Virus record (IMG/VR): IMGVR_UViG_3300030433_000377
Span: 1-44,678 of that record
Reading direction: 5' to 3' (one strand)
Length of the DNA: 44,678 nt
Origin: a virus
Lineage: Duplodnaviria; Caudoviricetes
The notes under the pieces are model-generated. The model did no database searches. It saw nothing but the letters and a program-made list of their open reading frames with translations, and had not been told where the DNA came from. A program made the translations under genes and the position numbers. Below, one piece after another: positions 1-44,678 of this stretch (position 1 is the stretch's first letter; every line of letters begins with the position of its first letter).

Positions 1-189
1 GTGCAAGCTTTCATCATATGCAAAGGCCTGGTCGAGCACGGTGACGTAAATTTGTTTCAGGTAGCGTGCACCGGGGTCACCCGCTGCCTTCGCCTTTTGC
101 CACTCTTTACGCATGTGATCCGCCTGTGCCATTGCAAGATCGTACTTAGCTTCGATTTCTTTGAACTTTTCAGATTTGGTCACTGACAT
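1..189 (-). CDS. Partial hypothetical protein, probable first early gene (runs off the window edge)
   Basis: Read on the - strand: ATG at 189, MSVTKSEKFKEIEAKYDLAMAQADHMRKEWQ..., open to base 1; purine-rich RBS AGAGAGAGG about 8 nt upstream. Not in the ORF track. Confidence 0.75.
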   Translation of the reverse strand, partial: MSVTKSEKFKEIEAKYDLAMAQADHMRKEWQKAKAAGDPGARYLKQIYVTVLDQAFAYDESLH

Positions 190-385
190 GTTTTTTTCCT
201 CTCTCTGTTTTGGGCAGGGTTGCCCGCCAAGCGCTACAGTGTGCAACGCTTAGCGTGAAACCCCGAAGGGAATTATTTAGTGCCGAAACCAGACTCCCGC
301 AGATCACTTCCGCCTACGGTATGCCTACCAGTCACCCCGATTAATTTAGAACATAGCGGCCGGGCACCGCGCTTTGGTAAGTATG

Positions 386-413
386 AATATACACACTTCG
401 ACAGGGTTTTCAA
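386..413 (-). promoter_or_regulatory. Putative leftward sigma70 promoter TTGAAA-N16-TATATT
   Basis: On the - strand, TTGAAA (413-408), 16 nt spacer, TATATT (391-386), pointing at the 189 start. Confidence 0.5.
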
Positions 414-682
414 TAGCTGACTTACAGAAAATGCATGCACTGAATGCGTAGCCCCATGAACGGACTGCATCCCTACGGGGTACTTACTATCATGTAGTGC
501 ATGCCTGTATTGCGTGGATGCATACACCGTGCACACACAGGTAGGGGTGGCATTATGAACGTGCAACGGTGTTAGGGGGATACGTGCATCAAAGTTCGAT
601 TTTCGCACACCGCCGGCGATTGCTCGATTTTATACGCCTTTGCCGATACTACTGACGAACAATCAGTACCAGAAATGTTTAT

Positions 683-695
683 TTTCAACAGCTTG
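683..695 (+). promoter_or_regulatory. IHF-like site
   Basis: TTTCAACAGCTTG, one mismatch to the IHF consensus WATCAANNNNTTR, with AT-rich sequence upstream. Confidence 0.35.
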
Positions 696-788
696 CCTTG
701 CCGCTACTGACTGGCGTCGCATAATGTGCCCGCTATCATGGCGCAGGGGTACCCGGCGAGGGCCACCCGGGGTAGGGTCGTATAGCGT

Positions 789-808
789 ATACACAGAAAT
801 ACACAGAA
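789..808 (+). repeat. Tandem direct repeat ATACACAGAA x2 next to a GC-rich block (746-780)
   Basis: Two exact 10-nt copies at 789-798 and 799-808. Confidence 0.8.
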
Positions 809-913
809 GTGGTTTTTAGAATAGGCTAAACTTTTAGGTATTCTCATATATACAGAGCTTTATTTCTGCGCCAGTTATGTTAAACACCTATGAGATATGC
901 ATATTTGCAGGGG

Positions 914-942
914 TTGACAGGTTTTTGCTTATATGTATAACT
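914..942 (+). promoter_or_regulatory. Rightward sigma70 promoter TTGACA-N16-TATAACT
   Basis: Perfect -35 at 914-919 and TATAAC at 936-941; same architecture recurs at 18936 and 42464. Confidence 0.75.
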
Positions 943-1003
943 ATGTATCACAATGGGGGTAAGGGGGCTATGTTAAACATTAATGTTTTACACCCTATGT
1001 AAT

Positions 1004-1027
1004 GCGGCCTCTCAAAAGGCCGCTTTC
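1004..1027 (+). terminator. Intrinsic terminator/attenuator-like hairpin
   Basis: GCGGCCT-ctcaaa-AGGCCGC followed by TTTC (short U tract). Confidence 0.55.
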
Positions 1028-1168
1028 ACTTACTCTGTTAAACATACAGGATAGTGGACATAGGTAATGTTTAACTTGACATGTTTAACATAGTCCGGTA
1101 AACTACCATTTGTAATGTTGTTACAAAGCCTCCTTGTAAAGGTTTTACATACGTAATAATGTTACAGT

Positions 1169-1242
1169 ATATACGTGTCACATTTCTCCATGTGGCCTCT
1201 TCTCTCTTTCTCTCCTCCGTGTTGAGAGTGTGACACGTATAT
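1169..1242. repeat. 14-bp perfect inverted repeat enclosing a CU-rich loop
   Basis: ATATACGTGTCACA (1169-1182) pairs with TGTGACACGTATAT (1229-1242); pyrimidine tract at 1196-1218. Confidence 0.85.
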
Positions 1243-1267
1243 CTTTCCCCCTTGTAAGGTATTGACA

Positions 1268-1528
1268 ATGAGTCGCAAAAAAGTACAACTGTACGCTAGC
1301 GACGACGTGTTACGTAAGTTCTACTCCGCAGTCTCACATCAAGACATGCGTAGAGTAGAGAAGATTCACATTCCTAAGTCAGACGTTTTCTATATCCGTG
1401 CTTTGATAGAGCAAGACACAGGTGTTAGATATTCGTTAGACCACGTAGAACGTGCCATGTTTATGGAGGGAATGCTTAAACGTCGTGAAGTACTAGATCC
1501 TGACCGTAAGCGTGGCTACGGTGAGTAA
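1268..1528 (+). CDS. Hypothetical protein, first late-arm gene
   Basis: ATG at 1268 after AAGGT; 86-aa globular-looking ORF. Confidence 0.75.
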   Translation: MSRKKVQLYASDDVLRKFYSAVSHQDMRRVEKIHIPKSDVFYIRALIEQDTGVRYSLDHVERAMFMEGMLKRREVLDPDRKRGYGE

Positions 1529-1544
1529 TGCTTGATGAGGTCAC

Positions 1545-1790
1545 ATGGCACGTAATTATCGCAAAGAGTACGACAACTACCACGCTAAGCCTGAGCAGAA
1601 GAAACGCCGGGCTGGGCGCAATAAGGCTCGTGCTATAGCGACACGCGCTGGTGCCGTACGTAAAGGTGATGGCAAAGATATTGACCACAAAGATGGCAAC
1701 CCACGTAACAACAAACGGTCCAACCTGCGTGTCACCACTCAAAAAGCTAATCGTAGTTACCCACGAACACGTACTGCTAGGAAGAAGTAA
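1545..1790 (+). CDS. HNH endonuclease-family protein (packaging-associated type)
   Basis: DIDHKDGNPRNNKRSNL HNH motif; RBS GAGGT. Confidence 0.8.
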   Translation: MARNYRKEYDNYHAKPEQKKRRAGRNKARAIATRAGAVRKGDGKDIDHKDGNPRNNKRSNLRVTTQKANRSYPRTRTARKK

Positions 1791-2080
1791 TGCCTGCTAA
1801 GAAAGATCCTCGGTTAGAGCGCGCTGGTGTATCAGGCTATAATAAGCCTAAGCGTACGCCTAACCACCCTACCAAGTCTCACGTGGTTGTGGCGAAAGAG
1901 GGCGACAAGATTAAGACAATCCGTTTTGGTGAGCAGGGTGCTAAGACCGCTGGTAAGCCTAAAGCGGGTGAGTCAGACCGTATGAAGAAGAAGCGTGCAT
2001 CATTCAAAGCACGACACTCTAAGAATATCGCTAAGGGCAAGATGTCCGCTGCGTATTGGGCTAACAAAGAAAAGTGGTAA
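1790..2080 (+). CDS. Small basic conserved viral protein
   Basis: K/R-rich; KTIRFGEQG...SFKARH...SAAYWA pattern recognised from marine phage and algal-virus proteins; TAATG coupling. Confidence 0.75.
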   Translation: MPAKKDPRLERAGVSGYNKPKRTPNHPTKSHVVVAKEGDKIKTIRFGEQGAKTAGKPKAGESDRMKKKRASFKARHSKNIAKGKMSAAYWANKEKW

Positions 2081-2304
2081 GACTACTTGCGTTGCCCATA
2101 CTAGTAACGATAAGCGGGTGCTATACCACGACGGTGAAGTACCCGAATATCTGTGCAGGAGATGAAGCCTGCCTGAGAAACCTAAATGCACAAACCCTTG
2201 CACAACTGGGTCACGTTGAGGCTGCTACTGCTCTCATGTGTGAAGACACTAGTGTTGCTGACTTGCTTCGCATCCAGTGTATTGGCGCAGACAAACTCGA
2301 TTAG
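2074..2304 (+). CDS. Small Cys-rich lipoprotein
   Basis: MVRLLALPILVTISG|C lipobox plus four more Cys. Confidence 0.65.
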   Translation: MVRLLALPILVTISGCYTTTVKYPNICAGDEACLRNLNAQTLAQLGHVEAATALMCEDTSVADLLRIQCIGADKLD

Positions 2305-2890
2305 CGGTGACTTCAGTAACTACACAGCAGATAGCACGGTAGATAGCAACAACACTACTGAGTCTATCACGAATAATTACAACGCTGCAGGCGCTAGTTC
2401 TGCTGCACCTGTAATGTCAGCCATTAGCCCTACCATGATGGGTGGTGGCGGCAACGACAGTTGTTTGATGCCTACGAGTACAGGTATTCAGTTAAGCATC
2501 GTAGGTTTCTCTGCCGGTACTATGGAGCAAGACCCGCAGTGTAATACGCGTAAAAACGCGAGGCTCCTGGGAACGCCACAGCAGATCGGCGGCTTAGGCT
2601 TACAGGTCAGCGCTATCAGTTTAATGTGTGGTGATGCAGGGGTGTTCAAGGCAATGATGCTAGCGAACACCCCTTGCCCCATTTTAGAGATCACAACAGG
2701 GCAGTTGCTTATGGGCAAAGCCGCCTTGAATAAATACAGAGAAAGCCCAGAAACATATATCGTAGGTTATGAACAAGAGAAGCTATTCTGGGATACACTG
2801 CTCAGGATAGGCGAGGAACTAGATGAACAAGTTGAAGACACTGCTCCTAAGCTCAGCCTTAGTGAGCGCTTCAGGACTAGCATACGCTGA
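2240..2890 (+). CDS. Secreted protein of unknown function
   Basis: Probable GTG start at 2240 gives signal peptide MKTLVLLTCFASSVLA|Q; S/T/N-rich N-region then SC...C...C...PCP core. Confidence 0.75.
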   Translation: MKTLVLLTCFASSVLAQTNSISGDFSNYTADSTVDSNNTTESITNNYNAAGASSAAPVMSAISPTMMGGGGNDSCLMPTSTGIQLSIVGFSAGTMEQDPQCNTRKNARLLGTPQQIGGLGLQVSAISLMCGDAGVFKAMMLANTPCPILEITTGQLLMGKAALNKYRESPETYIVGYEQEKLFWDTLLRIGEELDEQVEDTAPKLSLSERFRTSIR

Positions 2891-3644
2891 GTATGAATTA
2901 ACCGGCCCAGAGAAAATCCAAGCTCTGATTGATGCTCTAAATGATATTCAAGCGAGTTTGAACTATGGACAAGTGGCTGTTGTTGGTGCTGTCGGTTACG
3001 CCGGTATTGGCGGCGTTATACCTGATTCAGCTCTTAATGGTGCTGCCATCACCCCTGAACAGTTCGCTAATTACGTTGATACTCGCGATGCGGTACTCCA
3101 GCACGATTACGCCATCGCCTCGACTGCCGAGCAGCTTTTCATGCAGGAACATGCGGCCTCAATGAATAGCTTGATGGGTGCAGTAGATGATCTGTCTACC
3201 GCTACCAACGTTATCATGATGGCTACAAGCGTAGCAGAAGAGGCATCTGTAGCAGACACAAAGCCAGAACAGGTGGCTCTGCAAAACATGCTCGGCCAAG
3301 AAGAATACACCATCACGGCTGCTAAGGTTGATGCGTATAACGAATCACTCATGATGGTTGATAACTACGCGCAGCAAGCTGGTGCATTTATGGCGGCAGC
3401 AAATAATGACGATCTGACTGCTAGCATCGATGCGTACGCTTATCAGGGTCAGTTCATGGTGGGCAGCTACACAGCAATCAGTTACACACAAAGTATCGAT
3501 GAATTTGTGATTACTTGGGATGACGCAGGATTCGGTACTGGTTGGCAAGGCTACTTGACGCAAGACTTCAAGTCTGTACAAGAGATGTACGACGCAGGTG
3601 AATACATCCTGCAGTACGGTGGCTATCCAACAGACGGTGAGTAA
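2823..3644 (+). CDS. Secreted acidic helical protein of unknown function
   Basis: Signal peptide MNKLKTLLLSSALVSASGLAYA|E; RBS GAGG. Confidence 0.8.
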   Translation: MNKLKTLLLSSALVSASGLAYAEYELTGPEKIQALIDALNDIQASLNYGQVAVVGAVGYAGIGGVIPDSALNGAAITPEQFANYVDTRDAVLQHDYAIASTAEQLFMQEHAASMNSLMGAVDDLSTATNVIMMATSVAEEASVADTKPEQVALQNMLGQEEYTITAAKVDAYNESLMMVDNYAQQAGAFMAAANNDDLTASIDAYAYQGQFMVGSYTAISYTQSIDEFVITWDDAGFGTGWQGYLTQDFKSVQEMYDAGEYILQYGGYPTDGE

Positions 3645-4129
3645 TGAGTATCGGATTTAGTATTGGTGGTTTTGACGTAAAGGGCTGGATGATGGCGGTT
3701 GCTGTTCCGGTCCTTTCCGCAGTTTCAGGTGTTGTGTATTTTGGGTACGACACGCTGACACGTTTCATGGACACAGAAGAGTACGCACAGAACGCTACGC
3801 AGAGTGTAAAAGCATTAAACGTCAAGCTAGGTGAGTCAGTCGACACACTTGAGACAGCAGATGTCGAGATCAACTCTCGTATTCAAGCACTCGAGCAAGC
3901 AATTGCGGACAACGATGTTCGCGGCTTGAGTGAAAAGCTAGCAACGTTGTCTACCAGCATGCAGCAGCTTCTGGAACAGCAGAGAGTTTTATTAGACTTG
4001 CGTTCTGACGTTGATCGTGCTATAACTATTACCAACGGCATTGGTGATAAACTAGACACATACGATACAGAGATTAACGACATATGGACAGCATATGATT
4101 CTCTGGTTGATAACCCTCTAGGAAATTAG
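3644..4129 (+). CDS. Membrane-anchored coiled-coil protein
   Basis: N-terminal TM (WMMAVAVPVLSAVSGVVYF) followed by a heptad-rich region; TAATG coupling. Confidence 0.8.
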   Translation: MSIGFSIGGFDVKGWMMAVAVPVLSAVSGVVYFGYDTLTRFMDTEEYAQNATQSVKALNVKLGESVDTLETADVEINSRIQALEQAIADNDVRGLSEKLATLSTSMQQLLEQQRVLLDLRSDVDRAITITNGIGDKLDTYDTEINDIWTAYDSLVDNPLGN

Positions 4130-4130
4130 T

Positions 4131-4313
4131 ATGGCTAAGTCGCCTAAACCTACCAATACAAAACTGTACAATAGCATCAAGGCTCAAGCTAAAAAGAAGT
4201 TTGACGTTTGGCCTTCTGCTTACGCTAGCTCTTGGCTAGTCAAAGAGTACAAGCGACGTGGTGGTAAGTATTCAGGCACCACTGCTAATAAAGTTTCTAA
4301 AGGAAAAAAGTAA
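4131..4313 (+). CDS. Small basic protein (N-half of a DUF5872-like viral family)
   Basis: KFDVWPSAYASSWLVKEYKRRGGKY motif. Confidence 0.7.
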   Translation: MAKSPKPTNTKLYNSIKAQAKKKFDVWPSAYASSWLVKEYKRRGGKYSGTTANKVSKGKK

Positions 4314-4314
4314 G

Positions 4315-4857
4315 ATGAAACGCTTTGTAGCCCTCGCGGCTGTAACCGTTGCTGCAACCGCTGCAGTAGCACAAGATCGAACGGTATCTCTGTCTCGCGT
4401 TGACGGTGTCGATACTGTAAGCGCTGGCGCAGGTTTGTCGTTCAGCAATGTAGACTTCAATGGCTCCGTGTCATGGAGTGACGCAGGCGACTGGTCTGCT
4501 ACCATGTCAAACAGCCTAAGCCTGTACGGCTTTTCTGTTTCACCTTACGCTAGCTACTCTTGGGGTAACGACGCAGGTGATATCGTAGGTTGGGGTGAAG
4601 GTAACGAATGGGGTTCAATCTCTGTAGGCGGTGAAGCTGGTTATGCACCAGGTATCATCGGTGGTGAGTATTTCTTCCTCGGCGCTGGCTACGGTATCAG
4701 CGACTCGTTTGACTTCGAAGGCGGTAGCTACGGTGTAGGTTACGGTGTAGAGCTAGCACCCAATATTACGCTTGATGGCCGTATGACATGGGATTACGAC
4801 AGCGAGTTTGAAATCGCTGAGCCTGTTGTAGGCGTATCACTCGGTTTGAGCTTCTAA
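4315..4857 (+). CDS. Outer-membrane beta-barrel protein
   Basis: ATG at 4315; signal MKRFVALAAVTVAATAAVA|Q; alternating G/aromatic strands; C-terminal beta-signal VGVSLGLSF ending in Phe. Confidence 0.8.
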   Translation: MKRFVALAAVTVAATAAVAQDRTVSLSRVDGVDTVSAGAGLSFSNVDFNGSVSWSDAGDWSATMSNSLSLYGFSVSPYASYSWGNDAGDIVGWGEGNEWGSISVGGEAGYAPGIIGGEYFFLGAGYGISDSFDFEGGSYGVGYGVELAPNITLDGRMTWDYDSEFEIAEPVVGVSLGLSF

Positions 4858-4858
4858 G

Positions 4859-5080
4859 ATGGCTAAGGGCGGTCTAGGTAAATGGCACGGCGAAAAGTGG
4901 GTCGATGTAAAGACCGGCAAGCCGTGCGGACGTAAATCTGCTAAAGGCAGTAAGCGTCCTTACCCTGCGTGCCGCCCTAAAGCTGTTGCAGGAAAGATAA
5001 CAAAGAAAGAAGCCGCGAAGAAGACGGGGCCGAAGAGAGTTAAGTGGTCAACGACCGCATCAGGAAAGAAGAGATCATGA
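4859..5080 (+). CDS. Small basic protein (C-half of a DUF5872-like viral family)
   Basis: GLGKWHGEKWVDV...PCGR...YPACRP motif; begins MAKGG. Confidence 0.7.
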   Translation: MAKGGLGKWHGEKWVDVKTGKPCGRKSAKGSKRPYPACRPKAVAGKITKKEAAKKTGPKRVKWSTTASGKKRS

Positions 5081-5238
5081 AGACATGTCCAGGTTGCCCT
5101 ACCCCGGCTAAATGTAAAGCCGCAGGTAAGTGCTTAAAGTCAGCTAAGATGTACGGCGGCGGTATGGCTAAGAAAGGCTATGCTAAAGGCGGATACGCTA
5201 AGTGTGGTGCATCGAATCCTCCATCAAAGAAACGATAA
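5077..5238 (+). CDS. 53-aa Cys-rich basic peptide
   Basis: ATGA overlap start at 5077; CPGCPTPAKCKAAGKC, then YAKGGYAKCGASNPPSKKR. Confidence 0.75.
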   Translation: MKTCPGCPTPAKCKAAGKCLKSAKMYGGGMAKKGYAKGGYAKCGASNPPSKKR

Positions 5239-5425
5239 GATTATGGCACACTGTAATACCAAAAAAGGTATGGCAAAAGGTGGTATGGCTAAAAAGTTTC
5301 CAGATCTGAACAAAGATGGTAAAGTCACCAAAGCTGATATCTTAAAAGGTCGCGGCGTAAAAGGCTTTAACAAAGGCGGTTACGCTAAGTGCGGCGCATC
5401 TAATCCACCATCAAAGAAACGATAA
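5185..5425 (+). repeat. 54-nt direct repeat (5185-5238 and 5372-5425)
   Basis: 49 of 54 nt identical; all five differences are synonymous third positions. Confidence 0.9.
5243..5425 (+). CDS. 60-aa basic peptide with EF-hand-like loop
   Basis: ATG at 5243; DLNKDGKVTKAD; same 17-aa C-terminus as the preceding gene. Confidence 0.75.
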   Translation: MAHCNTKKGMAKGGMAKKFPDLNKDGKVTKADILKGRGVKGFNKGGYAKCGASNPPSKKR

Positions 5426-5426
5426 T

Positions 5427-5714
5427 ATGTTTTACGATAAGTACAAAAAAGAGATCGAAGCAGCCGGTTATACTTTGACTGACGGTCAGGTATACGATCA
5501 CATGGGCAATCAGTGTGCCGGTGAAGATCGCTTCGGTCAGGCTTGGAGTAAAGACGTTAATCTCGACGCTATGATTGCTGAGATTGAATCTAAGCCTAAG
5601 AAGAAGGTCGCCAAGAAGGTTCGCGCACGTGATGCGAAGGGTAAGCTAAAAGCTGATGATCCTAGCACACCTGACGTGAACGAAGCTTGGACTACCGTTG
5701 AGGTCGATGAGTAA
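5427..5714 (+). CDS. Hypothetical protein
   Basis: C-terminal RAR...G...ADDPSTPDVNEAW motif familiar from marine phage proteins. Confidence 0.75.
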   Translation: MFYDKYKKEIEAAGYTLTDGQVYDHMGNQCAGEDRFGQAWSKDVNLDAMIAEIESKPKKKVAKKVRARDAKGKLKADDPSTPDVNEAWTTVEVDE

Positions 5715-6079
5715 TGGCATTCGCAGGGGTAGCTAATTACGTAACGAAGTCGATTGACGTTAGCTCTACTAGCTCGTCAAACCCTGACGATGTGTACGTA
5801 TGCCCGAACAATTTTGTAGCTCTCCTGCGTTTCATTCACATCTCTAACGGCGACGCTCAAAAGAAGATTAGCTTGTACTGGTATCAGGCAGATACAGCTA
5901 CACATCATTACATCGTCGATGAGTTTAAACCAGATGCTAACCAACTACATGAAGTTGTGCAGGGCGGTGGTTACTTAGCGTTGAAGCCTGGTGACAAGAT
6001 CCAAGCGTTTAAAGAGTCTGGCGGTGACTTTCACATTACCGTCTCTGGTGAAGAACACTTCCAGCCTACGCTAGCTTAG
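5714..6079 (+). CDS. Hypothetical beta-rich protein, possibly virion-associated
   Basis: 121 aa, TAATG coupling; VYVCP...IHISN...LALKPGDKIQA pattern. Confidence 0.75.
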   Translation: MAFAGVANYVTKSIDVSSTSSSNPDDVYVCPNNFVALLRFIHISNGDAQKKISLYWYQADTATHHYIVDEFKPDANQLHEVVQGGGYLALKPGDKIQAFKESGGDFHITVSGEEHFQPTLA

Positions 6080-6133
6080 CAAAAGTCTTTTGCATAACTA
6101 AGTCTATGAGCTATGCTTAAAATGCATATAACT
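6079..6133 (+). promoter_or_regulatory. Palindromes and a -10-like element upstream of the DUF1127 gene (LysR-type box)
   Basis: GCAAAAG-T-CTTTTGC (6079-6093); TATGC-N7-GCATA (6112-6128, fits T-N11-A); TATAACT at 6127-6133. Confidence 0.55.
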
Positions 6134-6163
6134 ATGGGTATCCACCAACCAAAGGAGATACTC

Positions 6164-6337
6164 ATGGTGAAGTTTATCAAAGACTGGATTAAAGCTTCTT
6201 GGGAAGCATTTGAAGAACATCAACAGCGTCGCGCAGACTACATGGTTATGATGGCAATGCCCGACCGCGAACTACATGACTTAGGCATCAGCCGTTCTGA
6301 GATCCAAGGGAAGGTCTACGGCAAAAAGAAAAAGTGA
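6164..6337 (+). CDS. DUF1127 (YjiS-like) small protein
   Basis: RBS AAGGAG then ATG at 6164; MPDRELHDLGISRSEI matches the DUF1127 signature. Confidence 0.85.
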   Translation: MVKFIKDWIKASWEAFEEHQQRRADYMVMMAMPDRELHDLGISRSEIQGKVYGKKKK

Positions 6338-6348
6338 GATTACCTGTT

Positions 6349-6717
6349 ATGGCCCGTACACTTACTGAACGACAGCAGAAGTTTCTTGACGTTCTCTTTG
6401 ATGAGGCCGCAGGTGATGTCGTGCTGGCTAAGAAGCTTGCAGGCTATTCAGAGTCCACTGCTACGTCTCATGTTGTGGACGCTCTGAAGGATGAGATTGC
6501 TGATCGCACTCGTTCTTTCTTTGCTCGTACTGCACCGAAGGCGGCATTCTCAATGGCTAACGCGATCAATGATCCGACAGAGCTAGGCATCAAAGAAAAG
6601 ATGGTAGCAGCTAAGGATCTGTTGGATCGCGCTGGTTTGGGTAAAGTCGAGAAAGTAGATGTTACCTCTGGTGGTGGCATCTTCTACTTACCTGCTAAAG
6701 AAGGTACTAACGAATAA
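6349..6717 (+). CDS. terS: Terminase small subunit (putative)
   Basis: LTERQQKFL...AKKLAGYS HTH-like N-terminus, AAKDLLDRAG; lies upstream of TerL. Confidence 0.7.
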   Translation: MARTLTERQQKFLDVLFDEAAGDVVLAKKLAGYSESTATSHVVDALKDEIADRTRSFFARTAPKAAFSMANAINDPTELGIKEKMVAAKDLLDRAGLGKVEKVDVTSGGGIFYLPAKEGTNE

Positions 6718-6731
6718 TACCACAACGTGAT

Positions 6732-7142
6732 TTGGGCTTTTGGGAATTACCGAAGCCTCCAAAAGGCCATGACAAACAGTGGCACGAGATTGTAAGGTTG
6801 AACTCTAAAGTACCGTTTGGGTACGAAGTACATCCTGAAAATGATCGACGTCTCGTGCCGATTGAGAGCGAGCTAGAGGCTTTAGAACTTGCTAAAAGAC
6901 ACCTAAAGCAGTATAGTCATCGGGCAGTAGCGCAATGGTTAACTAGAGAAACCGGGCGCTACATTTCTCATATGGGCCTGAAGAAAAGAGTCGAAATTGA
7001 GCAACGACGTAAAAAAGCAGCTACAATTAAACGCAAGCTTGCCAAGTGGCTCGAAGAAACCCTTGCGGAAATCGAAAAGCTCGAAAACGAAGGTGTCGGA
7101 GCCTACGCCGGTATCGGCACAGAAGGACTCTCCAAAGATTAA
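6732..7142 (+). CDS. Hypothetical HTH-like protein between TerS and TerL
   Basis: KVPFGY...SHRAVAQWL...ISHMGLKKR; start uncertain (TTG 6732 or ATA 6714). Confidence 0.65.
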   Translation: MGFWELPKPPKGHDKQWHEIVRLNSKVPFGYEVHPENDRRLVPIESELEALELAKRHLKQYSHRAVAQWLTRETGRYISHMGLKKRVEIEQRRKKAATIKRKLAKWLEETLAEIEKLENEGVGAYAGIGTEGLSKD

Positions 7143-8586
7143 GACTGTACCTGCTGAACCTGTTGCAGCAGAGTTCGATGTCGAAGAAGCACAGGATATT
7201 GTCTTTAAGCCTAACGCGGGGCCGCAGACATATTTCCTAAGTTCATCAGAACGTGAAGTACTTTATGGTGGTGCAGCAGGTGGTGGTAAGTCCTACGCTA
7301 TGTTGGCAGATCCACTACACGGGTTGAACGATCCTAACTTCAGCGGACTACTCGTACGTCACACCACTGAAGAACTCCGTGAACTTATCCAGAAAAGCCA
7401 AGAGTTATATCCGAAGGCTATTCCTGGTATCAAATGGTCAGAGCGTAAATCGCAGTGGACCTCACCCAAAGGTGGCAGACTATGGATGTCGTATCTAGAT
7501 AAAGATACTGACGTTACTCGCTACCAGGGCCAGGCATTTAACTGGATTGGCTTTGACGAATTAACGCAGTGGCCTACCCCTTACGCATGGGATTATATGC
7601 GATCCCGTTTGCGTTCTGCTCAAGCGAAAGACCTGGGCCTATACATGCGAGCTACAACTAACCCAGGTGGTGCAGGCCATAGTTGGGTTAAAAAGATGTT
7701 CATTGATCCTGCCCCGGCCGGTAAAGCTTTTTGGGCAACGAATGTCGAAACTGGTGAGACTATTACATTCCCGAAGGGGCATAGTAGAGAAGGCGAGCCT
7801 CTGTTTAAGCGCCGGTTCATTCCGGCATCTTTGTTTGACAACCCTTACTTGGCTGAAGCAGGTGACTACGAAGCCATGCTGCTGTCGCTACCAGAGCACC
7901 AGCGCAAACAGCTACTAGAGGGTAACTGGGATATTAACGAAGGGGCAGCGTTCCCGGAATTTGACCGTAGCGTACATGTAGTACCTAAAGAAGACATACC
8001 TTCTAATTGGACTCGCTTTCGCGCATGTGACTACGGTTATGGTTCATACACTGGCGTATTATGGTTTGCGGTCGCGCCAGATGAACAACTGATTGTGTAC
8101 CGCGAGATGTATGTTTCTAAAGTTACGGCTAGTGATCTAGCGGATCTGATATTGGAAGCAGAAGCAAACGATGGTACAATACGGTACGGTGTGCTGGATT
8201 CCTCCCTGTGGCACAACCGTGGTGACACGGGGCCGTCGTTGGCTGAACAGATGAACATGAAGGGTTGCAGATGGCGACCTTCAGATCGGTCACGAGGCTC
8301 CCGTGTTGCTGGTAAGAACGAGATACACAGGCGGTTGCAGGTAGACGAGTTTACCGAAAAACCACGGCTAGTGTTTATGGACAATTGTACTAACACGATT
8401 GCTCAGATACCTAGCATTCCTCTGGACAAGAGAAACCCGGAAGACGTTGATACCAACGCAGAAGATCACCTTTACGATGCGTTACGTTATGGCATCATGA
8501 CACGACCACGCAGCAGCATATGGGACTATGACCCCGCAACACAGCGCACTGGCTTCCAAGCAAGTGACCCAGCATTCGGATATTGA
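6997..8586 (+). CDS. terL: Terminase large subunit
   Basis: Walker A YGGAAGGGKS, Walker B IGFDE, coupling motif ATTNPGG, nuclease DYG...DHLYDALRY; start uncertain (could be GTG 7093). Confidence 0.95.
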   Translation: MSNDVKKQLQLNASLPSGSKKPLRKSKSSKTKVSEPTPVSAQKDSPKIKTVPAEPVAAEFDVEEAQDIVFKPNAGPQTYFLSSSEREVLYGGAAGGGKSYAMLADPLHGLNDPNFSGLLVRHTTEELRELIQKSQELYPKAIPGIKWSERKSQWTSPKGGRLWMSYLDKDTDVTRYQGQAFNWIGFDELTQWPTPYAWDYMRSRLRSAQAKDLGLYMRATTNPGGAGHSWVKKMFIDPAPAGKAFWATNVETGETITFPKGHSREGEPLFKRRFIPASLFDNPYLAEAGDYEAMLLSLPEHQRKQLLEGNWDINEGAAFPEFDRSVHVVPKEDIPSNWTRFRACDYGYGSYTGVLWFAVAPDEQLIVYREMYVSKVTASDLADLILEAEANDGTIRYGVLDSSLWHNRGDTGPSLAEQMNMKGCRWRPSDRSRGSRVAGKNEIHRRLQVDEFTEKPRLVFMDNCTNTIAQIPSIPLDKRNPEDVDTNAEDHLYDALRYGIMTRPRSSIWDYDPATQRTGFQASDPAFGY

Positions 8587-8588
8587 TA

Positions 8589-10721
8589 ATGGATGAATTA
8601 GACGAAATGATGTTTGAGACAGATGAGGTCGTCGCTGCGGAAGAGGCAGACGATATCTTGTTTGCTGAGTCACGTATTGTCTCTTTTGTGTCGGAGCGCT
8701 TTAAGCGTGCAGAAGATGCTCGTTACGCTGACGAAGAGCGTTGGTTACGCGCCTATCGTAACTATCGAGGTTTGTACGGTTCTGATGTACAATTTACGGA
8801 CGCCGAGAAGTCTCGCGTATTTGTAAAGGTTACTAAGACTAAGACCTTGGCTGCTTACGGTCAGATCGTTGACGTACTATTTGGTAACAACAAGTTTCCG
8901 CTCACTGTTAACCCTACGGTTCTGCCAGACGGTGTTGTAGAGGCAGCACACATCAACGTTGACCCGAATGCAGCTATGGCAGGTGATGCACTGAAAGCTG
9001 TCACTCGTGATGAAGCGTCTAAGCCTTACTTGATCGGCCCTGATACAGAGCTACGCCCTGGCGAAACGATGTCAGATCTGCGAGCGCGTCTAGGCCCGGT
9101 AGCAGACAAAGTAGATCCTGTAAGCGATAAGATTGTAGAAGGTCAAGGCACTACTGCCACTACTGTTACTTTCCATCCTGCAATGGTTGCAGCTAAGAAG
9201 ATGGAGAAGAAGATCCATGACCAGCTAAATGAGTCAGGCGCGAACGTACACCTACGCAGCATGGCCTTTGAGATGGCTTTGTTGGGTACAGGTGCTATGA
9301 AAGGCCCGTTCGCTGTAGACAAAGAATATGCTAACTGGAACGAGATGGGCGAATATGATCCGCTCATCAAGACCGTACCTGAGTGTAGCCACGTAAGTTT
9401 GTGGGATCTATACCCTGATCCTGAAGCACGTTCGATGGACGAAGCTGAATACGTTGTCGAGCGTCACCGGATGTCGCGCACTCAGATGCGTGCTCTAAAA
9501 GGTCGTCCTTTCTTCCTAGATGAAGCTATCGAGAAGGTTATCTCTGTAGGCCCAGACTATGTACAGAAGTACTGGGAACAGACCATGGAAGACAACGATA
9601 CTACGCCTAACTCAGAGCGCTTTGAAGTGTTAGAGTTTTGGGGTTACGTAGATCGTGACATTCTCGAAGAGCAAGGTGTAGAAGTTCCTGACGAGCTAGC
9701 TGATCTAGACGAACTTTCTTGTAACGTATGGGTGTCTGGCGGTGAAGTACTTCGCTTTGTGCTGAACCCATTCAAGCCTGCACGTATTCCGTACTACGCC
9801 GTTCCTTACGAGCACAACCCATACAGCTTCTTTGGCGTTGGCATCGCAGAGAACATGGATGACACCCAGACGTTGATGAATGGCTTTATGCGTATGGCTA
9901 TCGACAACGCCGCATTGTCAGGGAACTTGATCGTTGAAGTGGACGAAACTAACCTCGTACCTGGACAAGACCTATCAATCTATCCAGGCAAGATATTTAG
10001 ACGTCAAGGTGGCGCTCCTGGACAGGCTATCTTCGGTACTAAGTTTCCTAACGTTGCTAATGAAAATATGCAGCTCTTTGACAAGGCACGAGTACTCGCG
10101 GATGAAAGCACAGGGTTTCCTTCCTTTGCCCATGGTCAGACCGGCGTCTCTGGTGTTGGCCGGACTGCTTCTGGCATTTCTATGCTTATGTCTGCTGCTA
10201 ACGGTAGCATTCGTACTGTCGTTAAGAACGTTGATGATTATCTTCTCCGTCCGCTAGGAAAGTCTTTCTTTGCATTTAACATGCAGTTTGACTTTGATAC
10301 AGACATCCGTGGCGACTTGGAAGTACGTGCTGCAGGTACTGAAAGCTTGATGGCTAACGAAGTACGGTCGCAGCGTCTTATGCAATTCTTGCAGGTTGCA
10401 CAGAACCCAGCCCTTGCACCTTTCGCTAAAATGGATTATATTATCCGCGAAATCGCTAAGAGTATGGACCTAGACCCCGATAAGGTCACGAACTCACTGC
10501 AAGATGCAGCTATTCAGGCAGAGATCCTGAAAGGGTTCCAAGCTCAACAACCTCAACCAGAACCTGGCATTGAAGGTCAAGGCGTCCAAGGCGTCCAAGA
10601 TACTTCAGGTGGCGGCGGTGCTCAGATGGGTATCGGTACAGCACCTACACCAGGTGAGCAAGGATTTACCGGAAATGAGCAGCCTCAAGCTCCTGGTCAA
10701 CAACAAGGCCCTTTGGGATAG
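8589..10721 (+). CDS. Portal protein
   Basis: ~710 aa directly after TerL; LLGTGAMK, DLYPDP, FFGVGIAE, RTASG motifs of P22-like portals; Q/G-rich tail. Confidence 0.9.
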   Translation: MDELDEMMFETDEVVAAEEADDILFAESRIVSFVSERFKRAEDARYADEERWLRAYRNYRGLYGSDVQFTDAEKSRVFVKVTKTKTLAAYGQIVDVLFGNNKFPLTVNPTVLPDGVVEAAHINVDPNAAMAGDALKAVTRDEASKPYLIGPDTELRPGETMSDLRARLGPVADKVDPVSDKIVEGQGTTATTVTFHPAMVAAKKMEKKIHDQLNESGANVHLRSMAFEMALLGTGAMKGPFAVDKEYANWNEMGEYDPLIKTVPECSHVSLWDLYPDPEARSMDEAEYVVERHRMSRTQMRALKGRPFFLDEAIEKVISVGPDYVQKYWEQTMEDNDTTPNSERFEVLEFWGYVDRDILEEQGVEVPDELADLDELSCNVWVSGGEVLRFVLNPFKPARIPYYAVPYEHNPYSFFGVGIAENMDDTQTLMNGFMRMAIDNAALSGNLIVEVDETNLVPGQDLSIYPGKIFRRQGGAPGQAIFGTKFPNVANENMQLFDKARVLADESTGFPSFAHGQTGVSGVGRTASGISMLMSAANGSIRTVVKNVDDYLLRPLGKSFFAFNMQFDFDTDIRGDLEVRAAGTESLMANEVRSQRLMQFLQVAQNPALAPFAKMDYIIREIAKSMDLDPDKVTNSLQDAAIQAEILKGFQAQQPQPEPGIEGQGVQGVQDTSGGGGAQMGIGTAPTPGEQGFTGNEQPQAPGQQQGPLG

Positions 10722-10875
10722 CTTTAACGAGCACGTCGATGCCGAACTAAATCAGCTATACTCTCGTCTGAGCGTAGCTGATGAGGTTTTAGAACTTCAT
10801 AGAATCCAGGGTGAGATCCGCGCCCTAAAGAGACTCAAATACCTACGGGAGAAAGTAAATGGACATGTCACCTGA
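10675..10875 (+). CDS. Small helical protein after the portal
   Basis: ATG at 10675; HRIQGEIRALKRL pattern typical of post-portal genes. Confidence 0.7.
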   Translation: MSSLKLLVNNKALWDSFNEHVDAELNQLYSRLSVADEVLELHRIQGEIRALKRLKYLREKVNGHVT

Positions 10876-13800
10876 GCGTATTGATCCAGTGTCGGGAAAT
10901 AAAATCCCGCTTGGTGCAACCGCTGAGAACGTACGCGATGACATCCCTGCTCAGTTGAGTGAGGGTGAGTACGTAGTGCCTGCTGATGTGGTGAACTACT
11001 ACGGCGTTAAGTTCTTTGAAGATCTGCGCTCAGATGCCAAAGAAGGTTATCAAGAGATGGCTGCTACCGGTCGCATTGGCGGTGAGCCTATTGATGATCA
11101 AGACTCTTTCCCATTTAGTTTGGAAGAACTCGCTGTCGAAGGTGAGTCTGAGTATAACTCGGGCGGCGTTGTACAGGCCAACGAAGGCATCTACGCTCGA
11201 CGGGCAGGTATTTCTCTACCAAGCCGAGCACCCGTTGCACCTGCTGCACCTGTAGCCCCGGCACCTGTAACAACCTCTATCGAAGCTGCGGCTGAAGAGC
11301 GAGCAGGTACAGGAGGCCGACGACTAAGACCAAATATGTATGGCGGACATAGCGTTACTGCTCGGCGGTTTATCAACCCTCGGACAGGTCAGGTTGTGAC
11401 CATGAAAGGCGTTAACATTCCCGGCTCTTTACGGCTCGGTGATATGGAACGTGATCCTGAAACGGGAAAGCTAACAGGGCAGTCATCAGGTCCAACTTTT
11501 CAGCCGATTGACCGCACAGGTCAGCCTTATCAAATCCCTTCTGATTTTATACCGCTGCAGGATTTACCCGAAGATAACCCTTACTATGAATCAAGTGGTG
11601 CGGAAGGTTACACACCTTACGGGTTCCGTGCAGGCTTTGCCGGTTTAGGTGAGTATGCACAGCGTCGCAAGTTTGATCCGTTTATGAGTCGTGATGCGGA
11701 AGGTGAGTTACAGGGTTCGGCCTCTGTGTTCCGTAACGATTATGCTGGTCGCCCGGATATGCAATTAGATCTTTTTGATCGCCGTAAGGGTTACCGAGAG
11801 ATGGACCTGGAGGGCTTAGTCGATTCGTTTGACGAGCGTATGGCTACAGGTAAGTACGAAGGCCAAGCAGAAGGTCGTATTGGAATGTTCCAAGGTAACT
11901 TCGGTAACCTTGAAACTAATAAAATCCTACGTGCCGCAGAAGAAGACATTCTTAATATAGATAAAATGTTGCAGCAACCTGGGATTACACCTCAACAGGT
12001 TCAAGAACTGCGGTCTGCTCGTGCTCAGTATGCAGCGGAATTAACCCGTATGCAAAACATTCTGTACGACAAGGGTCTAGATCGTGATGCAGATGGTTTA
12101 GAAGACAGTTTCGTTGAGAAGTTCTCAGCAGGCACGGCTATGCCAGACAATGAAAACCTCGGCGTGTTGCGCGCTGGTGCTCAACTAGTTACAGGTTTCG
12201 GTGCTGATGACACGGCAGATGATCGCGTTAATCTTGCAGAACAAGGTCGGGCAGCACGGCAGACAGCAGCGGCAGCAGCCCCACGCATTCAAGGCTACGC
12301 AGCTCCTACGCCTACGTATGCAGATGATCCGATTAGTCAGCAGGTAAAGACACAATCACAAAGCCTCACGGCGCGGGGAGCACACCCCCTTGTGAATACC
12401 CCTGTTACAGGGGAGAGTGTGACGTATCAGCCTGGTGCTCGCTTCGCAGGACAGCCCGCTTCTGTTACGTCTAGGGATGCATATTTGAATGATCCGCGAC
12501 TTTATCTTCGAGATCCGGCACGAGAAGGAAACCCGACATCTACACGTATAAATCCTGCAACAGGTGCTAGTACGACATATTCGCCAGGTGCAGGTTATAC
12601 AGCACTCAGACAGGCAGAAGCGGCCGCACGTCAGTTGCGTGACTTGGGTTTAGGCGTTCCTAAGCGTTTACCAGACACGCCCGATATTCGAGTCCAGCCT
12701 ATGGCTGATCCTAACAGCCCAGAAGCATTTATGCAGCAGCGTATGCGAGGCTTCAACGAAGGTGGTCAGGTACGTGGTTACCAGTATGGCGGTATGCCTC
12801 AGCGTACTCCAGATGTAGATCTGTCAGAGCTACCTAATCTTAATCCGCGTACCGTAGTTAGTGACGGCTCTTCCGTTGCAGAGGCTGCTGAAAACCGTGC
12901 TAACTTAGCTAACTTCTTCCGTAACCTACCCGGCAATGTAGCTAGTGCAGCATCTGATGCAGCATCTAGTGTGTCTGATGCAGCAGCTTACGCAGCAGAT
13001 CCTTCTAACTATATCCCTAATGCAGAACAGCGAGCAGCAAACAGAGCAGCTAATGAAGCCGCTGCTGCTGAGCGCCGCGCCGTTAATCAAAACCTGGCTA
13101 ACAGCGCAGGTGAACTGGCAGATTTCGCATCCAATGCAGCTTCTTTTACTGGCGCACGATTGTCGGGGCTTTCTCAAGTACCAGGCACAATGGCGGCAAA
13201 TGCAGCGACGCTTTACCACCGTATGGAAGGTGGCGCAGAACGTAATGCATATGATGCAGGCTATCAAGCTGGTTATAAAGCAGGTCTTAGTGCTTCTGGT
13301 AAAATGTCTAGTCAGCCTGGTGGACGCGGTGCAGCACCTGTTGAGTCAGGCACGTATGGTCGTGGCACCGTTGCTGGACCTACGGCTGAGCAGATCCAGT
13401 ACTCGCCTTTGAGTTCTTACACTTTGCGTTCAGCAAATGCTGCTCGTTTAAGTGACACATCGGCTAACCTGACAGGTGCAGCAGCTACACGTGGAGCAGC
13501 ACCAGTTGCTACAGGGACGTATGGACGCGGTACGGTAGCAGGCCCAACGGCAGCACAGCTACGTAGTGCTCGTGATCCAATGCCATCGCAGCCTGCATCA
13601 CCTATGAATAACGATCCGATCCCTTCACAGCCTGGTGTAGCACCGTTTATGGATCCGATCCCGTCACAGCCGGGTGTTGCGCCTAAGCGTTATGCTGATC
13701 CAATCCCTGGCGCACCAGATTTGGTTCCGACACCGCAGAGTTACTTGAGTGGACTAAGCGCTCCTCTGGAAGATTTCCCGTCAGAGACGTTTAGCCTCAA

Positions 13801-14011
13801 GCAGCGTAGCCCTGCAGATGCTCCGCCACGTGTTCAAACACAGACTGCGCCAGTTCAAATGCAGACGGAGCAGGGACGGCAGTCAGTACAGGATCGTATC
13901 GCTGAGTTGAAAGCTCAGCTTGGATTGACGGACACTAGCACTGCAGCACCCGCATCTAATGCTCTTGATAGAGCCAATAGTCAGCTAGATCTATTCCTTG
14001 GAGGAAACTAA
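10859..14011 (+). CDS. 1050-aa low-complexity protein with N-terminal DDIPAxLSEGEYVV module
   Basis: Long ORF in the head module; A/P/G-rich, internal repeats, several [FY]xxGG motifs; start could be ATG 10865. Confidence 0.85.
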   Translation: MDMSPERIDPVSGNKIPLGATAENVRDDIPAQLSEGEYVVPADVVNYYGVKFFEDLRSDAKEGYQEMAATGRIGGEPIDDQDSFPFSLEELAVEGESEYNSGGVVQANEGIYARRAGISLPSRAPVAPAAPVAPAPVTTSIEAAAEERAGTGGRRLRPNMYGGHSVTARRFINPRTGQVVTMKGVNIPGSLRLGDMERDPETGKLTGQSSGPTFQPIDRTGQPYQIPSDFIPLQDLPEDNPYYESSGAEGYTPYGFRAGFAGLGEYAQRRKFDPFMSRDAEGELQGSASVFRNDYAGRPDMQLDLFDRRKGYREMDLEGLVDSFDERMATGKYEGQAEGRIGMFQGNFGNLETNKILRAAEEDILNIDKMLQQPGITPQQVQELRSARAQYAAELTRMQNILYDKGLDRDADGLEDSFVEKFSAGTAMPDNENLGVLRAGAQLVTGFGADDTADDRVNLAEQGRAARQTAAAAAPRIQGYAAPTPTYADDPISQQVKTQSQSLTARGAHPLVNTPVTGESVTYQPGARFAGQPASVTSRDAYLNDPRLYLRDPAREGNPTSTRINPATGASTTYSPGAGYTALRQAEAAARQLRDLGLGVPKRLPDTPDIRVQPMADPNSPEAFMQQRMRGFNEGGQVRGYQYGGMPQRTPDVDLSELPNLNPRTVVSDGSSVAEAAENRANLANFFRNLPGNVASAASDAASSVSDAAAYAADPSNYIPNAEQRAANRAANEAAAAERRAVNQNLANSAGELADFASNAASFTGARLSGLSQVPGTMAANAATLYHRMEGGAERNAYDAGYQAGYKAGLSASGKMSSQPGGRGAAPVESGTYGRGTVAGPTAEQIQYSPLSSYTLRSANAARLSDTSANLTGAAATRGAAPVATGTYGRGTVAGPTAAQLRSARDPMPSQPASPMNNDPIPSQPGVAPFMDPIPSQPGVAPKRYADPIPGAPDLVPTPQSYLSGLSAPLEDFPSETFSLKQRSPADAPPRVQTQTAPVQMQTEQGRQSVQDRIAELKAQLGLTDTSTAAPASNALDRANSQLDLFLGGN

Positions 14012-14014
14012 TAA

Positions 14015-17000
14015 ATGAAGCGCGGTTATCAAGAAGGCGGAATGCCACAGCGTACCCTTTTCCCGGATTTGCCTGACGAGGAATACAACCAGTTAATCGG
14101 CTCACTTGGCGGGAATTACGAAATTGATCCAGAACTAGGCGCCAGGGTAGATGCGTACCTTGCGAATATGCCAACGCTGCAGCAGCGACTTGCAGCAGAG
14201 GACGCTGCGCTCGAAGCCAAGATGGAGACGGGGCGCATTGCACACGAGCAGCGAATGGCTGAAATCGAGGCGGAACTTCAAGCGTCAAAAGAACAACGTC
14301 GACGTGAAGATGCGTTACTAGCCGAGCTAAGAGCAAACCCTTATCAACCAACACCGCCTATTGTTACACCTGAAGAGTCAGCAGCAATAGATGCAAACAT
14401 CTTAGCACGTCAACAACAGATTGAAGATAGTAGAGCGCAACAAGAACTAGCTGAGCTAGAGTATTTGCTAAAGGTTCAACAAGGGCAGCAAGTAGACAAC
14501 GCCATTGAAGGTCTACGAATGGCAGATTCTGCGCTGCCTCTAGCCGAAGGTTTAGCGGGGTTAGATCCTTCAGAAGTACCTGCTAGTACAGATAGTTCAG
14601 GTTTAGTAGACCCTACTTCGACTAATACTGCTGCTCAGAATCGTCGGTTAGAAAACGCGATTAAGCAACAGAGTAATTTCGACTCTAATGTGCTCAATCG
14701 CGCAATATCTGATATAAACATTGCAGATGTTGCCGACCCAGGCTTGATGTCTCCTGATGAGGTCGAGCGTTTAGACGATGATATTACCGCCAAGTATGAA
14801 TCTCAGCAGCAGCAGCTTCAAGAACTGGATAAGGAAGCACTTCAGATAAAGAGTGACACGGAAAGTTTAGCTTTAGCTGTTAAAGAGTTCTCACAAAACA
14901 CTACCGCGTATGCTGACTTTAGAGATCAAGTAAATCAAGTACAGCAGGAACTTGCTCAATTTGATGAAGACACTGATTCTTATGTTAATCGCTTTGCCAA
15001 TCTAGAAGAAGACCTTCAACGCCAGCTAAACAGTCTTAGTAACGAGGCTACCGTAGCTTCTAACCCGTCTGCAGGGACTGTAAACACAGAGGAAGAGCAG
15101 CTTGCTCTAGCTGAGAGTTTTGGCATTGACAGGGCTGCTCTGGTAGAAGCTCAACGTCAGAAGATCCTTAGAGAGGGTGTAGTAGAGCCTGTTCTATCTT
15201 CTGAGATGCGGCATCTTCTCTTTACTATGGAACTAGAGAGAGCATACGCACAAAAAACACTAGAAGCGATGGGTCCAATAGGAGAAGGGCGCTCTGAGTA
15301 CCCTACCTATTTCAAGGGCGAAATCAAGCAGACTAACACGGATTTTACTACCGATAGAGATAATCTACTAGATCTTCACCTAGCTCGTCGCGAGCGTCTT
15401 AACGCTATTGAAAAGCCAGACTTCTCGAACTTAGCAGATGTGCAAGCCTACAGTGAGTTGGTTCGCAAAGAGATCATCAACATTGACGATGTACTGGCTT
15501 TGTCACAGCGTGCACGTCAAGCAATGCAGAAAAGCATCTATGAAGGTCGCGTTAGTTACGAAGACGTACTGGCGGCGCTTGAACTTCGGAAAATCGCAGA
15601 TCGAGGTGTCCGTAGAGAGGTTACCAGCGAGGGCTTTACTTATACCGTACAGGGTGATGTTGTAGGCGAGGGTACTGTAGCTGGTGGCCTAGAACCAGTA
15701 GATCCTACATCGCCTTTGTACCAGACCGAAGGTAACGTAATCTCATCTAATTTAGCACGTGGTAGAACTGATTTCTCTAGAAGAAGTGTAGGTCTAGGCT
15801 TGGGTAGCTCAAGAAAATCTCGTCGGTTCTATAATGAAGAAGGTATCCCCTTCGGACACACTAATGCTTCTGCTGTAGATTACGTCTCGGATGATGATAC
15901 GTCAGGTTCAAGATTACCAGATGAGCAACGCACCGTTGGTGGAGGAACAACTGTCATTAATCCTGATGGTGTATCTCGGGAAGAGTACGACGCTGTAATG
16001 GAAGCCCTAAGTCGGACACCTCTGGGTGTCTTCAGCACAGCCGGTCTAAATGATTTCTTGCGGTTTGCGCAATTGGCTCCATCCGACAGTGCCGCAGGTC
16101 AGCTATACGCTGAGCGTACACAAAAAGGTTTCGAAGGCGGTACCAATAGAGGTCTAGCCGTAGCACAGGAAGCAGGTATGCAAATGAACGCAGGTGGCTA
16201 TGCATCTACAGGTCTGATGTATTACGACAATGAAGCGGACAACTTAGAGCGCTACCGTCAAATGTCTAATGCGGAGCTAGACGCAGAGCTAGGTCGTATT
16301 CGCATGGAAAGCCCTGCTAATCGAGGTTTGCTCACCAATTTGATTATGAGTGTTTTAGGTGAACGTCGTGCTCAAGAGCGTCGTGACACAGTCGGTCCGC
16401 AACAAAGCACCGGCCTTATGGGTTATGACGAGGGCGGTTATGCACGCTTGCCATACGTCAACCTAGACGCGTACGCTGACAGGGTGCTGGAGAATGAGCG
16501 GACCCGCGCTCGGAATGCTGAAATTCTAGCTAACTATAATGAGTACAACCAGCCTATTGCTATGGCTTCAACGCCAGAGCAAAGAGCAACAGCGGGTTCG
16601 TTAGTAGCAGATTTCTTACCGGTTGTAGGTGGTATCAAAGGTTTTAGTGATGCCGCCGGAGTAGCTGCAGATCCGAATGCAACATTGGGTCAAGTTGCTA
16701 CAGCACTTGGCTTAGCTTCTATCGGTCTTTTGCCAGGTGGGCGCCCTGCAACGCGTGCAGCCGATGCTGTTCGAAGCAGGCTCGATGATGTAATGGACCC
16801 GACAAGTGATGCTGGTTCGGCATACCTTGAGAGACAGACCAATCCAACAATGGCTGAACGCATCCAAAACCAGCAAGCAGCGGATGCACGGGGTGTGGGT
16901 GGGGATAATTTTTACCTCTACCCTGAGAACTATCCAGGGCGGTTGCCAAGTCAGTCTTATGGATTGCGCCCTAGCTCTAGAGATACTTTCCCGTATAGCA

Positions 17001-17932
17001 CCAATCCTTCTGTAAACGCTCCGGCGGACAATGCTCCCGCACCATACTTCCAGGGCTTCTCAGGTGAAAAACCGTCGCTTAGCGCACCTACAAGAGCTAT
17101 GCCTCCAGCGCCAGACACACTGTACTTATTACGAGAGCAGATGCAGTATGCAGGTACTGAACGGGGCGCGGCAGCACGAAAGGCATATGACGAATATTAC
17201 GATCAGGTCGAAGCGTCCATACAGCAAAGTTATAACCCAGCCCGGGCATATAATGAGTGGCTATCTCAGCATTTAGATGCGCTAAAGACAGTTCCTATGG
17301 AAGAGGCTGAATACCGTAGGTTAGTACAGGATGCATATGACATTGAGTTGTTCGGCCAACCTGTGACGAACCGTCCTATGTCTAACGCACCTCGGACAAC
17401 TGTTACACTCAATCAAGACGGTGTTCCTATCAAAGTAGAAACTAGCCCTGTTTCTACGCCTACAGAAAGCCCTGTATTAGGCGGAGGTCTTATGGAAAAC
17501 ACAGAAGCTTCGCGTAGCTCAACCCCTTCGATAAGCTCTCTACGCGGCACGATGGGTGATCGTGAACGCATGAACGAAGAGTTAAGGGAGGCTGTTGCTG
17601 CTCTTGAGGCTCTAGACGAGCCAAGCTCTGATATTGTTGATGCTGTCAAAGATACAACTAATATGATTCAAGAGGCTGACGGTTTGTTGGCTCGAACACC
17701 TGGCGGTCCATCAGCGTCAAGTCTAGGCTACGGTGGGTTTAGTATTAATAACCTAGAAGATTTGACAGATCAGTGGTCACGTGCTAATATCTCTGAGAGT
17801 GAATACCGCCGAGCACTACAACAAATGGGTGTCAGAATTGGCGGTCTAAAAGGTAATACCGACCTCGATCCCGGCGCTTTAATATTTGAATTACCTGACG
17901 GTACAAAAGTACGCGGCATCGACAATATCTAA
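14015..17932 (+). CDS. 1305-aa acidic multi-segment protein, probable virion cargo
   Basis: RBS GGAGG at 14000-14004; starts MKRGYQEGGMPQRT; coiled coils and a PT-TG-like segment. Confidence 0.85.
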   Translation: MKRGYQEGGMPQRTLFPDLPDEEYNQLIGSLGGNYEIDPELGARVDAYLANMPTLQQRLAAEDAALEAKMETGRIAHEQRMAEIEAELQASKEQRRREDALLAELRANPYQPTPPIVTPEESAAIDANILARQQQIEDSRAQQELAELEYLLKVQQGQQVDNAIEGLRMADSALPLAEGLAGLDPSEVPASTDSSGLVDPTSTNTAAQNRRLENAIKQQSNFDSNVLNRAISDINIADVADPGLMSPDEVERLDDDITAKYESQQQQLQELDKEALQIKSDTESLALAVKEFSQNTTAYADFRDQVNQVQQELAQFDEDTDSYVNRFANLEEDLQRQLNSLSNEATVASNPSAGTVNTEEEQLALAESFGIDRAALVEAQRQKILREGVVEPVLSSEMRHLLFTMELERAYAQKTLEAMGPIGEGRSEYPTYFKGEIKQTNTDFTTDRDNLLDLHLARRERLNAIEKPDFSNLADVQAYSELVRKEIINIDDVLALSQRARQAMQKSIYEGRVSYEDVLAALELRKIADRGVRREVTSEGFTYTVQGDVVGEGTVAGGLEPVDPTSPLYQTEGNVISSNLARGRTDFSRRSVGLGLGSSRKSRRFYNEEGIPFGHTNASAVDYVSDDDTSGSRLPDEQRTVGGGTTVINPDGVSREEYDAVMEALSRTPLGVFSTAGLNDFLRFAQLAPSDSAAGQLYAERTQKGFEGGTNRGLAVAQEAGMQMNAGGYASTGLMYYDNEADNLERYRQMSNAELDAELGRIRMESPANRGLLTNLIMSVLGERRAQERRDTVGPQQSTGLMGYDEGGYARLPYVNLDAYADRVLENERTRARNAEILANYNEYNQPIAMASTPEQRATAGSLVADFLPVVGGIKGFSDAAGVAADPNATLGQVATALGLASIGLLPGGRPATRAADAVRSRLDDVMDPTSDAGSAYLERQTNPTMAERIQNQQAADARGVGGDNFYLYPENYPGRLPSQSYGLRPSSRDTFPYSTNPSVNAPADNAPAPYFQGFSGEKPSLSAPTRAMPPAPDTLYLLREQMQYAGTERGAAARKAYDEYYDQVEASIQQSYNPARAYNEWLSQHLDALKTVPMEEAEYRRLVQDAYDIELFGQPVTNRPMSNAPRTTVTLNQDGVPIKVETSPVSTPTESPVLGGGLMENTEASRSSTPSISSLRGTMGDRERMNEELREAVAALEALDEPSSDIVDAVKDTTNMIQEADGLLARTPGGPSASSLGYGGFSINNLEDLTDQWSRANISESEYRRALQQMGVRIGGLKGNTDLDPGALIFELPDGTKVRGIDNI

Positions 17933-17942
17933 CAGTTTCACC

Positions 17943-17958
17943 GGCCCCTTCGGGGGCC
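17943..17958 (+). other. cUUCGg tetraloop hairpin without a U tract
   Basis: GGCCCC-TTCG-GGGGCC. Confidence 0.8.
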
Positions 17959-17971
17959 ATCCACCCCAAGG

Positions 17972-17992
17972 CTACCCGGCAAGACCGGCCCC
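17972..17992 (+). promoter_or_regulatory. CUAC-stem-CCCC leader module before the scaffold gene
   Basis: CTAC-CCGG-caaga-CCGG-CCCC; same flanks recur twice before the capsid gene. Confidence 0.55.
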
Positions 17993-18010
17993 TGAACTAA
18001 TAGGCATATA

Positions 18011-18931
18011 ATGGCTGAAATTAAAGTAGACTCATTTTCGCACAATCGCAACCTACAGAAGATCCAGAAAGAAGAGGAAGAGCTGGCAGCGCTCTTACGT
18101 GGAGATGAGATCGACCAAGAAGAAGAACCGGAAGCAGAGGAATCCAGTAGCGATGTCGTTGCGGAGTCCGAACCTGCGGATGAAGGTAATACCGAACAAG
18201 AAGAAACGCCTCAAGCCGAAGCACAAGAAGATGATGCTGGACTGAGCGCTGAAGAAGCAAACTTTAAGAAGCGCTACGGTGATCTACGTCGCCATCAGCA
18301 AGCTAAAGAAGCTGAGTACAAACAGCGTTTAGCTGCTCTTGAAGAACAACTCAAAAAGGGTAACGTTGTTAACCCGAACGCTAGTCGTGAACAGATTCAA
18401 GCTTGGGCACAAGCAAACCCACAAGCTGAGCAAGTTATTCGCACACTAGCAGATGAACAAGCAAATGCTAAGCTGAAGGAAGTAGAGAGCCGTTTAGCAT
18501 TTGTAGAAAAGCAGGAGAAAGCAGCGAAGCGTAAGAGCGCTGAAGCTAAGCTTATGGAACTGCACCCTGACTTCCAAGAAATCCGTAAGGACGATGCTTT
18601 CCATGTCTGGGCTAAAGAACAGCCCGAAGTAATGCAAGCAGCGCTGTACAATGACCCTGACGATGTAAAAGGTGTGGCACGTGTGCTAGATCTGTACAAA
18701 GCAGATAAGGGTATTAAGAGTAAGCGCAAAGCTTCTGCAGATGTAGATGCAGCAAAGTCCGTACGTTCTCGTTCTCGCCCGACACCAGAGGCAGACGAGG
18801 CTAAAAGTTTCCTGTCCGAATCAGCAGTACAGAATATGTCTGCTAAGGAGTTTGAAGAGCGCTACGACGAGATTGAAACCGCTCGGAAAACAGGAAAGTT
18901 CGTCTATGATTTAAGCCGTCCACGTCGATAA
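18011..18931 (+). CDS. Capsid scaffolding protein
   Basis: Acidic N-terminus, FKKRYGDLRRH coiled coil, LHPDF; immediately upstream of the major capsid gene. Confidence 0.8.
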   Translation: MAEIKVDSFSHNRNLQKIQKEEEELAALLRGDEIDQEEEPEAEESSSDVVAESEPADEGNTEQEETPQAEAQEDDAGLSAEEANFKKRYGDLRRHQQAKEAEYKQRLAALEEQLKKGNVVNPNASREQIQAWAQANPQAEQVIRTLADEQANAKLKEVESRLAFVEKQEKAAKRKSAEAKLMELHPDFQEIRKDDAFHVWAKEQPEVMQAALYNDPDDVKGVARVLDLYKADKGIKSKRKASADVDAAKSVRSRSRPTPEADEAKSFLSESAVQNMSAKEFEERYDEIETARKTGKFVYDLSRPRR

Positions 18932-18935
18932 AGTA

Positions 18936-18964
18936 TTGACATTCGGCTTTGCATAGATACAACT
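18936..18964 (+). promoter_or_regulatory. Capsid promoter TTGACA-N16-TACAACT
   Basis: Perfect -35 at 18936-18941; TACAAC at 18958-18963. Confidence 0.7.
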
Positions 18965-18989
18965 GTATACGCACTACCACAAAAAAGAA

Positions 18990-19044
18990 CTACCCAATAC
19001 AAGCGGCCCCTTTTTCTATGGACTACCCGCAAGCGATTGGCCTC
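18990..19044 (+). ncRNA. Structured cis-regulatory RNA in the capsid 5' UTR (putative)
   Basis: Nested stems CCAAT/ATTGG and GCGG/CCGC, each flanked by CTAC and CCYC. Confidence 0.5.
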
Positions 19045-19098
19045 TTTCCGTGATATTGTGTTATTGACAACAACGCCATATCTAGAAGGAAAAAGAAA

Positions 19099-20163
19099 AT
19101 GGCAGCATTTGGTAAGGCGGCGAATTATACCAACCTTAATAACGGTAACTTTTCGTCAGTAATCTACTCAAAGCAAGCACAGATTGCTCTTCGCAAGAGC
19201 GCTGTTGCTAATGCAATCACCAACAGTGACTACTTCGGTGAGATCGCTAATCAGGGCGACACCGTACGTATCATGAAAGAGCCAGACATCACTGTCAACG
19301 CTCTGTTGCGTGGTACTTCAATCTCAACTCAAGATCTGGACGACAACGACTTCCAGTTGACCATCGACAAAGCAAACTACTTTGCATTCAAGATGGACGA
19401 CATCGAAGAGCAGCAGTCTCACATCGACTTCATGAAGCTGGCATCTGATCGCGCTGCGTACAAGATGGCTGACTCTATGGACGCTGATGTACTGTCTTAC
19501 TTGTCAGGTTACACCACCGCAGGTGCTAAGGCGACCACCGTTTCAGGTACCGCTTCACACCAGACCGCTGGCGATCTGACCGGTGAATTCTTGACTGCAA
19601 ACCACCTGATGAAGGACGACTTTGGCAACATCACCACCTCTGGTGCTGACGGTACCCACTGTATTCCAGTAGCAGCACGTCTGCCAGGTGCAACCGCTCT
19701 GTCTACCTCAACCGCATCACCTTTGGCTATTATTGCTCGTATGGCTCGTAAGCTGGACGAAGCAAACGTAGACACTCGTGGTCGTTGGTTGGTTGTCGAC
19801 CCAGTATTCATCGAACTGCTGAAGGACGAAGATTCTCGTCTGTTCAACGCAGACTTCGGTGGTTCAGGTCTGCAGAACGGCTTGTTGAGTGACAGCGTAC
19901 ACGGCTTCCGTTTGTACCAGTCAAACAACCTGCCAGCAAACGGCACGGGTGCTGGTACCACCGGTACTGCTAACCGTACTGACAACTTCGGTGTTATTGT
20001 TGCAGGTCATGACTCTGCAGTAGCTACCGCTGAACAGATCAGCAAGGTTGAAACCTACCGTGACCCAGACTCTTTCGCAGACATCGTACGTGGTATGCAC
20101 CTGTACGGTCGTAAGATCCTGCGTCCTGAGTGCTTGGTTAGCGCGGCGTACAACGCAGCATAA
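19099..20163 (+). CDS. Major capsid protein (P22 coat-like, HK97 fold)
   Basis: YFGEIANQGDTVRI, RWLVVDP, GFRLYQSNNLP, FADIVRGMHLYGRKILRPE; strong RBS and biased codon use. Confidence 0.95.
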   Translation: MAAFGKAANYTNLNNGNFSSVIYSKQAQIALRKSAVANAITNSDYFGEIANQGDTVRIMKEPDITVNALLRGTSISTQDLDDNDFQLTIDKANYFAFKMDDIEEQQSHIDFMKLASDRAAYKMADSMDADVLSYLSGYTTAGAKATTVSGTASHQTAGDLTGEFLTANHLMKDDFGNITTSGADGTHCIPVAARLPGATALSTSTASPLAIIARMARKLDEANVDTRGRWLVVDPVFIELLKDEDSRLFNADFGGSGLQNGLLSDSVHGFRLYQSNNLPANGTGAGTTGTANRTDNFGVIVAGHDSAVATAEQISKVETYRDPDSFADIVRGMHLYGRKILRPECLVSAAYNAA

Positions 20164-20173
20164 TCTGCTAAAC

Positions 20174-20210
20174 GGTGGGGCTGGCTTCGTGCTGGCCCCA
20201 TTGTACTTTG
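20174..20210 (+). terminator. Intrinsic terminator after the capsid gene
   Basis: GGTGGGGCTGGC-ttcgt-GCTGGCCCCATT then a T-rich run. Confidence 0.75.
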
Positions 20211-20227
20211 TTTAGAGGACGATTACG

Positions 20228-20926
20228 ATGGCATATGATTTCTTGGGGTTGGTTAACGACATCAATCGTCGTCTCAACGAAGTAGAACTAACATCTAGCA
20301 ATTTCAGCACAGCAAGCGGTTTTTATAGCTTCGCTAAAGATGCTGTGAACAGTGCTATTCAGCACATCAATCAGGAAGAGTTTGAATGGCCGTGGAACCA
20401 CGCCGATAAGACTGAAACCCTGATGGCAGGCACTGTGCGTTATGCCTACCCAACAGACGCCAAGACGATTAACTTAAATACTTTCCGTCTTAGAAGCGCA
20501 ATGCAGAACCCAGCACTGAGTATAGGTACTCGCCGTCTGAAGAATATCTCTTATGAAGAGTATTTAGATAAGTATGGTGATGCTGAGTTTGACAGCAGTG
20601 AAGATACCAGGGGTATACCAGAAGTAATTGCACGTACACCTAGCAGAGAGCTTATTTTATACCCATCACCCGATCAAGCATATCTGTTGACTTACGAGTA
20701 TTACCAGACCGTAACACCTCTAGACGCAGCAACAGACACTCCCGCCCTTCCTAAGCAATACCGTCACGTTATCGTTGATGGTGCAATGTACTACGCTTAC
20801 CTGTTCCGTGGCGATGCTCAGAACGCTAATATGGCTCTTGGCAAGTTCAACCAAGGACTGAAGAACCTGCGCAGTATCTATATCAATCGGACGGATTATA
20901 TCCGTGATCGTCGGGTACACTTCTAA
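20228..20926 (+). CDS. Head-tail adaptor / tail tubular protein A-like
   Basis: LVNDINRRLNE, EWPW, LYPSPD motifs; follows the capsid gene. Confidence 0.75.
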   Translation: MAYDFLGLVNDINRRLNEVELTSSNFSTASGFYSFAKDAVNSAIQHINQEEFEWPWNHADKTETLMAGTVRYAYPTDAKTINLNTFRLRSAMQNPALSIGTRRLKNISYEEYLDKYGDAEFDSSEDTRGIPEVIARTPSRELILYPSPDQAYLLTYEYYQTVTPLDAATDTPALPKQYRHVIVDGAMYYAYLFRGDAQNANMALGKFNQGLKNLRSIYINRTDYIRDRRVHF

Positions 20927-22527
20927 TGGCGACACAGTGGCAGACTTTTCCATTCGAGTTTCGCGGCGGGTTGATCTCTAACCTGTCGCCGCTTCAGCAT
21001 GGCACTAACGCCCCTGGTTCAGCTACCATCTTGCAAAACTTTGAAGTCGCTAAGACCGGTGGTTACGCAAAGATCAAAGGCTTTGCCAAGTTTAGCTCTA
21101 CTGAAGTTCCTGGCACAGGTGAGGTTCTGGCAGTAAAGGTTATCTCGTCGGGCAAAGCTATTGTTGCTCGTAAAGTGGATTCTGCTGCTATTACTGCTGA
21201 AACGAACCTAGTCAGCGGCGACTTAAATAAGACTGCTTATTATGTCGGCACAGGTTCAAGCTGGACCCTGATGGATGACGGTGCAGGCTCGCCTACGTAT
21301 GCTGTTAGTGGTTCGACTGGTGGTGGTAAAGTTCGGCACGTTGAGTATAACCTAGACGGCAACGATAAAGTACTGTTCGTTGATGGGACAAACTACCCAG
21401 CAATATATAGCACGTCAGGGGATGACTTTGAGTTCATGTCGTCTTCTAATACCACTGATGTTCAGGGTGCTGAGCACGTTGCTATTTTTAAGAACACTGC
21501 GTTCTTCGCTAAAGATAATAACATCTTCTTTACGGCACCGTTTACCGTAGATGACTTTAGCGCAGCCAATGGCGCTGGTACTTTAAATGTTGGTCATGAT
21601 GTGACAGGCTTAGCTGTCTTCCGTGATCAGCTAATCATCTTTACGACAGACACCATTAAACGTTTAACTGGTAACACCTCCGCAGACTACCAGCTAGCGT
21701 CCATTACCGACCGGATCGGCTGCATCAATGGCGACACCATTCAGGAAGTGGGTGGTGATATTATGTACCTAGCGCCTGATGGTATTCGCTTGCTGAGCGC
21801 AACCGACCGTATTGGTGACTTTGGGTTGGATGTTACCTCCGATAGCATTAAAACTGATGCTGACGCACTGATCAACTCGACGACCAACTTCTGTTCACTG
21901 ATCCTTCGGGAAAAAAGCCAGTACCGCTTGTTTGCGTTCATCAGCGGTCAACAGAAAAGCGTTGCTAAGGGCCTCATCGGGACGAAGTTTATTGCTCAGG
22001 GTGGTTCAGGTATTAACTGGTCAACGACCAAAGGTATCTGTGCAACTGTTGCGGATAGTCGTTACGAAGGTGACACTGAGACAGCTATGTTCGCCAATGG
22101 TGATGGCTACTTATATACCATGGAAACAGGTAGCTCGTTTGACGGTAGCAATATCGAGGCTACTTATGAGTCACCGTACATTCCTGTCACCGACCCTCAG
22201 ACACGTAAAACTTTTTATAAGTTGACCATGTACATTGAGCCAACGAGCGGCTTTGATATGGATCTGCACCTGAAGCTAGACCTTGGCTCGCGTAACACTG
22301 TGCAACCTGCTGCTATCAATCTAAGTACATCCGGCGGCGGTCTAGCATATTATGGTACCGCAGTATACGGTACAGACTCGTATGGCGGCTCACTCGACAA
22401 CGTTTACGTCAACAACGTTATCGGTTCAGGTAAAACAGTAGCACTTCGCATTGATGATCATTCAACTAACTCTACTTTCACTCTAGACACCGCGCTTCTA
22501 GAATTCAGTCAAAACGATAGGCAGTAA
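20926..22527 (+). CDS. Tail nozzle / tubular protein B-like (beta-propeller)
   Basis: FRGGL N-terminus, beta-rich, IGC...TIQEVGGDIMYLAPDGIR; gene order. Confidence 0.75.
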   Translation: MATQWQTFPFEFRGGLISNLSPLQHGTNAPGSATILQNFEVAKTGGYAKIKGFAKFSSTEVPGTGEVLAVKVISSGKAIVARKVDSAAITAETNLVSGDLNKTAYYVGTGSSWTLMDDGAGSPTYAVSGSTGGGKVRHVEYNLDGNDKVLFVDGTNYPAIYSTSGDDFEFMSSSNTTDVQGAEHVAIFKNTAFFAKDNNIFFTAPFTVDDFSAANGAGTLNVGHDVTGLAVFRDQLIIFTTDTIKRLTGNTSADYQLASITDRIGCINGDTIQEVGGDIMYLAPDGIRLLSATDRIGDFGLDVTSDSIKTDADALINSTTNFCSLILREKSQYRLFAFISGQQKSVAKGLIGTKFIAQGGSGINWSTTKGICATVADSRYEGDTETAMFANGDGYLYTMETGSSFDGSNIEATYESPYIPVTDPQTRKTFYKLTMYIEPTSGFDMDLHLKLDLGSRNTVQPAAINLSTSGGGLAYYGTAVYGTDSYGGSLDNVYVNNVIGSGKTVALRIDDHSTNSTFTLDTALLEFSQNDRQ

Positions 22528-22528
22528 A

Positions 22529-24601
22529 ATGGCAGGCTATACACGTCAAGATACCGCAGACAACATTGCTAACGGTAACGTTATTGATGCTACTGACTTG
22601 GACAACGAGTTCAACCAGGTACAGTCTGCTTTTAATTCCTCTACGGGTCACAAGCATGATGGCACCGCAGGTGAAGGCGCACCGATTGAAAAGATTGGCC
22701 CTTCGCAAGATGTGGTCGCTACGGCATCTACTCTTGAGCCTAAGACGACCAATACGGTAGACTTAGGTACGACTACTAAGCAGTATAAAGATCTGCACTT
22801 AGATGGTACAGCTAACATCGACAGCCTTGTGGCTGACACTGCTGACATCAACGGTGGTACGATTGATGGCGCTACCATCGGTGGTACTACTGCTGCTGCT
22901 ATCACGGGTACAACGATTACGGGTACGTCTCTTGTCGGCCCTGTAACGGGTAACGTGACCGGCAATGTCACAGGTAATGTTACTGGCAACGTAACAGGTG
23001 ATCTAACTGGCGCGGTAACTGGTAATGTTACCGGCGACCTAACTGGTGACGTAACCGGAGATGTGACCGGTAACTTGACGGGTAATGTCACTGGTAACGT
23101 GACAGGCAATGTTACAGGTAATGTAACGGGTACGACCTCTGACATCAGCAACCACGACACAGATGATCTTTCTGAAGGTACGACTAATCAGTATTACACT
23201 GATGCTCGCTCTCGTGGCGCTATCTCGGTAACGGGTACTGGCATTAGCTATGACTCTAGCACAGGTGTTATCACTGGATCAGCTTCTACTCCTGCTGACG
23301 CTACCGATACCACAAAAGGTATTGCATCGTTTGATGAGACTGACTTCACTGTAACCAGCGGTGACGTCACCATCAATGCAGAGCGTGTGCAAGACTTGGT
23401 CGGCGCCATGGTCACGGGTAACACTGAGACTGGCATTAGCGTAACGTATCAGGATGATGACGGCACGTTAGACTTCGTTGTTTCTGATGTTACTCTCGGC
23501 ACGAACACCACAGGCGATTACGTTACGAGCCTGGTAGCAGGCACAGGTGTTACGCTCACTAACAACAGCGGTGAGAGCGCTACTCCGACGGTTGCTATCG
23601 GTCAGGCCGTTGGTACTACTGATAGCGTTACTTTTGCAGGCGTTACCGCCCCTCTGACAGGTAATGTCACGGGTAACGTAACCGGTAACGTAACGGGTGA
23701 TGTCACGGGTAACGCTGACACAGCTACTACTCTCGAAACGGCTCGTACAATCGGTGGCGTATCGTTCGACGGTAGTGCTAATATTGATCTACCAGGTGTC
23801 AATACTTCAGGTACGCAAGACACCTCTGGTACTGCTACCAACGCTACTAACATCAACATCAGTGCGAACACTTCAACGGATACCACTGCGTACCCTGTGC
23901 TCGTTGGCGCATCTACCACGGGCAACCAAGCTCCGCTGATTGACAATGCAGACTTGTCATATAACGCTTCTACTGGTACACTTAGCGCTACCAAGTTCAG
24001 CGGTGACGGTAGTAGCTTGACTGGTATTGCTAGCGGTGGCTTGTTCTCTCCTGTTAGCGGTCGTAGCTGGGTAAGCGCTCAAGAGACTATAACTCCCGGC
24101 TCTTATGCGAGTCCTGCTTCTTATAGCATCACCGCTCCGTCAGATCAGGGTCTTTGGCTTCGGGGGATGTGGTGGTTTACGTCATGGGTTAACAATTTTA
24201 CAGATAAAATCTATATAGACTGTACCCTCGATGGCGGCTGGGCAATGACGGATTTTGTCAACGGCGCAAGCACTACGCTTGAAAATGCTTTACGCCTTGA
24301 TATGTCTGATAAAAGACCTTTCCCTGCTAGTACTGTATTCGGTGTATCCCGTCAAGACCTCAGTGGGTCTTTGTCCAGTGATTCGATGCAAGATGTCTTA
24401 AAACAAATTCAGGTTTCGGCACTAGGAACAGATACCGAAGTTTTCAAGATAGCCACAAATGATTCAGGTGTCTTTACTAGACCAGCGATTATCTTTGAAG
24501 CGTATCTAGAGCCTTCAGGACACCTGACGTTTCAAATCGGTCAAGATAGCAGTGCTATTACGGGTAACACCTCTGTTGGTTATTTAGGATTAGAGGTATA
24601 G
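22529..24601 (+). CDS. Tail fiber protein
   Basis: MAGYTRQ...EFNQ...GHKHDG anchor domain; G[ND][VL]T repeats; DDLSEGTTNQYYT and ARTIGGVSFDGSANI fiber motifs. Confidence 0.9.
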   Translation: MAGYTRQDTADNIANGNVIDATDLDNEFNQVQSAFNSSTGHKHDGTAGEGAPIEKIGPSQDVVATASTLEPKTTNTVDLGTTTKQYKDLHLDGTANIDSLVADTADINGGTIDGATIGGTTAAAITGTTITGTSLVGPVTGNVTGNVTGNVTGNVTGDLTGAVTGNVTGDLTGDVTGDVTGNLTGNVTGNVTGNVTGNVTGTTSDISNHDTDDLSEGTTNQYYTDARSRGAISVTGTGISYDSSTGVITGSASTPADATDTTKGIASFDETDFTVTSGDVTINAERVQDLVGAMVTGNTETGISVTYQDDDGTLDFVVSDVTLGTNTTGDYVTSLVAGTGVTLTNNSGESATPTVAIGQAVGTTDSVTFAGVTAPLTGNVTGNVTGNVTGDVTGNADTATTLETARTIGGVSFDGSANIDLPGVNTSGTQDTSGTATNATNINISANTSTDTTAYPVLVGASTTGNQAPLIDNADLSYNASTGTLSATKFSGDGSSLTGIASGGLFSPVSGRSWVSAQETITPGSYASPASYSITAPSDQGLWLRGMWWFTSWVNNFTDKIYIDCTLDGGWAMTDFVNGASTTLENALRLDMSDKRPFPASTVFGVSRQDLSGSLSSDSMQDVLKQIQVSALGTDTEVFKIATNDSGVFTRPAIIFEAYLEPSGHLTFQIGQDSSAITGNTSVGYLGLEV
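22945..23130 (+). repeat. Degenerate 12-nt repeats encoding (GNVT)n; second block near 23660-23715
   Basis: Protein reads TGNVTGNVTGNVTGDLTG... Confidence 0.85.
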
Positions 24602-24605
24602 CAAA

Positions 24606-24956
24606 ATGTTTTACAAGTATAACACAACTTCTGGTCAAGTGCTGGGTATGAGTAATTCACAATCAGCCTTGCAAAATAACCTTCAATCCGGTGAAGCTAT
24701 TGTCGAACAGGCTTCTGCAGTAGGCGGGTATATCTCTGATATGACTGTCACCAACGGCGTAGTGTCAGGGGACAATACCAACCGTCTTAGTGATCAAGTT
24801 CGCACTGAACGAGATAGGCTGCTAGCAGAAACAGATTGGTGGGCTTCGTCTGATCTTACTATGACTGCTGCTCAGACAACATACCGGCAAGACTTGCGTG
24901 ACATCCCTAGTCAGTCAGGCTTTCCAAGCAACGTAACTTGGCCTACTAAGCCGTAA
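24606..24956 (+). CDS. Tail fiber assembly chaperone
   Basis: RTERDRLLAETDW...YRQDLRDIP.Q.GFP..VTWPTKP signature. Confidence 0.85.
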   Translation: MFYKYNTTSGQVLGMSNSQSALQNNLQSGEAIVEQASAVGGYISDMTVTNGVVSGDNTNRLSDQVRTERDRLLAETDWWASSDLTMTAAQTTYRQDLRDIPSQSGFPSNVTWPTKP

Positions 24957-24972
24957 AAAAGGAATACATTAG

Positions 24973-26898
24973 ATGGCTAAAAAGTTTGCAGGCTTTACTC
25001 CGGCGCAGCTAGATCGGATCTTTCCAGAGCTGCAAGGGTTACGCCCTCAAGATAAGCAGACGGTGTTGGACTCTGACCGTAGCATGCAAGACCGTTTGCG
25101 TGAGATGGAGATGGAAGCTCAGCGTCGTATCTCTGGTCGTGAGTTTGCTGAAGGCGGCTTAGCTGATGATGAGTATAAAGTGCCTAAAGCCGACCCAGAA
25201 GAGGGCTACCCTACTTTAACGGGTACAATGGGTCGTTCTGACACTATTACAGATACTTTGTTGAATGATTCGACGTCGGCAGTTACCACAGCAGATGTAG
25301 CTACAACGGAGATTACTGACAGTCAAGTCATTGACCCTACTACAGGTCAGGTCAAAACAGAAGATACGCCAGAGGCTACTACTACCGAAGCGGAAGCCGC
25401 TCCTGATGTAAAAGCTCCTGAAGAAAAGGCTGCTGCCAAAGTAGATGCTACTGAAGTTACTGAGACTGTAAAGTCTACGATGGACTCGCTTGAGGCTGTT
25501 ACTGGTAAGGTAGGAGAAGAGGCTCTTGTTGCTGCTGCTGAAATGGACCCAGCGCAGTTAAGCGCTCTAGGCCTGACAGTAGAGCAGATTGAGGAAGCTC
25601 GTAAAGTTATTGCACCTGAGAAGCGCAAAGTTGAAGAAGGCGAGATGATCGACGGTTCTACCGTTGACATGGCTAAAGTAGAAAAGACTGTCAACTTTGA
25701 AGCAGCTACTGGTGCGCCATCTAGTGACGCTACTGTACAGGGCCAGCTTACAGGTTTGATGGAGCAGTTCGAAGGCAGTGAGCCTCCCGCATGGGCTGCA
25801 GGTGCTATGCGCGCTGCTGCAGCACGTATGGCCTCTCGTGGCTTGTCTGCGTCGTCTATGGCTGGTCAGGCTATCATTCAAGCAGCAATGGAATCTGCCT
25901 TACCTATCGCTGTACAGGACGCACAGACCAGCGCTGCATTTGAACGCCAGAACCTGAGCAATAAGCAACAGGCTGCTATGTTTGCCGCTGAGAAGCGTGC
26001 ACAGTTTCTAAACCTGGAGTTTACGCAAGACTTCCAGGCTAAAGTACAGAACGCTGCACGCATCAGCGAAATCGCTAACATGAACTTCAGTGCTGAACAG
26101 CAGATCGCTCTAGAGAACGCTCGCCTGGCGCAGTCTGTTGACTTAGCTAATATGAACGCTGCTAATGCTAAGATTATGGCTGACGCTGCTGCTATGTCTC
26201 AGGTAGAGTTAACTAACCTGAACAACCGTCAGCAAGCACAAGTGCAGAATGCTAAGACTTTCTTGCAGATGGACATGGCTAACCTAAGCAATGAACAGCA
26301 AGCTGCTATGTTCAAAATGCAGTCTATTACACAGGCTTTGTTGAGCGATCAAGCAGCACAAAATGCTGCAGCACAGTTCAACGCAGCTAGTGAAAACCAA
26401 ACCAATCAGTTCTTTGCTAACCTGGAAAACCAGGTAAGTATGTTCAATAACGAACAGAAGAACGCGATTGCACGCTTTAACGCTGGTGAAGAAAACGCTC
26501 TAAGCCGTTTCAACGCAGAAATGCGTAATCAGCGTGACATGTTTAACGCGCAGAACTCTTTGGTTATCGAACAAGCAAACACTGCGTGGGCGCAGAAAGT
26601 AGCTACTGCTGAAACTGCTGCTATTAACGAGCGTAACATGGAAGCTGCGCGTACAGCTAATGGGTTTACTCAGCTTGCTATGCAGTCTGTTCTACAGGAA
26701 ACGCGTGACCTTATGTCTTGGGCTTGGCAGTCTGCTGAAAACGAAGCCGAACGCGCCAAGTCGATCTTAATCCAACAAATGGAGATTGACCGGGACACTG
26801 AAAAAGCTCGTGAAGCACGTTCTGCCTCTATGTTTAATATGTTAGGCGGTATGTTTGCGGACATCTTCAAGAAAAAAGTTCTAGGGCCAGCGGCTTAG
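24973..26898 (+). CDS. Internal virion (ejection) protein, A/Q/N-rich
   Basis: Long helical QFNA/N..NQ repeats; EFAEGGL motif near the N-terminus; follows tail genes. Confidence 0.7.
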   Translation: MAKKFAGFTPAQLDRIFPELQGLRPQDKQTVLDSDRSMQDRLREMEMEAQRRISGREFAEGGLADDEYKVPKADPEEGYPTLTGTMGRSDTITDTLLNDSTSAVTTADVATTEITDSQVIDPTTGQVKTEDTPEATTTEAEAAPDVKAPEEKAAAKVDATEVTETVKSTMDSLEAVTGKVGEEALVAAAEMDPAQLSALGLTVEQIEEARKVIAPEKRKVEEGEMIDGSTVDMAKVEKTVNFEAATGAPSSDATVQGQLTGLMEQFEGSEPPAWAAGAMRAAAARMASRGLSASSMAGQAIIQAAMESALPIAVQDAQTSAAFERQNLSNKQQAAMFAAEKRAQFLNLEFTQDFQAKVQNAARISEIANMNFSAEQQIALENARLAQSVDLANMNAANAKIMADAAAMSQVELTNLNNRQQAQVQNAKTFLQMDMANLSNEQQAAMFKMQSITQALLSDQAAQNAAAQFNAASENQTNQFFANLENQVSMFNNEQKNAIARFNAGEENALSRFNAEMRNQRDMFNAQNSLVIEQANTAWAQKVATAETAAINERNMEAARTANGFTQLAMQSVLQETRDLMSWAWQSAENEAERAKSILIQQMEIDRDTEKAREARSASMFNMLGGMFADIFKKKVLGPAA

Positions 26899-26918
26899 TC
26901 TAAGTAAGGATTACACAA

Positions 26919-28400
26919 ATGGTATCACCTATTAACGCATTCCGCTTGGCTGTAACTGCCGTAGGAAATGCATACAAAGCTGAGCAAGAGCAACAAGAAC
27001 AGCCTGGTGAAGGATTGTTTCAAGCGCCTACTCGTCCTGATACTTTTGGCGACACATCAGTAGACCCTGTCGTGGCTATGTCTGATGAGTTAGATGCTGC
27101 GTATGGTGACGTAGAAGGGTACACATCTTTGCGCAATCAGCCTGAGCCAAAAGCCAGTGACGCTGATATCCGTGTATATAACCTATGGCGCCCAGGTGAG
27201 GTACCTGTACAAAACGCTGGTATTGCTCTGCGGAGTTTGGTGAGGCCTGGTTTAACTAGATCTATGTTAGGCCGTATGTCGCAGAACGTCATTAACGAAG
27301 GTGGTTTTGATCGCAACGATGATGGCGAAGGGTTCTTCGCAAACCTTCCCGGCAGCGCTGTCGGTGCAGCGACAGGTGCTTTAGGTGCGCTTGTTAACGC
27401 ATTTATTCCTGCTGCAGGTGCACAAACAGAAGATGACAGGCTGACTGCTCACCTAGAACAGCAACCCGGTGTAGGGGTTGAGTTTGAAGACGCGGCAGAA
27501 GTTGCTGAGACACCTATATCTGAGGGCTTGATGTTACCGCCAGGTGCACGTCCTGAAGATGTTCCCGAACGGCCTAATCTCAATATTCCGTATCCAGAAA
27601 GCTTAGAAGTCACCGAAGCCAATCCCTCGGGTCTAACACGTGCTGCTTTGGGAGTTACTAACTTAGCAAGCCCTACGCAAGCAGACGGTCGTCGCGTAAG
27701 AGCTACCGTACGGCTGTTTAACTGGGGTGCGATTGGTCGTGTTCGACCATCTACTGTAGCTGGCGCCAATTATGAACGTGCTTTTGCAGGTCGTACCCTA
27801 AATAATATTGATCTGCCAGGACTGGATGGGTCTGAAGTAAACACACCTGCATTTGCCACTCCTGCAGACGGTGTCCGTTATTTCGGCTGGTGGTTACAAT
27901 ATAGAGGTCCAAAAACTATTCAGTCCATGGCTAACATGTACTACCCCACTAAGAGCACACAAAGTGCGGAAAAGAGAGCTGAAACCCTAGCAGGGCGTGC
28001 GGCATGGCTTAAAGCTGTTACCGAATATTCAGGCTTGCCCGGCAATACAGAAATTACACCTGATAACGTAGGTCAGATTGCTAAGGGTGTGTTTATGCGA
28101 GAAGCCGGTCCTAAGACTTTTACAGGCTTAGAACTCGATAAGTACCATGACTTCGGTCAATTGGTAGAAGAAGGCCGCGACATGTGGCGTCAAGCAGCGC
28201 GTGAGCTTAACGCAGAGGGTTCAGGTAGAGCAGAAACCATACGAGTTCAACAAGAAATCGGAGCTGTCGCTGATGGTGTATTTGGTCCTAATAGCCGTGC
28301 CGCTGCTCGTGAATACCTAGAAAACAACAATGTCACTATTCCTGAAGAGGCGACTGATGAAGAGTTGTCTAATCTTGTGGAAATGGTAGCCGCTCAATAA
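26919..28400 (+). CDS. Virion/lysis protein with lysozyme-like and peptidoglycan-binding domains
   Basis: FNWGAI...FATPADGVR...TIQSMANMYYP...MREAG resembles the NNPGNI-type permuted lysozyme; QQEIGAVADGVFGPNSRAA resembles PG_binding_1. Confidence 0.6.
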   Translation: MVSPINAFRLAVTAVGNAYKAEQEQQEQPGEGLFQAPTRPDTFGDTSVDPVVAMSDELDAAYGDVEGYTSLRNQPEPKASDADIRVYNLWRPGEVPVQNAGIALRSLVRPGLTRSMLGRMSQNVINEGGFDRNDDGEGFFANLPGSAVGAATGALGALVNAFIPAAGAQTEDDRLTAHLEQQPGVGVEFEDAAEVAETPISEGLMLPPGARPEDVPERPNLNIPYPESLEVTEANPSGLTRAALGVTNLASPTQADGRRVRATVRLFNWGAIGRVRPSTVAGANYERAFAGRTLNNIDLPGLDGSEVNTPAFATPADGVRYFGWWLQYRGPKTIQSMANMYYPTKSTQSAEKRAETLAGRAAWLKAVTEYSGLPGNTEITPDNVGQIAKGVFMREAGPKTFTGLELDKYHDFGQLVEEGRDMWRQAARELNAEGSGRAETIRVQQEIGAVADGVFGPNSRAAAREYLENNNVTIPEEATDEELSNLVEMVAAQ

Positions 28401-28781
28401 ATGAAGAAACTTGCTTTTCTATGTATATTAGCTATAACTGTAAGCGGTTGTAGCTCTCTGGGTCTGCTCTCTAGCTTTGCTGGGGGCGGACCTTCTGTAT
28501 CTGCTAGCGTACAAACGGGAGGCACTAGCAGTACTAATCAGGCTTTATCTCAAGTTGACAACAGTGCAACTTCTAATGTAGAATCCGGTCGTGATACAAT
28601 CACCAACAACGAGACATCTGCTGTCGCTGCTTCAGGCAATGTAGACAGCATCTCTGTCATGAATACAGACATCCCGTTTTACGTTATTGTTCTTATCATA
28701 TTAGGCTGGATATTACCGTCACCTGCGGAGATGTACCGTGAGTTCTTACGGATCATTACATTCGGTCGATACAAAGGTTAA
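28401..28781 (+). CDS. Unimolecular spanin (T1 gp11-like architecture)
   Basis: Lipobox ITVSG|C, S/T-rich linker, C-terminal TM IPFYVIVLIILGWILPSP. Confidence 0.75.
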   Translation: MKKLAFLCILAITVSGCSSLGLLSSFAGGGPSVSASVQTGGTSSTNQALSQVDNSATSNVESGRDTITNNETSAVAASGNVDSISVMNTDIPFYVIVLIILGWILPSPAEMYREFLRIITFGRYKG

Positions 28782-28791
28782 AAGATCGACA

Positions 28792-29106
28792 ATGGACATT
28801 CTATCCGTACAGAGCATTCTGCGTGATGCTATGCCTCTCATTGTGGCTGCGCTGGGTTCGGCTGGCTTGTGGGGCTATCTGTCTACCCGCATCAAGATTG
28901 CACACGACAAAGCCAAGCATGAAGCATCTGTCGTTGCAGAGTATTCACGTTCAGTTAAAGAACAGGTAGAATGTCTAGCAGCTAAGTTAGACCAGCTAAC
29001 ACACGACAAAGAACAGCTTCTGATGGAGATCGCAGACCTGCGTGCTGAACTCGCTGAAGCTAACGCCACTATTAAACACCTACAAGAACTGCTACGCGCA
29101 CGATAG
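28792..29106 (+). CDS. Membrane-anchored coiled-coil protein, holin candidate
   Basis: ATG at 28792; one TM (LIVAALGSAGLWGYL) plus coiled coil; adjacent to the spanin. Confidence 0.55.
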   Translation: MDILSVQSILRDAMPLIVAALGSAGLWGYLSTRIKIAHDKAKHEASVVAEYSRSVKEQVECLAAKLDQLTHDKEQLLMEIADLRAELAEANATIKHLQELLRAR

Positions 29107-29114
29107 GATAGATC

Positions 29115-29639
29115 ATGAAAGAATTAGAAGTACCTATTCCAGGGCAGTCATTAACGGACACCCCTCGTAACGCACCTTGGGAACGGCCACCAGAGTTCGT
29201 CGAAGTAGGTGACGTGCTTAATTATTACATTGAACGTATGTCTAACGACGATGCCATGGACGATATGGCTGCGTCCTTTGAAATGGGTGCCGATATCAAC
29301 ACCATCGTGCAAGGCATGATCAAGATGGGTACCATGAACGGTTTGCATACCTTGCAAGCTGGAATGTTAGCTGCCCCTAGCCTGGCCGCGTTTATTAAAG
29401 CTTCTATGGCGACATATGGTATTGACGCTAAAGAGTCACAGGTTTCTGATGACGAACTGAAAGAAGAGCGCGCTAACAATCGTATTCGTAATATGATTAA
29501 GGCACGTATGGATGTAGCTGGTGAAGAGATGCCAGACATGCGAGAAGAGGCTGCTCCTATGGAAGAGCCTATGCCTGAACAACCCGAATTGCCACTAGAA
29601 ACTGCTGAGCCTTCTTTAGGCTTGATGGCACAGGAGTAA
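29115..29639 (+). CDS. Conserved hypothetical virion-module protein
   Basis: PIPGQSLT..P...PWERPP N-terminus; ends GLMAQE. Confidence 0.75.
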   Translation: MKELEVPIPGQSLTDTPRNAPWERPPEFVEVGDVLNYYIERMSNDDAMDDMAASFEMGADINTIVQGMIKMGTMNGLHTLQAGMLAAPSLAAFIKASMATYGIDAKESQVSDDELKEERANNRIRNMIKARMDVAGEEMPDMREEAAPMEEPMPEQPELPLETAEPSLGLMAQE

Positions 29640-29643
29640 GAAA

Positions 29644-31272
29644 ATGAGTTGGATGGCTTTTGTAGAAGGCTTTGCTCGACGCACCTCTGAAATCATTCGG
29701 GAGAGTGAGACAGAGGCTACAGATTACAAAGAAGAAATGCGTGAGATGGCGGAACGTAATCGTTCTAAAATTCAGGCTATGCAGGAATCAGTTAAACAGA
29801 ACGAAGCTTTTGTTATACGTGCTCGTAACTTGGGTGCATCAGACGCGCAAATCTCTATGGCGCTAGATACTAGTCCTACGGCTTTGCGTGATATGGTCAC
29901 TACTCTGACGGAGCTAAAGAATAACCCTGCTTCAGCAGGTAGCTATGGTCCAGAGATGATTGCTCGCACTTTTGTAGTGCCTGAAGATTACACCAACATC
30001 GATACTAATGTAAAAGCACGCTTTGGTGGTAACTTTGCTGTAGGTGATACCACAGCACCAGAAGGTGGTGGCTTCTTTCAGGATCTGTACGGTGTCAACG
30101 CTATGGGTACGGCTCGTGCAGAACTCGATCAGGAAATGCTCTCTGGTACAAACATGTCTATCTTCGACGCGGCTGGCTTAGGAGATTTTGACTTCTATAA
30201 TACTTTGTCGCCAGGTACTGTTAGCTCTTTTGTAGAGCCACAGTTTATGGACGCAGAGCGTACCAATGTAGAGATGATGCGCTATCTACAGAAGTATAAG
30301 CAGATCGTTGAGTCTACTGAAGCACAGGTACAGGCTGCTTTTAATGATTGGCTGGCTAGAACTACTGGCGAGAGAGCGCGTGCAAACATTGAGCCGAACA
30401 GACCTGAGGAATCAGAGCAGCGTGAAATGATGGCTGAGCTTCGTAAGCAAGCAGAAGCTGCTCAGGATAAAATGATCGCTCAGCATTTTGCTACTGCTGC
30501 AGAAGGTGTATACGGTTACGACAGAGCTATGGGTCCGCAAGTAGCTGCTTCTGGTAACGACCGTTTAACTCAGTATGCAGCATCTTTGTTAGATCCTACG
30601 TTTGAAATGACATCGCAGATTGGTGTGTTTAACACGGATGGTTCGGACGATACGGGTGAATCAAACAACACAGGTGGCTCGAATAATACCGTCAGTCCGT
30701 CTGTTGACAGCGGTTTACCGTATCAAAACGCTGACGAAGCTTATGATCTAGCTGGAATTGTAGAAGTTTATCAGAACGGTCAGGTTGCTTTCCACGTAGA
30801 TCCTATTACTGGTCGAGCGTACCGGCCTGGCTCACGTCAATACATCTCTAATGTAGACATACGGCAGATAACGAGCGCTGTGCCCGGGCTTCTAAGTCTT
30901 TCAGCAGACGGCACTGTACCTTACACGGGGCAGAACCTGAACGATATCGAAGACATTCAGCTAAATCAGAGTATTGAAAGCTTGAGTGGAGAAGTCACTA
31001 GTGCTATTGATGAAGCCTCTACACCTGAAGTAGTGGGTGCTGCTAGCCCTACTTCGAGTGCTAACCAAGAAGAAGTTGACTACATTAAAAATTATGTAGC
31101 TGAAATTCTTGAAGAGTTGCGACGTATGGACGAAGATCCTACGTTTATTGGTACTATCGGTGCTAATGCCGAAGGTAGCCGTGATGAAGCTAAAAGACGT
31201 TTAGAAGAAGCACTAACGTTGGCTCAAGAACGATTGGCAAGCCTGGTTACGGGTAGTAACTCTAGCCGCTAA
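29644..31272 (+). CDS. Internal virion protein (putative)
   Basis: 542 aa, helical, amphipathic N-terminus WMAFVEGFA; gene order. Confidence 0.65.
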   Translation: MSWMAFVEGFARRTSEIIRESETEATDYKEEMREMAERNRSKIQAMQESVKQNEAFVIRARNLGASDAQISMALDTSPTALRDMVTTLTELKNNPASAGSYGPEMIARTFVVPEDYTNIDTNVKARFGGNFAVGDTTAPEGGGFFQDLYGVNAMGTARAELDQEMLSGTNMSIFDAAGLGDFDFYNTLSPGTVSSFVEPQFMDAERTNVEMMRYLQKYKQIVESTEAQVQAAFNDWLARTTGERARANIEPNRPEESEQREMMAELRKQAEAAQDKMIAQHFATAAEGVYGYDRAMGPQVAASGNDRLTQYAASLLDPTFEMTSQIGVFNTDGSDDTGESNNTGGSNNTVSPSVDSGLPYQNADEAYDLAGIVEVYQNGQVAFHVDPITGRAYRPGSRQYISNVDIRQITSAVPGLLSLSADGTVPYTGQNLNDIEDIQLNQSIESLSGEVTSAIDEASTPEVVGAASPTSSANQEEVDYIKNYVAEILEELRRMDEDPTFIGTIGANAEGSRDEAKRRLEEALTLAQERLASLVTGSNSSR

Positions 31273-31289
31273 TTTAAGAGGTACACATA

Positions 31290-34200
31290 ATGGACACTAC
31301 CGATAATCAGGAACAGGCACTGCTTGATGCTTGGAATGCAAGTCAGCAACCTGTTGAACAGCCTGTTGAGAAGCCTTCTTACGCCGGGGAAGATGCGTTA
31401 TTAGAAGCCTATCGGCGTAGTCAGTACAACAACGTTCCAGACCGGACAAGTGTCATGAACCAGGCTTTAGAGCCTAGTCGTGATGCCACGACACCTATCG
31501 TGAATAATCGTCCAGACAAGCTTAGCAAGCGTGACCTTCTGCTACCTGAAAATATGCGTGTCATCCGTCGTTATATGACTGACCGCTATGGTGCAGAAAT
31601 GCTAGACCGGTACAAGACTGACCGCGAGTTAATGGAACGCTATGTAGACTCGTTACGTTTCTTCAACGGTAACGTTGTCGGCACTATCGGTGAAGCAACC
31701 TGGGTAGCAGATGCCAGTGAAGAAAGCAAAGCTGCTGCTGCAGATGCTTACGACTTGTTTGACCGTCTAGGTAACGTCTTTGTAGTTGATGGTGTGGGCG
31801 GTGCTCTTGATGGCGTAAAAGACTATGTCTTTGCTGCTGTTCGTGACCCTTCGTCTTGGCTTGGTTTGTTTACCGGCGGTGCTGCTAAAGCAGGTGTTCT
31901 CGGTTCTCAGCTTGCCACAAAAGAGGCGCTACGGCGTGCAGCTAGTGAAGCCGGTAAACGGTTCGCTGCTCAGGGCTTTAGTCAAGAAGCTCAAGAGGCT
32001 GCTGCTAGACGCGCTATGCAAAAAGCTCTTCAAGATATCGGTGAACGTCGTCTTACTTCTCAAAGTCGTGAACGTTTGTTCGGTATTGCTGCAGACAATA
32101 TCCGTGACGGAATGGACAACATTAATCGGTATATCCCTAAAGACGGTTCTGCAGTCAAAGGTGCTATCGCTGATGTAGCGCGTCGGGGTTATATGGAAGG
32201 GCTAGAGCAACGCGGTGAACAAGCGTTCTTAGCACAGGTAGCTGCTCGTGGTGATCGTGCTGCATTTGGTGGTTCTCTCTTTGGTGACGCATTAGCTGCG
32301 TTCGGTCAGGATACCGCGATCCAGAGCACGATGATAGAAGTAGGTGCTCAAGAGAAGTACAGCGCTGCTCAAGCAGCCATTGGCACTTTCTTTGGTGGAC
32401 TTCTTGCGCCTGGTATGAAGGTTGTCGGAGATGCCGCACAGAAACTGACTGGCCGTCAGAACCGTAAGCTGGCCGTGCAGCAGGGTAAGATTCAAACAGA
32501 GCTAGATGAACTACTCGAAACTGCGCTAACCAAAGATGAAACCAAAAAAGCTTACGATGAGTTTATCGGTGCTGCCAAATCCTGGAAGCAAAAAGTAGAA
32601 GACGGCATGGAGCTAGGTGATGGCAAGACTATCGGCGCACCTGCTAGCTTCTGGCGTGATGTACTGTTTGGAAATCAAGACGGTAGCATTAAGGGTGTTC
32701 TTTCTATCTACGCTGACAAAGGTTTGCGTCCGCCAACACAGCTTCGGGTGTCCGATCTGTTAGGCAACCTCATGCAAGACATGACAGACGATCAAGTCAA
32801 CGCCATCTCGAACGAGCTAAAAGGTTTAGGCATTCAATTAGGTGACGGCACTCGTTTTAATCAACTCGTACTAGGTGATCTGTTCTCTGCTACCATGTCT
32901 CAGGCTGGTGCTACGCTTGGTCTTGCTGCGCAAGCTTCTAAGCGCCTAGACTTTGGTATGATCCGTGCAGCTAAGTCTATGGAAAACGAAGCCAAAGAGC
33001 TAGTCGCTGAAGCCGGTGGTGAAAAAGAAGTGTTTGCCTACGGTCAAAGCTTGTGGCGTCGTCTCTTGGTATCTAACCCTGCTACGTCGATGATCAACAT
33101 CGCGGGTTTTGGTATGTACTTCGGCTCTCAGAGTATCGCTGAAGTGCTTACTATGACGCAGCTTTACGGTATGGGTGTGGTTAAAAATGCTCTTGGTGGT
33201 AACGGCCAAGATATGTTCCGTAGAGCAGGTCACTACCGTAATATGGTCGGTCAGAAGATGGCTAACCTTCTAGACCCTCACACCACCCGTCAGAACTTTG
33301 AAGTTCTCCTCGATGAGTTTGACGATGCTAAACAAATCCTGATTAACAACATTTCAGGTGGTATCGATATTGCAGCTACTAAGTACAACCTTGATCCTAA
33401 TTCAGGTATCGTAAAAACTACAGAAGCAGTAGCTAACTTATCGGCTAAGGCCACACTTGTTATGGCCCAGGATGCTGTAACCAAGTCTCAGATGTTTATG
33501 GGTGAGCTAGATAAGCAAGTCCGTATGCGATACAATCGCACTCTTGACGATATCATGGCCTCCGGTGATCTCAAGTTGATCGACAATGACATGGTCAACA
33601 GCACCATGCAAGACACAATGAAGTCTGTATTCTCGAAGAACTACACTTTGAAAGGGGAAGCTCCTGCTGCTTTCCGCAGGATGGCGGAGCTAGTTGAGAA
33701 CGTTTCTAACACACCGTTTATTGGTCAGGTTCTTCCTTTCGGACGTTTCTTCAATAACGTAATAGCTAGTATGTACCGGTTTGGTCCTGGCGGTCTTGCG
33801 GAAGGTATGGCCGGAATGATGCGTGATGGCATTACAAATAACCATCTGGAAGCATTTAACCGTGCAGCGTTTGCAGCAGGCTTCTTTGGTGCCGCTATGG
33901 AGTACGATAAGCAACGCAAAGACGACGGATTGGAGATGTTCCAGATCCGAGTAGGCGACACCATTATCGACGCTAAAAACAGCTTCCCACTCTCGTTGTT
34001 TTTGGTGGGTGGTCGCATGATGAATGACCTGAACGATGGTAAATCTATTAGCTCTAGTCAGTGGCTGGCTTTAGGTGAACAAGCTATGGTGGGTCAGCTA
34101 GCTAGTGACGTTGAATACGGCAACTCTCTACGTTCTTTCTATAACGTTATGGCTACGCAAGACGTAGATACGGGACGTAAATTTGCTATCGGCTCAGGCC

Positions 34201-34955
34201 GCGCTGTAGGCGGTTTCTTAGCTGGTTTCACTCGTCCATTTGACGTACTAAACAAAACCATTGGTGCTGTTACGGGTACCGACTACGCTAAAGATCCACG
34301 GTTAGCTACAGGCTTTACTAACTCGACTATAATGGCAGGAACTCGCTACATCGATAACATTGCAGAAGGCCTCGACAAACTTGTTGATCAAGTAACTCCT
34401 GGTCAGATTGAAGGTATCACAGGAGAACGTCTACGTACTAGTACACGCAGCGGTTCTTTGCGAACGCCTAACTTTGGTCTAGCTCTGCTAGGTATTAAAG
34501 AGCTACCAAACCGTACTATAGCCGAGTCAGTATTGGACTCTGTGGATATGCCTCGTTATATGCAAAACATACGTTCGGCTAACCCACAGTATGACCGACT
34601 AGCTAATATCTATTTGGCAGGGCTACTAGAAGAACGTTTAAAAGTATTGCAGCAAAGCCCACGGTTCCATCGCTTAAACCCAAAAGAGCAACGACGCGAA
34701 ATCAAAGGCCAAATCCGGGATGCTAAAGAAGAGATGCGCGACCTGATGGGTCGACCGGGATATACTCCTGACAACATCTTCTTGGAGTATGAACGTAAAA
34801 AGGCTATGGAAAAACCAAAAGATCAGAGAGAGTTTGCTCTTGAGATTATGAGTTCTAGTGGTTCTGTTCCTCCTATCTCTGAAATGTCGTTACCTGAGTT
34901 GGAGCAATTTAACTTCTTCATCTCTAACTATGATGAAATCATGTCATACAGGTAA
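31290..34955 (+). CDS. Large internal virion (ejection) protein
   Basis: 1221 aa, last late gene, A/G-rich helices, DPSSWLGLFTGG and LPFGRFFNN motifs. Confidence 0.75.
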   Translation: MDTTDNQEQALLDAWNASQQPVEQPVEKPSYAGEDALLEAYRRSQYNNVPDRTSVMNQALEPSRDATTPIVNNRPDKLSKRDLLLPENMRVIRRYMTDRYGAEMLDRYKTDRELMERYVDSLRFFNGNVVGTIGEATWVADASEESKAAAADAYDLFDRLGNVFVVDGVGGALDGVKDYVFAAVRDPSSWLGLFTGGAAKAGVLGSQLATKEALRRAASEAGKRFAAQGFSQEAQEAAARRAMQKALQDIGERRLTSQSRERLFGIAADNIRDGMDNINRYIPKDGSAVKGAIADVARRGYMEGLEQRGEQAFLAQVAARGDRAAFGGSLFGDALAAFGQDTAIQSTMIEVGAQEKYSAAQAAIGTFFGGLLAPGMKVVGDAAQKLTGRQNRKLAVQQGKIQTELDELLETALTKDETKKAYDEFIGAAKSWKQKVEDGMELGDGKTIGAPASFWRDVLFGNQDGSIKGVLSIYADKGLRPPTQLRVSDLLGNLMQDMTDDQVNAISNELKGLGIQLGDGTRFNQLVLGDLFSATMSQAGATLGLAAQASKRLDFGMIRAAKSMENEAKELVAEAGGEKEVFAYGQSLWRRLLVSNPATSMINIAGFGMYFGSQSIAEVLTMTQLYGMGVVKNALGGNGQDMFRRAGHYRNMVGQKMANLLDPHTTRQNFEVLLDEFDDAKQILINNISGGIDIAATKYNLDPNSGIVKTTEAVANLSAKATLVMAQDAVTKSQMFMGELDKQVRMRYNRTLDDIMASGDLKLIDNDMVNSTMQDTMKSVFSKNYTLKGEAPAAFRRMAELVENVSNTPFIGQVLPFGRFFNNVIASMYRFGPGGLAEGMAGMMRDGITNNHLEAFNRAAFAAGFFGAAMEYDKQRKDDGLEMFQIRVGDTIIDAKNSFPLSLFLVGGRMMNDLNDGKSISSSQWLALGEQAMVGQLASDVEYGNSLRSFYNVMATQDVDTGRKFAIGSGRAVGGFLAGFTRPFDVLNKTIGAVTGTDYAKDPRLATGFTNSTIMAGTRYIDNIAEGLDKLVDQVTPGQIEGITGERLRTSTRSGSLRTPNFGLALLGIKELPNRTIAESVLDSVDMPRYMQNIRSANPQYDRLANIYLAGLLEERLKVLQQSPRFHRLNPKEQRREIKGQIRDAKEEMRDLMGRPGYTPDNIFLEYERKKAMEKPKDQREFALEIMSSSGSVPPISEMSLPELEQFNFFISNYDEIMSYR

Positions 34956-34986
34956 AAAAGAAGGGCGCCGATTGAGCGCCCTTTTT
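34954..34986. terminator. Bidirectional intrinsic terminator between the convergent arms
   Basis: A run, AAGGGCGC-cgattga-GCGCCCTT, T run. Confidence 0.85.
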
Positions 34987-35010
34987 AGTTTAGTAGGAGA
35001 GAAAAGATAC

Positions 35011-35214
35011 CTATCGTATGCCGAAGTTCTTAGCTGACTCTTCGGCCCACAAGACTGCTTCTTGCATACATTCACGAGCCTTGTCAAGCTCTTTCGATGA
35101 ATAAAGACGATCTTCCATATAGCGCTGAAGTTTCCATGACTCATTGCGCAGATGCGTTTCAAAGCTCTGCTGCTTGTGTTGCATGTAAGCTTTAGCGTCT
35201 TTTTCTATATTCAT
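35011..35214 (-). CDS. Hypothetical protein
   Basis: 67-aa helical ORF overlapping the phoH stop by 4 nt. Confidence 0.7.
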   Translation of the reverse strand: MNIEKDAKAYMQHKQQSFETHLRNESWKLQRYMEDRLYSSKELDKARECMQEAVLWAEESAKNFGIR

Positions 35215-35936
35215 AGACCTTCTTTCATGAAGACCTTTACCCAGTCAGCACAGATGTCAGACCTTACGATGTCGTCCACTCCGAACTCAATGATGGGTAC
35301 AGGTAGCATGTACTTCTTAGCCAAGTGAATGATCTTGGTTAGACCGTCTGCTTCTTTCAGGTCTGACTGTTGAACATCACCATTCAGCACAATTGTACTA
35401 CCTTCACCGACGCGAGTCAATAACATCTTTAACTCGTGAGTTGTAATGTTCTGCGTCTCATCGACCAGTATAATAGCATTGTCAAAACTCCGGCCACGCA
35501 TTAACGCCAGCGGAGCCATTTCAATATTACCATTCTTGATAGCCGTATCGACAGTTCCTTTAGTGAGATGCTTCTCCAGGACGTCCAGGACGGGCAGTGC
35601 CCAGGGGTAAGTCTTTTCCTGTAGTGACCCAGGCAGAAATCCTAAGTCCTTTCCTACGGCAACGTGAGGGCGTGTGATGACTATCTTGTCTACACGCTTC
35701 GTGGTGTACTCATCAGCAGCATATGTAGCCGTGACATATGTTTTGCCAGTACCCGCCGGTCCAAGCACAAACACTTGGCTCGACTCATTCATGGCTTCCC
35801 ACAAATGTTTTTGATTCTCTGTATGCGGCACGAAGCCCGACGTTTGCCGGGCCTCTGCACCTTTATAGGAAGTTTTGCGCTTAGTGCTACGCTTCCTGGG
35901 GGTAGTGTCGTAGTAGTCGTGTGGATCAATGTCCAT
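35211..35936 (-). CDS. phoH: PhoH-family ATPase
   Basis: GPAGTGKT, ITRP, LGFLPG, MRGRSF, DETQN, LTRVGE, GDVQQSD. Confidence 0.95.
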   Translation of the reverse strand: MDIDPHDYYDTTPRKRSTKRKTSYKGAEARQTSGFVPHTENQKHLWEAMNESSQVFVLGPAGTGKTYVTATYAADEYTTKRVDKIVITRPHVAVGKDLGFLPGSLQEKTYPWALPVLDVLEKHLTKGTVDTAIKNGNIEMAPLALMRGRSFDNAIILVDETQNITTHELKMLLTRVGEGSTIVLNGDVQQSDLKEADGLTKIIHLAKKYMLPVPIIEFGVDDIVRSDICADWVKVFMKEGL

Positions 35937-36156
35937 TATCGAACCGTTCCTTTAGTTCGTTATAGCCGCCGATGTACTCACCTTCCTCTGTCCAGATCTG
36001 TGGCACCGTTTTGATGCCACATCTCTTGAACAAATCTCTTACCCATAGCTCTTGATCGATGCCAAAGTAAGTGAAGGTTGAGTTACTTTCTTTGATTAGC
36101 TCCTTGGCCATATCACAGTAGATACAGCCAATGTTGCCAACAACTACATATTTCAT
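35926..36156 (-). CDS. Glutaredoxin
   Basis: ATG at 36156; CIYC, TVPQIW, YIGGY. Confidence 0.9.
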   Translation of the reverse strand: MKYVVVGNIGCIYCDMAKELIKESNSTFTYFGIDQELWVRDLFKRCGIKTVPQIWTEEGEYIGGYNELKERFDNGH

Positions 36157-38054
36157 GTCAGATCCACAATCTCGCAAGAACCAGATGCACAAGCTAGGGT
36201 TTGCATACCGCTAGTATTGTCTTCTTGTTCATACTGAGAAAGCTCAGACCAGTCAATGCGGTCAGGCATCTTTTCTACCAACTCATTGTAGGTCTGCACA
36301 TCGCAGTCCTGGTAAGGTGCTTGCTGGTAGGTGTGATCTGAGTGCGGCAGGAATGATACGCCTGACATCTCATCGAAGTTCTTGTACACGAATGCACCAA
36401 CCTCTAGCCACTCTTCCTCACGTACGCTAATGGTAACGCTCGGCTTGTGTTCACACCAGTGACGCTGGTACTCTAGCCACATTTCTAGCTGCTCAATAGC
36501 GGTCATGTCGTTACGAGTAACTGACTTACCTGGCGCCTTCTGAGGGAAGCTGAAGACAGTAGTTGTTTCAGGCTTCATAACACAAGGCTCATTCGGGATG
36601 CCTTTGTCCTTCATGAACTGCGTCAGCGGGTCTTTGTTGTCGCCTCTTACTGTCCTGATGTAGTAGTCAGAGTGGCGAGCATGAATGCCGCTAGCACTAT
36701 CCACGAGCTGACTAACTGTACCAGACGGTTTGACGCAAGTAATTGCAGCAGAGGCAGGAATGTCCAGCCGAGTACTCCAAAGGCGATTAGTGTTAACAGC
36801 AATGTCTCTAAGATGTTCAAGGGTCTTATCCAGTCCTTTATTCTTCGTGGTCATCAGAGAGTTATCCATGATGCCAGTAAGAGATACGCCTAACAAACGC
36901 TCTGCCTCAGTGTTCTCTTTCCAGACCTTACGTAGGTACGGGAAGTCCGTATACATAGACTGAATAGTACCAAGGATCGTGGCTAGCTCTACCTTGCGCT
37001 CCAAGTCTTCAACGCTATCTGAGTTACGTACTACGCACTCTGTTAGGTTACAGAACTGGTATGGCCGCAAGGTGATTTCACTACATGGATTAGTACCAAA
37101 GTCATAGTTAGGGTCACGACGTCCGTGTTTCTCAGCTTGCTTCTTTGATGCTTGACGATTGAAGATACCACGCTCACCAGACTTAGACTCTACTAGAGCT
37201 AACCATTCACGCATGAACGTTTCCATGTCTGGTTTCTCTGAGTAACATACAGAGTTGTTAGCTAGTGCACGATGACCGGCAGTCTCCCACCACTGGCCGC
37301 TCTTAGCGTGGCGCATGCGGTCGTCTGACAGGTTCGACAGACTGATCATAGCTGAGCGACGTACGCCACCTACAACGACAATCTCACCAATCTTACACAT
37401 CAAGTCATGGCACTCGATGCTGGTCAGCTTACGGCCTTTCGCATTCTTGAACATGTTAATTGCAAACTGGAATAGCTCGACCAACGGACCAGGGCCAGAT
37501 GCACGACCTCCGAATGTCTTCAAGCGTGCGCCTGCGGGGCGTACATCATCAACGTTCCACTTCGGAATCTCACCCGCCCACAGCAATGCTAGTACCATGC
37601 GGAACGCTTTAGCCCAGCCTTCTTTGCTGTCGTGTACGTACACAACGCTCTCGCTGTCGAACATGTTCTCTGGCACTTCAGGTAGCTTGTTGATGAACTG
37701 ACGCTCTACAGAGAAGCCTACGCCTGTTCCGCATAAGAGAATGTACATAGCCTCGTCGAAGCTTTTAGGATCGTCCACTGGCAGATATGAACAGTTGTAG
37801 CCTGCGGTGTTGTCACGCTCTAGCGCTGGACCGGCAGTCATCATGGCACGCATTGACGGCATGATCTCCAGATTGAGAATTGCATCTTCAATGTCTGCTA
37901 CAATCTTCTCATCAGTCACAACAGGACGTACGATGTTGTCAATATAACGGACTACCGTATCAGTCCAGCTCTCCCGGCCTTTGCCATCGATATACTTGGC
38001 ATAGCGCGACTGGTGAATAAATGCTTGGTAGTCTGTTGGTAGGATATTACTCAT
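36153..38054 (-). CDS. nrdJ: Class II (adenosylcobalamin-dependent) ribonucleotide reductase
   Basis: MPSMR, YNCSY, GGVRRSA, TNPCSEI, TCVKPSGTVS, C-terminal CASGSC; no beta subunit nearby. Confidence 0.92.
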   Translation of the reverse strand: MSNILPTDYQAFIHQSRYAKYIDGKGRESWTDTVVRYIDNIVRPVVTDEKIVADIEDAILNLEIMPSMRAMMTAGPALERDNTAGYNCSYLPVDDPKSFDEAMYILLCGTGVGFSVERQFINKLPEVPENMFDSESVVYVHDSKEGWAKAFRMVLALLWAGEIPKWNVDDVRPAGARLKTFGGRASGPGPLVELFQFAINMFKNAKGRKLTSIECHDLMCKIGEIVVVGGVRRSAMISLSNLSDDRMRHAKSGQWWETAGHRALANNSVCYSEKPDMETFMREWLALVESKSGERGIFNRQASKKQAEKHGRRDPNYDFGTNPCSEITLRPYQFCNLTECVVRNSDSVEDLERKVELATILGTIQSMYTDFPYLRKVWKENTEAERLLGVSLTGIMDNSLMTTKNKGLDKTLEHLRDIAVNTNRLWSTRLDIPASAAITCVKPSGTVSQLVDSASGIHARHSDYYIRTVRGDNKDPLTQFMKDKGIPNEPCVMKPETTTVFSFPQKAPGKSVTRNDMTAIEQLEMWLEYQRHWCEHKPSVTISVREEEWLEVGAFVYKNFDEMSGVSFLPHSDHTYQQAPYQDCDVQTYNELVEKMPDRIDWSELSQYEQEDNTSGMQTLACASGSCEIVDLT

Positions 38055-38063
38055 TCTTTCCCT

Positions 38064-38285
38064 CTACAAAAGATGTAAAATTTTGCGACCTTTGTGGTCT
38101 GTACTTACATGGGCATAAAAGCCTAGCTCAGATTTGGCTAGGCTCTTTAGCTCTTCTAACAGATGCTTCTTTCGAATGCGACTGCGGATGGTTTTAGCTG
38201 AGTTGAGACTAACATGTCCATATATAATGTCAGCACTCTCAACCAGCGCTATGAATTTCTTACGTGTATATCTATCGATTGTCAC
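38064..38285 (-). CDS. Hypothetical basic protein
   Basis: Fills the gap between mazG and nrdJ; likely GTG start at 38285 (track start 38321). Confidence 0.55.
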   Translation of the reverse strand: MTIDRYTRKKFIALVESADIIYGHVSLNSAKTIRSRIRKKHLLEELKSLAKSELGFYAHVSTDHKGRKILHLL

Positions 38286-38583
38286 CGCTCCCCTGTAGTT
38301 TGCCTCTTTCCTGACGGTCACGTAGCTTGGCTAGGTTGTCATGCGCTACCTGTGCCATGTCTACATTCAAGTCTCGGCACAATGCTGCGATATACCACAA
38401 CACGTCACCGATCTCTTTAGCAATAGCATCTCGGTCAAACTTGTCGTCACGCAAGATCTTCTTGACCTTATCCGCTACCTCACCGGCCTCACCAGCTAAG
38501 CCTAGCGCTGGGTACAACACAGCGTGCTCAGCTTTGTAGATAGCAGTGCGAGCGGCTTCTTTCTGATAGTATTGCATGTTCAT
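38272..38583 (-). CDS. mazG: MazG-like nucleotide pyrophosphohydrolase
   Basis: LGLAGEAGEVADKVKK...KEIGDVLWY...GSGDNR. Confidence 0.9.
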   Translation of the reverse strand: MNMQYYQKEAARTAIYKAEHAVLYPALGLAGEAGEVADKVKKILRDDKFDRDAIAKEIGDVLWYIAALCRDLNVDMAQVAHDNLAKLRDRQERGKLQGSGDNR

Positions 38584-38751
38584 TTACGATCTCTCCTTTA
38601 CTTTAAGGTTAGCAATTTCTGTATCATCGATGTCGTACATAACATCTGTGATCATATCTTTAACGTCGTCTTCATGTTGCCATTCGGTTGACGAAAGTAT
38701 CATGTTGTCCTCTTCTACCTTCAACATGAATGACACGTTAAACTTCTTCAT
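38584..38751 (-). CDS. 55-aa acidic hypothetical protein
   Basis: Read by hand: MKKFNVSFMLKVEEDNMILSSTEWQHEDDVKDMITDVMYDIDDTEIANLKVKERS; abuts both neighbours; below the ORF-track cutoff. Confidence 0.75.
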   Translation of the reverse strand: MKKFNVSFMLKVEEDNMILSSTEWQHEDDVKDMITDVMYDIDDTEIANLKVKERS

Positions 38752-39008
38752 AGATCCTCTTTAGGTTCAAAGATGGCTGCTGAATCCGTACGTACTTCAG
38801 CATCAGTTTTAATCACTACTCTCGCGCCGCAGGATAATAAAGGCTTATCGTTGCCTCCATAGATAACCTTCGACGGCCCTAGTATCTCTACCTCATTACA
38901 GTAAGTGTTTTTCTTACCTTCTTTGATTGAGATAACGTAGTAGTCTGTACCGTTCTTTTTGTTGGCACGTATTCTGTGCTGATTAACATGGATGTATTTA
39001 GTGGGCAT
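38748..39008 (-). CDS. Conserved hypothetical phage protein
   Basis: IHVNQHRIRAN...GPSKVIY...LSCGARVVI motif. Confidence 0.75.
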   Translation of the reverse strand: MPTKYIHVNQHRIRANKKNGTDYYVISIKEGKKNTYCNEVEILGPSKVIYGGNDKPLLSCGARVVIKTDAEVRTDSAAIFEPKEDL

Positions 39009-39013
39009 CTTGG

Positions 39014-39655
39014 TTATCCTTTAATAGGTACGAGCCACTTCTTAATGCGCTCAATAACTGTCTTTCCGTCTCTCTTGTGCTTACTTTTGTGAGCAAAATC
39101 GTTGTCAAACCTAAGCGAAACTTCAGGAATGTCAACGAATACTAACTGAGCTAGTGGTGTACCGGCTGGAAGAGTTATGCTCTCGTTAATTGCTGGCGCT
39201 CTTATGTGTGTATTGATGTGTATCTCTAGATCATTACCTGGAGACAGTCTAACCATACCATGAATAGCTTGTACGTCTTTATACGATTCAGACCACCAAC
39301 AAGGTAATATCATCAGAGTAACTTCTCTATTAACAGCAAACCAAAAAGGGTTGTAGAACTTAACAGACCTATACAACATGCCGTCGGGGAAGGGGTACTT
39401 ACCAAACTGATTGCTAGGGTGGCAACCTGCTGCCGCACCTTCTGCAGACACCGCACTATATGTGTAATCCTGAGCAAGTCTGACCAGGAAGCCGTGCTTG
39501 AATAGGTTGATAAAAGAAGGACAATCTTTTGCTGTACCCCTATCGAAAGGTATATCACGAAACCACTGCGGTATGTGACGCTTCATTAGAGACGGGTGCA
39601 TAAGATTGTCTACATCCTGCTCCTCTGCATACGTTACAACCTCGACGGGTATCAC
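39014..39655 (-). CDS. Hypothetical protein, possible dUTPase-like beta fold
   Basis: PQWF...TAKDCPSF...KFYNPFW...LPAGTPLAQL pattern. Confidence 0.6.
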   Translation of the reverse strand: MIPVEVVTYAEEQDVDNLMHPSLMKRHIPQWFRDIPFDRGTAKDCPSFINLFKHGFLVRLAQDYTYSAVSAEGAAAGCHPSNQFGKYPFPDGMLYRSVKFYNPFWFAVNREVTLMILPCWWSESYKDVQAIHGMVRLSPGNDLEIHINTHIRAPAINESITLPAGTPLAQLVFVDIPEVSLRFDNDFAHKSKHKRDGKTVIERIKKWLVPIKG

Positions 39656-39891
39656 AAGATATCCTTACCCTCTAGCTGATTGATACGCATCTCTGCGTAC
39701 CGCATCACCTTGCGTAGGTCAGTAATCTCTGACTCGTCCACATCCATGCCGTCATACAGCTTGTATCCCGCACGACATGCGTACTTGATGATGTTACCTG
39801 TATGAAACGGTAGCTCGTTGGTCATGCAGAAAGTGACTGGCTCAATGGCAAAACGTGCATAGTGGCTTGGTTGATTGATGATATCGCTCAT
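39652..39891 (-). CDS. DUF3310 (T7 gp1.7-like) protein
   Basis: DIINQPSHY...GNIIKYACRAGYK...DLRK...Y. Confidence 0.85.
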   Translation of the reverse strand: MSDIINQPSHYARFAIEPVTFCMTNELPFHTGNIIKYACRAGYKLYDGMDVDESEITDLRKVMRYAEMRINQLEGKDIL

Positions 39892-40250
39892 GCGCTTCCT
39901 TTTGTTTCGCTATTAAATGACAGAGTATATACGTTACCGTCTTTGGTTATCTCTACAGGCTTCTCTTCCTGCGCTTCTGCTTCTGCATATTCATCAGGAA
40001 ACAACCGGCGTAATACTTCTGCTTTATACAAATGGATGTCTTCGTCTAGATCCGTGTACTCAGAGCCTAACTCATGATAGGCTAACAAGGTAACTGCCTC
40101 ATCTAGTGCTACAGCAAGTGCATCTTCGTCGCCTTCATCAGAGATAGCTAGAGTGCAAACCAGCGCACCGTCATACCCGGGTACGTCTCGGTCGAGGTCA
40201 TACTTCAGAGAGATAACCACTTCATTTGGGGCTAATGTTTTCGGGTCCAT
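39888..40250 (-). CDS. Acidic hypothetical protein
   Basis: 120 aa, coupled to neighbours; ends GNVYTLSFNSETKGSA. Confidence 0.7.
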   Translation of the reverse strand: MDPKTLAPNEVVISLKYDLDRDVPGYDGALVCTLAISDEGDEDALAVALDEAVTLLAYHELGSEYTDLDEDIHLYKAEVLRRLFPDEYAEAEAQEEKPVEITKDGNVYTLSFNSETKGSA

Positions 40251-40251
40251 G

Positions 40252-40674
40252 CTACGTCCTTTCGACAGTAAATCTTTTGGTCTTGGCTCTTGTGCCTGGC
40301 TCTTCTAGCCATTCTTCAGGAACCTCTTTGTCGGCCCACTTGAACCCATACTTGTCACACCAGTCGGAGTAACGGCTCTTTGCACCTTTGTATAACTTAG
40401 CACGAGCATTGCTGAAGACAAACCGAATGTCTAGCTCAGGATGCTGAGCCTGTATCTCTCGATGTTTGCGCCTATCCGCAGCACTGAAGATACCCTTCGT
40501 CTCAATAATAATACCGTTGTCTAACTCAAAGTCAGGCGTGTAAGTTCTGTATTTAAGATCACGCCATTCGATCTTCAGCGTCTCATATGCTAACGTCTTC
40601 TGGCGTTTCTTGAGGAAAGTAGCGACCACATGTTCTAGGCCGCTACGATATGTTCTAAGATGCTTCCGGGGCAA
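40252..40674 (-). CDS. Endonuclease I (T7 gp3-like Holliday junction resolvase)
   Basis: YRSGLE, YTPDF, IIIETKG, DIRFVF. Confidence 0.92.
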   Translation of the reverse strand: MPRKHLRTYRSGLEHVVATFLKKRQKTLAYETLKIEWRDLKYRTYTPDFELDNGIIIETKGIFSAADRRKHREIQAQHPELDIRFVFSNARAKLYKGAKSRYSDWCDKYGFKWADKEVPEEWLEEPGTRAKTKRFTVERT

Positions 40675-41509
40675 GACTAATGTACTCTACATCTGGAGGG
40701 TTACGGCTTTTGCTCACCTTAGAAGGCAGCACCTTGATGTCAGGCCAGCACTTATGTTTGAACGGACACCACTTACAATTGCTGTTGAGCACCATGTTGC
40801 CCGACGGTTTCTTGTAATACGTTTCTGGTTCAGGCTCAAAGCAGCGCTCGAAGGGTTCATCGTTTTCGATGTAGTCTACTAGCTCAACAATGTCCTGTAC
40901 CACAGATGGTACATCTGGTGTAGCGTCCACGTACTTGAACTCGCCATTGGCTTTATTTACGACCCACCAGCCGCCGACGCCTTTGTTAGCTGCGGTAGCG
41001 TAGCCTACAAGCTGTGCCACATAGCCGAAGCTATCTGACTTAGCCAAGGTTTCATACGAGTCAAACTTGTTCTTGTACGACCAAGGTGATGCCGACTTAA
41101 CGTCATCGATCTTGCCGTCCATTTCCATGTCGTACTCGCCTTTGATCTCTTGACCGTTAGGCAGCTTGAGAACAACACTAGCGTTGTCCTTAAAATCTAC
41201 GCCTGAAGCCCGTAGCAATCCTTTGAACACAGCTTCGACAATATCGCCTAGCATCATGTTCATCAGAAAGTGTGGCGGCAGTGGTGTCTTATCTTCAGGG
41301 TCGTTCTTCTCGAACCATAACTGGCACTTTGGCTTACCGATGTTAGACATCCGTAATTTAAAGTCACCACGCGGTCCTGAGTTGAACTGCTTCTGAAGTG
41401 CGGCAGTGACATCAGAGGCGACCTGCTCGATCACCTCCTCTGCCATGCTCGCTTTGCCAGCCATAGCGTCTTGCAAATACATGAAGACTTTATGTTCGGC
41501 TGGGTGCAT
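40655..41509 (-). CDS. PD-(D/E)XK exonuclease (Cas4-like)
   Basis: LRMSNIGKPKC, GEYD...DDVKS, GYVAQL, C-terminal CKWCPFKHKCW. Confidence 0.8.
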   Translation of the reverse strand: MHPAEHKVFMYLQDAMAGKASMAEEVIEQVASDVTAALQKQFNSGPRGDFKLRMSNIGKPKCQLWFEKNDPEDKTPLPPHFLMNMMLGDIVEAVFKGLLRASGVDFKDNASVVLKLPNGQEIKGEYDMEMDGKIDDVKSASPWSYKNKFDSYETLAKSDSFGYVAQLVGYATAANKGVGGWWVVNKANGEFKYVDATPDVPSVVQDIVELVDYIENDEPFERCFEPEPETYYKKPSGNMVLNSNCKWCPFKHKCWPDIKVLPSKVSKSRNPPDVEYISLAPEAS

Positions 41510-42405
41510 TACTCGTCCACTTCAACAAAGTCGTTGCTGTCGATAATGCTGTTCACTACCTTTGCATCTTCAGGGCTGATGCTTTTGTCGCTACGCTCGT
41601 GGTAAAGATCTAAGATACGCCCGTTAGCTGCTTCGATGCTATCCAGGAACATGTTCAACTTTTCGTTGTCACCTTCGTTGTCAGGGTTGAGTACTGTCTC
41701 ACCCTTCATAGCTTCGATCTTGCCAAACTTAGCACCCTTAGGAATGCTATCTTCAACGCCACGCATTTTAATTTCTGCCATGATCGGCAATTGATTATTA
41801 CGCGTAATGGCTCCAATAGCATCGTCTAAACTCTTGATGCTGTCTCGGTTCTTTACATCCATCACAAACGGGATCTTTGTAAAGTTGCTGCCTACGTTCG
41901 CTGGCTCACCCAGGGCATTGACAGGGTTGTCCAGCGTAAGCTCACCCATGTAGACTTTAACACGCTTAACAGTACGCATAAGCTGCTTGGTAGCTTCAGG
42001 AAGGGAGTTGAAGTCTTCGATATAGCCAGAGGGCCGACCGAGGTTAAACCCGCCTACGCTGTCTTGTAGATCTCCTTGTAGGTTTTGAGACATGACAGAC
42101 TTTTCCATCTCGCCAGTCTCGCCATTCCAGCGCTGCCATTGCTGACGTACCATGAAGATACGAATAGTTGCTGATGTACTATAGACGACATCTTCACCAT
42201 TTTGCACTTTGAATGCCCCGACAGGAACAACCTCTGTTTTGATCTGCTTACCGTTGAACTCAACTTCGCCCATAATAGGCTGGTGTACTTGAGTGATACG
42301 GTCAATCATCTTTGATGTCTTAGACTGCCCGCCTGATGGAGCAACGCCCATAAGCTCTGCCATTGACATGCCACGCTCTGCGGCAACGGTTAATTCTGTA
42401 CTCAT
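41509..42405 (-). CDS. Putative single-stranded DNA-binding/annealing protein
   Basis: Between polymerase and exonuclease, own promoter, acidic C-terminus DFVEVDE; no definitive motif. Confidence 0.55.
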   Translation of the reverse strand: MSTELTVAAERGMSMAELMGVAPSGGQSKTSKMIDRITQVHQPIMGEVEFNGKQIKTEVVPVGAFKVQNGEDVVYSTSATIRIFMVRQQWQRWNGETGEMEKSVMSQNLQGDLQDSVGGFNLGRPSGYIEDFNSLPEATKQLMRTVKRVKVYMGELTLDNPVNALGEPANVGSNFTKIPFVMDVKNRDSIKSLDDAIGAITRNNQLPIMAEIKMRGVEDSIPKGAKFGKIEAMKGETVLNPDNEGDNEKLNMFLDSIEAANGRILDLYHERSDKSISPEDAKVVNSIIDSNDFVEVDE

Positions 42406-42435
42406 TTACATACCTTTCTTTTAAGTCGGACGCAC

Positions 42436-42464
42436 AGTTATACTCTATACGTCCTTAGTGTCAA
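42436..42464 (-). promoter_or_regulatory. Leftward promoter TTGACA-N16-TATAACT overlapping the polA 3' end
   Basis: + strand TGTCAA at 42459-42464 and AGTTATA at 42436-42442. Confidence 0.75.
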
Positions 42465-44493
42465 GCCAGTTTGGACCGATAGCGGCTTCTAGTAGCAGTG
42501 GTACATTCATCTCAATGTTGTACACTTTCTGTACCAGATCGTTCAGTCCAGTATTCAAGTCGTTCACGATGTCGAGCACTTGGTCTTTTTCATCCGGGTG
42601 AATATCGACCACAGTACTGTCGTGAACAGTGTTAACTAAGCAGCTTTGCATGTTGCTCAGCCGACGATGCATTTCATTTAACACAACTGGCACCACGTCA
42701 CCAGTAGCAAAGCCCTGTACGGGATAATTCTTGATCATCGTGAAGTGTGATGGTGTGCCGTTTGACCGACGTCTCACATCCGGGAAGGCATACTGCCGCC
42801 CACTTACGTTAGTGATCTTGTTGAACCGTAGTGCTTCACTGCCTAGCTTCCGATGCCACGCAGCTATTCCTTCGTACTTTTCGACGAAGTGTGTGTAGTA
42901 GGCTTGCTCTGCCTTAGAGCGTCCATATCCAGTGGCTCCGAAGAGAGGGGCGAAGGTATGGGCTTTAGCTTCTTGCCTGCTCGTCTTTTGTCCGGCATCT
43001 GTGATGACCTTCGCCGTGTAGCTGTGGACGTCGAAACCTGTTGCGATCTCGTCCATTGCGGTCGTGTCTTGGGCCAGGAACGCTGCCGTCCTAAATTCGA
43101 GTTGGGCAAAGTCAGCCTCCATGATGTAGCCATTATCAAAACGCGACACAAACACGCGCTTCACTGGGAATGTACCACCGCGTGGCATGTTCTGCATGTT
43201 AGGATTGCGTCCAGAGAAGCGTCCCGTTGCAGTGATATGCTGCGTTAGCCCAACGTGAAGAAAGCTGTCAGGTTTAGTATAGCCATCGATACCGTCCACA
43301 AAAGCACTAAGATAACTGCTGACAGCAGAAAGACGCTTGAGGTCCGCAAGAAAGTCTCTAGCATCATCCATGCCGTTGTTTTGAGCAGTCGCCATGAGTG
43401 AATCGAGATTGTCTTTACCTGTGCCAAAACCATTAGCGCTAATCCATTTCTTACTTGGTGCCGTGAACCGCAGTCCGGCTATTTGTGATGTCTCTTTTAG
43501 CTGAAAACCACGAGTGTCGCAGTCTTTGCAGCGGTTAGGCCGGGCATATTTGGTGCCATCCTTCTTCAGCTTAAACACTTTGCCCACGCCTTCGCAGGTA
43601 GGACACGTAAAAGCCTTAGTTCGATAGATGGGTGAACTGTTAGCCTTGACGGCATCCTTGAACTCAGCAGGGGTATCAGTGAACTCGAACAGGTCAGCCC
43701 ATTCTTTCTTGTTATGTATGCGTCTACTGAATACCACTTGAGACATTTGCTCAGGGCTGTTCAAGTTAATAGGCGTATCACCCATTAGCTCACGAACTTT
43801 ACCCTGCAAACGGTGTTCAATCTCTGCACGCTCTTGCTCGAACTGCTCACGCACCCGGCTTAACTCGTCACGATCAACCTTGATGCCGTTCATGTACATA
43901 CGCGTGAGCGTCTTGCACGTGTCGAACGTTACTTGCTTGACGGTTTTGAGCGATTTAGCGTCGTCCCTGGCATAGTCTGCTTCAACAGCCAGGAAAAGCT
44001 CTCGAGTCGTCTTGAGATCGTGTTCAAGATAGAAAGTGAGATCTTTAAGTGGAATCTCATTAGTGTTATAACCTTTTTTGAAGTACTCTTTAAGCGTATC
44101 GTCCTTTTGTACAGGCAGATTGCGTCGCTCAGCACATGCCGCTAGGGACAGTGGCTGCTTCTGACCGCGTAGCAACAGGTACTCAGCCAGCATCGTGTCG
44201 TACACTTCACCGTCATACTTGTAGCCACATTCCCACAACCACATGAGGTCGTGCTGTGCGTTGTGCATGATCAATAGTGTAGCCTGATCGAGCACAGCCT
44301 GGATGGTCTTACGGCCCATGCCACTGTTGTCTTGATACTCAACGTGATCCAAAGTAAATGTCGCCATCTCTTCTGGATCATCTACGTTGAGCAGACCTAC
44401 CATTGTCAGCGTGTTACCAGGTTCGAACGGGTCGATGTGCTTACGCCCGTTGCGTTCACCTACGCTGTTCTCTACGTCCAGTACTAACCTCAT
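42445..44493 (-). CDS. polA: Family A DNA polymerase with 3'-5' exonuclease and DnaJ-like zinc-finger insertion
   Basis: LDVE, HNAQHD, TGRFS, NMQN, ADFAQLEFR, KAHTFAPLFG, NYPVQG, VHDS; CPTCEGVG and CKDCDTRG. Confidence 0.97.
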   Translation of the reverse strand: MRLVLDVENSVGERNGRKHIDPFEPGNTLTMVGLLNVDDPEEMATFTLDHVEYQDNSGMGRKTIQAVLDQATLLIMHNAQHDLMWLWECGYKYDGEVYDTMLAEYLLLRGQKQPLSLAACAERRNLPVQKDDTLKEYFKKGYNTNEIPLKDLTFYLEHDLKTTRELFLAVEADYARDDAKSLKTVKQVTFDTCKTLTRMYMNGIKVDRDELSRVREQFEQERAEIEHRLQGKVRELMGDTPINLNSPEQMSQVVFSRRIHNKKEWADLFEFTDTPAEFKDAVKANSSPIYRTKAFTCPTCEGVGKVFKLKKDGTKYARPNRCKDCDTRGFQLKETSQIAGLRFTAPSKKWISANGFGTGKDNLDSLMATAQNNGMDDARDFLADLKRLSAVSSYLSAFVDGIDGYTKPDSFLHVGLTQHITATGRFSGRNPNMQNMPRGGTFPVKRVFVSRFDNGYIMEADFAQLEFRTAAFLAQDTTAMDEIATGFDVHSYTAKVITDAGQKTSRQEAKAHTFAPLFGATGYGRSKAEQAYYTHFVEKYEGIAAWHRKLGSEALRFNKITNVSGRQYAFPDVRRRSNGTPSHFTMIKNYPVQGFATGDVVPVVLNEMHRRLSNMQSCLVNTVHDSTVVDIHPDEKDQVLDIVNDLNTGLNDLVQKVYNIEMNVPLLLEAAIGPNWLDTKDV

Positions 44494-44678
44494 GCTGAGT
44501 ACAGCGACCGTGTACCATCCAATTCACAGTGGATGACGCCATGGTAGCCGCCTTTCAGTTTGTTCTTAGCGATATTCAAATGACGCTGGGTGTCTAGCTC
44601 CTCAGCACCTTCAACCACAGGGTTCTTGCTGATAAGAATCATCAGGTCCGCTTCAGCAGCTTTACCTGTCTTGCTACC
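44490..44678 (-). CDS. Partial primase-helicase (DnaB-like C-terminus)
   Basis: Read by hand: GSKTGKAAEADLMILISKN...RHLNIAKNKL...; ATGA overlap with polA. Confidence 0.85.
   Translation of the reverse strand, partial: GSKTGKAAEADLMILISKNPVVEGAEELDTQRHLNIAKNKLKGGYHGVIHCELDGTRSLYSA

Follow-up and report, generated by a model that had tools for sequence, protein, structure and literature searches.

A conserved bulky-x-x-Gly-Gly peptide in late proteins of a marine podovirus, a possible maturation cut site in head-packed cargo

Results

Motif-bearing proteins and genome context

The window, i.e. the whole stretch of 44,678 nt that was analysed, codes for 46 proteins, six of which share a peptide of the form [FYM]-x-x-G-G (Table 1). 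All twelve copies listed by the first-pass annotation translate in frame at their coordinates; the carriers, which it describes as three tiny basic peptides, two giant proteins and one internal virion protein, are the six ORFs of Table 1, the last being a probable ejection protein.

Table 1. Motif-bearing proteins and associated features of the window
Feature	Coordinates	Strand	Remarks
73-aa basic peptide (C-terminal half of DUF5872)	4859..5080	+	opens M-A-K-G-G at 4859; pI 10.9
53-aa basic peptide	5077..5238	+	tandem sites MYGGG 5149-5163 and YAKGG 5179-5193
60-aa basic peptide	5243..5425	+	MAKGG 5270-5284 (score 12.6) and FNKGG 5366-5380 (score 13.2)
Portal protein	8589..10721	+	family match; no motif inside
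Conserved module	10859..11104	+	residues 1-82 of the 1050-aa protein; by profile comparison, homologous to the tape-measure C-terminal module
1050-aa cassette protein	10859..14011	+	module, then YNSGG (11153), FNEGG (12752), YQYGG (12779)
1305-aa acidic cassette protein	14015..17932	+	YQEGG (14027), MNAGG (16184), YDEGG (16424); no family match
641-aa probable ejection protein	24973..26898	+	HMO-2011 gp25 orthologue; FAEGG (25144)

For the 53- and 60-aa ORFs, start positions were set by alignment with orthologues; the two ORFs have a duplicated 3' end in common, and relatives of the 53-aa peptide are near-pure Lys-rich motif repeats. The 1050-aa protein is the positional counterpart of HMO-2011 gp49 and CRP-207 gp58, and DDIPAQLSEGEYVVPADVVNYYGVKFFEDL corresponds to its residues 27-56 (10937-11026 within ORF 10859-14011). 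Neither giant protein has a family match in PHROGs, Pfam or NCBIfam, and an Atlas search with the C-terminal portion of the 1305-aa one was equally empty. In the 641-aa protein, FAEGG closes a conserved leader of ~55 aa, and a variable segment comes next.

Judged from its genes, the phage is a marine HMO-2011-type roseophage podovirus (short-tailed); phages of this type rank among the most abundant marine phages. Its family A DNA polymerase scores 73-74% to those of CRP-207/603/2 and 56% to that of HMO-2011, and contains a DnaJ CXXCXGXG insert (DnaJ match E 0.0037, below the Pfam cut-off); HMO-2011 gp12 carries the same annotation of DNA polymerase plus DnaJ. The late genes follow the order seen in HMO-2011-type podoviruses: terminase, portal, module protein, scaffold, capsid, adaptor, nozzle, fibre and internal proteins, with portal and adaptor of the SU10 type. 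The first-pass annotation had described a podovirus devoid of a tape measure and, in agreement, no match to a tail tube, a chaperone or a full-length tape-measure protein is found among the 46 proteins. Family scans (PHROGs, Pfam, NCBIfam) recognise no protease gene in the record, which is about 81% complete.

Enrichment and conservation of the motif

The plain [FYM]xxGG pattern occurs 12 times in the six tagged proteins, against 1.76 in shuffled sequences, while the other 40 proteins contain 7, against 7.1. Because the six proteins had been picked after the fact, a weight matrix was trained on proteins of other phages, namely 391 sites in 144 module-bearing proteins (P0007-P0150). Against an expectation of 0.23, this matrix detects 10 sites among the six tagged proteins; in the other 40 (10,882 aa), where 0.55 are expected, it detects none. 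Eight of the ten sites fall in five proteins outside the training set. The weakest match is MAKGG at 4859 (score 3.2); MYGGG (5149) and YQYGG (12779) score under the threshold, and relatives carry counterparts of both (MYGGG in tandem peptides; YQDGG or YQQGG for YQYGG). The shell, tail and packaging proteins of the window (3,592 aa), including capsid, scaffold and portal, contain no matrix site; a capsid-protease system acting on shell proteins is rejected on this count. Chance and Gly-richness are likewise rejected, motif counts being far in excess of those in shuffled sequences.

The conservation anticipated for homologues is also found. Among 150 module homologues, 148 contain at least one copy (436 in all, against 91 after shuffling). 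For the 641-aa protein, 41 orthologues were compared and 40 keep the motif, which occurs in HMO-2011, CRP-207, CRP-1 and CRP-3 in the same protein classes as in the window. The family consensus, G-[FMY]-[AN]-[EK]-G-G-[LMDYV]-[VA], replaces the context GG-[YM]-[AP] proposed initially. Third codon positions at the motif vary (1.27-1.80 bits, 170 distinct sites) without change to the peptide, and in 23 loci all 105 matrix matches lie on the late-gene strand. The motif is often terminal: of 141 module proteins, 91 have a last copy followed by nothing but a tail (median 13 aa, 41% K+R), tallies that may be off by a few, because the pattern used to locate the module misplaced at least one protein (P0055). 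Tandem sites are 9 residues apart in 19 pairs and 15-16 apart in 56; such sites, like near-terminal ones, are as compatible with a binding handle as with cleavage. No description of this motif was found in the literature searched; in the phiRIO-1 paper the word "motif" is absent.

The motif sits at cassette-swap points of related proteins. Homologues share sequence across a site with a frequency of 0.27 (18 informative of 44 sites), against 0.73 at control positions (187 of 423; p 8.6e-7), in line with the initial remark that sites often lie at segment boundaries. None of ten Pfam cargo domains checked contains a site. When 40 relatives of the module protein were scanned, 11 proved to carry cassettes of the LPD23, DUF6782, SleB-type hydrolase or L5 gp82-like kind. 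Polyvalent proteins of phages and conjugative elements are large proteins with LPD domains; relatives of the module protein share LPD-type cassettes with them, whereas the two giant proteins of the window have no Pfam match to LPD or enzymatic cassettes.

The module and its relatives

The module follows the pattern DPVSGN..P.G...VRDD.PA.LS.GE.VVPADV...G.KFFE.LR..AK.G...M...GRIGG.P and has 3,165 representatives at 50% clustering. By profile comparison it is homologous to the C-terminal module of tape-measure proteins of the Burkholderia/Pseudomonas subfamily (hhalign with the core: 97.4%, E 1.5e-11). There, S-D-S-I-P-A-x-L-S-x-G-E-F-V-V is preceded, and often also followed, by the same motif as is found in the window; the module of the window differs by a DPVSGN insertion, by a helical GRIGG extension and by residing in a head-cargo-type protein beside the portal gene. 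The corresponding tape-measure region is modelled as a "hook" in the JBD30 paper (PMC11445458); the Burkholderia/Pseudomonas-type module is probably the region so modelled in JBD30 gp46, the comparison having been made through phage Paws rather than gp46 itself. The specific likeness to lambda gpH put forward at first is not supported, although the kinship to the tape-measure C-terminal module is: no significant direct match to lambda gpH is found, and the link through the tape-measure profile gives a domain E of 0.023 with only 6 sequences searched. No match to T5 pb2 is found either.

In 380 sequences the S, E, D and R columns of the module are at least 97% conserved, and no His or Cys column exceeds 20%. 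Sequence searches of the PDB with the module and with its alignment gave 0 matches. The confident portion of the AlphaFold model consists of two helices, and Foldseek found no PDB match for the model (a weak test, pTM 0.36). Both in this model and in a second one, built in cis for homologue P0195 together with its two flanking motifs, the motifs are unfolded, at low confidence; the second model reached a mean pLDDT of 56.9, with the motifs below 50.

Comparison with T5 and lambda

T5 pb2 is reported to be cut after R1127 into pb2* and pb2C (PMC10038345); at that point it reads FVPR|AEGGMM. The matrix has no other match across 32 kb of T5 late genes, and two distant T5-like phages keep this one. 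The position of the cut is disputed: earlier work placed it at V1148 +/-1, and trypsin, too, would cleave at R1127 (PMC11937520). Lambda gpH is processed to gpH* and gpHC before tails join heads, by a catalyst and at a site given as unknown in 2025; gpHC is taken to begin around residue 690, which lies upstream of the motif, and a fragment is reported at ~14 kDa (PMC12617516). The FATGG/YATGG motifs named by the first-pass annotation around GEFV are indeed present (733, 778 and 754, respectively), and a cut at F733|A734 would give 12.5 and 79.8 kDa. Both T5 pb2 and lambda gpH are ejected proteins, in which the same peptide (at the T5 cut; at lambda 733/778) is followed by a short Glu-containing module. 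The phage of the window is instead a podovirus without tape measure; its 12 sites are spread over six proteins, tiny basic peptides among them, and sites occur at protein ends too. Similarity between its module and those of T5 and lambda does not reach significance.

Comparison with crAss001

The crassvirus cargo protein C1 (crAss001 gp45; PF25725; PDB 7QOG chain M) is also a cassette protein, punctuated by x-A-x-G-G and containing basic segments; like relatives of the window proteins, it has a motif and a basic tail at its C-terminus. C1 density begins at residue 425 (PMC10172136), which is the A of N424|AFGG; a structure model could start at the motif simply through the motif being ordered. 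The portal-bound domain thus opens at a motif, and its GE-hydrophobic strand aligns in register with the module. The two resolved pieces of gp45, ~420 Å apart (PMC10172136), belong to different motif-bounded segments; Bayfield et al. take gp45 as one threaded chain, and the text and supplements of the crAss001 paper give no band size for it (PMC6235969). In four of six length variants of crAss001-like gp45, the missing segment runs between two copies of the motif.

The likeness has limits: virus order is different, the residue before A is looser, and sequence, profile and Foldseek comparisons are not significant. At score 4 the HMO matrix finds no site in gp45, while the looser A-x-G-G, in 10 gp45 homologues, gives 43 against 9.1. 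Comparison of module and C1 by hhalign gives P 0.16-0.27, not significant; the module has no Pfam match to PF25725 at E 10, nor a PDB match to gp45 425-552, and the Atlas value of 0.84 is a lead only. Searches for diverse homologues of lambda gpH and crAss001 C1 yielded near-identical sequences.

Discussion

The explanation we favour, with a probability of about one half and by analogy with T5 and crAss001, is that the peptide is likely cut during maturation, as X|A/N-x-G-G, and that the proteins bearing it are predicted contents of the head. The tag likely marks points cut before injection, because it lies at joints of swappable segments and matches the reported T5 cut; this coincidence in pb2 makes a cut plausible, and the register shared by T5 R1127|AEGG and crAss001 N424|AFGG supports it. 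Counted against it are the upstream start of lambda gpHC, the dispute over the T5 site and the reading of gp45 as a single chain. Of the polyprotein or cargo-processing system first proposed, what is supported is a conserved tag, restricted to probable cargo and small basic late proteins, with a plausible cut; what is not supported is the role of the module as cutter or binder of tags, as it has no conserved His or Cys and the modelled motifs are unfolded, at low confidence.

In the favoured scheme, the six tagged proteins would be virion cargo. The Lys/Arg-rich tails after terminal motifs may attach cargo to DNA or to the procapsid and contribute to neutralising DNA; the same roles may fall to the tiny basic proteins, which are chains of motif and basic units. 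The module, by analogy with the motif-started C1 of crAss001, would anchor the giant protein at the portal. A cut before A-x-G-G would free single cassettes, in relatives hydrolases and polyvalent-type domains, as well as basic peptides of 9-18 residues, yielding pieces able to pass the tail. The residue ahead of the cut differs from system to system (F/Y/M here, R in T5, N in crAss001), so recognition would be on the prime side. Given the lack of conserved His/Cys, the module counts as a candidate reader of the tag rather than a demonstrated protease. T4- and phiKZ-like phages have prohead-protease systems, where a short motif is common to internal proteins and small internal peptides are released; the window differs in consensus, in having no site in capsid, scaffold or portal, and in that no prohead protease is recognised.

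The main rival, though less probable, is that the proteins stay whole and the motif serves as a docking handle: a short beta-turn whose multivalent binding to module, portal or scaffold would bring cargo into the procapsid. Terminal and tandem copies, tiny proteins that are near-pure motif repeats, the JBD30 hook (PMC11445458) and the single-chain reading of gp45 all suit it; the reported T5 cut exactly before AEGG and the start of C1 density exactly at the A argue for cleavage, and the cis AlphaFold models, at low confidence, docked neither flanking motif on the module. A special case of the cut-site explanation, unlikely in our judgement, makes the module itself the protease, acting through its invariant Ser/Asp/Glu/Arg in cis on flanking motifs and in trans on tagged proteins. 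The site adjoins a Glu-containing module in T5, lambda, crAss001 and HMO-2011-type phages, their hosts span several phyla with no shared protease evident, and lambda gpH is cut before tail-head joining by a catalyst given as unknown; the absence of His/Cys, the two-helix model with no Foldseek PDB match and the dissimilarity of the T5 and lambda modules weigh against it, despite the conserved S, E, D and R columns.

A bare hinge, i.e. a flexible Gly-Gly turn letting cassettes fold or unfold independently at ejection, with neither partner nor cut, agrees with the location at joints and with the low pLDDT around sites. It would not, however, keep the positions around GG fixed as aromatic/Met, A/N, E/K and hydrophobic, nor place motifs at protein ends and in 53-aa peptides, and is decidedly improbable. 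Least credible, and largely refuted, is a recombination site in the DNA, a duplication scar or chance. The motif-to-motif losses in gp45 variants and the duplicated 3' end of the 53- and 60-aa ORFs are of the kind expected from a DNA-level site, which is rejected by the synonymous variation of the motif and by its restriction to the late-gene strand; chance is contradicted by the enrichment over shuffles.

Beyond the cut-site explanation, a bolder and quite unlikely proposal unites siphophage tape measures, crassvirus cargo and HMO-2011-type cargo in one self-processing system, with cassette shuffling and protamine-like peptides released from Lys-rich repeats, in which a ~60-80-residue Glu module without His/Cys would be an unrecognised X|A-x-G-G protease. 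Lambda gpH and T5 pb2 would then owe their maturation to this module, as the catalyst so far missing, and crAss001 gp45 would be several proteins instead of one threaded chain. The motif itself predicts a lambda gpH cut at F733|A734, favours R1127|A1128 in T5 and predicts a cut in gp45, whose distant pieces may be separate products, a different reading of the published structure. If swappable injected enzymes were loaded and released by one general grammar, this would account for the most variable genes of HMO-2011-type phages.

Specificity and conservation of the motif

The twelve copies of the bulky-x-x-Gly-Gly motif ([FYM]-x-x-G-G) listed by the first-pass annotation are all present at their positions, as is the module string, and the motif is real. 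The plain pattern is found 12 times in the six late proteins (1.76 expected) and 7 times in the other 40 proteins of the window (7.1 expected). To avoid post-hoc selection of the six, a weight matrix was trained on 144 homologues from other phages, the six closest being left out; its consensus is G-[FMY]-[AN]-[EK]-G-G-[LMDYV]-[VA]. It detects 10 sites in the six proteins, where 0.23 are expected. In the other 40, which total 10,882 residues, it detects none (0.55 expected); among these are the capsid, scaffold, portal and tail proteins and four later ones that are large or of internal type. Two of the twelve sites fall below the matrix threshold; their counterparts are present in relatives.

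Conservation in homologues, which the annotation had expected, is also observed. At E 0.001, searches with the module (residues 1-82 of the 1050-aa protein) find 3,165 representatives; the best 150 contain 436 motifs, versus 91 after shuffling. For the 641-aa protein, the site at residues 55-69 is kept in 40 of 41 non-redundant complete orthologues (80 loci), where it marks the junction of a conserved leader and a variable segment, frequently as a tandem pair. On 50-kb stretches of HMO-2011, CRP-207, CRP-1 and CRP-3, the matrix selects the same protein classes and two unannotated short frames.

Position of the motif within proteins

The motif lies at joints. In 141 non-redundant module proteins, drawn from 210 of at least 500 aa, flanks across the motif share homologues at a frequency of 0.27 (18 informative of 44), versus 0.73 at control positions (187 of 423; p 8.6e-7). 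Recognisable cargo (SleB-type hydrolase, LPD23, DUF6782, L5 gp82-like) is present in 11 of 40 relatives scanned, and none of 10 cargo domains checked contains the motif. A copy is found just upstream of the module in 108 of the 141 proteins, just downstream in 125, and within 35 residues of the C-terminus in 91; the tail behind this last copy has a median length of 13 residues and is 41% Lys+Arg. No upstream copy is present in the 1050-aa protein, nor in 32 of 37 proteins with an N-terminal module. In fused forms from four other phage loci (L008, L019, L046, L069), the GG directly abuts the Met which elsewhere starts a stand-alone module gene (FSEGG-MALEEQM); gene fusion, therefore, takes place at the motif.

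In relatives, the tiny proteins frequently consist of repeated motif units, such as Lys-Lys-Lys-Gly-Met-Ala-Lys-Gly-Gly-Met, and a CGASNP tail recurs in the basic peptides. The 53- and 60-aa ORFs share a near-identical 3' stretch, GGYAKCGASNPPSKKR (5180-5238 and 5367-5425), which is a recent duplication. The two halves of DUF5872 are encoded by different ORFs in the window. The 60-aa N-terminal half ends in a motif copy (YSKGG/YNKGG) in four other loci (L012, L024, L039, L067), while that of the window has none; the 180-aa protein between the two halves is possibly a superinfection-exclusion protein. For proteins starting with M-A-K-G-G, Met removal would leave the same N-terminus as a cut before A-x-G-G.

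Relationships of the module

By sequence comparison, the module is homologous to a module at the C-terminus of Burkholderia/Pseudomonas-type tape measures (PHROG 3547, E 8e-6; tblastn, E 9e-5; hhalign, 97.4%), itself a fragment with matches in 742 phage records, and to a Rhizobium phage protein. In the latter (RHph_TM3_14A, L083:2417-3505) it is C-terminal in 362 aa, after an LASGG motif; the gene lies next to one for an acetyltransferase and to ORFs of very large size. The likeness to lambda gpH proposed by the annotation holds for the motifs, which are present in gpH, while the module itself scores only E 0.023 against it among 6 sequences. It does not match T5 pb2, and aligns in register with the crAss001 cargo protein gp45 (C1) at P 0.16.

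AlphaFold predicts two confident helices (41-70) with the motif unfolded; a homologue with both flanking motifs gives a low-confidence model, in which they are again unfolded. The module model has no Foldseek match in the PDB.

Interpretation of the motif

We read the motif as a putative maturation cut site, before A/N-x-G-G, with a probability of about one half, a reading favoured because T5 pb2, crAss001 gp45 and lambda gpH agree on one register. In T5 pb2, cleavage is reported after R1127 (PMC10038345), at FVPR/AEGGMM, followed by GEHGTEVV; the site is conserved in Ceto and in Proteus phage 1, and is the sole matrix match on 32 kb of T5. This cut is disputed: an earlier report placed it at V1148 +/-1, and trypsin, too, would cut at R1127 (PMC11937520). 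Counted from R1127, V1148 (pb2, L087:12122-15781) is 21 residues further downstream and directly follows the Glu in the strand T-E-V-V. In crAss001, the model of the gp45 piece bound to the portal begins at residue 425 (PMC10172136), the A of N/AFGG, and A-x-G-G occurs 43 times in 10 C1 homologues (9.1 expected); the same authors take gp45 as one chain, and the matrix finds no site in it at score 4. For gpH, a cut at F733/A734 would give a computed fragment of 12.5 kDa; the reported one is of about 14 kDa, with a working boundary near 690, site and catalyst being stated as unknown (PMC12617516).

In the proposed scheme, basic tails, together with a portal-bound module, would recruit cargo proteins into the procapsid. 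Cleavage before A/N-x-G-G would free cassettes (swappable protein segments) and short basic peptides, and these pieces would then be ejected. Predicted products are of 10.9, 57.6 and 41.8 kDa for the 1050-aa protein, 79.1, 8.9 and 54.0 kDa for the 1305-aa protein, and 6.9 and 62.7 kDa for the 641-aa protein. That the module is itself the protease, a sub-case of the cut-site reading, is doubtful; at its invariant positions the alignment has Gly, Pro, Asp, Glu, Ser, Arg and Lys, and neither His nor Cys.

The motif might instead be a handle which stays uncut, a tentative alternative in line with the JBD30 model, where a region like the module is drawn as a hook and a cut is guessed at Arg1066 (PMC11445458). 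A hinge is improbable, and a site acting at the DNA level very much more so: across 170 distinct sites the third codon position varies freely, and selection is therefore on the peptide.

The motif is nowhere described as a shared signal in the literature covered, which includes few subscription papers, on phage FxxGG, crassvirus cargo, lambda gpH cleavage, the JBD30 hook, HMO-2011 virion proteomics, tape-measure cleavage-site or polyprotein motifs, and pb2 R1127; the available text of PMC4819975 lists HMO-2011 by its nozzle only. If the cut-site reading is true, this would be a form of tape-measure-type maturation applied to podovirus cargo.

Gene content

The record is linear, 44,678 bases long and about 81% complete. 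The DNA polymerase shares 73-74% identity with those of roseophages CRP-207, CRP-603 and CRP-2, and 56% with that of HMO-2011, whose gene order (terminase, SU10-type portal, capsid, adaptor, nozzle, fibre) is kept. In agreement with the earlier description, the phage is a podovirus without a tape-measure gene.

Location of the features discussed
Feature	Position in window	Remarks
DUF5872, first part	4131-4313	profile 1-51
180-aa protein between DUF5872 halves	4315-4857	signal-peptide-like start; weak OMP beta-barrel match, E 8e-5, below cut-off
DUF5872, second part (73-aa motif protein)	4859-5080	profile 53-110
53-aa motif protein	5077-5238	
60-aa motif protein	5243-5425	
DUF1127 small protein	6113-6337	
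Small ORF between portal and module gene	about 10718-10875 (ORF listing: 10570-10875)	position of HMO-2011 gp50 / CRP-207 gp59
1050-aa motif protein	10859-14011	module at 10859-11104
1305-aa motif protein	14015-17932	
641-aa motif protein	24973-26898	
493-aa protein	26919-28400	probable ejection protein, without motif
PhoH, glutaredoxin, B12-dependent ribonucleotide reductase, MazG	35211-38583	

The 493-aa protein has no match in Pfam, PHROGs or NCBIfam; by sequence motifs alone, its C-terminal half would resemble a lysozyme-type hydrolase with a peptidoglycan-binding domain. The genes for DUF1127, PhoH, glutaredoxin, ribonucleotide reductase and MazG are usual for the HMO-2011-type group.
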